Part shown: positions 1-64,000 of the stretch, one piece after another
Layout: the number at the start of each line of letters is the position of its first letter
How positions within the stretch are numbered: the stretch's first letter is position 1
Source of the DNA: Candidatus Omnitrophota bacterium
GTDB lineage: Bacteria; Omnitrophota; Gorgyraeia; JABMRN01; RBG-13-46-9
Assembly: GCA_030605095.1 (NCBI GenBank)
Contig: JAUWBJ010000001.1
Location: forward strand, 10,942-74,941
Direction: 5' to 3'
DNA length: 64,000 nt
The notes under the pieces: generated by a model
Told to the model about the DNA's origin: nothing
Databases searched by the model: none
What the model saw: only the letters and a program-made list of their open reading frames with translations
Program-made: the position numbers and the translations under genes

Positions 1-2
1 TC

Positions 3-488
3 GAGGTAACTGTGGTGCCTGAGCTATCATCTGTGGGATTGCAAGGGCAACCAATTAGATTAGTGACTTTTCCTTCTTTTAATGCACATCAACTTGCAGC
101 ACTCCGTGCGGAATTACAGCCATCTAGTTTTAGTTTTATTCATGGGATACCTCATTTACCTGAAAATGCTTGGCGGCCAGAGGCTATAAAAAAGTTAAAT
201 CATATTGAAGAAATTTTACGAAGAGAAGATATGAATGCAAGTACTTTTGATTATCGCGAGACATTAGATTGCCTTTTAACGACTTATGGAACACATGGCG
301 TAATGGAACGTTTAATTCTATCTCCGATAGGTAGTAAACTGCAGACTGTCGCAGTAGGTATTTTTAAGTCATTTCTAGAGGACATTCAAATTGCTTATCC
401 TACCCCTCGTACGTTTGTTTCTCCTACCGATTACACAAAGGGAGTACGTGCTATTTACAGTTTATGCTTGCAAGATTTTTGTATTTGA
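3..488 (+). CDS. hypothetical protein, C-terminal part; the gene continues upstream of the window
   Basis: Open frame from window edge (no in-frame stop before GTG at 12) to stop at 488; no recognisable family motif. Confidence 0.35.
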   Translation, partial: EVTVVPELSSVGLQGQPIRLVTFPSFNAHQLAALRAELQPSSFSFIHGIPHLPENAWRPEAIKKLNHIEEILRREDMNASTFDYRETLDCLLTTYGTHGVMERLILSPIGSKLQTVAVGIFKSFLEDIQIAYPTPRTFVSPTDYTKGVRAIYSLCLQDFCI

Positions 489-686
489 TTTTCCTACCTA
501 TTCAGCAATCACAATCGGACGGCTTTATCCCGAAGTATCGGGATTCCGTATCGCCCTTTATAGGCCTGTTTTCCTTAAAAAAATCAAACACCTTTTAAAA
601 GTTTTTTGGCTCCTCCTACGTTGAATTGCTTACACGTTCAGCTACGTAGGACTCTGCAAACATTCCTTTTCCAAAAAAGTAAAATC

Positions 687-717
687 TTCACAATTTTCCC
701 TTGACTTCTTTTGTGAA
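687..717 (+). promoter_or_regulatory. Rex-box-like half-sites TTCACAA-N17-TTGTGAA flanking a TTGACT -35-like hexamer upstream of rex
   Basis: Both hexamer halves of the Rex operator consensus (TTGTGAA/TTCACAA) present as an inverted pair; unusual spacing. Confidence 0.4.
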
Positions 718-749
718 AAATGGTACAAAGTCTGTGAAGGTTGTTACAG

Positions 750-1379
750 ATGGGACAGAAGAAAATACCCGAAAGCACAATACCGCGGTTGGTTGTATAC
801 TTACGAGAAATCACAGCGCTTGCAAATATGAATATTCGGACCATATCGTCTGCCGAATTGGGGGAGAGAGTAAACTTAAGTGACGTGCAGGTCAGAAAGG
901 ACCTCGGGTATTTCGGCCAGTTCGGTGTAAGCGGTTCGGGATACGATACGACTGAACTAAAAGCCGCGTTAGAGAAGATACTGGGCAAGAATAAAACATG
1001 GAATGTGGCAGTTGTCGGGGTAGGGCACCTGGGTTCAGCGCTTTTGGCATATCCCGGATTTAAGAAACACGGGCTTAATCTGCTGATTGCATTTGATTCT
1101 GACACAAAAAAGATAGGAAAATCCATGAGCGGTGTCGCGATACAGTCTACAGATGAAATGCCAAAGGCAATCAAAGATAAAAAGATTTCTATAGGGGTTG
1201 TAGCTGTTCCCGCCGAACGCGCTCAAGAGGTTGCGGATAAACTTGTTTCAGCCGGCATTAAATGTATTCTGAATTTTGCACCTGCTTCGCTTAATGTACC
1301 GGAAGATATCAAGGTAAAGGATGTAGATCTTTCAAGAGAGCTTGAAACGCTCTCTTATTTTTTAGTCAATAAAAAATAA
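750..1379 (+). CDS. rex: redox-sensing transcriptional repressor Rex
   Basis: N-terminal wHTH (IPxxTxxRLxxYLR) followed by a Rossmann/CoA-binding-like NADH domain (VAVVGVGHLGSAL), typical Rex length; ATG at 750 has GAAGG RBS 10 nt upstream (track starts at TTG 741). Confidence 0.85.
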   Translation: MGQKKIPESTIPRLVVYLREITALANMNIRTISSAELGERVNLSDVQVRKDLGYFGQFGVSGSGYDTTELKAALEKILGKNKTWNVAVVGVGHLGSALLAYPGFKKHGLNLLIAFDSDTKKIGKSMSGVAIQSTDEMPKAIKDKKISIGVVAVPAERAQEVADKLVSAGIKCILNFAPASLNVPEDIKVKDVDLSRELETLSYFLVNKK

Positions 1380-1380
1380 C

Positions 1381-2406
1381 ATGCATTATATTTCCCAAAA
1401 TAATTTTTTTAAACTACTTGATGCATTAAAATCCAGTTATGAAGTTTACGTTCCTATAAAAAAAGGTGAACAGCGTTTTTACAAAAAATATATTGAACCT
1501 ACGGATGACATCGTAATCGGCGAGGTAAGGCCGTTTGAGCCGGTTAAGGCCTTCTTTGCGCAAGCAAGGGAAATAGTCGCAGAAGGTTTTAAAGATGATA
1601 TACCGCACAGCTCTGATAAGCCGTTTGCTATTATAGGAGTAAAAGCCTGCGACCTTAAAGGTTTTAAAGTCCAGGACCACGTATTTAAGAATCACGATTA
1701 TCAGGATCCATTCTACATTAAAAATCGCGAACAGAATCTTATAATAAGCGCAGATTGCACCTCTGTCATTGATACATGTTTTTGTCTTGCCTTAGGCATT
1801 AAACCCCATCCCCAGGAAGATTTCGATATCAATCTTTCCGAGATTAAAAGAGGCTTTGTTACAACGACGGGCTCCGATAAAGGAAAAGAGCTCCTTAAAA
1901 GATATTCTTCTTTATTTCAGGAAGCGGCCAAGGCAATTATTAATAAAAAAGAGCTGCAAAGAGCCAAGGTTATCGAGAAGGTAAAGGAGAATATCAGAGA
2001 GAATAAGGTGCCGCGTGAAGACTTATATAAAGGTATTATAGAGAGGAACTATGAATCTGATATCTGGCCGGAAGAGGCAAAGGAATGCGTAGAATGCGGG
2101 GCATGTAATACTATCTGTCCAACATGCCACTGTTTTCTCTTATATGACGAGAAAGATGATAAAAAGATGGAGCGTTTACGTATCTGGGATTCGTGTATGG
2201 TAAAGGATTTTGCGAGTGTCGCCGGAGGCGCTAATCCAAGGCCAAAGCTCTGGATGAGACTCCGAAACAGATTTGAGAAGAAATTCGACTTTTTCCCGAA
2301 AGTTGCCGATATTTATGCTTGCACAGGATGCGGCCGCTGCATATCCGCGTGTCCGGGAAAGATTGATATAAGGAAAGTCCTAACGAGATTAGTAGGAAAT
2401 GTATAG
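1381..2406 (+). CDS. iron-sulfur subunit, anaerobic sulfite reductase AsrA / sulfhydrogenase beta (HydB)-like
   Basis: 341 aa, two Cys clusters CVECGACNTICPTC and CTGCGRCISACP (4Fe-4S dicluster), size and position match AsrA/HydB. Confidence 0.7.
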   Translation: MHYISQNNFFKLLDALKSSYEVYVPIKKGEQRFYKKYIEPTDDIVIGEVRPFEPVKAFFAQAREIVAEGFKDDIPHSSDKPFAIIGVKACDLKGFKVQDHVFKNHDYQDPFYIKNREQNLIISADCTSVIDTCFCLALGIKPHPQEDFDINLSEIKRGFVTTTGSDKGKELLKRYSSLFQEAAKAIINKKELQRAKVIEKVKENIRENKVPREDLYKGIIERNYESDIWPEEAKECVECGACNTICPTCHCFLLYDEKDDKKMERLRIWDSCMVKDFASVAGGANPRPKLWMRLRNRFEKKFDFFPKVADIYACTGCGRCISACPGKIDIRKVLTRLVGNV

Positions 2407-3223
2407 ATCCAAGAATCCATATAGGCCAATCAAGACAGAGGTTCTCGACGTTATAAAAGAAACACCCACCATAAAAACCTTAAAGCTTAGGCCGGAAGAA
2501 CCAATAAGCTTTAAGACAGGTCAATTTATAGAGTTAACAATACCGGGAATAGGCGAGGCGCCTTTTACGCCTTCTTCGAAACCTTTTGTAACCGATGAGA
2601 TGGAAGTAACCGTAATGAAGGTGGGTAAGGTTACCGAGGAAATTCACCGGCTTAAAAAAGGTGATACCGTGGGATTGAGGGGGCCTTTTGGAAGCGGTTA
2701 TCCGTTGGATGATTTTAAGGGTAAAGAGGTGCTGGTTGTGGGCGGGGGATGCGGTTTTGCGCCACTTCGGAGCCTGATGTATTCCCTTTTTGGCATGAGC
2801 GGGGAATTTAAGAAGTTATTTTTCAGGGGCGGGTGTAAAAATCCCTCGGAATTTTTGTATAAACAAGAGATAGAAGAATGGACGAAGAGAGAAGACCTAA
2901 ATATCGCGCTTACGGTTGATACAGGCGACGAAACGTGGAAGAGAAACGTCGGCCTTGTGACCACTATCTTAGATAACGTAGAGATGGATTACAAAGATGG
3001 TATTGCGATCGTCTGCGGCCCCCCGATAATGATGAAGTTTGCAACTAAGAAACTACTGGATATGGGTTTTGAAGAGAAGAATCTCTATCTTTCCATGGAA
3101 AAGAATATGTCCTGTGGTATCGGCAAGTGCGGCCATTGCAGGATAGGGATATATTACGCATGCAAGGACGGCCCTGTTTTTCAGTATAGCAAGATAAAAG
3201 ATTTTCCGGAGATTTGGGAATAA
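2399..3223 (+). CDS. FAD/NAD(P)H-binding iron-sulfur subunit, AsrB / HydG / PyrK-like
   Basis: 274 aa; FAD/NAD-binding ferredoxin-reductase fold motifs (GGGCGFAPL) and C-terminal CGIGKCGHC 2Fe-2S motif. Confidence 0.75.
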   Translation: MYRSKNPYRPIKTEVLDVIKETPTIKTLKLRPEEPISFKTGQFIELTIPGIGEAPFTPSSKPFVTDEMEVTVMKVGKVTEEIHRLKKGDTVGLRGPFGSGYPLDDFKGKEVLVVGGGCGFAPLRSLMYSLFGMSGEFKKLFFRGGCKNPSEFLYKQEIEEWTKREDLNIALTVDTGDETWKRNVGLVTTILDNVEMDYKDGIAIVCGPPIMMKFATKKLLDMGFEEKNLYLSMEKNMSCGIGKCGHCRIGIYYACKDGPVFQYSKIKDFPEIWE

Positions 3224-3720
3224 TGGACAAAAAGCTATTTATTGACCTCGATATATGCGCCGCAGGCGAGTGTAAAGAGTGCGAGATTAAATGTAGCTAT
3301 TTGTATCATCCGGATAACAACGGTATTATTTCCATTGCTGAACTTGTAACTTACGCCCTCGTCTGCCGAAAATGCGAAGAGGCGCATTGTGTAAATGCAT
3401 GTCCGGTTGAGGCCCTTGAGCAGCAAAAAGATAAAGACAAGTTGTTGGTAAGGCATAATATGCGTTGCATCAGCTGTAAATCGTGCTCTCATGCCTGTCC
3501 TTACGGGAGTATTTATCCGGAACTCGTTCCTCTATTAGACCATAATTGTGATTTTTGCCTTGATAGAAGGGATGAAAAGGATGAGCCTTTATGTATAAAA
3601 ACCTGCTCTTACGGGGCGCTAAGCTTAAAGATGGGCGATATTAAATTGGATGAAAATACTTTTCTCGTAGGAGATTACCTGATGGTTCATTCTACGCATT
3701 GGGATAGGGAAAAGGTATGA
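3214..3720 (+). CDS. 4Fe-4S polyferredoxin
   Basis: 168 aa with several CxxCxxCxxxCP-type clusters (CRKCEEAHCVNACP, CISCKSCSHACPYG). Confidence 0.75.
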   Translation: MGIMDKKLFIDLDICAAGECKECEIKCSYLYHPDNNGIISIAELVTYALVCRKCEEAHCVNACPVEALEQQKDKDKLLVRHNMRCISCKSCSHACPYGSIYPELVPLLDHNCDFCLDRRDEKDEPLCIKTCSYGALSLKMGDIKLDENTFLVGDYLMVHSTHWDREKV

Positions 3721-4640
3721 TTTACATAGTTTACCTGATATTTTACGGATTTTTGGTAACTGCGATAATCGGGCTTTTAGCCAGCTGGATTGATAGAAAG
3801 GTTACGGCAAGGGTCCAGTATCGGGTGGGGCCTCCGATTTTGCAGCCATTAATAGATATTATAAAGCTTTCGGGAAAGGAAACGCTTATTCCGAGAGGGG
3901 TTTCAAAAATAACCTTTTTGGCAGCGCCCCTTGTCGGATTATCAGGCGTGATATTGGTTTCCACTTTGTTGTGGGTAAATAATATAAACCAGAGCAATAG
4001 TTTTATGGGAGACCTGATAGTAGCGATATATCTTCTGGCTATTCCTTCCATAAGTATTATTATGGGCGGTTTTGCGTCAGGGAATCCGCTCGCAAGCCTC
4101 GGGGCCTCGCGTGAAATGAAACTTATCTTAAGTTACGAACTTCCCTTCGTGCTCGCGGTATTTGTTCCTGTGATAAGATCCGGATTTGCCATCAAACTCG
4201 GCCAGATTTTAACTTTTCAAGCTGAGAATGGGGTTATTGTCGGAAGCTGGTCAGGGGCTCTGGCTTTAATTGTTGTTATACTCTGCATGCAGGCAAAACT
4301 GGCGCTCGTTCCCTTTGATATGCCGGAGGCAGAAACAGAGATTATGGGCGGGACGCTAATAGAATATTCCGGTTCCGGGCTTGCCGTTTATCGCCTTATG
4401 AAGAATATGCTTTTATTTACACTGCCTTTCTTTGTGATAATTCTCTTTATGGGCGGGTTAAGGCTGGATGGTATGCACCTTTTATACGGGATATTAAGAT
4501 ATGTCGGATTGGTGGCGCTTATAACGGTTATACGAAATACCAACCCGCGCGTAAGAATCGACCAGGCCGTCAGGTTTTTCTGGGGGCCGGTAACTGTCAT
4601 TGCGATAATAGCGGTTGTGTTGGCGTTTAGGGGTTTATAA
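3717..4640 (+). CDS. group-4 hydrogenase membrane subunit, NuoH/EchB/MbhM-like
   Basis: Polytopic membrane protein with RKxxARxQxRxGP motif characteristic of NuoH/HycD/EchB. Confidence 0.85.
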   Translation: MIYIVYLIFYGFLVTAIIGLLASWIDRKVTARVQYRVGPPILQPLIDIIKLSGKETLIPRGVSKITFLAAPLVGLSGVILVSTLLWVNNINQSNSFMGDLIVAIYLLAIPSISIIMGGFASGNPLASLGASREMKLILSYELPFVLAVFVPVIRSGFAIKLGQILTFQAENGVIVGSWSGALALIVVILCMQAKLALVPFDMPEAETEIMGGTLIEYSGSGLAVYRLMKNMLLFTLPFFVIILFMGGLRLDGMHLLYGILRYVGLVALITVIRNTNPRVRIDQAVRFFWGPVTVIAIIAVVLAFRGL

Positions 4641-4641
4641 T

Positions 4642-5064
4642 ATGGGCGTAAAATTAAAGGCATTGTTAAAATCACCCTGGGTATTTCATCTTTCTACCGG
4701 AAGTTGCAATAACTGTGATATCGAAATATTAGACTGCCTTACGCCGAGATTCGATATCGAAAGGTTCGGCATGCTTTTGGCGGGAAGCATAAAGCACGCC
4801 GACGTACTTCTCGTTACAGGTTCCGGTAACAGAAAATCCATGGAAAGGGTAAAACGATTATATGAACAGGTGCCAAAACCCTGCCTGGTGGTTGCCATTG
4901 GCGAATGTTCCTTATCGAGAGGCATGTTTATACATAGCTATAATTGCCCTGTACCTGTAGATAAGGTTATACCGGTTGATGTCTATATACCCGGATGCCC
5001 CCCTAAACCGGAGGCGATTATTGCCGGGGTTGTGAAGTTGATAGGGAAAGTTGGAGGGAAATGA
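4642..5064 (+). CDS. [NiFe]-hydrogenase small subunit, NuoB/EchC/MbhJ-like
   Basis: Cys ligands of proximal 4Fe-4S cluster incl. C-terminal GCPPKPEA motif; ATG at 4642 (track ORF begins at internal GTG 4615). Confidence 0.85.
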   Translation: MGVKLKALLKSPWVFHLSTGSCNNCDIEILDCLTPRFDIERFGMLLAGSIKHADVLLVTGSGNRKSMERVKRLYEQVPKPCLVVAIGECSLSRGMFIHSYNCPVPVDKVIPVDVYIPGCPPKPEAIIAGVVKLIGKVGGK

Positions 5065-5534
5065 GAAGAGAAGAGGTTTTAAAAGATATAAGGGAGAGAT
5101 TTAAGGAAGATATTCTCGACATCATCGATAAATCTCCGAAGAGGGTATACATAGAGATTAAACCCGATTCGATAAGAGAGGTTGCGAAATACATTTTTAA
5201 GGATTTGGGCGCAAGGTTTAATATTGCTTCAGGGGTGGACGCAAGGGAGCATATGGAGATTCTTTATCATTTTACTTTTGAAGATATAAATCTGTTGATT
5301 TCATTTCGAGTAAAGCTCGAAAAATCGAAATTAGAGATAGATTCACTCGCATCTGTCTTTGAAGGCGCAAACTGGATAGAGAGAGAGATTCACGAACTTT
5401 TAGGTATAAATTTTAAAGGCCATCCCGATTTGAGAAAATTGCTTTTACCTGACAACTGGCCCAAAGGCGTGTACCCTTTAAGACGTGATTACAAAGAGTG
5501 GGATAAGAAGGCGATTAGGGATAGGGGAGTGTAA
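5061..5534 (+). CDS. NuoC/EchD/MbhK-like 30-kDa subunit
   Basis: 157 aa, NuoC-family conserved ExHELLGI-like segment (EREIHELLGINF). Confidence 0.75.
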   Translation: MRREEVLKDIRERFKEDILDIIDKSPKRVYIEIKPDSIREVAKYIFKDLGARFNIASGVDAREHMEILYHFTFEDINLLISFRVKLEKSKLEIDSLASVFEGANWIEREIHELLGINFKGHPDLRKLLLPDNWPKGVYPLRRDYKEWDKKAIRDRGV

Positions 5535-6713
5535 ATGGCGAAGACAATAATTCCGATAGGCCCGTATCATCCTTTACAGGAAGAGCCGGAATTTTTTACT
5601 CTTACCGTTGACGGTGAGCGTGTCGTAGATATAGATGTGAGGATAGGGTATAATCATAGAGGCATAGAGAAGCTCTCCGAGATGAAGACCTTTGACCAGT
5701 CCACCTTTGTTATTGAAAGAATATGCGGTATATGTTCTACAAGCCATCCCTTTGCTTACACAAGGGCAGTAGAGGATATTATCGGTGTAGAGGTACCCGA
5801 GAGAGCAAAATATATAAGGACTATAATTGCTGAAGGCGAAAGGATACATTCGCATCTATTGTGGTTAGGTCTTGCCGGCCACTTTTTAGGATATAATACA
5901 GTCTACATGTGGGCGTGGAAACTGAGAGAGGAAATCCTGGATGTAATGGAGATTCTCTCCGGAAACAGAAATAACTATGCCATGTTTAAACCCGGTGGGG
6001 TAAGAAGAGATATTAAATCCGGAGATATTCCCGGCGTGATTAAGAAAATAGATTCTATCGTGCCGACGCTAACAATGCTTAAGAAAGCCGTTATCGATGA
6101 CCCTGTTTTACACGCTCGCACAAAAGGAATAGGCGTCCTTTCTAAAGAAGATGCCATAAATTATAGCGCTCTTGGCCCTACATCGCGAGCTTCGGGAGTA
6201 GCTAGAGATGTAAGAAAAGATTCTCCCTACGGAGTTTATGATAAAGTAGAATGGGACATGATAGTTACGCAAAATGGCGATGTCTTTGATAAAGCGGTTG
6301 TGAGGATACTGGAAGCTTTTGAGTCGATAAAGATAATGAAATACTGCCTTTTAAAGCTGCCTAAAGGAGAAATAGATTTAAATATAAAGAACATCCCTCC
6401 CGGAGAAGGTATCGGCCATATCGAGGCACCGAGGGGCGAGGTATTTCACTATGTAAGGTCTGACGGCACAAATAGACCCGTCCGGCACAAAGTAAGGGCG
6501 CCTACGTTTATGAATTTACCTACATATAAAGCAACCGTTGTAGGAGAAACAATATCAGATGCGACAATAATTCTGGCTGCTATCGACCCGTGCTATTGCT
6601 GTACGGAACGAATGGCAGTACGAAATATAAAAGGAAAGAAACTATATAATGGAGAGGACTTGATTAAGCTTTCGCAGGAGAAGACCGAGAAAGTAAGAAG
6701 AGGCCTAAAATGA
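5535..6713 (+). CDS. [NiFe]-hydrogenase large subunit, group 4 (NuoD/EchE/MbhL-like)
   Basis: N-terminal RICGICSTSHP (RxCGxCxxxH) and C-terminal DPCYCC (DPCxxC) Ni-Fe ligand motifs; NuoD-like fold. Confidence 0.9.
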   Translation: MAKTIIPIGPYHPLQEEPEFFTLTVDGERVVDIDVRIGYNHRGIEKLSEMKTFDQSTFVIERICGICSTSHPFAYTRAVEDIIGVEVPERAKYIRTIIAEGERIHSHLLWLGLAGHFLGYNTVYMWAWKLREEILDVMEILSGNRNNYAMFKPGGVRRDIKSGDIPGVIKKIDSIVPTLTMLKKAVIDDPVLHARTKGIGVLSKEDAINYSALGPTSRASGVARDVRKDSPYGVYDKVEWDMIVTQNGDVFDKAVVRILEAFESIKIMKYCLLKLPKGEIDLNIKNIPPGEGIGHIEAPRGEVFHYVRSDGTNRPVRHKVRAPTFMNLPTYKATVVGETISDATIILAAIDPCYCCTERMAVRNIKGKKLYNGEDLIKLSQEKTEKVRRGLK

Positions 6714-7333
6714 AAGAGAAAATTATTGCGAATCTCAAGAAAATGACAGACGTTCTCTCAGAGATGGTCGGCCTTGTATATCAGGGGTTCATAGAAAATG
6801 ATGCTCATTATTTAAACAGGGCGTTAAACAAAGAGCGCATAATGGATGATTTTGAAAAGGAGATAACTGCCTCCATTGTCCAGGTTTTCAAGACGCTGGA
6901 TAAAAAAAAGCAAAAAGAATTTGTTTTACTTGAACAAACTGCGCAAAATATAGAACGAATGGGCGATGAATTACGTTCTTTAATGGAACGCATAGAAATT
7001 AAGATCGCAGAAAACCTTTTCTTTAGTGAAATGGGCGTAGAGCAATATAAAGAAACTTTTGAAAAAATGAGAAAATCTGTAAACCTGACTATAGAGTTTT
7101 TAAATGAAGATAAACACGAACTTTTAAAAATGATATTAAAAAATGGCGATGAAATTAAAGAAACAGTTGAGAAATATAGAACAGAACATCTTGAGCGTCT
7201 GGCAAAGGGTATTTGCGAGCCGCGCGCCGCGAACATGTATTTTGACATGCTTGATTTTACGGGGAATATTGCTCGCCATTGCACTAATATAGCGAGAATC
7301 TATAAGGAAAAATATGGATTTAGAATTTTTTAG
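6710..7333 (+). CDS. PhoU-domain-like protein embedded in hydrogenase operon
   Basis: 207 aa, alpha-helical, C-terminal NIARHCTNIARIY resembles the PhoU ERIGDHATNIAE motif. Confidence 0.4.
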   Translation: MKEKIIANLKKMTDVLSEMVGLVYQGFIENDAHYLNRALNKERIMDDFEKEITASIVQVFKTLDKKKQKEFVLLEQTAQNIERMGDELRSLMERIEIKIAENLFFSEMGVEQYKETFEKMRKSVNLTIEFLNEDKHELLKMILKNGDEIKETVEKYRTEHLERLAKGICEPRAANMYFDMLDFTGNIARHCTNIARIYKEKYGFRIF

Positions 7334-8969
7334 ATTTGATAATCTATCCAATTTTGTAGGGATATTCATAGTCTTCTTTTCTTTGCTGATTATCATTTAT
7401 TCTTTTGGTTTCATGCGCAAAAGAAAAGGGCTCGCCGGCTACTACCTATATATAATCCTTACGTTGATTGCCTCCTTAGGAGTTGTCTTTTCCAATAACC
7501 TCATTTTACTTATGGTATTCTGGGGATTTTTAGCGTTTCTTCTATATTTGTTGATTGGTTTCGGACAAAAGAAAAACACACATTATACGGCTAAGAAAGC
7601 GTTTATAATAATTGGCGGTAGTGATGCTCTTATGCTGTTGGGATTGGCTTTAATCTGGCGTCTTGCAGGAACACTCCAGATGGATAAATTGAGCATAGCG
7701 CTAAATACAAAACCTGCTATCTGGGCCTATCTTTGTCTGGCAATAGGCGCATTTGCTAAAGCAGGGGCTATGCCTCTACATACATGGGTTCCTGATACTG
7801 CCGAAGATGCGCCTACTCCTGTAACGGCATATTTGCCCGCATCTTTAGATAAGCTTCTTGGAATATACTTCTTGGCCAGGATTTCTATGAATGTTTTCCA
7901 GATGAATAACGCTATGAATACGTTTTTGATGGCATTAGGCAGCTTCACAATTGTTGCCGCAGTTATGATGGCACTTATTCAGCATGATTTAAAGAGACTT
8001 TTAGGCTATCACGCCGTAAGCCAGGTCGGATATATGGTGTTAGGAATAGGGACCGGTAACCCGATAGGTATAGCCGGTGGATTGTTTCATATGCTAAACA
8101 ATGCTATATATAAATCGTGCCTCTTTTTGGGCGGTGGCGCGGTAGAGAAAAAGGCCGGAACCACCGATTTAAAGAAATTGGGCGGGTTTGCTAAAATTAT
8201 GCCGATTACCTTTGTTACGTTTTTAATCGCTTCGTTCGCAATATCAGGCGTTCCGCCTTTTAACGGCTTTGCTTCAAAATGGATGGTCTATCAGGGAGTG
8301 ATAGAGACAGCCAAAAATGGCGGGCATCTGTGGATAATATGGCTTGTTGCCGCTCTTTTTGGTAGCGCCCTTACCCTTGCGAGTTTTATGAAACTCGTGC
8401 ACACTGTATTTTTGGGCCAGCCCTCAAAAGCCCACAGCCAAGAGCCAGGAGCTCGCAGTCCTAAAGAAACCGGGCCGACCATGTGGATTCCAACCGTTAT
8501 CTTAGCGGCGTTATGTATTATTTTCGGCGTTTTTGCTTACAGAGTACCACTAAGGATGTTTATCTTACCAAGTTTAAATCAGGCTGTGACCTTTTCCGGC
8601 ACGTGGTTTTCGAGCCTCGCCGGTATTCTGTTATTGGCAGGGATTGCAATTGGTTTTATAATTTATCTTTTAGGTTCAGCAGTTAAGACAAGAGAGGCGC
8701 AAATATTTGTGGGCGGAGAAATTCTAAGCGATGTACCACAAATGAGGGTTTCAGGAGTCGAATTTTATAATACAATAAAAGAAATCGGTATATTAAAAAT
8801 TATCTATAGATTAGCAGAAAAGAAGGCATTTGATATTTATGAGCTGTTAAAGAAATTCTGCTTCATATTTACCAGGATATTACGCTTTATCCATACGGGG
8901 ATTTTGACTACATATCTTATCTGGATATTATTGGGAATGATAATTCTGTTTTTCGTTTTAATGAGATAA
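7314..8969 (+). CDS. Mrp antiporter MnhA/D-like subunit (NuoL/MbhH-like)
   Basis: 551-aa polytopic protein with HTWVPDTAEDAPTPVTAYL (NuoL/M/N proton-pumping antiporter signature). Confidence 0.85.
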   Translation: MDLEFFRFDNLSNFVGIFIVFFSLLIIIYSFGFMRKRKGLAGYYLYIILTLIASLGVVFSNNLILLMVFWGFLAFLLYLLIGFGQKKNTHYTAKKAFIIIGGSDALMLLGLALIWRLAGTLQMDKLSIALNTKPAIWAYLCLAIGAFAKAGAMPLHTWVPDTAEDAPTPVTAYLPASLDKLLGIYFLARISMNVFQMNNAMNTFLMALGSFTIVAAVMMALIQHDLKRLLGYHAVSQVGYMVLGIGTGNPIGIAGGLFHMLNNAIYKSCLFLGGGAVEKKAGTTDLKKLGGFAKIMPITFVTFLIASFAISGVPPFNGFASKWMVYQGVIETAKNGGHLWIIWLVAALFGSALTLASFMKLVHTVFLGQPSKAHSQEPGARSPKETGPTMWIPTVILAALCIIFGVFAYRVPLRMFILPSLNQAVTFSGTWFSSLAGILLLAGIAIGFIIYLLGSAVKTREAQIFVGGEILSDVPQMRVSGVEFYNTIKEIGILKIIYRLAEKKAFDIYELLKKFCFIFTRILRFIHTGILTTYLIWILLGMIILFFVLMR

Positions 8970-9518
8970 ATGATGATTGAGCTATACATACTTTTATTAT
9001 TTATGATTGCGGCTGCCTTTATTGCAGTCCAGATAAAGGACCTTCTCTCTTCCATTATTGCCGTGGGAGCAGCAGGGCTTGCTTTATCGGTAGCGTTTTT
9101 AATCTTAAAAGCGCCGGACCTGGCTATTACTCAATTAGTAGTAGAAATTCTTTGTCTTATTATCTTAATCAGGGCTACAGTAAAAAGAGACACTGCATCA
9201 ACCAAAGATTTCCGCGGCTTTCTTACCACAATAGTGAGCCTGGTGTTTATCGGGGTATTTCTCTTCTTTGCCTATCTTGCCTTAAAGGAGCTGCCTGATT
9301 TTGGCAAGCCCATAATGAGGGTAGCCGCCAATTTCATCGAGATGGGACAGGCAAAGACCGGTGCCAGCAATTTAGTTAGCTCAGTGATTTTAGATTTCCG
9401 TGCTTATGATACATTGGGTGAAGCAACAGTGCTATTTACAGCGGTAATCGGCACATTAGCGATTTTGCGCCGAATCGGGCGTAAGAAAAAAGATGAGGTC
9501 GTTAAAGAAAATGACTAA
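8970..9518 (+). CDS. Mrp antiporter MnhB-like subunit (N-terminal-type)
   Basis: Membrane protein with MnhB-domain-like hydrophobic segments; position in Mrp gene order. Confidence 0.6.
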   Translation: MMIELYILLLFMIAAAFIAVQIKDLLSSIIAVGAAGLALSVAFLILKAPDLAITQLVVEILCLIILIRATVKRDTASTKDFRGFLTTIVSLVFIGVFLFFAYLALKELPDFGKPIMRVAANFIEMGQAKTGASNLVSSVILDFRAYDTLGEATVLFTAVIGTLAILRRIGRKKKDEVVKEND

Positions 9519-9966
9519 AAATAGCAAAGGCATGACTTTAATTGTCAAGACCATCACCCGGCTTACAGTTGGGCTGATACTTTTATATGGTATCTATATA
9601 GTGCTGCACGGACATCTCACGCCTGGAGGAGGATTTGCGGGCGGAGTGATAATTGCTCTTTCATTTGTCCATCTGATGTTGGCTTTTGGCAAAGAGGTAG
9701 CTTTAAAGAAGGTTTCCCGTCCCATAGCCAGTTTATTTGAGAGTATCGGTGCGCTTATGTTTCTTTCTATTGCGGTAATTGGCTTTGTTGGAGGATATTT
9801 CTTTTTGAACTTTTTTATAAATAAAGGTACCCCATTTAAACTTTTCAGTGCAGGGATTATGCCTTTATGTAATATCGCTATCTCATTTAAGGTGGGAGCA
9901 GGTCTTTTTGCTATATTTGTGGCTCTGGTGTTATTAAAGATAGATTCGGAGGATAAAGAAAGATGA
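9511..9966 (+). CDS. Mrp antiporter MnhB-like subunit (C-terminal-type)
   Basis: HGHLTPGGGFAGG motif typical of MnhB/MbhF; ATG 9511 overlaps the upstream stop by 8 nt (track start 9493). Confidence 0.7.
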   Translation: MTKNSKGMTLIVKTITRLTVGLILLYGIYIVLHGHLTPGGGFAGGVIIALSFVHLMLAFGKEVALKKVSRPIASLFESIGALMFLSIAVIGFVGGYFFLNFFINKGTPFKLFSAGIMPLCNIAISFKVGAGLFAIFVALVLLKIDSEDKER

Positions 9967-10298
9967 TTTACCTTTTGTGCCTTGTGCTTTTTTCTATCGG
10001 ATTATATTGTATCCTGGTAAAAAGAAACTTGATTAAGATCATTATAGGCTTAGTAATAATGGAATATGCCGTGAATCTTGCATTTATCTTGTTCGGTTAT
10101 CGGCTTGGCGGCCGGGCGCCAATACTGGCCCAGGACCAGACAATAAAGAATATGGTTGACCCTTTACCGCAGGCTTTAGTTTTAACAGCCATAGTTATCG
10201 GACTGGCAACTACTGCTTTAATAGTGGCAATCGCAGTCAGAATTTATGATAGATATAAGACTTTTGACATAACAAAGATAAGGAGACTGAAGGGTTGA
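9963..10298 (+). CDS. Mrp antiporter MnhC-like subunit (NuoK-like)
   Basis: 111-aa three-TM protein, NuoK/MnhC-like. Confidence 0.75.
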   Translation: MIYLLCLVLFSIGLYCILVKRNLIKIIIGLVIMEYAVNLAFILFGYRLGGRAPILAQDQTIKNMVDPLPQALVLTAIVIGLATTALIVAIAVRIYDRYKTFDITKIRRLKG

Positions 10299-11788
10299 AT
10301 ATTATTCCTCTATTTGTAGTTATACCGTTAGGCAGCGCATTTTTGATTTCTCTTTTGGGTAAGAGGATAAAAGGTTTGCCCGATTCCTTAGCCAATTTAG
10401 GAACACTTCTTATGGCAGGCCTTTCTATATATTCTATATTTTTAATCAAAGAGGTAGGTGTTCAGGTGTATAAGGTAGGCGGATGGACTCCACCAATAGG
10501 TATTTCTATGGTCTTGGATGGCTTAAGCTCTTTTATGTTAGTTACGGTTAATTTGACCGCCTTTTTGATAACGCTATTTTCCATAAGCTATATGAAAAAA
10601 TACACAGCCAAATGGAAATTTTATACGCTATTTATGCTCATGCTGGGGGGCATGAACGGCGTGATTATTACAGGAGATATGTTTAACCTCTTTGTCTTTT
10701 TAGAAATTGCTGCGATTGCGAGCTATGCCCTGGTGGCTTTTGGCATTGAGCACGAGGAGCTCGAAGCGTCATTTAAGTACATGGTAATGGGAGGGGTTGC
10801 ATCACTTTTCATTCTTCTTGGAATTGCGCTTTTATATAGCCTTACTTCAACATTAAATATGGCTGATATGGGCCGAGTTTTAACTGCCCAGGGGCCAAGC
10901 AAATTAGTTCTATTTGTATCAGTACTATTCCTGGTGGGATTTGGCCTAAAGGCGGCGATAATGCCATTTCATGCCTGGCTTCCGGATGCCCATCCTTCAG
11001 CGCCGGCGCCAATTTCAGCTATGCTTTCCGGGCTTTTGATTAAGGTGCTGGGTATCTATGCATTGATGAGAATATTTTTCAATGTGTTAGGAGCACAACC
11101 CGCAATTTTGGATATTTTATTAGTCTTAGGGACTATATCTATGGTAGCGGGAGCACTCCTGGCGATAGGGCAGGAAGATATAAAAAGGATGCTGGCATAT
11201 TCCAGCATCAGTCAGATAGGATATATAGTTTTAGCAATGGGAATATGGACACCGCTTGCTATATTGGGCGCACTTTTCCATCTATTCAATCATGCCATAT
11301 TTAAATCGCTTTTGTTTTTAAATTCCGGGGCAATAGAATATTCGACGGGAACGAGAGATTTAAGAGAGATGGGTGGATTAAATGCCCGAATGCCGCTAAC
11401 CGGAACCACAAGTTTAATCGGCTCTATGTCAATATCCGGAATACCGCCTCTAAGCGGTTTTTGGAGTAAGTTGATTATTATCTTTGCCGCTATACAAAGC
11501 GGCCATTTTGTGCTGGCATTGATAGCTATTCTGGTGAGCGTTATAACATTGGCATATTATCTGAAACTGCAAAGATACGCCTTCTTTGGAAATCTGCAAG
11601 ATAAATGGAAGCATATTTTAGAAGTGCCGTTTACTATGAAATTGTCGATGGTTATATTAGCCTTAATTTGTATAATGGCGGGTGCGCTTCTGCTTCCCGG
11701 CGTAAGAGAGATATTTCTTAAACCGGCGCAAGATGCTTTATATGCTGGAAAAGATTATGCCGCTACTGTATTTGAGAGTATAAGATGA
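10295..11788 (+). CDS. Mrp antiporter MnhD-like subunit (NuoM-like)
   Basis: HAWLPDAHPSAPAPISAML antiporter signature, 497 aa. Confidence 0.85.
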   Translation: MNIIPLFVVIPLGSAFLISLLGKRIKGLPDSLANLGTLLMAGLSIYSIFLIKEVGVQVYKVGGWTPPIGISMVLDGLSSFMLVTVNLTAFLITLFSISYMKKYTAKWKFYTLFMLMLGGMNGVIITGDMFNLFVFLEIAAIASYALVAFGIEHEELEASFKYMVMGGVASLFILLGIALLYSLTSTLNMADMGRVLTAQGPSKLVLFVSVLFLVGFGLKAAIMPFHAWLPDAHPSAPAPISAMLSGLLIKVLGIYALMRIFFNVLGAQPAILDILLVLGTISMVAGALLAIGQEDIKRMLAYSSISQIGYIVLAMGIWTPLAILGALFHLFNHAIFKSLLFLNSGAIEYSTGTRDLREMGGLNARMPLTGTTSLIGSMSISGIPPLSGFWSKLIIIFAAIQSGHFVLALIAILVSVITLAYYLKLQRYAFFGNLQDKWKHILEVPFTMKLSMVILALICIMAGALLLPGVREIFLKPAQDALYAGKDYAATVFESIR

Positions 11789-12279
11789 AAAGCAAAATTG
11801 TTTTATTTATCGTGGGTCTTTTAGTGTGGCTCCTTTTGAGCTGGCCGGCTGATACTCAACATCTTTTAGTGGGAATTGTAATAGCCGGCTTCGTAGCTTT
11901 TATGACCGGGGATATGTTTGTCCAGAGGCCCCACCTATTTACACAGATTAGAAGATACTTATGGCTTTTGTATTATCTGCCAATATTTTTGTGGGAATGC
12001 ATTAAGGCAAATTTAGATGTTGCCTATAGGGTAATTCATCCAGCTATGCCGATAAATCCAGGCATTGTGAAGGTAAAAACGACTTTGAAATCTGAGACTG
12101 GGCTAACTTTCCTGGCTAATTCTATTACTTTAACGCCGGGGACACTAACCGTGGATATAGACCAGGAAAGAGGATTTCTTTACGTCCACTGGATAGATGT
12201 AAAGGATAAGGATGTGGAGAAAGCGACAGAGATAGTGGTGGAACGCTTTGAGAGGATTTTAAAAAGGATTTTTGAATAG
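11785..12279 (+). CDS. Mrp antiporter MnhE-like subunit
   Basis: 164 aa, two N-terminal TM segments then soluble domain, MnhE-like; gene order. Confidence 0.65.
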   Translation: MKSKIVLFIVGLLVWLLLSWPADTQHLLVGIVIAGFVAFMTGDMFVQRPHLFTQIRRYLWLLYYLPIFLWECIKANLDVAYRVIHPAMPINPGIVKVKTTLKSETGLTFLANSITLTPGTLTVDIDQERGFLYVHWIDVKDKDVEKATEIVVERFERILKRIFE

Positions 12280-12330
12280 ACGCCGTTGCGAGGAGCGACA
12301 GCGACGAAGCAATCTCAAAAGGTGTAAGGT

Positions 12331-12699
12331 ATGAAAATATTTAGGTGGTTAATAGGCGTATTTGTTATATTAGGCATTTTGGCTGTGATTATATTTTATC
12401 CTCTAAAGATTCTTTTTTATCCCGACCTTCCTTTTATACCGCTATTTACACGTTGTCTTTTTATACTTTTGCTATCCTGCTTTCTCTGCCTTTACCGCAT
12501 ATTGAGAGGGCCAACGGCACCGGACAGAATTGTCGCCATTGATATATTGGGAATATTGATTGTCGGTTTCTGCGCACTTTTGTGTATTCCCACAGGCCGA
12601 AGCTGGTATATAGATATAGGAATAGCCTGGGCGCTACAGAGTTTTATCGGAACACTGGCATTAGCGAAATATTTAGAAGGAAAGGATTTTGATGAATGA
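12331..12699 (+). CDS. Mrp antiporter MnhF-like subunit
   Basis: 122-aa three-TM small membrane protein in Mrp order. Confidence 0.55.
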   Translation: MKIFRWLIGVFVILGILAVIIFYPLKILFYPDLPFIPLFTRCLFILLLSCFLCLYRILRGPTAPDRIVAIDILGILIVGFCALLCIPTGRSWYIDIGIAWALQSFIGTLALAKYLEGKDFDE

Positions 12700-13027
12700 T
12701 ATCTTAGGGATAATTTTTATTGGCGTAGGACTGGCCTTTGATTTCTTTGGATGTCTGGGCTTGTTGAGATTACCCGATGTATATAATCGTCTTCAGGCCT
12801 CTACAAAATGCGTGACTTTAGGAACGTGTAGCATATTGTTTGGTGTATTTTTAATGTTGGGACCTACTGCCGCAGGCATAAAGTCACTCTTATGTATTAT
12901 ATTTTTGATACTTACCACTCCAGTTTCCGCACACGCAATTGCGAGGGGTGCACACAGATCCGGGGTAAAACTCTGGGAAGGAAGCATTGTTGATAGGTAT
13001 AAGGAAGATAAAGAGGGAGAGGCGTAA
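12689..13027 (+). CDS. Mrp antiporter MnhG-like subunit
   Basis: 112 aa; LRLPDVYNRLQASTKCVTLG matches MnhG conserved segment. Confidence 0.7.
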   Translation: MMNDILGIIFIGVGLAFDFFGCLGLLRLPDVYNRLQASTKCVTLGTCSILFGVFLMLGPTAAGIKSLLCIIFLILTTPVSAHAIARGAHRSGVKLWEGSIVDRYKEDKEGEA

Positions 13028-13062
13028 TAGCTATAAGCTTTAAGCTATAAGCAGGAATAGAT

Positions 13063-13677
13063 ATGAAACTACCCAAGATTAGAGAACTTATAGAGGCGAT
13101 AAAAGCAGTGATAAAAGGGCCTTACACGTCTAAATTTCCTAAGGTGCCGCATGAACCACATCCGAATTTCAGGGGCAGGCCCAAGTTTAATCAGGAGAAA
13201 TGTGTAGGGTGCCTTGCGTGCGAAGAGGTTTGTCCGGTAGATGCTATTGCGCATAAAGATATAATCGATGACAAGGAAAAGCCGAAAAGGACAATGATTC
13301 ATTATTCAGATACGTGCATATTCTGCGGCCAATGTGAAGCAGCGTGCATTGCCGAACATGAAGGGATTAAACAATCTAACGAGTGGGAACTCTCGTTTTT
13401 TGATAGAAAACGAGAAGGCCAGGAAACGATTGATAAGGAACTGCAACTTTGCGAGATATGCGCCTCGCCGATTGCATGTAAAGACCACTTAAAATGGATT
13501 TCTGAAAAGATAGGTGAATTAACATATTCGAGCCCTACCTTATACCTATCCCGCCTTAAAAGCCTTGGTATTATAGATGAAAATATCATATCTGCAATGA
13601 AAGATAAGGGCCGCTCCGACAGGGTAAAAATTCTATGTGCCCGTTGCAGGAGAGAAACAACCCTAACCACTAAATAA
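13063..13677 (+). CDS. NuoI/MbhN-like 2x[4Fe-4S] ferredoxin subunit with Cys-rich C-terminal extension
   Basis: CVGCLACEEVCPVDAI and CIFCGQCEAACI motifs; extra CxxC...CxxC tail. Confidence 0.75.
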   Translation: MKLPKIRELIEAIKAVIKGPYTSKFPKVPHEPHPNFRGRPKFNQEKCVGCLACEEVCPVDAIAHKDIIDDKEKPKRTMIHYSDTCIFCGQCEAACIAEHEGIKQSNEWELSFFDRKREGQETIDKELQLCEICASPIACKDHLKWISEKIGELTYSSPTLYLSRLKSLGIIDENIISAMKDKGRSDRVKILCARCRRETTLTTK

Positions 13678-13682
13678 AACTA

Positions 13683-13841
13683 AAGGGGACGTTTCACTTT
13701 GCTATAATTATTTACAAACAAAGAAGTTGTAACATGCCATTTTCCAAAATCAAAAGGATAAAGGATATACTTAAAAGTGGAAAATGAGCGTTTATATCGT
13801 ATTGCAATATAAGGAGTTATGACAAAGTGAAACGTCCCCTT
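13683..13841 (+). promoter_or_regulatory. 19-bp perfect long-range inverted repeat bracketing the NuoI-like/hycI intergenic region
   Basis: AAGGGGACGTTTCACTTTG (13683-13701, 6 nt after the upstream stop) pairs with CAAAGTGAAACGTCCCCTT (13823-13841), which contains the hycI GTG start. Confidence 0.6.
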
Positions 13842-14294
13842 ATTTTCCAAGAGATATTGAGAGGTAGAGTTGTTATCGTCGGCATAGGTAATATAATAAA
13901 AGGTGATGATGGGTTTGGGCCGGCGCTCATTAAGAGATTGAATGGAAAAATAAAAGCGGTTTGCATCGATGCAGGCAGCGCGCCGGAGAACTACACGGGC
14001 GTTATTACAAAACAGAATCCAGATACGATATTGCTTGTTGATGCCGTACATTTGGATTTGCCAGGTGGCCGATACGAAATTTTAAAGCCAAAAGATATAT
14101 TAAAAAGCGGTTTTACCACCCATGATATTTCACCCAGGATGTTCATCGAATATCTTGAGAGCCAGACCAGGGCAAGAATTTTTCTACTGGGAGTCCAACC
14201 GCAAAATATCTCTTTAGGAGATGAGATGTCCGATAGCGTTAAAATGGCGCTTGCTGAGATAGAAAGCTTGATAAAGGAGACAATCAATGCATGA
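13827..14294 (+). CDS. hycI: hydrogenase maturation endopeptidase (HycI/HyaD family)
   Basis: GIGNIIKGDDGFG motif; GTG start with AAGGAG RBS 10 nt upstream. Confidence 0.85.
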   Translation: MKRPLIFQEILRGRVVIVGIGNIIKGDDGFGPALIKRLNGKIKAVCIDAGSAPENYTGVITKQNPDTILLVDAVHLDLPGGRYEILKPKDILKSGFTTHDISPRMFIEYLESQTRARIFLLGVQPQNISLGDEMSDSVKMALAEIESLIKETINA

Positions 14295-14529
14295 GACACA
14301 TCTAATACAACCGATAATAGAAGGCATATCCCAACACGCTAAAAAAGAAGGCGCAAAAGCCGTGTCAAAAGTAAGGCTTAAAATCGGTGAGTTTACAGGC
14401 GTTAAAGAGGATTCGTTCAAAGAGACTTTTTCTTCTCTGGCGAAGGGGACAATGCTTGAGGGTAGTGAACTTGAATTAACGTTTTTCCCGGGTTCCAGAG
14501 TCGAAGTTATATCCTTTGACATAAAATGA
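14287..14529 (+). CDS. hypA: HypA-like Ni-binding N-terminal domain protein (no Zn-finger region)
   Basis: Starts MHETHL (HypA MHE Ni-binding N-terminus) but is 80 aa with no cysteines. Confidence 0.6.
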   Translation: MHETHLIQPIIEGISQHAKKEGAKAVSKVRLKIGEFTGVKEDSFKETFSSLAKGTMLEGSELELTFFPGSRVEVISFDIK

Positions 14530-15572
14530 AAACAATTCTTGCAATAGGCGCTGATATAAAAAATAGATTTCTTCTCGCAAAGGGAAAGAATTTGCATTTT
14601 GGCCCTGATATAGGCGACTTAAGCGATGCTTCCAATTATGAACTTTTCAAGAAGGAAATACAGAGAGCCACAAAAAATATTAAGCCAGATATTGTTACAT
14701 GCGATTTACATCCCGGTTATTTTTCCACGAAATTCGTTAAAGAACATAGCCAAAAGCCCGTCCAGCATCACCACGCCCACATAGCCAGCGTGCTCGAGGA
14801 GCATAATTTAAAAAAACCTGTAATTGGGGTAGCTTTCGACGGCACAGGCCTTGGCACGGATGGGAATATATGGGGCGGCGAGTTTCTTATGGTTGAAAAA
14901 AAAGGATTTAAGCGCCTTGCCCATTTCAAATATATAAAGATGCCGGGCGGCGACAAGGTTGTCAGCGAGCCGTGGAGAATGGTTTTAAGCATACTGGGCG
15001 AGAGAGGGGCCCCTTTCATAAAAAGCGTTAAAAGAGAAGATAAGGAATTAATTCTTTCTATGTGCGCAAAAAATATAAATTCACCACTAACATCAAGCAC
15101 CGGCAGGTTATTCGATGCGGCAGCAGCACTTCTTGGCATATGTGAGCGTGCTTCGCGTGAAGCAGAAGGGCCTATAAAACTTGAGGCAATGTGTAAAGAT
15201 GGAGTAGGGGAAAGTTACGAATTTGGAATATCAAAAGATGATGGTCAATACATAATTGATATGGAACCTTTGTTTTTGAATATGGTTAAGGACTTAAAGA
15301 GAGGAAAAGATAAACGAGTTATCGCGACGAAATTCCATAATTCCATGGTTTTGATTATTCTCAAAACCGTTAAAAGGTTATCAAAGGATACGGGTATTAA
15401 GGATATCGCGCTCTCGGGGGGCGTATTTCAAAATAGATTCTTAAGGACAAAAGCGATAAAGACGTTATTATCTTCGAAATTTAATGTTTTTATTAATGAT
15501 AAAACACCTGTAAACGATTTTAATATATCGTTAGGACAATTCCATGTGTCTTGCTGTACCGGCAAAAATTAA
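14526..15572 (+). CDS. hypF: HypF-like carbamoyltransferase, Kae1/YgjD-like C-terminal domain only
   Basis: 348 aa matching the HypF C-terminal domain (GVAFDGTGLGTDGNIWGGEF, ALSGGVFQN); no acylphosphatase, Zn-finger or YrdC domains. Confidence 0.7.
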   Translation: MKTILAIGADIKNRFLLAKGKNLHFGPDIGDLSDASNYELFKKEIQRATKNIKPDIVTCDLHPGYFSTKFVKEHSQKPVQHHHAHIASVLEEHNLKKPVIGVAFDGTGLGTDGNIWGGEFLMVEKKGFKRLAHFKYIKMPGGDKVVSEPWRMVLSILGERGAPFIKSVKREDKELILSMCAKNINSPLTSSTGRLFDAAAALLGICERASREAEGPIKLEAMCKDGVGESYEFGISKDDGQYIIDMEPLFLNMVKDLKRGKDKRVIATKFHNSMVLIILKTVKRLSKDTGIKDIALSGGVFQNRFLRTKAIKTLLSSKFNVFINDKTPVNDFNISLGQFHVSCCTGKN

Positions 15573-15777
15573 AAGTATAGATAAGAAAGAGGCTCTGGTC
15601 GATTTTGGTGGAGTCCAGAAGAAGATTTCTCTCGGAATTTTGGATGGTGTAAAAATCGGAGATTATGTCCTTGTCCATGCCGGTTTCGCGATAGGAAAAG
15701 TAAAGAAGGCTGAGGCAGAGGATACATTAAAAGCTTTAGATGAACTTAAAGAAGTTTCTAAATATGAAAGCGCCTAA
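15544..15777 (+). CDS. hypC: hydrogenase assembly chaperone HypC
   Basis: MCLAVP N-terminus, 77 aa. Confidence 0.9.
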   Translation: MCLAVPAKIKSIDKKEALVDFGGVQKKISLGILDGVKIGDYVLVHAGFAIGKVKKAEAEDTLKALDELKEVSKYESA

Positions 15778-16789
15778 AATAAAATTGATGGAAGTATGCG
15801 GGACGCATACGATGGCAATTGCGAGAGCAGGGATAAAGAAGCTTTTGCCGGATACTGTAGAGCTTACTGTAGAGCTTGTGTCGGGTCCCGGGTGCCCTGT
15901 CTGCGTTTGTAGCCAGAGCGATATTGATAGAGCAGTAGAGGTGTCTCGTATAAAAGATGTGATAATGACTACATTTGGCGATATGATGCGTGTACCGGGG
16001 AGGCGGGGGAGCCTGGAAGATATGAAAAGAAAAGGTTCTGATGTTCGAGTGGTATATTCCTCGCTTGATGCGCTAAATATAGCCAAGGGTAACCCTCAGA
16101 AGAAAGTAGTATTTATGGGTATTGGCTTTGAGACCACATCCCCGACTATAGCTGCAACAATATTGGAAGCAAAGAAACAAAAAATACGAAACTTTTTTGT
16201 ATTATCGAATTTTAAACTTATCTTTCCGGCCCTTGAGGCCCTTGCCGGCTCGAAAAAAAATAAAATAGACGGGTTTATATGCCCGGGCCACGTAAGCGTT
16301 ATTACAGGAAGCATACCATATGAGAAGGTAGCGAAGCGCTACAAGAAGCCGTCCGTTATAACAGGGTTTGAGACCATTGATATCTTAAAAGGAATCGAAC
16401 GGCTGATCAATCAGATAAAAAATCGTGAATATAAGGTAGAAATTGCATATAAAAGGGCTGTTAAGAAAGAAGGTAATCCAACCGCGCGCAAGATTTTGGG
16501 TTCAGTTTTTGAAGCCAGCGATTCAGAGTGGAGGGGGCTCGGAATAATTAAAAAAAGTGGACTGAAATTAAGAAAAAAGTATAGAGATTTCGGTGCAGAG
16601 ACAAGGTTCAAAGTTAAGATTCCAAAAACTCGCAAAATGCGAGGTTGTGCTTGCGGTGAAGTGATACAGGGTATAAAATCTCCCCGGGATTGCAAATTGT
16701 TTAAGAAGACATGCACACCACAAAATCCGGTTGGGCCATGCATGGTATCGTCGGAAGGAAGTTGCGCAGCATACTATAAATATGGATAA
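15764..16789 (+). CDS. hypD: hydrogenase maturation factor HypD
   Basis: EVCGTHT, GPGCPVC and CPVC-type motifs; start 15764 or 15740 uncertain. Confidence 0.85.
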   Translation: MKAPKIKLMEVCGTHTMAIARAGIKKLLPDTVELTVELVSGPGCPVCVCSQSDIDRAVEVSRIKDVIMTTFGDMMRVPGRRGSLEDMKRKGSDVRVVYSSLDALNIAKGNPQKKVVFMGIGFETTSPTIAATILEAKKQKIRNFFVLSNFKLIFPALEALAGSKKNKIDGFICPGHVSVITGSIPYEKVAKRYKKPSVITGFETIDILKGIERLINQIKNREYKVEIAYKRAVKKEGNPTARKILGSVFEASDSEWRGLGIIKKSGLKLRKKYRDFGAETRFKVKIPKTRKMRGCACGEVIQGIKSPRDCKLFKKTCTPQNPVGPCMVSSEGSCAAYYKYG

Positions 16790-17771
16790 TAAAATAACAC
16801 TCGCACACGGTAATGGCGGAAGATTAATGCACGAGCTTATTGAGAAGCTCTGCCTTAAGTTTTCGAATAAGATATTGAATGAGATGGCAGACGCGGCAGA
16901 ACTAAATGTCCCCGGAAATAAATTAGCCTTCAGTACAGATTCTTATGTCGTAAAGCCGCTCTTTTTCCCTGGTGGGGATATAGGTAAGCTCGCCGTTTGC
17001 GGCACAGTAAATGATATCTTAATGAAAGGCGCAAAACCGCTTTTTATATCACTTGCTTTTATTATTGAAGAAGGATTAGAATTATCGACTTTAGATAAGA
17101 TAACCCAATCTATAAAAAAAGCCTCGGATAAAGCAAAGATTCAAGTTGTTACGGGAGATATAAAAGTCGTTGAAAAAGGTTCAGCGGATAAGATATTTAT
17201 AAATACTTCAGGCATAGGTGTTATTGCCCATCGAGGAAGACATATTGGCGCAAAAGCTAAAACAGGTGATGCAATCATAATAAACGGCACAATTGCCGAG
17301 CATGGAATAGCTGTATTAAACGCAAGAGAAAAACTTGGATTTGTATCTAGCATAAAAAGCGATTGCCGCAATCTTAACTTTGAAGTCGGGCGATGTCTTG
17401 CTGCATCAAAGAATATTAGCGTAATGCGCGACCCGACGAGGGGAGGGCTTGCGATGGCCTTGAACGAAATAGCCCTTTCTTCAAATCTTGGCATAGAAAT
17501 TAATGAGGAAAGTATTCCAATAAAACAAAGCGTGAAGAAGATGTGCGACATATTGGGGTTTGACCCGCTATATATTGCCAATGAGGGAAAGTTCATCTCT
17601 TTCGTGGACAAAAAAGACGCCTCAAAAGTAAAAAAAGCTATGGGCAAAAATGCTCGTATTATAGGAAAGGTTGTATCTAATCACAAAAAAGAAGTCCAAC
17701 TAAAGACCGAAATCGGCTCAAGCCGAATCCTCGCAATGCTCGAATCCGACCAACTACCTCGCATTTGCTGA
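16782..17771 (+). CDS. hypE: hydrogenase maturation factor HypE
   Basis: AIR-synthase-related fold, C-terminal PRIC motif; ATG 16782 overlaps hypD stop (ATGGATAA). Confidence 0.85.
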   Translation: MDNKITLAHGNGGRLMHELIEKLCLKFSNKILNEMADAAELNVPGNKLAFSTDSYVVKPLFFPGGDIGKLAVCGTVNDILMKGAKPLFISLAFIIEEGLELSTLDKITQSIKKASDKAKIQVVTGDIKVVEKGSADKIFINTSGIGVIAHRGRHIGAKAKTGDAIIINGTIAEHGIAVLNAREKLGFVSSIKSDCRNLNFEVGRCLAASKNISVMRDPTRGGLAMALNEIALSSNLGIEINEESIPIKQSVKKMCDILGFDPLYIANEGKFISFVDKKDASKVKKAMGKNARIIGKVVSNHKKEVQLKTEIGSSRILAMLESDQLPRIC

Positions 17772-17787
17772 TTTTTATAAAAACCCT

Positions 17788-17816
17788 TGACAAAACCTCC
17801 AAAATAGTGTATAGTT
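17788..17816 (+). promoter_or_regulatory. sigma70-like promoter TTGACA-N17-TATAGT upstream of fur-family gene
   Basis: Perfect -35 hexamer and near-consensus -10 with 17-nt spacer, about 38 nt upstream of ATG 17854. Confidence 0.6.
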
Positions 17817-17853
17817 GATAATGGAAACCGTTTTCAATAAGGAGCTGACAAAG

Positions 17854-18330
17854 ATGCCAAGAGGACATGGAAGAGGATTTGGAATGGGGCCAGGGTGGTG
17901 GCACGGAAGGTTTAGAGGGTGCGGATACAGAATAACCATACCGCGTCAGGAGATACTCAAGGTTTTAAACCAAACAGAAGAACACCTGAGCGCTGAAGAA
18001 ATATATCTTAGAGTACATAAGGTTTATCCGTCAGTAGGGCTTACGACGGTTTATCGGACACTTGAGGTTTTAGCTGATATGGGACTTGTGTTTAGACTCG
18101 AGTTCGGCGACGGAAAAGCGAGGTACGAATTAGTCGAAGGGCCCAAAGGAAAGCTGCACCACCACCATTTAGTTTGCACTGATTGCGGAAGGGTAATCGA
18201 TTATACAGATTTTATTAGCGAGGAGAAGGAATTACTTGATAAGACAGAAAAGGCACTTTCAAGCAGGCATAATTTTAAGATTTTAAATCACCAGATTCAT
18301 TTTTACGGTTTGTGCAATAAGTGCAAATAA
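17854..18330 (+). CDS. Fur-family metalloregulator with Gly/Arg-rich N-terminal extension
   Basis: Fur DNA-binding helix region (ITIPRQEILKVL), HHHH and CxxC...CxxC metal sites; ATG 17854 with AAGGAG RBS; N-terminus MPRGHGRGFGMGPGWW resembles the N-termini of the two neighbouring DUF5320-like proteins (MPGGNGTGP, MPFGDGTGP). Confidence 0.8.
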   Translation: MPRGHGRGFGMGPGWWHGRFRGCGYRITIPRQEILKVLNQTEEHLSAEEIYLRVHKVYPSVGLTTVYRTLEVLADMGLVFRLEFGDGKARYELVEGPKGKLHHHHLVCTDCGRVIDYTDFISEEKELLDKTEKALSSRHNFKILNHQIHFYGLCNKCK

Positions 18331-18348
18331 TTTTTTTTTCTTAATTAA

Positions 18349-18363
18349 TGAAAATGATTTTCA
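18349..18363 (+). promoter_or_regulatory. 7-1-7 palindrome TGAAAATGATTTTCA (Fur/PerR-box-like)
   Basis: Perfect inverted repeat between fur-family gene and DUF5320 gene; same architecture as TGATAATnATTATCA Fur boxes. Confidence 0.5.
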
Positions 18364-18391
18364 ATAACAATTATAAGAGGAGGTGATTAAC

Positions 18392-18793
18392 ATGCCAGGA
18401 GGAAACGGAACAGGACCAGTTGGATTAGGTCCAATGACAGGAGGTGCTCGCGGTTATTGCGCAGGTTACCCTGTGCCGGGCTACATGAACCCCATTCCCG
18501 GAAGAAGAGGAGGTTGGTCTGGTCGTGGCTGGGGCCGAGGTCGTGGTTGGGGCCGTGGCAGAGGCAGAGGTTTCGGCTGGGGAGGAGCCGCTTATCCTTA
18601 TGCTTATGGAGACCCATATTATGCGTCCCCATATGCATACCCATATGGAGGATATCCATATGGCGCTGAGGTAAATCCTCAGGAAGAAGCACAAATGCTT
18701 AAGGAGCAAGCCAAGGCCATGCAGGACGATATTAAGTCCATAAACGACCGCATAAAAGAGCTGGAATCTGCTGCAAAGGCCGAGAAAAAATAA
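18392..18793 (+). CDS. DUF5320-like Gly/Arg/Tyr-rich protein with C-terminal coiled coil
   Basis: MPGGNGTGPVGLGPMTGGARGYCAGY N-terminus, RGWGRGRGWGRGRGRG repeats, C-terminal charged helix; AGGAGG RBS. Confidence 0.7.
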   Translation: MPGGNGTGPVGLGPMTGGARGYCAGYPVPGYMNPIPGRRGGWSGRGWGRGRGWGRGRGRGFGWGGAAYPYAYGDPYYASPYAYPYGGYPYGAEVNPQEEAQMLKEQAKAMQDDIKSINDRIKELESAAKAEKK

Positions 18794-18810
18794 CTAAGCA
18801 GGGAGGAAAT

Positions 18811-19212
18811 ATGAAGACGGCAATCTCTACAGACGGAGATTATGTATCTGCACATTTCGGAAGGTGCCCCCATTTTACTATTTTGGATATAGAAAATGGA
18901 GAAATCGTAAAAAAAGAGATCATTCCCAACCCGGGTCATTCCCCGGGATTTATCCCTCAATTTCTGCATGAAAAAGGCGTTAAAGCCATCATAGCAGGGG
19001 GAATGGGTATGCGCGCAACAGGATTTTTCAGTGAATTGGGGATAGAGGCAATTGTCGGAATTAGTGGTAAAATAGACGATGTAATTACTCAACTTCTCAA
19101 AGGCACTTTAAAAGGCGGAGAAAGTTTATGTAAACCCGGTTCGGGCAAAGGATATGGTGTAGAGAAGACAGAATGCGAACATCCGGAAGAAAAGGAAGGT
19201 GAAGAAAAATGA
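18811..19212 (+). CDS. NifX/NifB-C-terminal-like (dinitrogenase FeMo-cofactor-binding family) protein
   Basis: MKTAISTDGDYVSAHFGRCPHFTILD... typical Nitro_FeMo-Co fold N-terminus. Confidence 0.7.
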   Translation: MKTAISTDGDYVSAHFGRCPHFTILDIENGEIVKKEIIPNPGHSPGFIPQFLHEKGVKAIIAGGMGMRATGFFSELGIEAIVGISGKIDDVITQLLKGTLKGGESLCKPGSGKGYGVEKTECEHPEEKEGEEK

Positions 19213-19580
19213 AAATATGCGTAACTTCACAAGGGGATAATTTAGATTCGCAAGTTGATCCCCGGTTTGGAAGATGTCAATATTTTATTATCGTTGATAC
19301 AGATACACTTGAATTTGAGGCGATACAGAATCCGAATATCGATGCTATGGGTGGAGCCGGCATTCAGTCGGGACAACTTATAGCAGGGAAGCAAGTTAAA
19401 GCGGTTTTAACAGGCAATGTTGGCCCGAATGCATTTCAGACATTGCAGGCTGGCGGCGTTGAAGTTATTGTTGGTGTTTCCGGAAGCGTGAAAGAAATTG
19501 TAGAAAAATATAAAAAAGGCGAATTAAAACCCACTGATAACCCGAGCGTAGGTAGAAAATTCGGAATGGGACAAAAATAA
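19209..19580 (+). CDS. NifX/NifB-C-terminal-like protein (second copy)
   Basis: MKICVTSQGDNLDSQVDPRFGRCQYFIIVD; paralog of preceding gene. Confidence 0.7.
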   Translation: MKICVTSQGDNLDSQVDPRFGRCQYFIIVDTDTLEFEAIQNPNIDAMGGAGIQSGQLIAGKQVKAVLTGNVGPNAFQTLQAGGVEVIVGVSGSVKEIVEKYKKGELKPTDNPSVGRKFGMGQK

Positions 19581-19595
19581 TATCGGAGGTGTGTT

Positions 19596-19829
19596 ATGCC
19601 ATTTGGAGATGGGACAGGTCCATTAGGCCAAGGGCCGGGTACAGGAAGAAGAGGTATGGGTAGAGGCCGCGGACGTGGCAGGATGGGTGGTAATCGACCG
19701 GGCGCAGGACCGGGCGGATTCTGCATATGCCCTAATCCAGACTGCGGTGCAAAAGCAGCTCACGGGGTCGGTGTTCCCTGTTATAGCGTAAATTGTCCAA
19801 AATGTGGAGCAAAGATGGTCAGAGGATAA
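19596..19829 (+). CDS. DUF5320-like Gly-rich N-terminus fused to Zn-ribbon
   Basis: MPFGDGTGPLGQGPGTGRRGMGRGRGRGR then CICPNPDCG...CPKCG. Confidence 0.6.
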   Translation: MPFGDGTGPLGQGPGTGRRGMGRGRGRGRMGGNRPGAGPGGFCICPNPDCGAKAAHGVGVPCYSVNCPKCGAKMVRG

Positions 19830-19835
19830 CAATAT

Positions 19836-20660
19836 ATGATTATTTCTGTAGCCAGCGGTAAAGGCGGAACGGGCAAAACAACCGTTGCTGTAAATCTGGC
19901 ATTGTCAATACCAAATGTCCAGTTGCTGGATTGTGACGTAGAAGAACCCAACGCTCATATATTTATAAAACCCTCAATAAAAAACAGAATGCCTGTATTT
20001 ATCCTCGTTCCCGAAGTTGATAAAACCAGATGCAACTTTTGCGGGAAATGCAAGGAAGTCTGTGCTTATAATGCAATAGCCGTATTAAAGAAAGATGTTT
20101 TAGTATTTAAGGAGTTATGCCATGGATGTGGCGCCTGTGCCTACCTTTGCCCCGAAGGCGCGATAAAAGAAGTTAATAAAGAGATAGGTTTTGTGGAGAT
20201 TGGCGAAAAAGATAATCTCCAATTTGCGCATGGCAAGCTCAAAATTGGTGAAGCAATGTCACCGCCCCTTATCAAGGCGGTGAAACAATATATGAATCCC
20301 ACCAGAACGGTTATCGTTGACATTCCACCCGGCACATCGTGCCCTGTCATTGAAGCAATAAAAAGAAGTGATTATTGCGTTTTAGTTACTGAACCTACCC
20401 CTTTTGGTCTATACGACCTTATTCTAGCGATTGAAGTCATAAGAAAACTTAAAATTCCTTTCGGCGTTGTTATCAATCGAGCTGATTTAGGGAATAGAAA
20501 AACAGAAGATTACTGCCATAAGGAAAATATACCTATACTTATGAAAATTCCTTTCAAGAAAGAAATAGCCAAAGCTTATTCCAGAGGCGAAATTATTATC
20601 GAAACTTTGCCGGAATATAAAAAGAGTTTTCAACAATTATTTAGTAAAATTGGAACATGA
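19836..20660 (+). CDS. MinD/ParA-family P-loop ATPase with 2x[4Fe-4S] ferredoxin insert
   Basis: SGKGGTGKTT Walker A (deviant), CNFCGKCKEVC and CHGCGACAYLCP motifs. Confidence 0.8.
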   Translation: MIISVASGKGGTGKTTVAVNLALSIPNVQLLDCDVEEPNAHIFIKPSIKNRMPVFILVPEVDKTRCNFCGKCKEVCAYNAIAVLKKDVLVFKELCHGCGACAYLCPEGAIKEVNKEIGFVEIGEKDNLQFAHGKLKIGEAMSPPLIKAVKQYMNPTRTVIVDIPPGTSCPVIEAIKRSDYCVLVTEPTPFGLYDLILAIEVIRKLKIPFGVVINRADLGNRKTEDYCHKENIPILMKIPFKKEIAKAYSRGEIIIETLPEYKKSFQQLFSKIGT

Positions 20661-20670
20661 TGGAAAGTAT

Positions 20671-21537
20671 ATGAAGCAAATTGTCGTAATAAGCGGTAAG
20701 GGCGGTACAGGCAAAACAGTCATTACGGGCGCTTTCGCCGCTTTAGCCAAGAATAAAGTTATGGCAGATTGCGATGTAGATGCCGCCGATTTACATCTTT
20801 TGCTTAAGCCAAAGATAAAAGAAAGAAATATATTTAAAAGCGGTGTAACGGCAGTTATTGACAAAAGTAAATGTACGGAGTGTGGTAAGTGTATCAAAAT
20901 TTGTCGGTTTAATGCCATAAACAAAGATTTTGTTGTGGACCCTATTTCTTGTGAAGGATGCGTTTTTTGTAGTTTTGTCTGTCCCGCGGAAGCCATTAAA
21001 ATGGAAAAAAATGTATCTGGAGAGTGGTTCATTTCGGATACCAGATTCGGCCCGATGGTTCACGCAAAACTTGGTATTGCCGAAGAAAATTCAGGAAAGC
21101 TGGTAAGCCTTGTCAGACAAAAGGCAAAGGAGATAGCCGAAAAGAGAAAATGTGACTGGGTTATCATCGATGGCGCGCCGGGGATAGGGTGTCCGGTAAT
21201 CGCCTCACTTACAGGTATTGATTGCGCATTGGTTATAACAGAGCCGACTTTATCGGGTTTACACGATGCCGATAGAGTTATAGGCGTGGCCAGGCATTTT
21301 GGAATCTTAGTTAAATTGGTTATAAATAAATATGATTTGAATATCGACATCACAAAGAAAATAGAGAACTATTGCCGGGATAACGATATTCAAGTTCTTG
21401 GTAAAGTCATTTTTGATAAATCTATAGTAAAAGCAATGGTAGAGGGAAAAACAATAATAGAATACAGAGACGGAAAGGCAAAGGAAGAGATCGCTGCAAT
21501 ATGGGACAGATTGCAAGAAATAAAAGAGAAGAGATAA
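20671..21537 (+). CDS. MinD/ParA-family P-loop ATPase with 2x[4Fe-4S] ferredoxin insert (second copy)
   Basis: SGKGGTGKTV, CTECGKCIKIC, CEGCVFCSFVCP; ATG 20671 (track start 20650). Confidence 0.8.
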   Translation: MKQIVVISGKGGTGKTVITGAFAALAKNKVMADCDVDAADLHLLLKPKIKERNIFKSGVTAVIDKSKCTECGKCIKICRFNAINKDFVVDPISCEGCVFCSFVCPAEAIKMEKNVSGEWFISDTRFGPMVHAKLGIAEENSGKLVSLVRQKAKEIAEKRKCDWVIIDGAPGIGCPVIASLTGIDCALVITEPTLSGLHDADRVIGVARHFGILVKLVINKYDLNIDITKKIENYCRDNDIQVLGKVIFDKSIVKAMVEGKTIIEYRDGKAKEEIAAIWDRLQEIKEKR

Positions 21538-21538
21538 A

Positions 21539-22249
21539 ATGGATAGAAGTTTATTAACAATAGTTTATGATAACCGATTATATGATAAAAGCCTGAAATC
21601 AGGATGGGGTTTTTCTTGTTTTATCGAACATTCAAACAAAAAGATTCTTTTTGATACCGGAAATGATTCAGAGAAACTGACTTTTAATTTAAAGAACCTG
21701 GAAATAAAATCTGAAGACTTAGACGCTATAGTTTTGTCGCATAATCATTGGGACCATACTGGCGGCCTTCAGGCCGTGCTTGGAAAAAACAAAGATTGCA
21801 AACTTTATTTTGGAAAATCCTATCCGGCTAGTTTTCAAGAGAAGATTAAATCACAAAGATTAAATTTTATTTTGGTTGAAGATATGCGCTCAATTACTGA
21901 AGGAATATTTGTCGGTCCGGAAATGGGAGGTTTTGGACCACGGGAAATTTCCTTAACAGTGCAAACAGATAAAGGTTTAGTTATAATTACAGGTTGCGCG
22001 CATCCGGGAATTTTAAAGATGGTGCGAGCGATTAAGAAAGAATTAAATAAGGATATTTATTTAGTCTTAGGCGGTTTTCATCTTGAATTTTCTCTGGGGT
22101 TAAATACAATAGTGAAAGGGCTTAAAAAAATAGGGGTTAAAAGAGCTGCTCCTTGCCATTGCACAGGCGAAAGGGCAATCAGTCTATTCGAGGAGAAATT
22201 CGGGAAAGATTTCATTAAAGTTGGCGGGGGATTAAAATTAGAGATTTGA
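21539..22249 (+). CDS. MBL-fold metallo-hydrolase
   Basis: HNHWDHTGG metallo-beta-lactamase motif. Confidence 0.7.
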   Translation: MDRSLLTIVYDNRLYDKSLKSGWGFSCFIEHSNKKILFDTGNDSEKLTFNLKNLEIKSEDLDAIVLSHNHWDHTGGLQAVLGKNKDCKLYFGKSYPASFQEKIKSQRLNFILVEDMRSITEGIFVGPEMGGFGPREISLTVQTDKGLVIITGCAHPGILKMVRAIKKELNKDIYLVLGGFHLEFSLGLNTIVKGLKKIGVKRAAPCHCTGERAISLFEEKFGKDFIKVGGGLKLEI

Positions 22250-22256
22250 GAATAAA

Positions 22257-23174
22257 ATGAGGACGTATTTAGATTGCATACCGTGTTTTTTCAAACAGGC
22301 GCTTGAGGCAGCCAGGCTTGCCGGCGCAGGCCCAAGGACACAAAAGAAAATAGTAAATGAACTAGCCAAAGTTTTACCAAAATTTTCTTTAGCTTCATCT
22401 CCGCCTGAAATGGGTCGAATTGTTTATGGATTGGTCAGGAAGATAACCCATCAAGAGGATCCTTATAAAAAAATAAAAGCCAAAAGCAATAAGCTTGCTC
22501 TCAGACTTTATAATAAGCTCAAGGATAAGGTGCGGCATTCTAATAATAGATTATTGACAGCGCTTGAATTAGCTATTGCCGGAAATATAATTGACTATGG
22601 GGTAAAAAACTCCTTAGACGTGGATAAAGAGCTGAAAAGAATTTTAAACGAAGAGAATAAAGCTATTAAAAATGAGAGCAAAGAGCTATTTAATTATTCC
22701 GAATTTAAACATGCCTTGCGTAATGCCGAAACTATTCTCTATTTAGGCGATAACGCAGGAGAAACAGTTTTTGACAGAATTTTAATCGAAGAAATAAAGA
22801 GATTGCATAAAAATAAAAGAATCATTTATGCTGTCAAAGAGAGGCCTGTAATTAACGACGCTTTAATTGAAGATGCGAAAAAATGCAGTATTGATAAAGT
22901 AGCGGAGGTGATCTCAAGCGGATTAGACACGCCCGGCACAGTCCTTCCTTTTTGTTCAAAGAAATTTTTGAAAATTTATAAAGAAGCAGATATACTTATC
23001 AGCAAAGGCCAGGGAAACTTTGAGGCCTTATCCGATGAGAAAAAGGCGATTTTCTTCCTGTTTATGGCTAAGTGCCCGGTAGTTGCCAGAGATATAGGAT
23101 GTAACGTTGGAGATATAATCTTACTTTATAGCAAACATAGAAGAAATTGGATGAAATTGAAACTCGGGAGGTGA
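22257..23174 (+). CDS. DUF89 / ARMT1-like damage-control phosphatase family protein
   Basis: N-terminal YLDCIPCF, conserved DNAGE..D region typical of DUF89. Confidence 0.6.
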   Translation: MRTYLDCIPCFFKQALEAARLAGAGPRTQKKIVNELAKVLPKFSLASSPPEMGRIVYGLVRKITHQEDPYKKIKAKSNKLALRLYNKLKDKVRHSNNRLLTALELAIAGNIIDYGVKNSLDVDKELKRILNEENKAIKNESKELFNYSEFKHALRNAETILYLGDNAGETVFDRILIEEIKRLHKNKRIIYAVKERPVINDALIEDAKKCSIDKVAEVISSGLDTPGTVLPFCSKKFLKIYKEADILISKGQGNFEALSDEKKAIFFLFMAKCPVVARDIGCNVGDIILLYSKHRRNWMKLKLGR

Positions 23175-23177
23175 CGG

Positions 23178-23813
23178 ATGAAAAATAATATCAGACATGT
23201 TTTTAGTGAATTAAAAGATCATCTTCCTTATAGTATATTCAGTGTTGCTACAGGAATGATAATTTTAGGTCTTCTTACTTTTGGCGCACAGATTTTAGGT
23301 TCGATTAATATCTCCGGTCCATCAAGAGGTCTTTTCCATGTTTTTCATCCTATACATATTCTTTTCAGCGCTACCGCAACAACCGCTATGTTCTGGCGGC
23401 ATGAAAAAAGATTTTTAAAAGCCATAATAATCGGTTTTATCGGAGCAGTAGGCATATGCGGGATAAGTGATATATTTATACCGTATATCGCCGGGTTTCT
23501 CCTTGGCGTTAAAATGCACCTTCATATATGCATTATTGAACATCCGTTTCTTATCCTTCCTTTTGTGATCACAGGTATATTTGCAGGTCTTATAATTCCG
23601 GCTACAACGCAAAAAAGCACTCTTTTCTCGCATGCCGCGCATGTCTTTGTAAGTGGCATGGCTTCCATTCTTTACCTGATAGGCTTTGGTCTTACCGAAT
23701 GGATTCCCGTTGCCGGAATGGTATTTGTTTATATGCTTTTAGCCGTTATCATTCCCTGTTGCACGTCAGATATTGTCTTTCCCTTGCTTCTAACCAAAAA
23801 AGCGGAAACATAA
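23178..23813 (+). CDS. His-rich polytopic membrane protein, possible metal (Ni/Co) transporter
   Basis: Six predicted TM segments with several His pairs (HVFHPIH, HLHICIIEH); located immediately upstream of nikR. Confidence 0.35.
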   Translation: MKNNIRHVFSELKDHLPYSIFSVATGMIILGLLTFGAQILGSINISGPSRGLFHVFHPIHILFSATATTAMFWRHEKRFLKAIIIGFIGAVGICGISDIFIPYIAGFLLGVKMHLHICIIEHPFLILPFVITGIFAGLIIPATTQKSTLFSHAAHVFVSGMASILYLIGFGLTEWIPVAGMVFVYMLLAVIIPCCTSDIVFPLLLTKKAET

Positions 23814-23823
23814 TAAAAAATAC

Positions 23824-23853
23824 TTGACACAACCCTCGCTGTGTGTTACTATT
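23824..23853 (+). promoter_or_regulatory. sigma70-like promoter TTGACA-N18-TACTAT upstream of nikR
   Basis: Consensus -35, near-consensus -10, about 35 nt upstream of ATG 23888. Confidence 0.55.
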
Positions 23854-23887
23854 TACAAAAACGTAACACCATGACAGGAGAAAAACT

Positions 23888-24304
23888 ATGCCGAAACTAG
23901 TGCGCTTCGGGATATCGCTGGAAAAAGAACTTCTCGCAAAATTCGACAAACACATAAGCAAAAAGAAATACCAAAATCGCTCTGAAGCTATAAGAGACCT
24001 TATTAGAGAAGAAATTGTTAAGACAGAGTGGTTAAAAGATAAAGAGGTTGCCGGAACAATTACCCTTGTTTATGACCACCACAAGAGGGAACTGATAAAC
24101 AAACTGACCGATATCCAACATGATTTCCACGAACTTATTATTTCTACCCAACATATTCACCTCGACCACGATAATTGTTTAGAGATCATCGCCGTTAAAA
24201 GTAAACCTAAAGAAGCCCAGAAGTTAGCCGATACCTTAAAATCGATTAAAGGTGTAAAACACGAAACTTTAAGTATGTCGAGTACGGGAAAGGAGATTAT
24301 ATGA
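23888..24304 (+). CDS. nikR: nickel-responsive regulator NikR
   Basis: RHH N-terminus (NRSEAIRDLIRE) and HIHLDHDNCLEI nickel-site motif matching NikR HxHxxHxxC. Confidence 0.9.
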   Translation: MPKLVRFGISLEKELLAKFDKHISKKKYQNRSEAIRDLIREEIVKTEWLKDKEVAGTITLVYDHHKRELINKLTDIQHDFHELIISTQHIHLDHDNCLEIIAVKSKPKEAQKLADTLKSIKGVKHETLSMSSTGKEII

Positions 24305-25056
24305 GAGAGAAACTATTTAAAACCGGTTTAATTTTGATTTTATATTTATTAGCTTTTCCGTCGGTTGTTTTTGCAGTAAGACCTTTATCTACCGACGATG
24401 CAGGTACGGTGGGAAGGATGCATTTTGAAATTGAATCCGGATTTGAATATGCGGATGCGACAAACAATGAATCTACATGGGCTACAGCTTTAAAATACGG
24501 CCTTCTCGAGAAATTAGATATAGCTATAGAAATCCCTTATCAATATATTAATAATTGCGATGATGAGGACGGGTTAGGTGATATTACTTTTTCTTCTAAA
24601 TATCATTTTTTAGAAGAGACTGAAGGCCTACCTGCCATGGCTATCAGTTCCAGCATTAAGACAAAGACGGGAAACGACGATAAAAACTTAGGCACAGGCG
24701 AGATGGATTATAGTGCGACTGCTATATTGACCAAAGAGTTGGATAACATCACTGGCCATAAAATCATTGCCCATTTAAATTTAGGATATACATATACGGA
24801 TAAAAGCCACGATGATATATTTTCTTACGGCTTGGCAGTGGAATACCCATTTAATAATAGATTAAATCTGGTGGGAGAACTTACCGGCGAGACGACAAAT
24901 TTTGAAGGAGATTTTAACGATAACCCGTTTGCAGCTCTTATGGGTTTTAACTACGCGTTTTCGGAACTGTTAAGATTTGATTTTGGTATGAGTGTAGGAA
25001 TATCCGAGGCCAGTCCTGATTATACGATTATCACTGGCCTGACACTGTCATTTTAA
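24301..25056 (+). CDS. secreted/outer-membrane beta-barrel-like protein (MetA-pathway/transporter-like family)
   Basis: Signal peptide, alternating amphipathic strands, C-terminal aromatic residue; overlaps nikR stop, so likely co-transcribed with nikR. Confidence 0.45.
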   Translation: MREKLFKTGLILILYLLAFPSVVFAVRPLSTDDAGTVGRMHFEIESGFEYADATNNESTWATALKYGLLEKLDIAIEIPYQYINNCDDEDGLGDITFSSKYHFLEETEGLPAMAISSSIKTKTGNDDKNLGTGEMDYSATAILTKELDNITGHKIIAHLNLGYTYTDKSHDDIFSYGLAVEYPFNNRLNLVGELTGETTNFEGDFNDNPFAALMGFNYAFSELLRFDFGMSVGISEASPDYTIITGLTLSF

Positions 25057-25074
25057 AAAGAAAGGAGGACTAAC

Positions 25075-25362
25075 ATGTGTTATACCGCACCATTAGTAGG
25101 AGCTATAGTTACATCTGTAGCATGGAGCAAGACAAAAAGTGTGAAAATTTGGTGGTTGACCCTGATGTTTTACGGAGGCGCATTGTTCGGAGTAATAGAC
25201 CATCTCTGGAACGGTGAGCTATTCCTTATCTCCGAAAACATAATCAGCGATTTGTTGTTAGGGGTAACTATTACAGCCATTATTTTCGTCTCTTGGGGGA
25301 TAGCTGTTATATCTAGCAAGACGAACCCTACGTTAGCGAAGTATATAAACGTCAAGAGCTAA
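25075..25362 (+). CDS. small membrane protein
   Basis: 95 aa, three hydrophobic segments, GGAGG RBS. Confidence 0.5.
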   Translation: MCYTAPLVGAIVTSVAWSKTKSVKIWWLTLMFYGGALFGVIDHLWNGELFLISENIISDLLLGVTITAIIFVSWGIAVISSKTNPTLAKYINVKS

Positions 25363-25413
25363 TCCATAAATTTTAATTCAAAAAATACACATTATAGGGT
25401 ATAATAATGCCCT

Positions 25414-26721
25414 ATGAGAAAAAATTTATGCGTTGGCATATTAAGCGAAACCAGGTACGATGAAAAGCGCACGCCCCTCGACCCTTCCGATGTAAAGTGG
25501 CTTGTTAAAAGGGGCGTTAAAGTCGAGATCGAATCCAGCCCACGCCGCGCTTTCAAGGATAATGAGTATAAAGCGGCCGGCGCAAAGATTTTGAATCGGT
25601 TCCGGAACGCTACACTTCTCTTGGGAATTAAAGGCCCGCCCGTCGAAGGTTTATACCCGAATAAAATCTACATGGTTTTTTCGCATACCGTAAAAGGCCA
25701 ATCCCATAATATGCCCCTTCTTAAGGCCTGCCTCAAAAAAAATACTACCTTGATTGACTATGAGAAAATTGTGGATTTACAAGGGAAGCGGCTTGTTTAC
25801 TTTGGAAGATTCGCGGGGATCTGTGGATTGATTGATAGCTTGCATTATCTGGGAAAAAGGCTAGAGCGGGAGGGGCTTAAGAATCCCTTCTCATTAATTC
25901 AGCCGACATATAGATACGGGTCATTGAAAGAGGTAAAGAAGGCCGTCGCAGAACTCGGTGATAAAATCCGGACTAAAGGGTTTATTAAAAGATTAAGCCC
26001 GTTTATCATTGGTATTACAGGGCATGGCCGCGTCTCAGGCGGCGTGCAGGAAATACTAGAACCATTGAATCCTATAGAAATCCATCCGAGGGATATGACG
26101 CGATTTATTAAACATCAAAAAAGAATGCGGCATAAAATATATAAGATTGTTTTTCTGCGTGAAGAGAAATTCAGGTCCAAAGACGGCAAGGGCTTTTATT
26201 TTGAGGAATATCTCAAAAACCCCAAAAGATTTGAATCCAACCTGGACGCCTACCTCCCGTATCTCAATATGCTTATTCACACCAGCTATTGGGACAGCCG
26301 CTATCCGCGACTGGTTACCAAAAAGATGATTGATAAATTGAGTAGAAATAAGCCTTTCCGATTAAGATTTATCGCAGATATATCCTGCGATGTTAACGGT
26401 TCGATCGAACTTACCTATAAGACCACAACGATAAGTAATCCCATATTTACCTACGATCCGCATAATAAAAAGTTTGCCGGTGGAGATTCACCACAGGGCA
26501 TTGGTATTTTAGCGGTGGATAACCTGCCGGCAGAATTACCAAAGGACGCCTCACGGGAATTCTCAGGCCTTATCCGCGATTATGTCTATCAGATTGCGAT
26601 ACATGGCGCGCGCGATATAACAAACCACGCTGCCCTGCCAACCGAGATACGCAGGGCCGTTATTATACAAGGCGGTAAAATAACCCGGGATTTCAAGCAC
26701 TTAAAAAAATGGGTAAAATAA
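25414..26721 (+). CDS. AlaDH/PNT-fold dehydrogenase, saccharopine dehydrogenase (LYS1)-like
   Basis: N-terminus IGILSETRYDEKRTPLDPSDVKWLVKRGVKVEIESSPRRAFKDNEYKAAGAKI parallels LYS1/AlaDH N-domain. Confidence 0.55.
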   Translation: MRKNLCVGILSETRYDEKRTPLDPSDVKWLVKRGVKVEIESSPRRAFKDNEYKAAGAKILNRFRNATLLLGIKGPPVEGLYPNKIYMVFSHTVKGQSHNMPLLKACLKKNTTLIDYEKIVDLQGKRLVYFGRFAGICGLIDSLHYLGKRLEREGLKNPFSLIQPTYRYGSLKEVKKAVAELGDKIRTKGFIKRLSPFIIGITGHGRVSGGVQEILEPLNPIEIHPRDMTRFIKHQKRMRHKIYKIVFLREEKFRSKDGKGFYFEEYLKNPKRFESNLDAYLPYLNMLIHTSYWDSRYPRLVTKKMIDKLSRNKPFRLRFIADISCDVNGSIELTYKTTTISNPIFTYDPHNKKFAGGDSPQGIGILAVDNLPAELPKDASREFSGLIRDYVYQIAIHGARDITNHAALPTEIRRAVIIQGGKITRDFKHLKKWVK

Positions 26722-27794
26722 AAGAACGGATTACAATTTTAGCTATCGGAGATAGAGTTGACCATGACTCATATAAAAAATTCCATAAAGAAAAAGCTTT
26801 TATTTTGAAATCCGGCTTCGATTATGCAAGTATAGATTACGAACGATTTTTAATCAGGGGCGCCCCACTGATAAAAACAAAAAAAGTTATTGTATTTTTG
26901 TTTTTTCCGTTTATCTATTGGAATAAATACATAGAGCATAAAAACTATAAAGGCATATATGGTAACCACAGCTTTTATAAGAAATTTGTCCTTTTTTGGA
27001 ACAAAGTAGAAAAAGCCCTTAAAGATTCCTTGCTGGATAAAGAGGTATTTTTTGTAAATTCCCCTCACTTTTGCGGGTTATATAGAGATAAAATTGAGGT
27101 AACAAGGAAATTTTCGCATGAGCGCATCCCCGATCCGAGATTATACAATATACACAGCGTCAAAAAACTTAAGAATTTACTCGATAAAGGGCATAGCCTT
27201 TTTCTGAAACCCCGATATGGCTCAATGGGGAAGGGCATTACATATTTAACCTGGTCAAACTGGCAGACAAATTTCATATTCAAGAATGGTAAGATAATAA
27301 GTAAAAAATCCGATCATGGATGGAAATTCAGGGATATCACAGGAAACAACGCATTTTTACATAAACTTATCAAGAAAGATATTTTAATAGAGAAAGCGGT
27401 GGATTCGTTACTTCTGAAAAAAATGAAAGTAGATATGCGAATATATACGTTCTTTAACAAAGTTACCTATATCTATCCCCGCAGGAATAGAGCCGATAGC
27501 ATTACGACAAACATTTCTCAGGGCGCCAAGGGCGATCCAAGTATTTTGCAAAGATTACCGAAGGATTTAGTAAAGAAAGCAAAAAAACTGGCTTCGAAGG
27601 TATCAGCGGTCTTAGGGCTAAATTTAGCGGGCATGGATATCATGATGGATAGCAATCTTAAGGATATATATGTTATAGACGTGAATCTTTTTCCGGGGTT
27701 TCCCAAAAGAAAAACGTTTAATCTTACGCAACGCATGGTTAGAGACCTGGCAAAATTGACCGCAAAGGGGGTAATAGGTTATGAATCTTTCTAA
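26709..27794 (+). CDS. ATP-grasp family ligase (YheC/D- or TTL-like)
   Basis: LFLKPRYGSMGKGI ATP-grasp motif; downstream Mg-binding region; overlaps preceding gene. Confidence 0.6.
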   Translation: MGKIKERITILAIGDRVDHDSYKKFHKEKAFILKSGFDYASIDYERFLIRGAPLIKTKKVIVFLFFPFIYWNKYIEHKNYKGIYGNHSFYKKFVLFWNKVEKALKDSLLDKEVFFVNSPHFCGLYRDKIEVTRKFSHERIPDPRLYNIHSVKKLKNLLDKGHSLFLKPRYGSMGKGITYLTWSNWQTNFIFKNGKIISKKSDHGWKFRDITGNNAFLHKLIKKDILIEKAVDSLLLKKMKVDMRIYTFFNKVTYIYPRRNRADSITTNISQGAKGDPSILQRLPKDLVKKAKKLASKVSAVLGLNLAGMDIMMDSNLKDIYVIDVNLFPGFPKRKTFNLTQRMVRDLAKLTAKGVIGYESF

Positions 27795-28506
27795 AGAAAT
27801 GAGAGATTGGATAAAGAAACAAGTTGAGAAAGCGCATAAAAAGGGAATTCTGTTTGGCCTGAGCGGGGGCCTTGATTCAGCAGTTGTGGCTTATCTTGCC
27901 AAGTTAGCGGTAGGCGATAATGCATTGGGTTTAATTCTTCCGTGCAAAAGCGATCCAAAGGATGTAGAACTTGCGCTAACGGTGGCTGAAAAATTCAATA
28001 TCAAAACAAAAGAGATACAGTTAGATAATATATTCGATGAACTTGTTAAGATATATCCGGAAGCAAATAATTTAGCAAAAGGTAATCTAAAGCCACGCCT
28101 GCGAATGACCGTGCTATATTATTTTGCGAATACCTTTGACTACCTGGTGGCCGGAACAGGCAATAAGAGCGAAATAACCATCGGCTATTTTACAAAGTAT
28201 GGCGATGGCGGCGCTGATATTTTACCTTTGGGGGGACTACTTAAAACCGAGGTAAGGAAGTTGGCTAAGGAGATAGGCGTTCCTGATGAAATAATAAAAA
28301 GGCCGCCTTCGGCAGGCCTGTGGCATGGGCAGACGGATGAGGGCGAGATAGGCATTACTTACGAAGAACTTGATAAAGTTATTAAAGCGCTTGAGAAAAA
28401 CAAGACAGAGGGTATGGACAAAAGGACATTGCAAAAAGTAAAGAAGATGATAAGGAATTCGGAACATAAAAGGACTAAAATACCAATGTTTGGAGGTGTA
28501 AAATGA
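27781..28506 (+). CDS. nadE: NH3-dependent NAD+ synthetase
   Basis: SGGLDS PP-loop, 241 aa short NadE form. Confidence 0.85.
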   Translation: MNLSKEMRDWIKKQVEKAHKKGILFGLSGGLDSAVVAYLAKLAVGDNALGLILPCKSDPKDVELALTVAEKFNIKTKEIQLDNIFDELVKIYPEANNLAKGNLKPRLRMTVLYYFANTFDYLVAGTGNKSEITIGYFTKYGDGGADILPLGGLLKTEVRKLAKEIGVPDEIIKRPPSAGLWHGQTDEGEIGITYEELDKVIKALEKNKTEGMDKRTLQKVKKMIRNSEHKRTKIPMFGGVK

Positions 28507-29948
28507 GTGGAATTTTTGGAGTGATTTCTAAAGAAGATTGCGCGGAAACTCTTTTACACGGGACAGATTACCATTCGCATCTGGGAACAGAATATGGCGG
28601 CATGGCGATAGCAGGAAAGGAGATTACAAGGCATATACACAACATAAGCCAAAGCCAGTTTAAGTCAAAGTTCTACGAGAGTTATAGAGAAATCAAGGGC
28701 AATAAAGGCATCGGCGTTATCAGTGATTGCGATGAGCAGCCTATATATCTAAATTCCAAGTTCGGGCCTTTTTGCCTTGTCAGCGCAGGGCTTATCGAAA
28801 ATAAAGAGGAACTGGCCTTGTCGCTTTTAGCGGAGGGGGTGTCTTTCAGCGAGGTAGCCTCCGGTGGAATCAATTCAACGGAATTGGTAGCCAAGCTGAT
28901 AAGCCGCGGCAATAGCTTAATCGAGGGAATAGAGAATATGTTTACCTCGATACAGGGGTCTTGTTCGTTATTATTGCTAACCAGGGATAGCGTCTATGCA
29001 GCCCGCGATAGGTTGGGATATACCCCCCTTGTGGTGGGTAAAAGGGATGACGCCTGGGCAGTAACATCCGAAACAGGCGCCTTTACGAATCTCGAGTTTA
29101 ACATAGTGAAATACCTTAAGCCCGGTGAGATAGTCCAAATGAGCGAACAGGGCCTGGAGCAAAGAAGAAAGGGCCAAGAGGCAACGCAAATTTGCACCTT
29201 TCTATGGATATATACAGGTTTTCCTGCCTCAAGTTATGAAGGAATAAATGTGGAAGTAGTAAGGGAAAGATGCGGAAGGGCGCTGGCAAGAAAAGATAAA
29301 GATATAAAGATAGATTTGGTATCGGGCGTTCCGGATTCAGGATCAGCGCATGCTTTGGGATATGCCATGGAATCCGGGAAACCTTACAGGCGGCCCCTTG
29401 TCAAATATACTCCCGGCTATGGCAGGAGTTATACGCCACCTTCCCAGGAGACACGGGATTTGATAGCACGAATGAAACTTATTGCAATTAGAGAAATAAT
29501 AGAGGGCAATAGAATCGTTGTGTGCGAAGATTCCATCGTAAGGGGTACGCAGCTTAAGAATTTTACCGTAAGAAAACTATGGAATTGTGGGGCAAAAGAG
29601 GTTCATGTGCGGCCCGCCTGCCCGCCCCTCATGTTTCCATGCAGATTCTGCCTTTCTACGCGTAGCATAAACGAACTCGCCGCGCGCAGAGCCATAAGGG
29701 CTTTAGAAGGCAGGGATTTAGAGGACGTTTCAGAATATCTCGACCCGAATACCGAGAAATATAAAAAGATGATAGATTGGATCGCTCGCGATTTAGAAGT
29801 TACAACCCTTCGATATCAGGCCATAGATGATATGGTAAAAGCAATCGGCCTTCCAAAGGAAAAATTGTGCCTGTATTGCTGGACAGGGAAATGCCCCAGT
29901 AAGAAGTCGCCAGCCGCGCGCCGCGAACTATCAGTAGAAGCTGCTTAG
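28503..29948 (+). CDS. amidophosphoribosyltransferase (PurF)-like protein with Ser at the Cys1 nucleophile position
   Basis: Ntn-GATase fold + PRTase (CEDSIVRGTQ) + C-terminal Cys cluster; N-terminus MSGIFG instead of MCGI; no alternative in-frame start. Confidence 0.7.
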   Translation: MSGIFGVISKEDCAETLLHGTDYHSHLGTEYGGMAIAGKEITRHIHNISQSQFKSKFYESYREIKGNKGIGVISDCDEQPIYLNSKFGPFCLVSAGLIENKEELALSLLAEGVSFSEVASGGINSTELVAKLISRGNSLIEGIENMFTSIQGSCSLLLLTRDSVYAARDRLGYTPLVVGKRDDAWAVTSETGAFTNLEFNIVKYLKPGEIVQMSEQGLEQRRKGQEATQICTFLWIYTGFPASSYEGINVEVVRERCGRALARKDKDIKIDLVSGVPDSGSAHALGYAMESGKPYRRPLVKYTPGYGRSYTPPSQETRDLIARMKLIAIREIIEGNRIVVCEDSIVRGTQLKNFTVRKLWNCGAKEVHVRPACPPLMFPCRFCLSTRSINELAARRAIRALEGRDLEDVSEYLDPNTEKYKKMIDWIARDLEVTTLRYQAIDDMVKAIGLPKEKLCLYCWTGKCPSKKSPAARRELSVEAA

Positions 29949-29949
29949 C

Positions 29950-31212
29950 ATGCCTTATAATAAGAGCTTTAAGTTGACCGAGGAAATTTTTAATTTTCCT
30001 CTTAGGGAAATAAAGAGATTTATCCGCGATTTCCACTCCGAAATGCGTAAAGGTCTTTCCGGACGCAAGAGTTCGCTCAAGATGCTCCCTACATATGTGA
30101 AAAAACCAAAAGGCGTAGAGAAAGGTGAGTCTTTGGCCATTGACCTGGGTGGAACAAATTTTCGGGTGTTAGCGTTGAAATTAAAAGAAAAGAGAAGAAT
30201 CTTAATCCTTGGATCGAAAAAATTTGTTTTGAAAAAAAAGCATATTACAGGCACAGGAAAAGCACTTTTCGATTTTATAGCCGGTTGTATAAAGACCTTT
30301 ATGGACGAGTACAAAATAGATATAAGCGAAAAACACAGTATAGGCTTTACATTTTCATTTCCGATGAAAAAAAGAAGGGTTTCTTCAGGCATACTTCTTC
30401 GATGGACCAAAGGGTTTAAGGCCAGGGGCGTGGAAGGAAAAGATGTAGTTAAATTGCTCAACGAATCTCTTAAAAGAAAAGGGTTGCGCAATACAAAAGT
30501 TGTTGCTATCGCAAACGATACTGTTAGCACGCTTGTTGCCAAAAGCTATGAAGACGAAACCTGCGATGTTGGCGCAATATTGGGAACGGGTACAAATGCC
30601 TGTTATCCCGAGGGGCAGATGATTATTAATATAGAATGGGGCAATTTTAATAAAATTCGCCTTACCCCTTACGACAGGAAGCTTAATTACCTTTCGCAAT
30701 CACCCGGCGAACAAATTCTGGAGAAGATGATTTCGGGTATGTACTTAGGCGAGCTTACAAGGCTTGTTGCCAAGGATTTGATAAGAGATGCGATTCCTAA
30801 AACTTTTAAGTCAGAACATATGTCAATAATCGAAAGCGATACCTCGAAGAATCTGTCCCGCATAAATAGATTATTGAAAAAACTTCGCATTACAGATTCA
30901 AAATATACAGACAGAAAACTTCTAAAAAAAATATGTGCTATGGTCTCTACTCGCGCTGCGCGCCTCAGTGCAGCGGCTATAGCTTCCGTAGTAACAAAGA
31001 TAGACCCTTATCTTTCCAGAAAACACACAATTGCTATTGACGGCTCGGTATATGAAAAACACACCGGTTTTTCAAGGAGAATAAGCGCCACCCTTAAGGA
31101 AATTTTTGGAAGGAAAACCGCTAATATTAAATTAAGTTTAACCAAAGATGCGTCCGCAAAAGGCGCAGCTATAATAGCCGCCACTACTGATGAGGAAATG
31201 ATATTGACATAA
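29950..31212 (+). CDS. hexokinase-family sugar kinase
   Basis: LAIDLGGTNFRV hexokinase signature, 420 aa. Confidence 0.75.
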   Translation: MPYNKSFKLTEEIFNFPLREIKRFIRDFHSEMRKGLSGRKSSLKMLPTYVKKPKGVEKGESLAIDLGGTNFRVLALKLKEKRRILILGSKKFVLKKKHITGTGKALFDFIAGCIKTFMDEYKIDISEKHSIGFTFSFPMKKRRVSSGILLRWTKGFKARGVEGKDVVKLLNESLKRKGLRNTKVVAIANDTVSTLVAKSYEDETCDVGAILGTGTNACYPEGQMIINIEWGNFNKIRLTPYDRKLNYLSQSPGEQILEKMISGMYLGELTRLVAKDLIRDAIPKTFKSEHMSIIESDTSKNLSRINRLLKKLRITDSKYTDRKLLKKICAMVSTRAARLSAAAIASVVTKIDPYLSRKHTIAIDGSVYEKHTGFSRRISATLKEIFGRKTANIKLSLTKDASAKGAAIIAATTDEEMILT

Positions 31213-31305
31213 GGCCACAGATATGCTGTAATATATTTAGCTAACCGTGGTCCCTTGCATTCGCTCGGGACAATTTTTGAGTACAAAAATTGGAGGTACA
31301 TGATT

Positions 31306-32124
31306 ATGTTTCAAAAGATTAGTGAAGCACAAATTAGCAAGGCAATCGTAAAGGAGTTTACAGGGTGGTTTGAGGATTATATTACCTCGGATGTAGTTAT
31401 AGTCGGCGGCGGGCCAAGCGGACTTACAGCCGCGAGGGATTTAGCCAAAGCAGGTTTTAAGACGCTGATAATCGAGGGCAATAATTATCTCGGGGGAGGC
31501 TTCTGGATAGGCGGATACCTGATGAATGCGCTGACATTTAGAGCCCCGTCGCAAGAAATTTTAGAAGAGTTTAAAATTTCGCATAAAGAGGTGGAAAAAG
31601 GCCTGTTTGTATCAGATGGCCCAAATGCCTGTTCCAAGCTTATATCCGTAGCCTGTGAAGCAGGCGCCAAGATTTTAAATATGACCAGGTTTGACGACGT
31701 AGTCTATCGAAATAAAAAGGTAGAAGGTGTGGTTATAAATTGGACACCCGTATCGACCTTGCCGAAACAGATAAGCTGCGTTGACCCTATCTCCTTAGAG
31801 TCAAAGGTGATTATCGATGCTACCGGCCACGATGCTTCAGTCTGCCGAAGCCTGGAAAAAAGAAATATTCTAAAACTGGCTGACTTTGGCCCCATGGACG
31901 TTAATACTTCAGAGGATTTAGTTGTTGAAAAAACAGGTGAGATTCATCCGGGTTTGATTGTAACAGGTATGGCAGTTTCGACCGCTTACGGGATTCCCCG
32001 CATGGGACCCACTTTTGGCGGGATGTTAGTCTCGGGGAGGAAGGCTGCCGAGGTAGCAATGAACATTCTCTCGGGTGAAACAGCCCAGGAGCCCTCTCGC
32101 ATAGAAGAAGAGATTATTTTATAG
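31306..32124 (+). CDS. thi4: thiazole synthase Thi4 family
   Basis: VVIVGGGPSGLTAARDLAK dinucleotide motif and Thi4-like core; GGAGG RBS 9 nt upstream. Confidence 0.8.
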   Translation: MFQKISEAQISKAIVKEFTGWFEDYITSDVVIVGGGPSGLTAARDLAKAGFKTLIIEGNNYLGGGFWIGGYLMNALTFRAPSQEILEEFKISHKEVEKGLFVSDGPNACSKLISVACEAGAKILNMTRFDDVVYRNKKVEGVVINWTPVSTLPKQISCVDPISLESKVIIDATGHDASVCRSLEKRNILKLADFGPMDVNTSEDLVVEKTGEIHPGLIVTGMAVSTAYGIPRMGPTFGGMLVSGRKAAEVAMNILSGETAQEPSRIEEEIIL

Positions 32125-32155
32125 ATTCCGCGATTAAAATTTTTTAAAGTGTAAT

Positions 32156-32189
32156 CTGTCCGACCTCCGAGGTCGGACAGGTTGTTTTA
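32156..32189 (+). terminator. Rho-independent terminator
   Basis: Perfect 10-bp GC-rich stem CTGTCCGACC/GGTCGGACAG, 5-nt loop, followed by GTTGTTTTAT. Confidence 0.75.
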
Positions 32190-32203
32190 TCAGGGCCACA
32201 AAA

Positions 32204-33205
32204 ATGGTTAAAGCAATATCTTTATTGTCTGGCGGATTGGATAGCATTCTGGCTACGCGGCTTATCTTAGAGCAGGGCATAGAGGTAGAAGCGGTTAATT
32301 TTTTAACCGTATTCTGCACCTGTACCCCTCGCGGAAAAGGTTGCTCTTCAGGCAAATCCGCCGCCGATAAATTAGGAATTAAACTTAAGGTATTTGAAGT
32401 CAGCAAAGAGTATTTTGGAATAGTTAAAAATCCAAGATATGGATACGGTAGTAATATTAATCCCTGCCTTGATTGCCGCATATTTATGTTTAAAAAAGCC
32501 GCCCAGTATATGAGAGAAATTGACGCATCTTTTTTGATTACCGGCGAGGTATTGGGACAACGACCGATGTCACAGAGAAGGGATGCGATGAGGATTGTAG
32601 AGAGGGATAGTAAATTAGATGGGTTAATCCTGAGGCCGCTTTCGGCAAGATTATTAGAGCCCACAATCCCTGAAAAGGAAGGCATAGTCGATAGAGAAAG
32701 ATTATTGGATATCAAAGGCCGCTCCCGAAAACCGCAGATAGAGCTGGCGCGTCAATTAGGCATTGGTGACTATCCTTGCCCGGCAGGGGGATGCCTTTTA
32801 ACAGATCCCGGATTCGCAAATAGAATGCGGGATTTGATAGAGCATAAACCCGATTTTACAATGAATGACGTCCGGCTCCTTAAGGTAGGCAGGCATTTTC
32901 GTGTGTCGCCAAAAACCAAATTCATCGTGGGTAGAAATAAGGAAGAGAATGAGAAATTGACAAGTCTGGCGGGTGGAGAAGATTTCCGGTTCGGGCCGGC
33001 TAAGGTAAAAGGACCGGTTGGCATAGGAAGGGGAAATTTTAATAAGGAGCATTTTTCCATAGCGAGCTCAATAATTGCCAGATATAGCGATAAAGACCAA
33101 GACTGCGAGATAGAAGTTCTATATGAGAAGATTCCCGGCGAAGGGCACAATTCTATCATGGCTTTGTCAATAACGGAAGAAACGCTCGAAGCTTTAAGAA
33201 TATAA
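32204..33205 (+). CDS. PP-loop ATP pyrophosphatase, ThiI/MnmA-like sulfurtransferase family
   Basis: LLSGGLDSILA PP-loop, conserved Cys motifs (NPCLDCR, CPAGGC). Confidence 0.55.
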   Translation: MVKAISLLSGGLDSILATRLILEQGIEVEAVNFLTVFCTCTPRGKGCSSGKSAADKLGIKLKVFEVSKEYFGIVKNPRYGYGSNINPCLDCRIFMFKKAAQYMREIDASFLITGEVLGQRPMSQRRDAMRIVERDSKLDGLILRPLSARLLEPTIPEKEGIVDRERLLDIKGRSRKPQIELARQLGIGDYPCPAGGCLLTDPGFANRMRDLIEHKPDFTMNDVRLLKVGRHFRVSPKTKFIVGRNKEENEKLTSLAGGEDFRFGPAKVKGPVGIGRGNFNKEHFSIASSIIARYSDKDQDCEIEVLYEKIPGEGHNSIMALSITEETLEALRI

Positions 33206-33254
33206 TTTTTTTTGTAGTAATTGTAAACCTTAGGTGCTAAAATGGTTGACAGTT

Positions 33255-34154
33255 ATGGAATTTTTGAAAGAGCCTCTTACAGAACTGGCCTCTCGCGCTA
33301 ATAAAATTAGAAAGGACTGTGCAGGCGATAAATTAGAGCTGTGCAGTATCATAAACGCAAAATCAGGCCTGTGCAGCGAAGACTGTAAATTCTGCGCCCA
33401 ATCCTCCGGGCATTCCGCCAGGATATCCCGTTATCCTCTTAGGAAAAAAGACGAAATCGTAAAAAGAGCCCGACACGCAAAAAAAATCGGCGCTGAGAAA
33501 TTCGGCATCGTAACAAGCGGAAATAAGCTTTCTCCCGAAGAGTTAGGCAATATCGCATCTTGTATATCCGAAATAAAGAATAAAATCGGCATCACTGTGT
33601 GCGCGTCGTTAGGCGCCCTCGAAAAGTCCCAGTTAAAAATCTTAAAAGAAGCAGGACTTTCACGCTACCATCATAATATCGAGACCTCACCGCGTTTTTA
33701 TCCCCGGATTGTTTCCACGCATAGCATCAATGAAAGAATCGAGACAATTGAGCGGGCTAAGATAGCGGGCCTCCAGGTATGCTCGGGCGGAATAATCGGC
33801 ATGGGCGAGACCTGGCAGGATAGAATAGATATGGCGCGCCTTTTAAAAAAGTTAGGCGTAGATTCCGTTCCTATAAATCTACTGGTTCCCGTAAAAGGCA
33901 CTTCCTTAGAATCTATGACGCCGATTTCCTGTAATGACGCCATAAGGACTATCTCTATCTTTAGAATCATTCTGAAAGATAAGATTATAAAAATAGCAGC
34001 AGGTAGAGAAAATATCCTCAAAAGTTCCCAGGCGATGGGATTTACCGCCGGCGCCAACGGCATGCTCATCGGCGGTTATCTAACCGTCAAAGGAAGAGAT
34101 GTCGTCGAGGATTATAAGCTTGTCGAAGAGATAAAAAAATTATGGGAAGAATAG
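33255..34154 (+). CDS. bioB: biotin synthase
   Basis: Radical-SAM CSEDCKFC, YNHNIETS, BioB-like; start 33255 or GTG 33234. Confidence 0.85.
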   Translation: MEFLKEPLTELASRANKIRKDCAGDKLELCSIINAKSGLCSEDCKFCAQSSGHSARISRYPLRKKDEIVKRARHAKKIGAEKFGIVTSGNKLSPEELGNIASCISEIKNKIGITVCASLGALEKSQLKILKEAGLSRYHHNIETSPRFYPRIVSTHSINERIETIERAKIAGLQVCSGGIIGMGETWQDRIDMARLLKKLGVDSVPINLLVPVKGTSLESMTPISCNDAIRTISIFRIILKDKIIKIAAGRENILKSSQAMGFTAGANGMLIGGYLTVKGRDVVEDYKLVEEIKKLWEE

Positions 34155-35296
34155 AAAAATTTTTACGCGACAAGAAAGAAAAAGGCCTTTTGAGGATTTT
34201 ACGGCCTGCCCGTTTTAGAAAAGAAGGAAAAATCTATTTTAAAGACAGAAGCTTTATAGATTTTTCCTCCAACGATTATCTGGGATTATCAGGCCATCCT
34301 AAGATTAAAGAAGCCGCGGAAAAAACCATAACGACATTGGGGACAAGTTCTTCCGCGTCCAGGCTTTTAAGCGGAGATTTAAACATTCACCATAAGCTGG
34401 AGAAAAGAATAGCTTCTTTTAAAGAGAAAGAAGACGCTCTTCTATTCAATTCCGGATATCAGGCCAATGTAGGCATAATAAGTTCTCTCCTGGGAAAGAA
34501 TGACGCCATCTTTTCCGATAAACTAAATCACGCCAGTATTATAGACGGCATGCTTTTATCAGGAGCAAAGATTTTTCGATTTCGTCATAATGATATAGAA
34601 CATCTTGAATTTTTATTGAAAAGCCAAAGGAATAATTACAAAGAGGCCTTAATTGTTACAGAGACAGTCTTTAGCATGGAAGGGGACAAGCCGCCTCTCA
34701 AAGAGGTGGCTTCCTTGAAGGATAGATACTCCTCTATGTTATTGGTAGATGAAGCTCATGCTACGGGAATCTTCGGAGAAAAAGGAAAAGGCGTGGTAGA
34801 AGAGATGGGTCTGGCCGCGAGGATTGAACTAGTTATGGGCACATTCAGCAAGGCGCTGGGAAGCTTCGGCGCTTATGTAGCTTGTTCTTCCGAGCTAAAG
34901 AAGTATTTTGTAAATTCGGCAAGAAGTTTTATCTATTCTACGTCTCTACCACCATCTATAATCGGTGCCAATTTAGCCAGCTTAGATTTGATTGAAGAAG
35001 AACCTTTTCGGAGGCTCACGCTTCTCTGTAACAGTGATTATTTCCGTCAGGAACTGGGGAAAAAAGGATTTCGCACGAGAGGCACATCCCAAATTGTTCC
35101 TGTAATCTTCAAGGATAGCCAAAGGACGGTTAAAATAAGCCAGGATTTACAGAAAAAGGGATATTGGGTCCTTCCCATAAGGCCGCCTACGGTCCCGGAA
35201 GGAGAAGCAAGGTTAAGATTCTCGTTAACATATCATCACACGAAAGATATATTAGGAAAGCTTATCGATGATATCTCTCAAATCTGCCACGTTTAA
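34142..35296 (+). CDS. bioF: 8-amino-7-oxononanoate synthase
   Basis: PLP fold-type I, TFSKALGSFG lysine motif. Confidence 0.85.
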   Translation: MGRIEKFLRDKKEKGLLRILRPARFRKEGKIYFKDRSFIDFSSNDYLGLSGHPKIKEAAEKTITTLGTSSSASRLLSGDLNIHHKLEKRIASFKEKEDALLFNSGYQANVGIISSLLGKNDAIFSDKLNHASIIDGMLLSGAKIFRFRHNDIEHLEFLLKSQRNNYKEALIVTETVFSMEGDKPPLKEVASLKDRYSSMLLVDEAHATGIFGEKGKGVVEEMGLAARIELVMGTFSKALGSFGAYVACSSELKKYFVNSARSFIYSTSLPPSIIGANLASLDLIEEEPFRRLTLLCNSDYFRQELGKKGFRTRGTSQIVPVIFKDSQRTVKISQDLQKKGYWVLPIRPPTVPEGEARLRFSLTYHHTKDILGKLIDDISQICHV

Positions 35297-36833
35297 ATTT
35301 ATAGATAACGGTTATAAAGATTTAGCCGTATTGGTTCCCGGCTGGGCGACTGACTACAGAATCTTCGGCCCCCTGAATTTAGAATTCAATTATTTGGTGC
35401 CCCTTACCTTTTATCCTGACACATTCGAAGAAGACCTTTTAAAGACATTGAGAGAAAATAATATAGACAAACTCTCTTTGTTTGGCTGGTCATTGGGCGG
35501 ATTTTTGGCGGCAGAATTTGCTTCAAAGCATAAAGAGCTTATAGACAGGCTTATTTTGGTAAGCATAAGAAAAAAGTATGATAAAAAGAGGCTCACAGAG
35601 ATAAAGACGCATCTTGGCAAAAATAAAAGAGGTTATCTTTACAAATTTTATACCCAGTGTTTTTTTAAAAAAGAAAGCATGCGATGGTTTAGAAAAAATT
35701 TCCTTAAAACCTACTGCGAAGAACTGGATTTACATTATCTCGTGGATTCTTTAGGCTATTTACAAAATGCCGAGATACGACCGGAACTGCTGGAACCTAT
35801 AAAGAAGATAAAGATAATACACGGTGAATGCGATAGGATAGCACCTATTAAAGAGGCGCTTTGGATCAAAGAAAAACTGCCGCAAGCAGAGTTTATATCT
35901 ATTAAAAATACAGGGCATATACCGTTTCTGGAAGCTTGTGAACCGTTTGCGATTTCTATTTCAACCTGTCCCCGCAAGGGGGACAGGTTGAACGGGAAAT
36001 CGCAAACGGTTCAAAGCGATACACCGGGCGGAGGGGCCCACACAGAGAGGCACCCGCTGCCAGCTGCCAACGATAAAGAGATAATAAAGAGAAATTTTTC
36101 AAGATACGCAAAGTATTACGATAATTACTCTGACATTCAGGATGTCTCTGCCCTAAGGCTTATCAGCAAACTTGACTCGGATAATTTTAGCAGCATACTT
36201 GACCTCGGCTGCGGCACGGGAAATTATACGAGGCTCCTTAGAGAGAAATTCCCCCTTGCGAAAATAAAGGCCATAGACATATCCGGTGAAATGATTGAGA
36301 TAGCAAGAAAGAAACTACAGGGTAAACAAATAGAATTTGTTATAAAAGATGCGGAAGGAATAAATTCGAGAGATTCACTTGACCTTATAAGCTCTAATGT
36401 GAGCTTTCAGTGGTTTGTTAATTTAGAAAAAGCCCTATTAGATTACAAAAGATTGCTAAAGCCCGGCGGCACAATTCTCTTTTCCACATTCGGCCCCCTT
36501 ACATTTTATGAATTGAATAATGCCTTGCAAGAGCTATTAAAAGAGGAAAAAGAGATAAATTCCCGCCGGTTTTTGGAAAAAATAAGGATAACGAAGATTA
36601 TGGAGGCTCTTTTTAAAAAGGTTGAGGTAGGGGAGGAGACATTTAAAGAGAGCTATGTTTCATTGAGGGGACTTTTGGAAAAAATAAAATATAGCGGTAT
36701 AAGAGGGAGCGGCATAAAGACAGGAAATTTTTGGGTCTTCGGAAAAATGGATAAGCTGGAGAGGATATACAAAAAAAAATTTAACGAGATAGTAGCGACA
36801 TATCAGGTTTTTATTTGTAAGGGTATAAAGTGA
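35268..36833 (+). CDS. bioC: BioH-like esterase fused to BioC-like malonyl-ACP O-methyltransferase
   Basis: N-terminal alpha/beta hydrolase (GWSLGG, GHIPFLE), C-terminal SAM MTase (LDLGCGTGNYT). Confidence 0.7.
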   Translation: MISLKSATFKFIDNGYKDLAVLVPGWATDYRIFGPLNLEFNYLVPLTFYPDTFEEDLLKTLRENNIDKLSLFGWSLGGFLAAEFASKHKELIDRLILVSIRKKYDKKRLTEIKTHLGKNKRGYLYKFYTQCFFKKESMRWFRKNFLKTYCEELDLHYLVDSLGYLQNAEIRPELLEPIKKIKIIHGECDRIAPIKEALWIKEKLPQAEFISIKNTGHIPFLEACEPFAISISTCPRKGDRLNGKSQTVQSDTPGGGAHTERHPLPAANDKEIIKRNFSRYAKYYDNYSDIQDVSALRLISKLDSDNFSSILDLGCGTGNYTRLLREKFPLAKIKAIDISGEMIEIARKKLQGKQIEFVIKDAEGINSRDSLDLISSNVSFQWFVNLEKALLDYKRLLKPGGTILFSTFGPLTFYELNNALQELLKEEKEINSRRFLEKIRITKIMEALFKKVEVGEETFKESYVSLRGLLEKIKYSGIRGSGIKTGNFWVFGKMDKLERIYKKKFNEIVATYQVFICKGIK

Positions 36834-36941
36834 ACCCCGCCCTTCCTAAAAGAATTGAAGTAGATGCCATAATGAAAAACATGTATAGTTTGATGAAAAT
36901 GAAGATAAAGATAGAAATTAAAAGAAAAGGAAGGGCGGGGT
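36834..36941 (+). promoter_or_regulatory. 14-bp perfect long-range inverted repeat bracketing the bioH/C-bioD intergenic region
   Basis: ACCCCGCCCTTCCT (36834-36847, starting 1 nt after the stop) pairs with AGGAAGGGCGGGGT (36928-36941) overlapping the bioD GTG start. Confidence 0.6.
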
Positions 36942-37632
36942 GAAGGCAGTTTTTATTACCGGAACCGATACAGGCGTAGGGAAGACGATCGTCGCGGGTT
37001 TACTGGGGCGGTTTCTTTTAGATAATGGCCATCGGGCTATAACCCAGAAATGGATTCAAACGGGTAGCAAGTTTCCGGAAGACATAGCCCGGCATCTTGA
37101 ATTGATGAAGAAAAAAAAGTGCGATATAAACGATTATTTGCCTTACATGTCTCCCTATACTTTTAAGTTTCCCGCATCCGGGCACTTAGCAGCAAGATTG
37201 GAACGAAAGAAAATCAGCAGAGCTCGAATCAAAAAGAGTTTTCTCTTTTTAGAAGATAGGTTTGATTTTGTTATAGTAGAAGGAATAGGCGGCGCGTTAG
37301 TGCCTTTTAACGGGAAAGGTCTTGTGATAGACATAGCAAAGGAACTCGATATACCGGCATTACTCGTAGTAGCTAATAAATTAGGTTGTATAAACCATAC
37401 CTTACTTACAATAGAAGCCGTAAAAAGAAGGGGCATGAAGATTATCGGGATTATATTTAATAATAACCAATCCGGAGAAAGAGAGAATATTATTTCTAAA
37501 GATAATCCCCGGATAATAAAGAAACTGACGGGGGAGAGGATTCTCGGTGTTTTACCTTTCTCGAGAAGTAAAGAGTTACTATATAAGAGATTTATACCTA
37601 TAGGAAAAAAAGTAACATGGATAACTGGATAA
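36940..37632 (+). CDS. bioD: dethiobiotin synthetase
   Basis: FITGTDTGVGKT P-loop; GTG start. Confidence 0.85.
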   Translation: MKAVFITGTDTGVGKTIVAGLLGRFLLDNGHRAITQKWIQTGSKFPEDIARHLELMKKKKCDINDYLPYMSPYTFKFPASGHLAARLERKKISRARIKKSFLFLEDRFDFVIVEGIGGALVPFNGKGLVIDIAKELDIPALLVVANKLGCINHTLLTIEAVKRRGMKIIGIIFNNNQSGERENIISKDNPRIIKKLTGERILGVLPFSRSKELLYKRFIPIGKKVTWITG

Positions 37633-38969
37633 AAAAAGACCTAAAATATATCTGGCACCCTTATACGCAAATGAAGGATTGCCGGAGGTTTCCGCCTATT
37701 TTAATAGAACGGGCAAAAGGGGCAAAGCTTTACGACAATAGAGGAAACTTTTACTACGATACCATATCCAGCTGGTGGTGCAACGTGCACGGCCATAACC
37801 ATCCCAGGATAAAAAAAGCCATTAAAAAGCAACTGGATAATCTGGAGCATGTTTTATTCGCCGGTTTCACCCATAAAAGCGCGATTCTTTTAGCGGAGAA
37901 ACTCATTTCCATTACGCCAAAAAATTTGAAGAAAATATTCTTCTCCGACAATGGTTCGACAGCGGTTGAAACGGCGCTCAAGATATCTTTTCAGTATTGG
38001 CAGAATATGGGCAAGAGAAGAAAGACAAAATTTGTATCCCTGGACCGTGGGTATCACGGCGATACCATTGGCGCAATGAGCGTAAGCGGAGTAGGACTAT
38101 TTAATGAGGTATTCAGCCCTTTGTTTTTTTCATCCTTTAAGGTGCCTGCGCCATATTGCTATCGCTGCCCGGAAGGGAAGGGTATGCCTGATTGTAAAAT
38201 CGATTGCATAAAGCCGTTGGAAACCATACTGAAGAAGAAAAATAACGAAATCGCGGCGGTTATTTTAGAGCCCTTAATTATGGCTGCAGGTGGTATGATA
38301 ATCTATCCCAAGGAATATCTGAAAAGGGTGGCTGAACTTGCCAAAAGATATAATGTTCACCTGATACTCGATGAAGTGGCCACAGGTTTTGGCAGGACAG
38401 GCAGAATGTTCGCATGTGAGCACGTAAATATAAAACCCGACTTTATCTGCCTTTCTAAAGGCATAACATCTGGATATCTTCCGCTTGGCGCGACATTGAC
38501 TACTGAGGAAATCTATAGGGCGTTCTACGCCGATTATGAAGAGAAAAAGACATTTTTTCACGGCCATACCTATACCGCGAACCCGGTTTCATGTGCCGCG
38601 GCACTGGCAAGTTTATCGATTTTTAAGGAAGAGGGCACGCTAAGTAGAATCAAGGAATTAATACCCGCATTTCATAGTTATCTGGAGCGTTTTAGAGGCC
38701 TTTCCATCGTCGGTGATGTGCGATATATAGGCATGATAGGCGCTATAGAGTTAGTTAAAGACAAGATGACTAAGGAGCCGTTTGCCCTTAAGGAAAGAAT
38801 CGGGCTTATGATCTACGAAGAGGGCCTCAAGAGAAGGCTTATCTTGAGGCCTCTAGGGAACATTATATATCTAAATTTACTCTTATGTGTAAGGGAGGCC
38901 GAACTCAAGTTTATTCTTGAAGAGACTTTTCAAATTATTAAAGCATTTGACAATAATATCTCTATATGA
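37617..38969 (+). CDS. bioA: adenosylmethionine-8-amino-7-oxononanoate aminotransferase
   Basis: Class-III aminotransferase, DEVATGFGRTG motif. Confidence 0.85.
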   Translation: MDNWIKKDLKYIWHPYTQMKDCRRFPPILIERAKGAKLYDNRGNFYYDTISSWWCNVHGHNHPRIKKAIKKQLDNLEHVLFAGFTHKSAILLAEKLISITPKNLKKIFFSDNGSTAVETALKISFQYWQNMGKRRKTKFVSLDRGYHGDTIGAMSVSGVGLFNEVFSPLFFSSFKVPAPYCYRCPEGKGMPDCKIDCIKPLETILKKKNNEIAAVILEPLIMAAGGMIIYPKEYLKRVAELAKRYNVHLILDEVATGFGRTGRMFACEHVNIKPDFICLSKGITSGYLPLGATLTTEEIYRAFYADYEEKKTFFHGHTYTANPVSCAAALASLSIFKEEGTLSRIKELIPAFHSYLERFRGLSIVGDVRYIGMIGAIELVKDKMTKEPFALKERIGLMIYEEGLKRRLILRPLGNIIYLNLLLCVREAELKFILEETFQIIKAFDNNISI

Positions 38970-38995
38970 TATAACGCCTTTAAGGAAAAAGAGAT

Positions 38996-39856
38996 ATGTG
39001 GAATTACACAGAAAAGGTAATAGAGCATTTCCGAAACCCGCGCAATGTAGGTGAAATTAAAAATCCCGATGCGATAGGGGAAGTGGGTAATATTATCTGC
39101 GGAGATGCCCTGCGCCTTACATTACGTATAGATAAAAAGACGGATAAAATTATAGATGCCAAGTTCCAGACCTTTGGCTGCGCAAGCGCCATTGCCGCTT
39201 CTTCAGCGCTTACCGAAATGGTTAAAGGCATGACAATCGAGAAAGCCTCTTCGGTTACCAACAGGGATATCGCTAATTATCTCGGTGGGTTACCGAATGA
39301 GAAAATGCATTGTTCTGTTATGGGTATGGAAGCCCTGGAGAAGGCAATTGATAATTATAGAGGGGCGCCTACAAAAAAGGAGATGATAGGTAAAGAAGAG
39401 ATTCTGTGTAAGTGTTTTAGCGTAACGGATAAAAAGATAATCCGCGCTATAAAAGAAAATAATTTAAAGACAGTGGAAGAGGTAACTAATTATACCAAAG
39501 CAGGAGGCGGATGCGGTAAATGCAAACCCGAGATAGAAAAATTGCTTAAGGAATTCTGGAGTAAGGAAGCTACGAAAATCAGGCGCCCGAAAAAAGATCT
39601 GGCAGGGAAAAAATCCACCAATTTAGAGCGAATATCTTTGATACAGGATACGATAGAAAGAGAAATACGGCCGAAGCTCAAGGCCGACGGGGGAGATATA
39701 GAGCTTGTGGATATAGACCGTAATAAGGTTTATGTAAAATTTTTAGGTACGTGCCTGGGGTGCCCGTCGACAGGAGTCACTTTAAAGAGCCTGGTAGAAT
39801 CGAAATTAAAGGAGTTTGTTGAAGGAGATATTGTGGTGGAAGAGGTTAAGGAATGA
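38996..39856 (+). CDS. nifU: NifU (IscU-like N-domain + BFD 2Fe-2S + Nfu C-domain)
   Basis: GDALRL...CASAIAAS scaffold Cys, central CxC 2Fe-2S, C-terminal CLGCPS. Confidence 0.85.
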   Translation: MWNYTEKVIEHFRNPRNVGEIKNPDAIGEVGNIICGDALRLTLRIDKKTDKIIDAKFQTFGCASAIAASSALTEMVKGMTIEKASSVTNRDIANYLGGLPNEKMHCSVMGMEALEKAIDNYRGAPTKKEMIGKEEILCKCFSVTDKKIIRAIKENNLKTVEEVTNYTKAGGGCGKCKPEIEKLLKEFWSKEATKIRRPKKDLAGKKSTNLERISLIQDTIEREIRPKLKADGGDIELVDIDRNKVYVKFLGTCLGCPSTGVTLKSLVESKLKEFVEGDIVVEEVKE

Positions 39857-41013
39857 GAGTGGTATACGTAGATAACAACGCAACAACAATGGTACCGCCG
39901 GAGGTCTTTGAGGCAATGAAACCTTTCTTGCAAGACCAATATGGAAACCCCTCCAGCATGCACGCTTTTGGCGGGAAAATTCATAAAAATATTGATAGCG
40001 CGAGAGAAAGTGTTGCGGATTTATTAGGCGTAAGTGATCCGCGAGAGATTATATTTACCAGTTGCGGCACGGAGAGCGATAACACCGCAATTATGAGCAC
40101 GTTAAGGTCGTACCCTGATAAAAAGCATATCATAACAACAAAAGTGGAACATCCGGCGGTGCTCAATTTGTGCAAGTATTTAGAAACAACCGGATATAGA
40201 GTAACATATCTAAATGTGGATAACGAAGGAATGATGGATTTAAGCGAACTTAAAAGTTCGATTGACGAAGATACAGCGCTTATCTCCATAATGTACGCGA
40301 ATAATGAAACGGGTGTGATTTTTCCCGTTGAGGAAATTGCCGAAATCGCGAGGACAAGAAAAGTTGTAGTTCACATCGACGCCGTACAGGCAGTAGGCAA
40401 GATTCCTTTTAAGTTAACCAAGCTGCCGGTAGACCTTCTCTCTCTATCCGGGCATAAGTTACATGCGCCAAAGGGGGTAGGGGCGCTTTATGTTCGTAAG
40501 GGGACAAGATTTACGCCATTTTTAATCGGCGGGCATCAGGAACACAGCCGTCGCGGAGGCACAGAAAATATCGCTTCTATCGTCGGATTAGGGGCGGCAT
40601 GCCGGTTAGCCGGGAAATCTATCGAAGAAGAGAAGGTGCGGATTAAAAATTTGCGTGACAAACTGGAAAATACACTTTTACAAGATGTACCAAGAGCAAG
40701 GTTAAACGGAAATAAAGAGAATAGGCTCCCCAACACATCGAACATAGGTTTTGAATTCATAGAAGGAGAGGCCATTTTACTTATGCTTGATGAAAAGGGC
40801 ATAGCGGCTTCCTCCGGTTCGGCATGTACATCAGGTTCTTTATCCCCTTCACATGTACTACGAGCTATGGGTATTCCGTTCACTTTTGTTCAAGGGTCTA
40901 TCCGCTTCAGTTTAAGCCGATACAATAACGAGAGTGACATAAATTATATCATTAAACACCTGCCCCCTGTTATAGAGCGGTTAAGAGGAATATCCCCCTA
41001 TCGCGCCTCTTAG
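39853..41013 (+). CDS. nifS: cysteine desulfurase NifS
   Basis: SGHKLHAPKG PLP-lysine, SGSACTS active Cys loop. Confidence 0.85.
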   Translation: MRVVYVDNNATTMVPPEVFEAMKPFLQDQYGNPSSMHAFGGKIHKNIDSARESVADLLGVSDPREIIFTSCGTESDNTAIMSTLRSYPDKKHIITTKVEHPAVLNLCKYLETTGYRVTYLNVDNEGMMDLSELKSSIDEDTALISIMYANNETGVIFPVEEIAEIARTRKVVVHIDAVQAVGKIPFKLTKLPVDLLSLSGHKLHAPKGVGALYVRKGTRFTPFLIGGHQEHSRRGGTENIASIVGLGAACRLAGKSIEEEKVRIKNLRDKLENTLLQDVPRARLNGNKENRLPNTSNIGFEFIEGEAILLMLDEKGIAASSGSACTSGSLSPSHVLRAMGIPFTFVQGSIRFSLSRYNNESDINYIIKHLPPVIERLRGISPYRAS

Positions 41014-41026
41014 AGAATTATAAAAA

Positions 41027-42094
41027 ATGAGAAAAAAAATTTTAGTAGCGATGTCGGGAGGCGTGGATTCTTCCGTTGCCTCGCTTTTGCTTAAAAGGAA
41101 TAATTTCGACGTAACAGGCGTTACGATGTGTTTTGGGATCAAAGGAGGGACGAAAGACAACGGAAAACCGAGATGCTGCGGACCCCGGGCGATAGAGGAT
41201 GCTAAGAGAGTATGCTACAAGTTGGATATCCCTCACTATGTGATGGATTTTTCAAAAGATTTGAGAAAACACGTAATTAATAAATTTATATCTGAGTATG
41301 CGAAAGGAAGAACGCCGAATCCGTGCATAGAGTGCAACAGATACTTAAAATTTGAAATCCTTCTTGAGAAAGCACAGCGTCTGGGCTTCGACTTTTTGGC
41401 GACAGGCCACTATGCAAAAATAGAGCAAGAGGGCCAAAATTTCCTTTTAAAAAAAGCGAAGGATAAGACGAAAGACCAGGCATATTTTCTGTATCCTATA
41501 AAGAAGAATAGGCTTAAATCAATAATGTTTCCCTTAGCCGATTTCACCAAAAAAGAGGTGAGGAAAATCGCTAATAATGCAGAATTGCCGGTAGCGCACA
41601 AGCCGGAGAGCCAGGATATATGCTTCATTCCCGAAAAGAATTACCATATGTTTCTTCTGGAGAGAATCGAGAAAACGTCTCCCGGCAAAATTGTAGATAC
41701 AAAAGGCAATTTTTTGGGCAAACACAAGGGGCTATTTTTCTATACGGTTGGGCAAAGGAAAGGCCTGGGCATAAGCTCTAAAAGGCCTCTCTATGTTGTT
41801 TCCACGGACGCGAAGAATAATGAAATTGTTGTCGGGGAGGAGAAGGATTTGAAAGCAAAGGGTTTTATAGCAAGTGATGTAAATATTCTTGTAGACAGGC
41901 TACCAAAGACCGCTTTTGCCAGGATACGCTATGCCGACAAAGAGGCCAAATGCGATATTTCGATAAAAGGTAAAAAACTTAAGATAATGTTTAAGAAACG
42001 AGAGTCCGCCATAACACCGGGGCAATCCGTTGTGCTTTACGGCGGCGACACTATTTTAGGCGGGGGGATAATAGAGGGGGTTTTACGTGGATAA
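41027..42094 (+). CDS. mnmA: tRNA 2-thiouridylase MnmA
   Basis: VAMSGGVDSSV PP-loop, catalytic Cys, 355 aa. Confidence 0.85.
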   Translation: MRKKILVAMSGGVDSSVASLLLKRNNFDVTGVTMCFGIKGGTKDNGKPRCCGPRAIEDAKRVCYKLDIPHYVMDFSKDLRKHVINKFISEYAKGRTPNPCIECNRYLKFEILLEKAQRLGFDFLATGHYAKIEQEGQNFLLKKAKDKTKDQAYFLYPIKKNRLKSIMFPLADFTKKEVRKIANNAELPVAHKPESQDICFIPEKNYHMFLLERIEKTSPGKIVDTKGNFLGKHKGLFFYTVGQRKGLGISSKRPLYVVSTDAKNNEIVVGEEKDLKAKGFIASDVNILVDRLPKTAFARIRYADKEAKCDISIKGKKLKIMFKKRESAITPGQSVVLYGGDTILGGGIIEGVLRG

Positions 42095-43001
42095 GAAAAA
42101 CAAACTGGCCGGAAAAATCGATAGATTAAAGAAGAAGAGAAAAGCCGTCATATTAGTTCATAACTACCAGCTTCCCGAGATTCAGGATATCGCTGATTAT
42201 GTCGGCGATTCTTTGGCATTGAGCAGGACTGCCAGCCAAACCCGCGCTAAGATAATCATTTTTTGCGGGGTCCACTTTATGGCCGAGACAGCATCTATCC
42301 TTTGCCCTAATAAAAAAGTCCTCATGCCCGATATAAATGCCGGATGCCCCATGGCAGACATGATTACCAAGGAGGGTTTGAGAACTTTAAAAAAAGAACA
42401 TCCTCATGCAGCGGTAGTAGGCTATGTTAATACCAGCGCCGAAGTCAAAACAGAGCTCGATATCTGCTGCACGTCTACCAACGCAATCGAAATAGTAAAT
42501 TCATTGAAAAATACCAGAGAAATCATCTTCGTTCCCGATAAATATTTAGCTGACTATGCTTCCAAAAAAACCGGGCGTAAATTAATTGTCTGGGATGGAT
42601 ATTGCCCTAGCCACGTTAAGATTCTGCCCGAGCATATTTTAAAACAGAAGCGCCGCCACCCCAAAGCCAAAGTTATTGTCCATCCGGAATGCACCCCACC
42701 TGTTATCGACCTCGCCGACGAAGCCCTATCCACCGAAGGCATGTGCAAATACGCGAAGTTAACCGACGCCTCTCGGATAATTGTGGGTACAGAGATAGGC
42801 CTGCTCCATAGATTGCGGAAGGAAAACCCCAAAAAGAAATTCTACCCCGCTTCAGAAGAAGCCATATGCCCCAACATGAAGATGAATACATTAGAGAAGG
42901 TATTATGGTCGCTGGAAGACATGAAATACGAAGTCAAAGTGCCCGAGGACGTTCGAATTAAAGCCATAAAAGCGGTAGATAGAATGTGCCGGATCGGATG
43001 A
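42087..43001 (+). CDS. nadA: quinolinate synthase
   Basis: NadA fold with three Cys ligands, VILVHNYQLPEIQD. Confidence 0.85.
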   Translation: MDKKNKLAGKIDRLKKKRKAVILVHNYQLPEIQDIADYVGDSLALSRTASQTRAKIIIFCGVHFMAETASILCPNKKVLMPDINAGCPMADMITKEGLRTLKKEHPHAAVVGYVNTSAEVKTELDICCTSTNAIEIVNSLKNTREIIFVPDKYLADYASKKTGRKLIVWDGYCPSHVKILPEHILKQKRRHPKAKVIVHPECTPPVIDLADEALSTEGMCKYAKLTDASRIIVGTEIGLLHRLRKENPKKKFYPASEEAICPNMKMNTLEKVLWSLEDMKYEVKVPEDVRIKAIKAVDRMCRIG

Positions 43002-43051
43002 AAAAAGTCTACATCCGGACTTTCGGATGCCAGATGGAAACACCACAATAG
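42998..43051 (+). repeat. copy C of degenerate methylthiotransferase 5' fragment (MKKVYIRTFGCQMETPQ*)
   Basis: 17-codon ORF whose ATG overlaps nadA stop (ATGA); encodes the MTTase N-terminal FGCQM motif; homologous to miaB start at 61333 and to copies at 47214, 49854 and 55529. Confidence 0.7.
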
Positions 43052-43057
43052 TAAAAT

Positions 43058-44320
43058 ATGAAGGTTAATAAAATATATACATTAATTTTTGTCTGCATGT
43101 TATTAAATCCCCATTTTGCGTATTCTGAAGAAGCAATTACATGGGAGGAATGCGTGCATATAGCTATTGGAAACAATCCAGAATTAATATCAGCAGCTGA
43201 AAAGATCAAACAAGCAAAAAAAGATAAAAATATTAATTTAAGCTCGATACTTCCCCAGATAGATAGCGCAGCAAGCACCAAGAGAGGAAAGACCTCGGGT
43301 AATAAGGCGGCAAATACTCATTCCTACAGCGTAACCGGTAAACAATTAGTTTTCGATGGATTTAAGACATACAGTGAAGTATCTAGTGCCCATAAAACCA
43401 TTCAGGCCGAAGAGTATAATTACGCCGTTACGTCTTCTAATATAAGATTGAATTTGAGAAATGCTTTTGTTAGCCTTATGAGAGCCGAGGAGCTGGTGAA
43501 TATTACAGAGAACATCGCCCGCCGCAGGCGTCAAAATCTTGAACTTGTTAAATTGCGATACGAAGGCGGAAGGGAACATAAAGGTGCCCTACTCACTGCC
43601 GAAGCGGATATGGCACAGGCAGAATTTGAAATTTCCCAAGCTAAAAGAAGCATTTCCTTATCACAAAGAGAATTATTTAAAGAACTCGGCCTTACTAAGA
43701 TGGAGCCAGTGAAAGCAAAAGGAGAATTCATCCTTGAGAAGGATTATACTGCTAAACCTGATCTGGATTTTCTTGCAAATACTACTCCGTTTCTCCAGGA
43801 ATTAATAGCAAAAAAAGAAGCTATACGTTATGATTTTCAGTCTGAAGTAGCTGATTTTTTTCCTGAAGTTTACCTGAATGCATCTCTTGGCAAAACAGGC
43901 GATAGCTTTCTACCCCAAAACGAAGAATGGTCAGCGGGTGCATCTATATCATTACCGCTATTTGAAGGCGGAAGCCGTCTAGCAGAAGTCTCTAAAGCCA
44001 AGTCCAAGCTCAATCAGGCAGAAGCTGATGAGCGAAGCGGAAGAGATAGCGTGCTAGTTACGTTAGAGAGGACATGGAAGAACCTACAGGATGCGATAAC
44101 GAATGTTTCCGTACAGAAAAAGTTCCTCAAAGCTAACGAAGAACGCGCGAAGATAACCAAAACTCAATACGAGAGCGGTTTAGCCTCGTTCAACGACTGG
44201 ATAATAATAGAAGACAATCTTGTCAATTCTCAAAAAGCATATTTAAATGCGGAGAACGATATGTTAATTGTTGAAGCTTACTGGATTCAGGCAATAGGAG
44301 GAACCTTAGAATATGATTAA
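43058..44320 (+). CDS. tolC: TolC-family outer membrane efflux protein
   Basis: Signal peptide, two OEP repeats. Confidence 0.8.
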   Translation: MKVNKIYTLIFVCMLLNPHFAYSEEAITWEECVHIAIGNNPELISAAEKIKQAKKDKNINLSSILPQIDSAASTKRGKTSGNKAANTHSYSVTGKQLVFDGFKTYSEVSSAHKTIQAEEYNYAVTSSNIRLNLRNAFVSLMRAEELVNITENIARRRRQNLELVKLRYEGGREHKGALLTAEADMAQAEFEISQAKRSISLSQRELFKELGLTKMEPVKAKGEFILEKDYTAKPDLDFLANTTPFLQELIAKKEAIRYDFQSEVADFFPEVYLNASLGKTGDSFLPQNEEWSAGASISLPLFEGGSRLAEVSKAKSKLNQAEADERSGRDSVLVTLERTWKNLQDAITNVSVQKKFLKANEERAKITKTQYESGLASFNDWIIIEDNLVNSQKAYLNAENDMLIVEAYWIQAIGGTLEYD

Positions 44321-45266
44321 GAATAGAACAAAACCAATAGCAGCTGTAGGGTTTTTAATAATTATTACTGTATTGTTTATCCGATGGAAGCAAGGAGGAA
44401 CGGAAGACAATCTTAAAACAAAGATAATAAATCCCATTATCGGAGATGTTGCCATAATGGTTACTACCACAGGAGTAATTGAGCCCCAAAACAGACTTGA
44501 GATAAAACCCTCTATCGGGGGAAGGATTGACGAAATTATAGTAAAGGAAGGGGACCATGTTAAAGAGGGCGAGATTCTGGCATGGATGAGCTCAACAGAA
44601 AGAGCCGCCCTCATAGATGCGGCACGTTCGCAAGGGGATGAGGCTTTACGTTACTGGAAAGATGCCTACAAAAAGACCCCCATTATTTCACCGCTTGATG
44701 GAGAAGTGATAGTTCGTGCAGTTGAGCCCGGTCAGACTGTTACGACATCTGATGCCGTTTTGGTTTTATCAGACCGGCTAGTGGTAAGCGCTCAGTTTGA
44801 CGAGACAGATATAGGCAGGATCAAAATAGGCCAGGACGCCTTTATAACATTGGATGCATATCCTGATGTCAAGATAGAAGGTATTGTCGATCATATAGCG
44901 TATGAATCCGAGATAGTTAATAATGTTACTATATATAATGTGGATATACTTCCGAAAGAAATGCCTGAAATTTTGCGCTCTGGTATGAGCGTTACCGCTC
45001 TAGTTGTAGAAAAAAAGAGAACCGATGTCACAACAATCCCTTCCAGTGCGATTCATTACGACGGTAAAAGACAGTTTGTCCTGCTGAAAACTAAAAGTGG
45101 AAAGACCGTTGAGAGTGATATTACTGTAGGCTTAAATAACGAAAAGATAGCCGAGGTGATTTCAGGTTTGAGCGTAGATGATAATGTTGTAATTCAAGAT
45201 ACTGCATATCTGCCGAAGAGAAAAAGTACTGGAACCAATCCGTTTATGCCTTCCAGGAGAAGATGA
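44313..45266 (+). CDS. macA: HlyD/MacA-family periplasmic adaptor
   Basis: N-terminal TM anchor, biotinyl-lipoyl-like and beta-barrel regions. Confidence 0.75.
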   Translation: MIKNRTKPIAAVGFLIIITVLFIRWKQGGTEDNLKTKIINPIIGDVAIMVTTTGVIEPQNRLEIKPSIGGRIDEIIVKEGDHVKEGEILAWMSSTERAALIDAARSQGDEALRYWKDAYKKTPIISPLDGEVIVRAVEPGQTVTTSDAVLVLSDRLVVSAQFDETDIGRIKIGQDAFITLDAYPDVKIEGIVDHIAYESEIVNNVTIYNVDILPKEMPEILRSGMSVTALVVEKKRTDVTTIPSSAIHYDGKRQFVLLKTKSGKTVESDITVGLNNEKIAEVISGLSVDDNVVIQDTAYLPKRKSTGTNPFMPSRRR

Positions 45267-47221
45267 TAGAGTTAAAAAATATATATAAGACATACGGCAA
45301 AGGCGACATCGCTGTTTGCGCCCTAAAGAATATCTCTCTGAAAATAAATCAGGGGGAATTTTTAGCAATAATAGGGCCATCCGGTTCCGGGAAGTCCACG
45401 CTCCTGCACATACTGGGATTTTTAGACCGTCCGGATAAAGGCTCATACAAGATTTTTGGCACTGACATTTCAAGATTATCTGACGATCAATCGGCGTATC
45501 TAAGAAATAGACTTGTCGGTTTTGTGTTTCAGCAGTTTCATTTGCTTCGAAGGACCAGTGCGCTAGAGAACGTAGAATTACCCCTTAGCTATTCCGGCGA
45601 AAGAGGCTTGCTTGAAAATGCGGTGCAAAAATTAGATTCCGTGGGATTAACCGAGCGCGCAAAACACCTGCCGAGTGAATTATCGGGCGGGGAGCAACAA
45701 AGGGTTGCGATAGCGCGCGCTTTAGTTAATAATCCACTAATAATTTTTGCTGATGAGCCCACAGGGAACCTCGATACCAAAAGCGAAGAGGAGATTGTTA
45801 AAATACTTAAAGGGTTAAATGACCGGGGCAAAACCATTATTATGGTAACGCACGAAAAGGAGATAGCCGGGCACGCAAAAAGAATTTTGACGATGCGTGA
45901 TGGCGAGATTATTTCAGACGAAAAAAAAGATAGAAGCAATATTTCAGGTGAAAGCAAAATATCTATCCAGAATATACTTAGCGAAACCCATTCGTATCTT
46001 GGCAAGATTGAATTCGCGGAGCATATTCGCCAGTCGTTTCGAGCTATTTTGACCAATAAAGTAAGGTCTTTTCTTTCAATGCTTGGGATTTTATTTGGTG
46101 TAGCCGCAGTTATAGCAATGCTGGCTCTTGGCCAGGGAGCCAAGGCTTCCATGGAGGCAAGGATTAAGAGCCTGGGCTCTAATCTCTTATCAATACAGGG
46201 TGGTTCGGGAAGAGCTAGAGGCGCAATGCGTGCCGCCGGTTCTGTAACACGTTTTATGCAAGGTGACATAGATGCTATCGCAGGTCTAAAACCCATGGTG
46301 AAAAGAGCAGCCGGGTATGCAAATGGAAGCGGGCAGATTGTATATATGAATGAAAACTGGAATACGCGGGTAGAGGGCGTAGGTTACGATTATGGTCAGA
46401 TGCGAGCTACTATCCCTGAAATTGGCAGATGGTTTACTAAAGAAGAGATAACCCGGCGCGATAAAGTAGTCATACTTGGATTGACAGTAGTGGATAAGCT
46501 TTTTGACAACCGAAATCCGATCGGTGAAACAGTAAAAATAAATCGTATAAATTTTAAGGTTATAGGCATTGTGCCCGAAAAGGGAGCTAGGGGCTGGCGC
46601 GATCAAGATGATATTATTTATATACCTCTTACAACAGCCATGTATAGGGTGCTGGGCAAAAATTATTTGGATGGTATTTATGCTGAAATAAGCGATGTCG
46701 AATCGATTGAAGAAGCAGAGAAAAGAATCAAGCAGCTTATTATAAAAAGGCATCGTATATCCCAAAACCCCGACGATTATTTTCATATGCATAATATGAG
46801 TGAATTTCAGGAAATGCTAACGAGCACGACGCAGACTATGAGTATTCTTTTAGGTTGCATCGCTTCGATATCTCTTTTGGTAGGTGGTATAGGAATTATG
46901 AATATAATGCTTGTCTCAGTTACGGAGCGTACGCGCGAAATCGGATTACGCAAAGCAGTTGGCGCACGAGGCAAAGATATAATGACCCAATTTCTTATTG
47001 AATCGATTGCTATGACTTTAAGCGGCGGCATTATAGGTATTTTGCTCGGTGTAGCAACCTCTATATTATTGTCATTATTGGTCGGATGGGCTACTAAAGT
47101 TACTATTTCAAATATTTTCCTTGCCGCTGGGTTTTCAATCGCCATAGGAATGTTTTTCGGTCTTTGGCCGGCAAAGAAAGCATCTGAACTCAATCCTATA
47201 GAGGCTTTAAGATATGAATGA
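45263..47221 (+). CDS. macB: MacB-type ABC transporter (ATPase + FtsX permease fusion)
   Basis: GPSGSGKSTLL Walker A, LSGGEQQRVAIARAL signature, C-terminal FtsX four-TM domain. Confidence 0.85.
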   Translation: MIELKNIYKTYGKGDIAVCALKNISLKINQGEFLAIIGPSGSGKSTLLHILGFLDRPDKGSYKIFGTDISRLSDDQSAYLRNRLVGFVFQQFHLLRRTSALENVELPLSYSGERGLLENAVQKLDSVGLTERAKHLPSELSGGEQQRVAIARALVNNPLIIFADEPTGNLDTKSEEEIVKILKGLNDRGKTIIMVTHEKEIAGHAKRILTMRDGEIISDEKKDRSNISGESKISIQNILSETHSYLGKIEFAEHIRQSFRAILTNKVRSFLSMLGILFGVAAVIAMLALGQGAKASMEARIKSLGSNLLSIQGGSGRARGAMRAAGSVTRFMQGDIDAIAGLKPMVKRAAGYANGSGQIVYMNENWNTRVEGVGYDYGQMRATIPEIGRWFTKEEITRRDKVVILGLTVVDKLFDNRNPIGETVKINRINFKVIGIVPEKGARGWRDQDDIIYIPLTTAMYRVLGKNYLDGIYAEISDVESIEEAEKRIKQLIIKRHRISQNPDDYFHMHNMSEFQEMLTSTTQTMSILLGCIASISLLVGGIGIMNIMLVSVTERTREIGLRKAVGARGKDIMTQFLIESIAMTLSGGIIGILLGVATSILLSLLVGWATKVTISNIFLAAGFSIAIGMFFGLWPAKKASELNPIEALRYE

Positions 47222-47249
47222 AAAGGTTTATCTCCGCAATTTTGGATGA
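47214..47249 (+). repeat. copy D of degenerate methylthiotransferase 5' fragment (MNEKVYLRNFG*)
   Basis: Overlaps macB stop; nucleotide similarity to miaB 5' end (TTTATCTCCGCAATTTTGGATGACC vs TTTTCATCCGCAGTTTTGGATGCCA). Confidence 0.6.
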
Positions 47250-47265
47250 CCGTACGTAAGTGAAA

Positions 47266-48438
47266 ATGAAAAACTCAATTAAATTTTTAATCATTGGCGG
47301 TGTATTTTTAGGGTTTTATTATTTACCTATTGAATTATTACCTTTTCGAAACCCTATATTTGAAGCGCTAGCTTTGGCTAAGTGGTATGCCAGAGAACAT
47401 GTATTATTGTGTTTAGTGCCAGCTTTCTTTATAGCAGGAGCAATATCTGTTTTTGTAAGCCAGGCAGCTGTTATTAAGTATTTTGGAGCGAAGGCCAAGA
47501 AGATATTAGCTTACAGCGTAGCATCTGTGTCTGGAAGCATATTAGCTGTTTGTTCCTGTACGGTCCTGCCTCTATTTTCAGGTATTTATAAGCGCGGAGC
47601 CGGCTTAGGGCCCGCTATCGCATTTCTCTATTCCGGCCCTGCCATCAATGTATTAGCTATAATTTTTACAGCTAAAGTTTTAGGATGGGAGCTTGGCCTT
47701 GCAAGGGCAATAGGAGCAGTAGTCTTTAGTGTAATTATCGGTTTTTTAATGCATCTAATATTTATTAAAGAAGAAAGACGGCGTCACGCAGAAGGTAACT
47801 TTTCAGTACCCGAAGAAGAAGCATCAAGACCATTATGGAAAAACGCAATATATTTTGCCTCTATGGTTGGGATTTTAGTATTTGCTAATTGGACAAAATC
47901 CGGTTCATCAAATACGGGAATATGGGTAAACATATATCATTCTAAATGGATAATTACATCTTTTTTTGTGGTAGTATTGGCAGTAATATTGATAAGCTGG
48001 TTTAAGAAAGACGAGCTTGGCAAGTGGGTAAAGTCCAGCTGGGAATTCGTTCTTCAAATACTACCTTTACTTCTTTTCGGAGTATTAGTTGCGGGATTTC
48101 TTCTTGGCAGGGTAGGGCATGAAGGCATAATTCCCTCAAGATTTGTTGCACGATTAGTCGGAGGTAATTCATTATTTGCCAATTTCTTTGCTTCAATATT
48201 TGGCGCATTTATGTATTTTGCTACACTTACAGAAGTGCCTATACTACAAGGCTTAATTGGTGCAGGCATGGGCAAAGGTCCTGCATTGGCGTTATTATTG
48301 GCAGGTCCGGCATTGAGTTTGCCTAGTATGCTTGTAATCCGAAGTGTTATAGGAACGAAAAAAACTATCGTGTATATATTATTGGTTATTATTATGGCTA
48401 CTCTAAGCGGGATTTTATTTGGAATTATAGTTACATAA
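47266..48438 (+). CDS. DUF318/ArsP-like permease
   Basis: 8-10 TM protein with conserved AVCSCTVLP (CSC) motif as in ArsP organoarsenical permeases. Confidence 0.65.
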   Translation: MKNSIKFLIIGGVFLGFYYLPIELLPFRNPIFEALALAKWYAREHVLLCLVPAFFIAGAISVFVSQAAVIKYFGAKAKKILAYSVASVSGSILAVCSCTVLPLFSGIYKRGAGLGPAIAFLYSGPAINVLAIIFTAKVLGWELGLARAIGAVVFSVIIGFLMHLIFIKEERRRHAEGNFSVPEEEASRPLWKNAIYFASMVGILVFANWTKSGSSNTGIWVNIYHSKWIITSFFVVVLAVILISWFKKDELGKWVKSSWEFVLQILPLLLFGVLVAGFLLGRVGHEGIIPSRFVARLVGGNSLFANFFASIFGAFMYFATLTEVPILQGLIGAGMGKGPALALLLAGPALSLPSMLVIRSVIGTKKTIVYILLVIIMATLSGILFGIIVT

Positions 48439-48448
48439 AGGAGAAAAA

Positions 48449-48679
48449 ATGAAAATAGAGATACTTGGTATGGGATGCCCTAAGTGCAAGATGCTTTATG
48501 AGAACACAAAGAAAGCTGTTAGTGAGACAGGCGTTCAGGCTGAAGTGCTCAAAGTGGAAGATATGGATAAAATTACAAATTATGGCGTAATGATGACACC
48601 AGCTCTTGTTATTGACGGAAAGGTGAAAACAACAGGTAAGATACCGTCAGCAGAGGATATTAAAAAATGGTTGGCATAA
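48449..48679 (+). CDS. small thioredoxin-fold redox-active disulfide protein
   Basis: 76 aa, CPKC motif, TM0979-like family. Confidence 0.7.
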   Translation: MKIEILGMGCPKCKMLYENTKKAVSETGVQAEVLKVEDMDKITNYGVMMTPALVIDGKVKTTGKIPSAEDIKKWLA

Positions 48680-49086
48680 AACGGTTTTTAATTATTCTTA
48701 TCGTAGGGGTTTTTCTAATTAACGCATCTTCCGCATTCTGCGATAACGGTAAAATTATAGTTTATTATTTTCACGGAAGCTTTCGTTGCCCTACTTGTCG
48801 GAATTTAGAACAATATGCCAAACAAACGATTCAAAATAATTTTAAAAAAGAGTTGGCAGAAGCAAAGATCATATTTAAAACAGTAAATGTTGAAGAAAAA
48901 GAGAATGAACATTTTGTTAACGATTACCAGCTTTACACAAAATCATTGGTTTTATCTTTAGTAAAAGATAATAAAGAGGTAAAATACAAAAATCTTGATA
49001 AAATCTGGGAATACGTAAGAAACAAAATGCAATATACAGATTATGTTAAAAGCGAGGCCGAAAATTTCCTGAAGGATTTAAAATGA
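48667..49086 (+). CDS. secreted CxxC protein (thioredoxin-like?)
   Basis: Signal peptide, YYFHGSFRCPTC motif. Confidence 0.45.
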   Translation: MVGIKRFLIILIVGVFLINASSAFCDNGKIIVYYFHGSFRCPTCRNLEQYAKQTIQNNFKKELAEAKIIFKTVNVEEKENEHFVNDYQLYTKSLVLSLVKDNKEVKYKNLDKIWEYVRNKMQYTDYVKSEAENFLKDLK

Positions 49087-49775
49087 CAGAGATTTTCTTT
49101 GCTTTTGGCTCTGCCATCTGGCTAGGTATGCTTACTTCGATTAGTCCTTGCCCTTTAGCGACTAATGTTGCCGCTGTCTCTTTTTTGTCAAAGAAAATAA
49201 ATCATCCGAAAGCGGTGTTATGGTCGGGAAGCGCTTATACATTTGGGCGCATGATTGCTTATGCTATTTTGGGTATGATTATTATAACGTCTATCGCTAG
49301 CGTTCCTTCTGTGGCGAATTTCCTGCAAAAATACATGAACAGAATATTAGGTCCTCTATTGCTTGTGGTTGGGCTATTTCTTTTGAATGTCATACGACTT
49401 AATATTTCAGGTTTTACGCTTTCGAAAGAAAAGCAGGAATCCTTAGCTAAGTCGGGAGCAAAAGGTGCGTTCTTGTTAGGGGCTATTTTTGCGCTTTCAT
49501 TCTGCCCGATTTCAGCAGCATTATTTTTTGGCAGCCTTATTCCTTTGGCACTAAACAGCAAAGCAGGTATAGTATTACCTTTCTTTTATGGCATAGGCAC
49601 GGGACTGCCGGTCATGGTTTTTGCTATGGGAATTGCGCTTGGCATATTATCAGCTTCACACTGGTTTCATAAAATGGCTACGGTTGAGAAGTATACAAGA
49701 AGAATAACAGGTATTATATTTGTGTTAGTTGGTTTATATTTTATATGGAACTACATCTTTGCAATTTTTAAGTAA
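49083..49775 (+). CDS. ccdA: CcdA/DsbD-family transmembrane thiol-disulfide transporter
   Basis: SPCPL and FCP Cys motifs in TM1/TM4. Confidence 0.75.
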   Translation: MTEIFFAFGSAIWLGMLTSISPCPLATNVAAVSFLSKKINHPKAVLWSGSAYTFGRMIAYAILGMIIITSIASVPSVANFLQKYMNRILGPLLLVVGLFLLNVIRLNISGFTLSKEKQESLAKSGAKGAFLLGAIFALSFCPISAALFFGSLIPLALNSKAGIVLPFFYGIGTGLPVMVFAMGIALGILSASHWFHKMATVEKYTRRITGIIFVLVGLYFIWNYIFAIFK

Positions 49776-49788
49776 TAAACTTTCAACT

Positions 49789-49883
49789 CAGATGAACGAG
49801 TGGGACTTTTTAGAAAAAGTAAATTACCACGACTTTAATATAATCAAAGAGTTATGAAAAAGATATACCTCCGCCGATATTGA
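49789..49883 (+). repeat. copy A: shared leader (CAGATGAACGAGTGGGAC...) + degenerate MTTase 5' fragment (MKKIYLRRY*)
   Basis: 18-nt identical leader shared with copy B, then ATG 49854 mini-ORF resembling MKKVYIRTFG. Confidence 0.6.
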
Positions 49884-49902
49884 CAATGAGAGATAGTAGG
49901 AT

Positions 49903-50985
49903 ATGGAAAGAGTTATTCATGAAGAGCGAAGATTAAGCTTTTTTGAGAAATACCTGACACTTTGGGTTATAGGGTGTATTGGTTTGGGTATTCTGCTTGG
50001 GAAACTGTTCCCGCAGGCGGCTATCACATTAGACAGGATTTCAATTTATCAGGTATCCGTACCTATAGCGATATGCCTTTTTTTCATGATGTATCCGATT
50101 ATGGTAAAGATTGATTTTGCTGAAGTTATTAAAGCGGGAAAAACGCCTAAACCTGTTATTCTAACATTGGTTGTAAACTGGTGTATTAAGCCTTTTACTA
50201 TGCTTGCCATCGCAACTCTCTTTTTAGGAGTATTTTTTAAAGGTTGGCTTCCGGGATTTGAAGTTGTTAAAGGAGGACAAGAGGTAGAATTATACAGGTC
50301 GTATATTTCCGGTTGTATTTTATTGGGCATTGCGCCCTGCACTGCAATGGTTCTTATCTGGGGGCATCTGTCTAAAGGGAACGACGGCCACACCTTGATT
50401 ATGGTAGCAATAAATTCTCTAACAATGTTATTTCTCTATGCTCCATTAGGAGGGTGGTTATTAGGTGTAAACAAAATGCCGATACCATGGCAGACAATTG
50501 TTTTATCGGTTGTGATTTATGTCGGCCTGCCGCTGTTTCTTGGTTATCATACTCGTAAGTGGATTATTGCCAAGAAAGGTTTTAAATGGTTTGAGGAAAA
50601 ATTTCTGCATTATTTAACACCGGTATCTATAGGCGCTTTGTTAATTACGCTTGTTCTTTTATTTTCACTTAAGGGAGAGTTGGTTATTGACCAACCGCAG
50701 ATAATATTTTTGATTGCAATCCCACTTCTTATACAGACTTGCCTTATATTCGGTTTAACGTATGCATTGGCAAAATGGCTTAAATTATCATATAGAGATG
50801 CAGCGCCTTCTGCGCTGATTGGCGCAAGCAACCATTTTGAAGTCGCTATTGCTACTTCTGCGATACTTTTTGGATTATCATCGGGAGCATCTTTGGCGAC
50901 TGTCGTAGGCGTATTAATTGAGGTACCAATTATGCTTATGCTGGTAAGAGTATGCTTGAGAACTAAACATATATTTGATAAGTAA
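49903..50985 (+). CDS. acr3: arsenite efflux transporter ACR3 family
   Basis: [13 protein letters not shown]-terminus and ACR3 ten-TM topology. Confidence 0.8.
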
Positions 50986-51028
50986 AGTTGATATGAAAAA
51001 AGTATTTTTGCGGACGTTTGGCTAATCG

Positions 51029-53740
51029 ATGTTAAATAATTCATTTCATTCAGAGCCTGTTGAAAAAGTGCTGAAGAAATTATCTTCCGGGATAAGCGGA
51101 CTTTCGCATAAAGAAGCAAAGGCCCGCTTACAGGATTTTGGCCCTAACGAAATACCTGAAAAAAAAGCTAAACATCCTATTCTGATTTTCCTTAAGCAAT
51201 TTCAGAGCATTCTGATTTATATTCTTATTGCCGCCGCTGCCATTTCATTTTTCATTGGCCATGTAGTTGATGCTTATGTAATTTTAGCTGTAATTCTGAT
51301 TAATGCCATAATAGGTTTCATTCAGGAGAATAAGGCAGAGAAGTCAATTCAGGCTTTAAAAAGGATGATTGTGCCTTATGCAAAGGTTTTCCGGGGAGGA
51401 AAATTACTGCAAGTACATGCGAAAGAATTAGTGCCCGGAGACATTATTTTCCTAGAAGAAGGCGACAGAATTCCTGCTGATGCAAGGCTTCTTGAAGTGA
51501 AAAACACCAGGACAGTAGAGACTTCTTTAACGGGCGAGTCACTTCCTATTGACAAACACGAAAAAGCGTTGCCTGAAAAAACAGGTTTAGCTGACCGTAA
51601 GAATATGATATGGATGGGGACATTTCTTGCCGGCGGACAGGCTAAGGCTGTTGTGGTATCTACGGGTATTAAAACAGCCATCGGTGACGTAGCTACTAGT
51701 ATAGAAAAGATAAAAAAGTTCAAGGTTCATTTTGAAAAGAAGACAGATATTCTGGCAAGACAAATGGGTGTTATTGCGGTTGTCTGTGCATTTATAGTAT
51801 TCCTGGTCGGTTTTTTTGCCAGAGGGTTTGAATTCTCTGAAATTTTTATTTTTACAATAGCTTCTCTTGTTGCTGGAATTCCGGAAGGATTGCCCGCAGT
51901 ACTGGTAATAGTACTTGCTATTGGCGCCTACAGGATGGCAAAAAGAAATGCTATTATTAGAACATTGCCGGTAACCGAAACCCTTGGAGTAGCAACAATT
52001 ATTGCAACAGACAAGACAGGAACCCTCACTCAGAATACTATGAACGTTGAAAAAATAATTTTGCCGGGTGAAGATGAAATTACTATTTCAGGAGAAGGCT
52101 GGAGGCCTTCAGGGGATTTTTCGCAAAAAGATAACATCATTTCGCCACTAGAAAATTCTCGTTTATCAAAACTTTTACATATCGCTTGTGTTTGTAATAA
52201 TGCAAGGATAGTAAAAGAAGAGGGCGAAAAATATAAAATTATTGGTGACCTCACAGAGGCTGCTTTGGTTGCTCTTGCAGAAAAGGCCGGATTGAAGAAA
52301 GAAGAGTTGCTGGAAAAAGAGAAAAGAATAGATGATTTACCATTTAATCCAGAATTGAAATATAGAGCATCACTTTCAGTGCTTGTGAAAGAAGATAGGA
52401 AGAAAGAAATTTATGTTGTCGGAGCTCCCGAGGCCGTTCTTGCCCATTCTTCTTTTATGCTTGGGGAAAAAGGAGAAAAAAAGATAACCGAAGAAGAGAA
52501 ACAGGAAATTCTAGCTGAAACGCAGGGTTTGGCAAAGAAGGCAATGAGGGTTCTTGGCTTAGCTTACAAGATAACCCCTGCCAGCACAGATAATTTGTCA
52601 GAAGATTTGGTCAATGACCTTGTTTTGGTTGGGGTTGTCGGTATGCTAGATCCTCCAAGGCCCCAGGTAAAGGAGGCAATTGCTAAAGCCAAGAAAGCAG
52701 GTATCAGAGTTATTATGAAAACGGGAGACCATAAGGACACAGCTGTTGCCGTCGCTAAAGAGATAGGGATGATTGGCGAAAAGACAAAAAGTAAGTGTCC
52801 GGAGGTTCTTACTGAACAAGACTTGCTAAAGCTTTCAGAAGAAGAGTTTGAAGAAACAATAAAACATGTTTCTATTTTTGCCAGGTTAACTCCTGCCATG
52901 AAATTAAGAATTGTTGAGGTTTTACAGAAACAAGGCCATATTGTTGCCATGACAGGAGACGGGGTTAATGATGCGCCAGCACTTAAAAGAGCGGATATCG
53001 GAGTTGCCATGGGTATAATTGGCACTGATGTGGCAAGGGAATCAAGCGATATTGTGCTCGCTGATGATAATTTTGCCTCTATTGTAAATGCAATAGAAGA
53101 AGGAAGAACTGTTTTTACGAATACAAGACAGGCAAGTTCTTTTCTAATCACTACTAATTTTGCGGAAAGTATAAGTATTATAACTACGATGCTCCTTGGT
53201 CTTCCATTGCCATTATTGCCTACTCAGCTGTTATGGCTCAATTTGGTTACTGATGGGGTTACCGATGTTGCCTTAGCCGCTGAACCAAGTCATGAGGACG
53301 TTTTGGAAGAGCCTCCACGAAAGGCAAAAGAAAATATTTTATCAAAAGAAATCATACCTTTCATTCTCATCATGGCCGGTATTATGGTTATTTTTACATT
53401 GATTATTTTTAAGATCTATTTACCAGGCGGAATAGAAAAGGCAAGGACAGGGGCATTTACTGTTATGGCATTCACTCAATTATTCAATGTTTTAAATATG
53501 CGTTCACTTAAAAGGTCTATTTTCAAGATAGGCCTTTTTAGCAATAAATTTATAGTCGCATCTCTTGTAGCCTCTGTTTTTCTGTTAGCCATGGTACTTT
53601 ATGTCCCATTTTTCCAGGGCGTATTTCAATTTGTGCCCTTAGGCTTATTAGAAATACTCATTATAATCCTTTTATCGTCTTCGGTATTATGGTTAGGTGA
53701 GTTGTACAAATATTTGAGACCACGGGACGGGCAAAAATAA
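51029..53740 (+). CDS. P-type cation-transporting ATPase (P2-type, Ca2+/Mg2+-like)
   Basis: DKTGTLT, MTGDGVNDAPAL, TM4 IPEGLP motif (not the CPC of heavy-metal type). Confidence 0.8.
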   Translation: MLNNSFHSEPVEKVLKKLSSGISGLSHKEAKARLQDFGPNEIPEKKAKHPILIFLKQFQSILIYILIAAAAISFFIGHVVDAYVILAVILINAIIGFIQENKAEKSIQALKRMIVPYAKVFRGGKLLQVHAKELVPGDIIFLEEGDRIPADARLLEVKNTRTVETSLTGESLPIDKHEKALPEKTGLADRKNMIWMGTFLAGGQAKAVVVSTGIKTAIGDVATSIEKIKKFKVHFEKKTDILARQMGVIAVVCAFIVFLVGFFARGFEFSEIFIFTIASLVAGIPEGLPAVLVIVLAIGAYRMAKRNAIIRTLPVTETLGVATIIATDKTGTLTQNTMNVEKIILPGEDEITISGEGWRPSGDFSQKDNIISPLENSRLSKLLHIACVCNNARIVKEEGEKYKIIGDLTEAALVALAEKAGLKKEELLEKEKRIDDLPFNPELKYRASLSVLVKEDRKKEIYVVGAPEAVLAHSSFMLGEKGEKKITEEEKQEILAETQGLAKKAMRVLGLAYKITPASTDNLSEDLVNDLVLVGVVGMLDPPRPQVKEAIAKAKKAGIRVIMKTGDHKDTAVAVAKEIGMIGEKTKSKCPEVLTEQDLLKLSEEEFEETIKHVSIFARLTPAMKLRIVEVLQKQGHIVAMTGDGVNDAPALKRADIGVAMGIIGTDVARESSDIVLADDNFASIVNAIEEGRTVFTNTRQASSFLITTNFAESISIITTMLLGLPLPLLPTQLLWLNLVTDGVTDVALAAEPSHEDVLEEPPRKAKENILSKEIIPFILIMAGIMVIFTLIIFKIYLPGGIEKARTGAFTVMAFTQLFNVLNMRSLKRSIFKIGLFSNKFIVASLVASVFLLAMVLYVPFFQGVFQFVPLGLLEILIIILLSSSVLWLGELYKYLRPRDGQK

Positions 53741-53790
53741 GGAGAATGCTTAGATGTTAAAATGCCACACGCAACCGAAGGTTTAATTTT

Positions 53791-54171
53791 ATGAAATATA
53801 AATTCGCAACTGCGATAAGCTGTATTGATGGGAGAACTCAGAAGCCTGTAATTGATTTTGTGAGAAAAAGAATCTCAGTCGATTATGTTGATATGATAAC
53901 CGAACCCGGTCCTGATAAAATTTTGAGCAAAAACAAGCAAAAAAATCTTATTAAATCTATTCAACGTAAAATATTAATTTCCATAGAAAAACATAAGTCA
54001 AAACACATCATTATTGTAGGGCATTACGGATGTGCCGGTAATCCTGTTGGCGAGAAAGAACATCGCAAGCAGATAAAAAGAGCAATGCAGATTATCAATA
54101 GCTGGGATCTGAAACTATCTGTTCGCGGCATATGGTTGGATAAGGATTGGAAAGCTACTTTTATTTCATGA
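53791..54171 (+). CDS. small protein with beta-carbonic-anhydrase-like CxDxR / HxxC motifs
   Basis: SCIDGR and GHYGCAG motifs, only 126 aa. Confidence 0.3.
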   Translation: MKYKFATAISCIDGRTQKPVIDFVRKRISVDYVDMITEPGPDKILSKNKQKNLIKSIQRKILISIEKHKSKHIIIVGHYGCAGNPVGEKEHRKQIKRAMQIINSWDLKLSVRGIWLDKDWKATFIS

Positions 54172-54255
54172 ATAAAAAAAATATATATGGACTCTGGGCT
54201 GGCCGTATAAAAGATTCTTGCATGCGGATTTTACATTTGTTACTATTATAATATT

Positions 54256-55431
54256 ATGGAGGAAAAAATGAATACTAGTTCTTGGCTTTCACAAATTTCT
54301 TTTAAACAGCGAATTTGGTTGTTTTCGGCTTTAGCGGGAATGCTTGCGATCGTAGCCCTTGGAATTTTGATGGACTCACCGGGTGAGTTAAAAGAAACAA
54401 CCAATTTCAACATTGATATGTCTATTCGAGATATTGCCCCCAAACTTGGAGTTACAGGTAAAGGCCTTGCCAGGGAACTTGAACTGCCGCTTGACGTTTC
54501 TAAGGAAAAACCAGTTCGAACATTAGGTGTGGCACGCGAAGAACTTGATCATGCCATTGAACATATTCTATCCCATCGTGATGCTACGCTTAAATATTGT
54601 GTTTATGCGGCACTGGTTCTCTTGGGACTTGTATTTCTTGTGAGGCTAGGGCGTCCCGATGGCTCTGATATTAAAAATCGCCGTACTTGGTACCCAAAAA
54701 CCCCATATGTTATTGCTCTCTTGTTTTCTGTAATAGTAGCCGGATTCATTCTTGGCAAATCACCTAATCCCATGGAGGGTACAGTTAAAATTTTCAAGTC
54801 CATGATAGGTCTTTATCCCGATCCAATGCTTAAACTAGTAGCCTTTACCTTCTTTATTATATTAGCCATTGTTGGGAATAAGATGATTTGTGGCTGGGCG
54901 TGCCCTTTTGGCGCTTCGCAAGAGCTTATTTACAGCATACCAATTTTGCGAAAAATCAAAAAAAGGAAACTTCCATTTGTATTCACAAATATAATTCGTG
55001 TAGGCCTTTTTATTGCTGTGCTTCTTCTTATGTTTGGAATCATTGGAGGACGCAGGGGATTTATAATTTACCACTATCTTAACCCCTTTAACCTATTTAA
55101 TCTTGATTTCGAAGCATTCAGTATTCTGCTGACAGTAATCATTGCCTTGTTGGTATCATTCACTATCTACCGCCCATTTTGTCAGTTCATTTGTCCTTTT
55201 GGCCTTGTTTCCTGGATAGTTGAGCGATTCAGTATTTTCCGTGTTCGAATTGACAAAGAGAAATGTACCCAATGCGGTGCTTGCATAAAGGCATGCCCCC
55301 TAGAAGCCGCAGAAGGCCGGGTTAAGGGCAAGAAAATGCCGGCAGATTGTTTTAGTTGTGCTCGTTGCTTGAATGTTTGTCCGGTTGATGCCATTCAGTA
55401 TGCATCTTCTTTAAAGAAAGGCATAAAATAA
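54256..55431 (+). CDS. NapH/MauN-like membrane polyferredoxin
   Basis: CGWACPFG and CQFICPFG membrane Cys motifs plus C-terminal 2x CxxCxxCxxxCP. Confidence 0.65.
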   Translation: MEEKMNTSSWLSQISFKQRIWLFSALAGMLAIVALGILMDSPGELKETTNFNIDMSIRDIAPKLGVTGKGLARELELPLDVSKEKPVRTLGVAREELDHAIEHILSHRDATLKYCVYAALVLLGLVFLVRLGRPDGSDIKNRRTWYPKTPYVIALLFSVIVAGFILGKSPNPMEGTVKIFKSMIGLYPDPMLKLVAFTFFIILAIVGNKMICGWACPFGASQELIYSIPILRKIKKRKLPFVFTNIIRVGLFIAVLLLMFGIIGGRRGFIIYHYLNPFNLFNLDFEAFSILLTVIIALLVSFTIYRPFCQFICPFGLVSWIVERFSIFRVRIDKEKCTQCGACIKACPLEAAEGRVKGKKMPADCFSCARCLNVCPVDAIQYASSLKKGIK

Positions 55432-55462
55432 TTTCTAGACTGATTAGATTTAACAGGTTAAG

Positions 55463-55615
55463 CAGATGAACGAGTGGGACGGTTTAGCAATCGAAAATTT
55501 TATATAACATAAAGAATATAAATAAGTTATGAAAAAAGTCTACATCCGTACTTTCGGATGGCCGAAGGTTACGTTGGCTCGGGATGGCATTGGAGCTGTT
55601 AAGGAAGATAAGTGA
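55463..55615 (+). repeat. copy B: shared leader + degenerate MTTase 5' fragment (MKKVYIRTFGWPKV...*)
   Basis: Leader CAGATGAACGAGTGGGAC identical to copy A; ATG 55529 fragment 35/38 nt identical to copy C. Confidence 0.7.
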
Positions 55616-55673
55616 TTATGAATAGAAGAGTTAGGATAATTTTCAGAATACAAGAAAAGATGAATTAAAAAAG

Positions 55674-58600
55674 ATGGAAAAATCTTTAGGCATATGTATA
55701 GGAGCATCAACTATAAGGATTGTTGAGCTCCTCTGGAACAATGGAGAATTTAGCATAGGAAAGACCTCTGTAATGAGCCACCAGTGCAATCCGAAGAACA
55801 TATTTTTGGAAGAGATTAAGAAATTTGACTTTCAATCTTATGATTATGCTTGCATAACAGGGAGAAGATTTAAAGACGCTATAAGTTTACCTAAGATAAC
55901 AGAGCCCAAGGCTACAGAATATGCACTAAAACATTACCTGAGAGGAAAGGGGGAAAGATTTAATGCCCTAATAAGCCTTGGAAGCGAAAACTTCATCCTG
56001 TATGAATTGGATGAGGGGGGAAATATAATTACGGTCCAAACAGGAAACAAATGCGCTTCAGGAACTGGAGAATTCTTTCTGCAACAGATAAGGCGAATGA
56101 ACGTTGATCTGAATAAGACTATCAGGCTGGCCAAACACTCAGAGCCCTACTATGTATCTGGAAGATGTTCTGTGTTCTGCAAAAGTGACTGTACTCATGC
56201 CCTCAATAAAGGCATACCTGTTGGCAGGGTGTGCGCTGGCCTTGGGAATATGATTGTTGAGAAGATTTTAGAACTTCTCCGGTCTACAAAAAATGAAGAT
56301 ATCCTTCTTGCGGGAGGGGTTACAAAAAATAGTTTCGTTATTGAAAGACTGAATAAAAAGATAAAGAACCTGGTTATACTGGAGCACGCCGATATTTTTG
56401 AGGCTTTAGGAGCAGCCATATTTGCTTATGAAAAAAAGAAAAAACCTTATACCATGATGCTCAAAGAGGAGAAGACATCCTTCACCACCCTGCCACCGTT
56501 AGAGGAATCACGGAAACTGGTTAGGTTCGAGAACCATGAGATGGGTATTGTCACCGAGGGCGATGAGTACATTCTGGGTTTAGATGCTGGTTCAACAACA
56601 ACTAAAGCCATACTATTAAGAACAAAGGATGACAAGATAGTTGCATCAGTTTACCTCAGAACCAGTGGAGATCCTGTTAAGGCATCCAGGCAGTGCTATG
56701 CTGAGATTAACACAAAGTTACGTGGAACAAAAATAGACATAATAGGGCTGGGGGTTACGGGGTCAGGAAGAAAAATTGCAGGGCTCTGCGCGTTAACTGA
56801 TGGCATAATAAATGAGATAATCGCTCATGCAACTGCTGCAGCATTTTTTGATAAAGAGGTTGATACGATTATAGAGATCGGTGGCCAGGACGCAAAATAT
56901 ACCTATCTTGTGAACGGGGTTCCTTGCGATTATGCCATGAACGAGGCCTGTTCTGCCGGAACAGGTTCTTTTCTTGAGGAGGCAGCAAAAGAAAGCCTTG
57001 ACATAAACTATCTTGATATCCAGGATATTGCATTAAAGGCAAAAAATCCGGCCAACTTCAATGACCAATGCGCAGCCTTCATAAGTAGCGACATAAAAAA
57101 TGCTTCCCATGAAAGTATAAGCAAGGAAGATATAGTTGCAGGCCTGGTTTACTCTATTTGCATGAATTATAACAACAGGGTAAAAGGCTTAAGGAAAGTC
57201 GGGAAAAAGATATTTATGCAAGGAGGTGTCTGCTATAATAATGCGGTGCCCCTGGCAATGGCAGGTATATTAAGAAAAGAGATTACCGTACCCCCTGAAC
57301 CCGGTCTTATGGGCGCTTTTGGCGTTGCCTTGGAGATAAAAAAAAGAATTGCTATGGGTTTGATGAAAAAATCCAGATTTTGCCTGAAAGAACTTGCCGG
57401 TAGGGGGGTTGAATATGGAAAAAGCTTTACCTGCCCTGGAGAACTTGAAAATTGCGATAGGGGTTGCACTATAAACATAATAAGCTTGAATGGGAAGAAT
57501 TATCCTTTTGGAGGGATATGCAACAAATATTACAATATCATGCATCATTTATTTATTGATCCAAAACCCTTTGATATCGTTGACAGAAGACAGAAGCTTG
57601 TTTTTGATTGTGGTAAAGAAAAAGGTTCGGCAAACCCCATTAGAAATCATAGATTTTCTAATGGGGCAAGGATTTCTAACGGGGCAAAAAGAGTAGGAAT
57701 CTCAAGGTCTTTTCTTGCCAACCTGCTCTATCCCCTGTATTACCATTTCTTTTCTGAACTGGGTTTAGGTGTAGTATTATCAGAGGCTGTTGATAGGGAG
57801 GGGGTAAAGAGAACCTGCTCTTCTTTTTGTTTCCCTGCGGAGATTAGCTACGGGATGTTTATGGATCTGGTTAAAAAGAAGCCCGATTATATATTTCTTC
57901 CCCAAATTAGTGAACTTTATGTAGAGAGAAGTCAAAGCTACGAGCCTGAGCATCAAAGCTCATGTCTCATATTGCAGAGTGAGCCCTATTACCTGAGAAG
58001 CACATTCAGAGATATTGATATTCCCATAATCTCTCCGGTTTTGAACTTCTCCCGGGGCTGGGAAAGCACCCAAGAGCGGTTTGTCGAAATTGGCAAGGAG
58101 CTCGGATATGATAAAGATAAATCAACAGGTGCCTTCAGGTATGGGCTAGCCAAACAAAACGAGTTTTTTAAGAAGAAAAAAGAGCTGGGGGATAAGGTAC
58201 TAAAGGAAATAGAGAATGATAAATCAAAGATAGGAATAGTCCTGTTTGGGAGACCTTATAATGCATTTGCTGATGAAGCTAATTTAGGCATACCCCGGAA
58301 ATTTGCTTCTCGAGGCGTTTACATCATCCCCTTTGACTGCCTGCCTTACGAGCATGAAGTCTCTATAGAGAATATGAACTGGGCTCTTGGCCAGGAGATT
58401 ATTAAGGCCGCCCATTTTGTCAAAAAGCACCAGCAGCTTTTCGGAACCTTCGTAACCAATTTCAGTTGTGGACCTGACTCGTTTATAGTAGGGTATTTTA
58501 GGGATATAATGAACACCAAACCGTCGCTAACCCTGGAGCTTGACTCACATAGCGCTGATGCCGGGATTAATACAAGGATAGAGGCATTCCTTGATATTGT

Positions 58601-59987
58601 GATAAGGTATAGAAAGCTCGCAATTCGGGATAGGGAGGAACTTCCCTTTACAAGAGCAGAACTTGTCTGGAAAAATGGAAAGCCGCTTTACATATCAAGT
58701 GAGAATGAATTATATTCGTTAAAGGATCCGCGAATAAAAATAATTATCCCCTCAATGGGTAGAGCTGCGACAGAACTTATATCTGCGGCATTTAGGGGGC
58801 TTGGATTTAATGCGGAGGCTGTGCCCCTTCCCGATTTTAAGACCTTGATGATCGGGCGTAGCAACACATCATGTAAGGAATGCCTTCCCTTGATACTGAC
58901 GGTAGCCTCGGTTTTGGATTATATCAAAAAAAGAAAGAATAAAGATGAATTGTTGTTGTACCTTATGCCAACTGTTAGCGGGAACTGCAGGTTCTCGCAA
59001 TATTATGTGTTTATTAAAAGGTTACTTGAGAAAAAGAGAATAAAAAACGTTGCCCTTCTCACCTTTACCAGTGAAAATGGTTATGCTGGCCTGGGTCCTT
59101 TGAGGGCAATTACGTTGTTGAAAGCAGGTATAACCGCGGATATCATGGATGATATTAAGAATGCGCTGCTTGTTCTGGCGATGGACAAGCAAAAGGCAGA
59201 TCGCGTATTCAATGCAGGGTGGGATAGGCTTATAGCCTGTTTTGAAAATGGATGTAAAGGATTTTATAAGACTTTAAAGGAGATTTCATCTGATCTGGCA
59301 AAGATCAAGCTTAGATACGAGATAAGCAAAGCCAAAAAGGTCCTTTTGGCAGGCGAAATTTATGTCAGGAAGGATGAGTTTTCATCTCAGGGTATTATTA
59401 CCGCCCTTAAAAAGAGAGACATTATAGTGAAGAGGTCTCCGGTGATGGAATGGATATATTATGTTGACCATATTGTTAAAAACCAAATCAAACCCAAATT
59501 TACGCTTGCTAAGAAAACAGAGTTCTTTTTGAGGCAGGTTATAAAGACCGGACTCGAGAAAAAGATAAAGCATATTCTTTCATATTCCGGGCTCTATGAA
59601 TATGAAACTATTGACATTGATGAAATTATGAGGATAGGAAGCGCCTTTATCGATCCAGCCCTTACCGGTGAAGCAATCCTTGTAGTAGGCGCATTCTTTA
59701 AGGAGATTTTAAAGACTGTTCATGGCGTTATTTCAATCGGTCCCTTTTCATGTCTTCCTACAAGGGTAATAGAATCGATATTGTCTCAAGAATCAAGAGT
59801 GGCAGGAAATAGCCGCCTCGATTTTTTGGAAAACCTTAATGAACTACAAAGGTTCGATACCTTACCTTTTTTCTCTCTCGAATGCGACGGCAATCCCTTT
59901 CCTCAGATAATAGAATCGAGGATTGAAGCCTTCTCCCTTCAGGTCGAACGGCTTTATGATACCCTCAATTCTGATAGAATAAAATAA
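55674..59987 (+). CDS. 1437-aa fusion: two BadF/BcrA/HgdC-type activase ATPase domains + DUF2229 + 2-hydroxyacyl-CoA dehydratase-like domain
   Basis: ICIGASTIRIV and GLDAGSTTTKAILL acetate/sugar-kinase-fold starts with Cys pairs, long C-terminal dehydratase-like region. Confidence 0.65.
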   Translation: MEKSLGICIGASTIRIVELLWNNGEFSIGKTSVMSHQCNPKNIFLEEIKKFDFQSYDYACITGRRFKDAISLPKITEPKATEYALKHYLRGKGERFNALISLGSENFILYELDEGGNIITVQTGNKCASGTGEFFLQQIRRMNVDLNKTIRLAKHSEPYYVSGRCSVFCKSDCTHALNKGIPVGRVCAGLGNMIVEKILELLRSTKNEDILLAGGVTKNSFVIERLNKKIKNLVILEHADIFEALGAAIFAYEKKKKPYTMMLKEEKTSFTTLPPLEESRKLVRFENHEMGIVTEGDEYILGLDAGSTTTKAILLRTKDDKIVASVYLRTSGDPVKASRQCYAEINTKLRGTKIDIIGLGVTGSGRKIAGLCALTDGIINEIIAHATAAAFFDKEVDTIIEIGGQDAKYTYLVNGVPCDYAMNEACSAGTGSFLEEAAKESLDINYLDIQDIALKAKNPANFNDQCAAFISSDIKNASHESISKEDIVAGLVYSICMNYNNRVKGLRKVGKKIFMQGGVCYNNAVPLAMAGILRKEITVPPEPGLMGAFGVALEIKKRIAMGLMKKSRFCLKELAGRGVEYGKSFTCPGELENCDRGCTINIISLNGKNYPFGGICNKYYNIMHHLFIDPKPFDIVDRRQKLVFDCGKEKGSANPIRNHRFSNGARISNGAKRVGISRSFLANLLYPLYYHFFSELGLGVVLSEAVDREGVKRTCSSFCFPAEISYGMFMDLVKKKPDYIFLPQISELYVERSQSYEPEHQSSCLILQSEPYYLRSTFRDIDIPIISPVLNFSRGWESTQERFVEIGKELGYDKDKSTGAFRYGLAKQNEFFKKKKELGDKVLKEIENDKSKIGIVLFGRPYNAFADEANLGIPRKFASRGVYIIPFDCLPYEHEVSIENMNWALGQEIIKAAHFVKKHQQLFGTFVTNFSCGPDSFIVGYFRDIMNTKPSLTLELDSHSADAGINTRIEAFLDIVIRYRKLAIRDREELPFTRAELVWKNGKPLYISSENELYSLKDPRIKIIIPSMGRAATELISAAFRGLGFNAEAVPLPDFKTLMIGRSNTSCKECLPLILTVASVLDYIKKRKNKDELLLYLMPTVSGNCRFSQYYVFIKRLLEKKRIKNVALLTFTSENGYAGLGPLRAITLLKAGITADIMDDIKNALLVLAMDKQKADRVFNAGWDRLIACFENGCKGFYKTLKEISSDLAKIKLRYEISKAKKVLLAGEIYVRKDEFSSQGIITALKKRDIIVKRSPVMEWIYYVDHIVKNQIKPKFTLAKKTEFFLRQVIKTGLEKKIKHILSYSGLYEYETIDIDEIMRIGSAFIDPALTGEAILVVGAFFKEILKTVHGVISIGPFSCLPTRVIESILSQESRVAGNSRLDFLENLNELQRFDTLPFFSLECDGNPFPQIIESRIEAFSLQVERLYDTLNSDRIK

Positions 59988-60072
59988 GCCTTCGGTTTTT
60001 GTAATCGAGCTGAAAATAGAGAAATAAAATGACAACTTTAGGAAAATCAAGAGGTTGTGACAATACTTAGAT

Positions 60073-60101
60073 TTGCATTTGAAGCAATTAAATGGTATAA
60101 T
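60073..60101 (+). promoter_or_regulatory. putative promoter TTGCAT-N17-TATAAT for fic, followed by 5'-UTR hairpin (60115-60141)
   Basis: Hexamers with 17-nt spacing; perfect 10-bp IR GAAGCGATTA/TAATCGCTTC just upstream of AGGAG RBS. Confidence 0.4.
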
Positions 60102-60156
60102 TGTATCAGATATTGAAGCGATTAAGATACCTAATCGCTTCAGGAGAATAGGGTAG

Positions 60157-61287
60157 ATGAAGTATATTTGGGGACGTAAAAACTGGTTTGATTTCAAATA
60201 TGACGATACGGTTTTACTTAAGCCATTAAGCGAGCTTAGAGTCTTGCAGGGGAAGCTATTGGGCCGTATCGCGTCCCTTGACATTAAGCTTGAAACTGAG
60301 GCTCAGGGAGCTATTTTGGTTGAAGAAGCCATCCGGACTGCGGAAATCGAAGGGCAAAAACTAAACCACGAAGCGGTTCGATCATCCGTAGCCGTGAGGC
60401 TTGGACTACCGCACGGTATCGGCCCGCATGACAGGCATGTTGATGGACTTGTGGATGTTCTCTTGGATGCGGTCCGTTTTCATGATAAACCCTTAACACT
60501 GGAACGGCTTAATGGCTGGCATGCGGCATTGTTCCCTTCAGGATATTCGGGCTTGCGAAAAATAAAAACAGGTAAAGTTCGAGGCAGCGAGCCTATGCAG
60601 ATTGTATCTGGACCCGTTGGTAAGGAAAAGGTGCATTTTGAGGCATTGCCGAAGGATCGCCTTGGTGAGGAGATGCGCCTTTTCCTGAAGTGGTGGAATT
60701 CGTCACAGGGGAGTATGGACGGTATCTTGCGAGCGGCCACGGCGCATTTACGTTTTTTGACAATTCACCCTTACGAAGACGGCAATGGACGTTTGGCTAG
60801 AGCCTTAACGGACATGGCTTTGGCTCAGGAGGAAAAACTAAAGGTGAGGTTTTATAGTGTCTCTTCCGAAATTATGCGCTCAAGGAGTAAATATTATAAA
60901 ATCCTTGAGGATGTGCAACAATGTCGTCTTGATGTGACAGAATGGTTTTTGTGGTTTGTCAAATGCGTTGCGGCATCTATTGAAAATTCACGCGATATTA
61001 TTGCGGGCGTATTCATGAAGGTTGATTTCTGGAATCAGCATGCCCAAGATGAGCTTAACGAGCGACAGAAAAAAGTTATTAATCGTATGTTAGAGACCGG
61101 GCCGGGTAATTTTGCCGGTGGACTAGCAACGCGCAAATATGTAAGTATTGCTAAGACGAGCCGTGCTACGGCATTCCGCGAGATTTCAGATATGCTTGAT
61201 AAAAAAATCCTGCGCCAATTGCCTGGCAAAGGCCGTAGCGTTCATTATGATCTAATCTGGCCGAGAACAGACAAACAAGAATCATGA
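60157..61287 (+). CDS. fic: Fic-family protein (DUF4172 N-domain, Fic core, C-terminal wHTH)
   Basis: HPYEDGNGRLARAL Fic motif; N-terminal MKYIWGRKNWFDFKYD; gene looks higher in GC than its surroundings by eye. Confidence 0.8.
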   Translation: MKYIWGRKNWFDFKYDDTVLLKPLSELRVLQGKLLGRIASLDIKLETEAQGAILVEEAIRTAEIEGQKLNHEAVRSSVAVRLGLPHGIGPHDRHVDGLVDVLLDAVRFHDKPLTLERLNGWHAALFPSGYSGLRKIKTGKVRGSEPMQIVSGPVGKEKVHFEALPKDRLGEEMRLFLKWWNSSQGSMDGILRAATAHLRFLTIHPYEDGNGRLARALTDMALAQEEKLKVRFYSVSSEIMRSRSKYYKILEDVQQCRLDVTEWFLWFVKCVAASIENSRDIIAGVFMKVDFWNQHAQDELNERQKKVINRMLETGPGNFAGGLATRKYVSIAKTSRATAFREISDMLDKKILRQLPGKGRSVHYDLIWPRTDKQES

Positions 61288-61332
61288 AGGGTTAAGGAGC
61301 TCATAGAATTGTTTAAATTTTAATGCAAACTT

Positions 61333-62526
61333 ATGCCAAAGAAGATTTTCATCCGCAGTTTTGGATGCCAGATGAATGTAAAAGATAGTGAGTTTATGGT
61401 GGGGCTCTTTTTGGAGAAGGGTTGTAAGCTTACTGATTCTCCGGAAGATGCCGATATCATTCTATTTAATACCTGCTCGGTGAGAGAACATGCCGAAGAA
61501 CGCGCTATAAGTAACATGGGGCATTTGATGAAACAATATAAGAACAAAGTATACGGCATGGTAGGATGTATGGCACAAGCATTGAAAGATAAACTTTTTG
61601 AAAGGTTGCCGGCGCTTGATCTTGTTTGCGGAACAGGAGAAATTGCAAGATTGCCGGAACTAGTCAAAGAGGCTGCAAAGAATAAAGTTTTAGCCCTTGA
61701 CAACTTAAATGCGCCTTTGCCCGAATTAAAGCCCTCTTACAGGCAAAGCAATAAACACGCCTATGTGTCCATAATGAGGGGATGTAATAATTTTTGTAGC
61801 TATTGTATTGTTCCATACGTGAGGGGAAAGGAGCGTTCGAGAAAAGTTGAAGATATCGTTAATGAGATAAAGGATTTGGCAGAGAGGGGTATTAAAGATA
61901 TTACGCTTTTGGGGCAGAATGTGAACTCATATATAGGAAGAGCGTATAACGTAGAGCGTATAGCGGATAGTAATAAGAAAAAAATGTGCAATTTTGTTCA
62001 ATTATTAAAATATATAAATAACATTGATGGCATTGAGAAGATTAGTTTTATGACCAGTCACCCTAAAGATGCAAATGTAGAATTGTTCAAAGCAATGAAA
62101 GAATCAGACAAGGTAGTTAAGCACCTTCATCTGCCTTTGCAATCCGGCTCTGATAGAATTCTAAAACTAATGAACAGGGGTTATACGAGAAGGAAGTATT
62201 TAAATCTTGTTAGAAAAGCAAGGAATATTATGCCTGGGCTTCGCCTAACGACAGATGTTATCGTCGGCTTTCCCACCGAGACAGAGAAAGATTTTAATGA
62301 TACCTTAAATTTGATGAAAGAGATAAAATTTGACCTGGCGTATATATTCAAATATTCGCCTCGTCCCGGAACAGGGGCAGCTCGCCTAAAAGACAGTATA
62401 CCGGAAGATACCAAAAAGAAGAGACACAAGATTCTGTTAGATTTGCAGAGAGAAATACACAGATTCATACAGATAAAAGAACAGATTCACACAGATAAAT
62501 TATGCGAAGAACTATCATCTTTTTAA
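61333..62526 (+). CDS. miaB: MiaB-like radical-SAM methylthiotransferase (no obvious TRAM domain)
   Basis: IRSFGCQMN MTTase N-domain, CNNFCSYC radical-SAM; ends about 20 aa after the radical-SAM core. Confidence 0.75.
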   Translation: MPKKIFIRSFGCQMNVKDSEFMVGLFLEKGCKLTDSPEDADIILFNTCSVREHAEERAISNMGHLMKQYKNKVYGMVGCMAQALKDKLFERLPALDLVCGTGEIARLPELVKEAAKNKVLALDNLNAPLPELKPSYRQSNKHAYVSIMRGCNNFCSYCIVPYVRGKERSRKVEDIVNEIKDLAERGIKDITLLGQNVNSYIGRAYNVERIADSNKKKMCNFVQLLKYINNIDGIEKISFMTSHPKDANVELFKAMKESDKVVKHLHLPLQSGSDRILKLMNRGYTRRKYLNLVRKARNIMPGLRLTTDVIVGFPTETEKDFNDTLNLMKEIKFDLAYIFKYSPRPGTGAARLKDSIPEDTKKKRHKILLDLQREIHRFIQIKEQIHTDKLCEELSSF

Positions 62527-63287
62527 TAATAGCTTTTATTTTATTTAGCCCTACACTGGTGCTGGCCCGGCAAATTTCTAAAATAGATTTTATCGAGGAT
62601 ATAAATATTTTATTTCTTAAGGAAGATTATACCGGTTTAATCAAAAATGCAGAAAAAAACTTCAATTTTTATCGGTTTAATAGAAAGGAAAAGAAAGAGG
62701 TTTTATATTTAATGGGATTATCTTACGTTAAGTTAGATAATTTTAGCGAAGCGCGAAAAATGTTTCATAAAATTTTAGCGATGAAAGGTGGTAAACTTAG
62801 ACAAGACGCTTATATAGGCATAGCCGATTCATATTTTCACGAAAAAAGTTTTAGCAAAGCAATCAGCGTGTATGAAGACGTGTTGAGAATATACCCGAGG
62901 AGCGATAGACTAAGCACTATATATTATAATCTCGGAGCCATCTTTAAAGCAAGAAAGGACTTGTATAAAGCAAACTATTATTTTGGGAAGATTAAAAAAC
63001 TATATAAGAGGAGCTTCGAAGCCGACAAGTCCGCGTATTTACCAACCAAGAGAAGGCCGGATTATTACATTGTTCAGCTGGGAGCATTTAAAAGCCTAAG
63101 AAATGCAAAGAAATTAGTTAGAAGGTTAAGGAGAAAAAAATATGATTCCTATATCCAGAAGGCCAAAAAGGATGGGAATGTTTTATATAAAGTAAGAGGG
63201 GGTAAATTCTCGAACAAATATTACGCTACGCGACTCTTAAGGAGGCTTAAGAAGAGCGGCTTTTCGGCGAAGATTATTGTGGAATAA
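62502..63287 (+). CDS. TPR-repeat protein with C-terminal SPOR domain
   Basis: Signal/anchor, TPR-like helices, C-terminal YYIVQLGAFKSLRNAKKLVRRL SPOR motif. Confidence 0.65.
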   Translation: MRRTIIFLIIAFILFSPTLVLARQISKIDFIEDINILFLKEDYTGLIKNAEKNFNFYRFNRKEKKEVLYLMGLSYVKLDNFSEARKMFHKILAMKGGKLRQDAYIGIADSYFHEKSFSKAISVYEDVLRIYPRSDRLSTIYYNLGAIFKARKDLYKANYYFGKIKKLYKRSFEADKSAYLPTKRRPDYYIVQLGAFKSLRNAKKLVRRLRRKKYDSYIQKAKKDGNVLYKVRGGKFSNKYYATRLLRRLKKSGFSAKIIVE

Positions 63288-63450
63288 ATTGAGAAATAGA
63301 TTGACAACTCCCCACGCATCAATGCGGGGGATTCCCCATCCTCACGGATTGGGTTTCCTGTTTCGCAGTCGGAACCAACGCTCCAACTCCACAGGCTTAA
63401 CATCCCATCTGTCCGACGGTACACGAAAAATCTATCACAAACAGAGGCAA

Positions 63451-64000
63451 ATGTCAAGAGAAAAACTTATATCCCCATTGCTAAAGCAAGAGGCTTTACG
63501 GCGTTCTTCGGTAATAGTTATAATAGGCCCTACCGCAGTTGGGAAAACGCCCCTCGCTATAAAACTGGCAAAGAAAGTCAATGGAGAGATAATTTCGGCG
63601 GACTCCATGCAGGCCTACAAAGGCATGGATATAATAAACCAGAGACCCACTGGGCTTCAACAAAAGTGCGTAAAACACCATTTCATAAGTTTCTTAAGTC
63701 CGTCGGATGAATATAACGCTAGCGCCTTTTCCAAAATGGCTAAAAAAACAATCCAGGATATAATTAGAAGGAAAAAAGTTCCCATTGTCGCGGGCGGTAG
63801 CGGCCTTTATGTAAAAGCGCTTGTGGACGGAATTTTTCCGTCGAAAGGAAAGAACGAAGATATAAGAAAAAGATTCGAGAAACTTGCCGATGAGAAGGGT
63901 GTTCTATTTTTATACAATAGGCTTAAAGATATAGATCCCGCTTCGGCTCAAAACATACACCCGAATGACTTAAGAAGGATTATAAGAGCACTCGAGATAT
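63451..64000 (+). CDS. miaA: tRNA dimethylallyltransferase MiaA (3' end beyond window)
   Basis: IIGPTAVGKT P-loop, ISADSMQAYKGMDI, NDLRRIIRALE motifs; open to window end; absent from the ORF track because no stop lies within the window. Confidence 0.85.
   Translation, partial: MSREKLISPLLKQEALRRSSVIVIIGPTAVGKTPLAIKLAKKVNGEIISADSMQAYKGMDIINQRPTGLQQKCVKHHFISFLSPSDEYNASAFSKMAKKTIQDIIRRKKVPIVAGGSGLYVKALVDGIFPSKGKNEDIRKRFEKLADEKGVLFLYNRLKDIDPASAQNIHPNDLRRIIRALEI

Follow-up and report, generated by a model that had tools for sequence, protein, structure and literature searches.

The copies of the miaB start that punctuate the DNA upstream of a miaB-like gene in an Omnitrophota metagenome-assembled genome are most likely scars of mobile DNA, put repeatedly into the start of miaB by a serine recombinase that is seen in relatives. 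Omnitrophota, whose cells are very small, are a phylum about which little is known. The window, by which we mean the whole 64-kb stretch of DNA analysed, holds these copies in an interval of ~18 kb between nadA and miaB. Judged from its sequence, the interval is probably a largely fossil tandem accretion at an attachment site for a large serine recombinase (LSR), with the TG of codon 12 (Cys) of miaB at the centre. The array comprises 6-7 blocks bounded by miaB-start repeats, and recombinase genes are absent from the window. The features are listed below, with the repeats labelled J.

42087-43001 (+): nadA, the final housekeeping gene left of the array (Pfam NadA, E 2e-123)
42998-43051 (+): J1, displaced miaB 5' end MKKVYIRTFGCQMETPQ* (nhmmer E 1e-6; central TG at 43028-43029)
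43058-47221 (+): Block 1, tolC-like OEP, membrane-fusion protein and MacB-type ABC exporter (Pfam)
47214-47249 (+): J2, displaced miaB 5' end MNEKVYLRNFG* (nhmmer E 6e-4; TG at 47247-47248)
47260-49775 (+): Block 2, ArsP-type permease, small thioredoxin, 139-aa unknown protein and DsbD/CcdA-like protein (Pfam)
49789-49806 (+): first copy of the 18-mer CAGATGAACGAGTGGGAC (exact repeat)
49854-49883 (+): J3, decayed miaB 5' end MKKIYLRRY* (from sequence; nhmmer E 8.4 only)
49903-50985 (+): Block 3, Acr3/SBF arsenite-type carrier (Pfam SBF)
50993-51025 (+): J4, displaced miaB 5' end MKKVFLRTFG*, between acr3 and the P-type ATPase gene (nhmmer E 7e-3)
51029-54171 (+): Block 4a, P-type cation ATPase and Pro_CA_2 protein (Pfam)
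54168-54201 (+): J4b, decayed candidate fragment ATGAATAAAAAAAATATATATGGACTCTGGGCTG, then GCCGTA (junction motif search; nhmmer E 2.6 only)
54256-55431 (+): Block 4b, membrane polyferredoxin, NapH-like (Pfam Fer4_5/Fer4)
55463-55480 (+): second copy of the 18-mer (exact repeat)
55529-55625 (+): J5, miaB 5' mimic, TG (55559-55560) and putative complete attP right arm (nhmmer E 2e-6)
55674-59987 (+): Block 5, 1437-aa BcrAD/BadFG activase, DUF2229 fusion (Pfam)
60029-60070 (+): J6, candidate displaced start MTTLGKSRGCDNT*, cut before the conserved core (comparison with miaB of relative L082)
60065-61332 (+): Block 6, fic unit plus 45 nt (DUF4172+Fic gene at 60157-61287; own promoter-like site at 60072-60101)
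61333-62526 (+): miaB (Pfam UPF0004 and Radical_SAM, without TRAM domain; TG at 61366-61367)
62502-63287 (+): TPR-SPOR gene, opening the conserved right flank, followed by miaA (Pfam)

Five displaced miaB 5' ends in the interval are clear (42998, 47214, 49854, 50993 and 55529), and weaker candidates lie at 54168 and 60029. A preliminary description of this DNA had reported four mini-ORFs; their positions and translations were confirmed, as was the miaB start at 61333 (MPKKIFIRSFGCQMN), but its count was too low, the fragments at 50993, 54168 and 60029 having been missed. A regular expression for the MiaB N-terminus, run over six frames of the 64 kb, found zero matches outside the nadA-miaB array and the real start, and a nucleotide profile (nhmmer) gave E values of 1e-6 to 7e-3 at five window sites, the real start included. 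The J1 start codon overlaps the nadA stop (ATGA) and J2 overlaps the macB stop by 8 nt, both as described earlier, and most mini-ORFs stop 3-20 nt short of the following gene. The closeness of the copies at 42998 and 55529 also held, at 34 rather than the 35 of 38 nt first counted, with 31/32 identical up to the TG.

Only two exact copies of the 18-mer CAGATGAACGAGTGGGAC are present, at 49789 and 55463 (chance expectation 0.01). It had been described as an identical leader ~45 nt ahead of two fragments; the identity stands, and the distance to the fragment ATG is 47-48 nt. The 18-mer resembles the miaB sequence right of the core (QMNEWD vs QMNERD), and variants of it occur 5' of miaB in the relative L165 and 5' of a fragment in L166. 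J5 is the best preserved of the window junctions. For J3 the support is its position together with a flank shared with J5, while the J4b candidate overlaps the Pro_CA_2 stop and has a core (GGACTCTGGGCTGGCCGTA) matching that of J5 (GGACTTTCGGATGGCCGAA) at 15/19 positions; J4b may alternatively be the leftover of a tolC start. Decay at J3, J4 and J4b is too advanced for arms to be assigned. With a GC content of 0.37-0.45 the blocks do not stand out from the other genes (0.35-0.47), and the fic gene, earlier thought to look GC-richer, does sit at the top of that range (0.463).

As judged by comparison with the relative L082, the fic block is an insertion polymorphism accompanied by a swapped miaB N-terminus. 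In L082, whose flanks are 92-96% identical to the window, the fic block (window 60065-61349) is missing, miaB begins with another N-terminus and the Block 5 activase (96% nt identity) directly precedes miaB. There the sequence reads ATGACAACTTTAGG...GACAAT|TCCGGAAAGCGTCTCTACATCCGAACTTTCGGCTGTCAAATG in frame into miaB, whereas the window breaks after GACAAT, and J6 is the displaced start that the miaB of L082 still uses. Up to CAGATG the window miaB is only ~62% identical to that of L082, vs 92% downstream. A further relative, L083 (87% identical), differs again, with a third miaB N-terminus and another gene upstream. The start of the present miaB (MPKKIFIRSFGC) is of the type adjoining LSR genes, with the N-terminus found at three loci where such a gene abuts miaB (L001, L003 and L177). 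The fic unit itself (window 60062-61265) has a counterpart of 84% nt identity in L169, at a locus unrelated to this one. Its left junction lies off the TG core and coincides with the edge of the unit as found elsewhere, and since this junction is outside the common core, not every event need be the work of a recombinase.

Gene order downstream of miaB is fixed (L164-L168, L173, L177 and L178 share that of the window); upstream of the gene it is hypervariable, and MiaB mini-fragments separate the blocks of L164, L166, L167 and L168. Two relatives that are 99.56% identical over 6.6 kb (L166 and L168) lose synteny at GGCTG|ACCG, and overall at least nine independent junctions are broken at the same TG. 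Shared blocks stand in different orders in different genomes. The Block 1 proteins are 82/82/76% identical in amino acid sequence to those of L173, where the same trio abuts an intact miaB; in L173-L176 macB overlaps miaB by 8 nt, the geometry of macB and J2 in the window. The Acr3 of Block 3 has 88% aa identity to L173, at a different array position there, and the 139-aa protein and CcdA of Block 2 are each 79% identical to proteins of L166, likewise upstream of miaB. No relative compared has nadA upstream of miaB, and the earlier suggestion of an ancestral nadA-miaB arrangement, as the only one, is not supported; macB-miaB is a native junction that is observed.

The window appears to hold only relics and not an integrative element. 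No recombinase or remnant of one was found in the 64 kb by Pfam searches of all plus-strand ORFs or by tblastn, in agreement with the earlier view of a decayed tandem array with no integrase left. In relatives an LSR is present at the same site: at four related loci (L177, L001, L002 and L003) an LSR gene lies immediately 5' of miaB. The enzymes have Resolvase, Recombinase and Zn_ribbon_recom domains and the motif YIRVSTEDQ, and were assigned by Pfam in L177 and L185 and by homology in L001, L002 and L003. The LSR reading frame crosses the miaB start and ends at the TGA within CAG-ATG-AAY (CAGATGA). In L177, L001 and L002 the recombinase 3' end (the left arm) is joined to native miaB; L002 has, in addition, ORFs resembling a small terminase subunit and Xis. 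In L185, where Pfam identified a terminase small subunit, the DNA after the LSR is not miaB, and this P-TG-P' arrangement may represent a free form or else a junction inside an array. Among 120 database LSR representatives, ~69 end in ..S(A/D/V)(A/V/G)(R/K), as do those abutting miaB at the four loci whose DNA context was examined, and ~32 are long-tailed.

Hybrid junctions, with a miaB start left of the TG and recombinase-tail sequence on its right, occur at J1, J2 and J5 and in L164, L166 and L168. Right of the TG, J1 reads CCAGATGGAAAC, which gives ARWKHHNSKI* in the recombinase frame and begins like intact LSR tails such as that of P0334 (..SD|ARWPRYSK..). J2 is followed by a putative attP-arm remnant (ACCGTACGTAAGTG, 47249-47262) that matches ACCG(A/T)A(C/T)GTG(T/C)AAGTA of the L166 and L168 junctions and also ACCGTAGG of L044. 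J5 reads KKSTSVLSD|GRRLRWLGMALELLRKISDYE* in the recombinase frame, with 21 codons after the TG, the tail length of the intact L185 LSR; the corresponding junction in L168 has 86% aa identity. Compared with LSR C-termini, the left ends of blocks lacking an integrase scored 104 (L164_7805 vs P0358), 96 (L166_4896 vs P0305; 95 vs P0283) and 71 (L166_6218 vs P0287), and window J5 scored 64 (vs P0283); the maxima for shuffled queries were 33-50, and 38 in the case of J5. A search of the whole library with the J5 tail found nothing relevant. By these comparisons the left ends of blocks carry recombinase-tail sequence, with strong support in the relatives and moderate support for J5 in the window. 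As the sequence right of the fragments encodes, in the recombinase frame, long C-terminal tails like those of intact LSRs, the left ends of blocks would be attP arms. LSR attachment sites are ~40-50 bp long, with imperfect dyad symmetry around a 2-bp crossover. Complementarity around the TG of J5 (CGTACTTTCGGA-TG-GCCGAAGGTTACG) reaches 10/16 and peaks without any shift; five other junctions give 7-8/16 and native miaB sites 5-6/16, with 4/16 expected by chance. The symmetry of the junctions is thus modest, and attB shows hardly any.

The combined results suggest a model of how the array was built. The attachment site would lie in the first 12 codons of miaB (...ACN TTY GGN TG|Y CAR ATG AAY...), targeted by an LSR family carried on integrative, partly phage-like elements in Omnitrophota. 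The left arm of attP would mimic the miaB start from the ATG to GGNTG and, in recombinase-bearing elements, would double as the 3' end of the recombinase gene, in a reading frame shifted by one base; the right arm would encode the last 17-28 recombinase residues. Because the 3' end of the LSR gene overlaps attP, integration would swap this 17-28-residue tail for two residues. Strand exchange may occur at or beside the TG of the Cys12 codon, which is the likely crossover dinucleotide. The resident miaB start would stay behind, fused to the right arm, and the fusion would often give an immediate TGA stop and hence mini-ORFs ending ...FG*, with the element's own mimic becoming the new miaB N-terminus. 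As the new junction would again resemble a miaB start, further elements could enter and push older ones leftwards. In the window recombinase genes are absent and most junctions have decayed, leaving efflux, arsenic/metal transport, redox and fic cargo. All of the blocks may have come in by this route, and the stranded miaB starts may aid translation of the cargo. The preliminary description had proposed that DNA was inserted repeatedly and site-specifically at the 5' end of miaB, with the gene given a fresh start and the former one stranded each time, and this idea is borne out by the fic polymorphism with its swapped N-terminus, the fragment-punctuated arrays, the LSR on the miaB start and the flanks resembling attP arms. 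Its alternative of a new cassette-capture mechanism is not required; the array would add a case to an already known route by which gene islands form.

A rather unlikely competitor is recombination without a dedicated recombinase, in which DNA from other Omnitrophota of the type 'gene X plus miaB start' would enter by a homologous right join in the miaB 5' region and an illegitimate left join, and unequal crossing-over would then shuffle, duplicate and delete blocks. The off-core left junction of fic would fit such a process, as would the fragments of L084, which end at codons 32 and 47 and imply that some events cross over deeper in the gene. The tandem paralogous blocks of L166 have near-identical junction modules, between which homologous recombination would produce the same breakpoint as the L166/L168 loss of synteny; macB and nadA overlap their fragments like native operon partners, and blocks shared by the window and L173 are more alike than the core genes. 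Against this process stand the break of at least nine independent junctions at one TG, the open recombinase frame of conserved length right of it, which matches intact LSR tails, and the LSR gene on the site in four loci. A further point against it comes from Elusimicrobia, a phylum with a member of the LSR family (P0327), where one locus shows a TG|ACCGTA junction too.

The mini-ORFs might instead be functional leader peptides or translational-coupling devices conserved for regulation, which would agree with most of them stopping 3-20 nt ahead of the next gene, and Planctomycetota loci do have a conserved MiaB-like mini-ORF and a hairpin over the true start. This explanation is largely refuted and we consider it very improbable: no copies lie upstream of other operons in the 64 kb, the copies have decayed to different lengths and coincide with presence/absence polymorphisms and synteny breaks, and their right flanks are recombinase-tail sequence. 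No Rfam family matched, and eight junctions folded as single-stranded DNA showed no excess of predicted structure over shuffles (z -1.7 to +1.3). The folding result bears equally on an integron-type system, in which cassettes with a folded attC would be captured by a tyrosine integron integrase. The co-oriented array of mostly promoter-less cargo blocks with short conserved sites between them is reminiscent of integrons, but the sites are gene-start mimics and not imperfect palindromes of 60-150 nt, and Pfam gave no match to Phage_integrase, IntI or any other tyrosine recombinase in the window. The lack of attC-like structure and of IntI refutes an integron-type system, which is even less credible than a leader peptide.

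Accretion at an LSR site, the reading we prefer, gives the array a resemblance to SCCmec composite islands, dusA islands and tycheposon arrays. SCCmec and other SCC elements of staphylococci use the large serine recombinases CcrAB/CcrC to target the 3' end of rlmH (orfX), and their composite islands stack many units without recombinase (pseudo-SCC) that carry metal/arsenic resistance or other cargo. Common to both would be an LSR that uses a single site, located where a conserved RNA-modification gene begins or ends, and tandem stacking of units that are often recombinase-less and bounded by short target repeats. Unlike SCC, the present array has an Omnitrophota host, no recombinase in the window and no Ccr/rlmH 3' target. 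Its target would be a 5' end, so that each element must supply a start codon and N-terminus, whereas the 3' target of SCC needs none rebuilt, and attP would overlap the 3' end of the recombinase gene itself. SXT/R391, a single large conjugative element with a tyrosine integrase, enters the 5' end of prfC, a housekeeping gene, which it equips with a new 5' coding end and promoter as the elements proposed here would do for miaB, but it forms no array of small cargo blocks. Integrons likewise have small one-directional cargo units with recombination sites between them and new units beside a fixed site; the array differs in having no IntI, folded attC or Pc/attI platform, its sites being double-stranded gene-start mimics. 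In dusA islands and prophages (PMC4482086) the island replaces the 5' end of dusA and a remnant 5' end lies at the far side, and a MiaB-like gene (rimO) was struck by a mobile element in Polaromonas (PMC4482086). Both systems thus involve the 5' end of a tRNA-modification gene, with a tyrosine integrase family in the dusA case and a serine recombinase at the equivalent position in our relatives; tandem arrays have no mention in that work, and up to seven blocks are stacked here. Tycheposons and the tRNA-flanked islands of Prochlorococcus (bioRxiv 10.1101/2020.12.28.424599) mostly use tyrosine recombinases (910/937) and tRNA targets, in contrast to the protein-gene start and LSR proposed here, yet share with our array repeated one-site integration that drives older elements inward, degenerate elements, scattered partial target copies and adaptive cargo in a streamlined genome.

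The blocks without an integrase may, as a tentative and rather doubtful extension, be working cassettes of a serine-recombinase-driven counterpart of the integron. Each would keep a usable pair of arms (P' left, miaB-start mimic right), an LSR provided in trans by a resident or visiting element would excise, reinsert and reorder the blocks at the miaB start, and the displaced miaB start would be reused to express incoming cargo. Compatible with this reading are the strain-level cassette turnover at the TG core, with no recombinase in the DNA covered upstream of miaB (10 kb in L166, 3 kb in L168), the differing orders of shared blocks across genomes, and the right arms that keep an open 21-codon frame though detached from a recombinase gene.

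No paper linking a serine recombinase to miaB or to Omnitrophota was found in the literature searched. The start of miaB would be a recurrent landing site in this phylum, and accretion there would explain the accessory genes at this position, namely efflux, arsenic/metal handling and Fic in the window and UV repair genes in relatives. A large, highly conserved serine recombinase family would gain a defined natural target and a defined attP, unusual in lying within the recombinase's own 3' end, and such pairs of recombinase and site are raw material for DNA-integration tools. For annotation, the proposed history would account both for the Met14 start that gene callers give this miaB and for the many short MiaB-like ORFs in the region.

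The array of displaced miaB starts is a real and well-supported feature. The methylthiotransferase (radical-SAM) gene itself starts at 61333 and reads MPKKIFIRSFGCQMN. Four mini-ORFs at 42998 (J1), 47214 (J2), 49854 (J3) and 55529 (J5), which the preliminary description had translated as decaying versions of this N-terminus, were borne out in position and translation by a check of the sequence, but its total of four was too low. A fifth clear copy, MKKVFLRTFG*, came to light at 50993 (J4), between acr3 and the P-type ATPase gene, through a repeat search and a pattern for the MiaB N-terminus. Two weaker pieces complete the set: a decayed copy overlapping the Pro_CA_2 stop (54168-54201, J4b), and a 13-codon ORF (60029-60070) equivalent to the in-frame miaB start of a close relative. 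The pattern had no further match in six frames of the whole 64 kb, and a nucleotide profile of 21 real and displaced starts gave E values of 1e-6 to 7e-3 for five sites in the window. The copies at 42998 and 55529, earlier credited with 35 shared positions, have 34/38 identities, and the 18-nt leader upstream of J3 and J5 is present exactly twice (0.01 expected), 47-48 nt from the ATG rather than about 45. The public gene call for miaB in the window (P0001, 384 aa) starts at Met14 (window 61333-61374) and therefore omits the N-terminus with the first cluster cysteine (FGC).

Genes of the array and its flanks, in order
Left flank, + strand: NifU, NifS, MnmA and NadA genes, preceded by hydrogenase, biotin and NAD genes
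Array, + strand: tolC-MFP-macB
Array, + strand: arsP, thioredoxin, a 139-aa protein and ccdA
Array, + strand: acr3
Array, + strand: P-type ATPase and Pro_CA_2
Array, + strand: NapH-like polyferredoxin
Array, + strand: 1437-aa activase fusion
Array, + strand: fic
Right flank, + strand: miaB, a TPR-SPOR gene and miaA

The + strand carries all credible genes of the window (1-64000), and the cumulative GC skew climbs steadily throughout. The earlier statement that no integrase is left was correct, as a recombinase of any kind is absent from the window, and a search for recombinase remnants there up to E 10 returned noise only. GC and GC3 were calculated for each block and fall inside the genome range; the blocks, one of which had looked GC-richer by eye, are thus not foreign in composition. 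Neither an Rfam family nor a tRNA that could serve as a target was found in the window. Promoter and terminator counts in the array equalled those of shuffled sequence and were uninformative, except for a promoter-like site at fic. Outside the array, a hexokinase (29950-31212) carries Hexokinase_1 (E 1e-63) and Hexokinase_2 (E 4e-62) domains, a family more typical of eukaryotes.

Across Omnitrophota, the phylum of the window's genome, the order miaB, TPR-SPOR, miaA, hflX, hrcA, grpE, dnaK and dnaJ is fixed on the right, and the side left of miaB is different in every genome compared. In the close relative L082, identity to the window is 96% over the activase and 92% over miaB, drops to only about 62% in the approximately 40 nt up to CAGATG, and returns to 92% beyond. 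A second relative, L083, is 87% identical to the window and has a third miaB N-terminus and a different upstream gene; these differences indicate that the miaB 5' end was swapped together with the upstream DNA. Four further loci (L164, L166, L167 and L168) have arrays of their own, with MiaB mini-fragments between blocks, most ending ...FG* or ...WG*. The tolC-MFP-macB block stands next to an intact miaB in L173-L176, where macB and the miaB start overlap by 8 nt. Since macB overlaps the fragment at 47214 in exactly this geometry, J2 is the miaB start left behind from what was once a native macB-miaB junction. Blocks common to the window and L173 are arranged in different order and are more similar (TolC/MFP/MacB 82/82/76%, Acr3 88% identical) than the core genes (MiaB 66%, TPR-SPOR 62%), which points to exchange of blocks between lineages. 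An ancestral nadA-miaB arrangement, as previously proposed, was not found in relatives; the sole locus with nadA has it downstream of miaB. MiaB searches of genome and metagenome contigs served as background: the matches listed came mostly from distant phyla (at most 48% identity) and, outside Omnitrophota, included cases of 1-2 fragments.

A candidate for the responsible enzyme family lies at miaB in other genomes. Directly 5' of miaB in L177, a 553-aa protein combines Resolvase, Recombinase and Zn_ribbon_recom domains with an N-terminal YIRVSTEDQ motif, and homologues occupy the same place in L001, L002 and L003. The recombinase frame, shifted by one base from that of miaB, extends across the beginning of miaB (..ICQKKSTSGLSA) and terminates at the TGA within CAG-ATG-AAY of miaB. 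In L002, two further ORFs resemble, judging from their sequences, an Xis protein with HTH and a small terminase subunit. Pfam identifies a terminase small subunit on the IMG/VR contig L185, which also encodes a 79% identical recombinase. In L185 the miaB mimic is followed by other DNA, not miaB, and the recombinase ORF runs on for 21 codons. Of the best 120 database representatives of the family, many match the L177 protein at 75-91% identity; about 69 of the 120 have the two-residue tail, the form that abuts miaB in the four loci with DNA context seen; about 32 have tails of 9-28 residues in several classes. As separate observations, the L177 recombinase is immediately preceded (6890-8346) by three direct repeats of ACGTAAAAGGGGACAT and a RAYT-like (IS200/Y1-type) gene that is split, and the serine recombinase of L185 is followed downstream (11391-11969) by a short tyrosine recombinase of the Phage_integrase family (192 aa).

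The DNA to the right of the TG in each junction was translated in the recombinase frame, and the resulting tails, which are open and of conserved length, were compared with intact recombinases and with shuffled queries, whose maximum scores were 33-50.

Junction tails and their matches to intact recombinases
Window J5: tail GRRLRWLGMALELLRKISDYE*; score 64 against P0283
L168_881: tail GQKLRWLEMALELLKKINGLD*
L166: tail DRTCKYRQMILKILKKINGYE*
L164_7805: score 104 against P0358, 16/17 identical
L166_4896: score 96 against P0305 (95 against P0283)
L166_6218: score 71 against P0287
L166_7445: score 69 against P0333

Furthermore, the ARW.. continuation at J1 recurs in P0334 and L185, and the J2 tail starts DRT, its DNA (TGACCGTACGTAAGTG) belonging to the class of L166, L168 and the Elusimicrobia locus L044. 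These matches identify the left block ends as the right arm of attP from the L177-type recombinase family, which also explains why the sequence after the fragments is conserved despite unrelated cargo. A decayed continuation of miaB was considered for the same sequence, and the frame analysis favours the recombinase tail. The 30-residue J5 tail searched against the whole library gave two uninformative repeat-protein matches only, and two right-arm motifs had zero matches in viral contigs.

In every well-preserved junction the identity switches at the TG of Cys12 in miaB, the putative crossover dinucleotide. The J5 junction matches at 10/16 dyad positions across it (CGTACTTTCGGA-TG-GCCGAAGGTTACG) and five others at 7-8/16, with symmetry best at zero shift; native miaB sites have 5-6/16 and chance gives 4/16. 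The dyad is modest evidence, consistent with the expected look of serine-recombinase sites. Integron-like folded sites were rejected, as eight junctions folded single-stranded did no better than shuffles. Two genomes share a conserved motif, YTGRTTAGATTTRWYAGGTTAR, 5' of displaced miaB starts (window 55440-55462; L164 5405-5435 and 7765-7790), and in L164 the motif includes the palindrome CTAACCWGGTTAG.

In the most likely course of events, the start of miaB recombines with an element whose attP has the form [miaB-start mimic]-TG-[tail arm]. The resident start would remain to the left, joined to the tail arm, where a TGA in frame with miaB often follows at once, and the mimic would become the new miaB N-terminus. 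As the rebuilt junction would again resemble a miaB start, a further element could enter on its right. Recombinase genes would have been lost or never brought in, junctions J3, J4 and J4b have decayed, and the stranded starts J1, J2 and J4, which end just before the next gene, may couple cargo translation. Homologous exchange between the repeated junction modules would yield the same breakpoint as seen between L166 and L168, which encode the same MiaB, are 99.56% identical across 6.6 kb and cease to be syntenic within one junction, at GGCTG|ACCG; such exchange probably contributes to block duplication and loss, as in the tandem paralogues of L166.

Site-specific insertion accommodates some points poorly: the fic left junction, the L084 fragments, the 18-nt leader and a conserved motif, YTGRTTAGATTT..AGGTTAR, that precedes some fragments. 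The fic block adjoins miaB, as expected of the newest insertion, and L082 lacks it (window 60065-61349), its activase lying directly 5' of a miaB with the N-terminus MTTLGKSRGCDNSGKRLYIRTFGCQMNVKD. The left junction is outside the TG core and coincides with the edge of the fic unit (promoter and gene), so a secondary deletion or illegitimate join is needed there. The unit recurs, 84% identical, at an unrelated locus in L169 beside an AbiE pair. The gene is preceded by a promoter-like site of its own and by an inverted repeat with perfect 10-bp arms (GAAGCGATTA...TAATCGCTTC). Its DUF4172+Fic protein (window 60157-61287; L169 6001-7128) is 79-89% identical over the listed cluster representatives, which number more than 100 and include several named Omnitrophota, far above MiaB (about 60-70%); its occurrence at unrelated loci suggests recent spread. 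In the more distant L084 (7513-9990; MiaB 49% identical), the miaB 5' fragments are longer: two of them, of 32 and 47 codons, divide small blocks of unknown genes that follow a P-type ATPase.

The array most probably follows an already known principle. In SCC composite islands a serine recombinase acts on a single site, the end of a conserved gene for RNA modification, and units are stacked, many of them recombinase-less; in recombinase type, single target site and stacking they are the closest in working principle. The dusA islands are also close, as the 5' end is replaced and a remnant stays behind (PMC4482086). Tycheposon islands resemble the array in that successive integrations drive older elements inward and partial target copies remain (bioRxiv 10.1101/2020.12.28.424599). 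Unlike an integron, the array has neither IntI nor folded attC. Our literature search found no report of serine recombinases tied to miaB or Omnitrophota.

Two minor observations concern other 5' ends. In Planctomycetota loci (L048 3360-3480, L108 5243-5370, L122 11-130, L057 9954-10010), a MiaB-like mini-ORF (MSIRTIHIKTFGF...) is conserved about 100 nt upstream of miaB (about 47 nt in L057), with a perfect hairpin over the real miaB start codon in the first three and a shorter arrangement in L057; a leader/attenuator and a small att scar are both possible readings. One gene from miaB in the window, a 210-nt segment (63301-63510), with neither an ORF of its own nor an Rfam match, is absent in L082 and L083, where it would follow codon 4 of the miaA start (TTGAGAAATAGA|GTAATAGTT). 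It provides a new miaA start (ATG 63452, MSREKLISPLLKQEALRRSS joined to VIVIIGPTAVGKT) and is a second case of 5'-end replacement.
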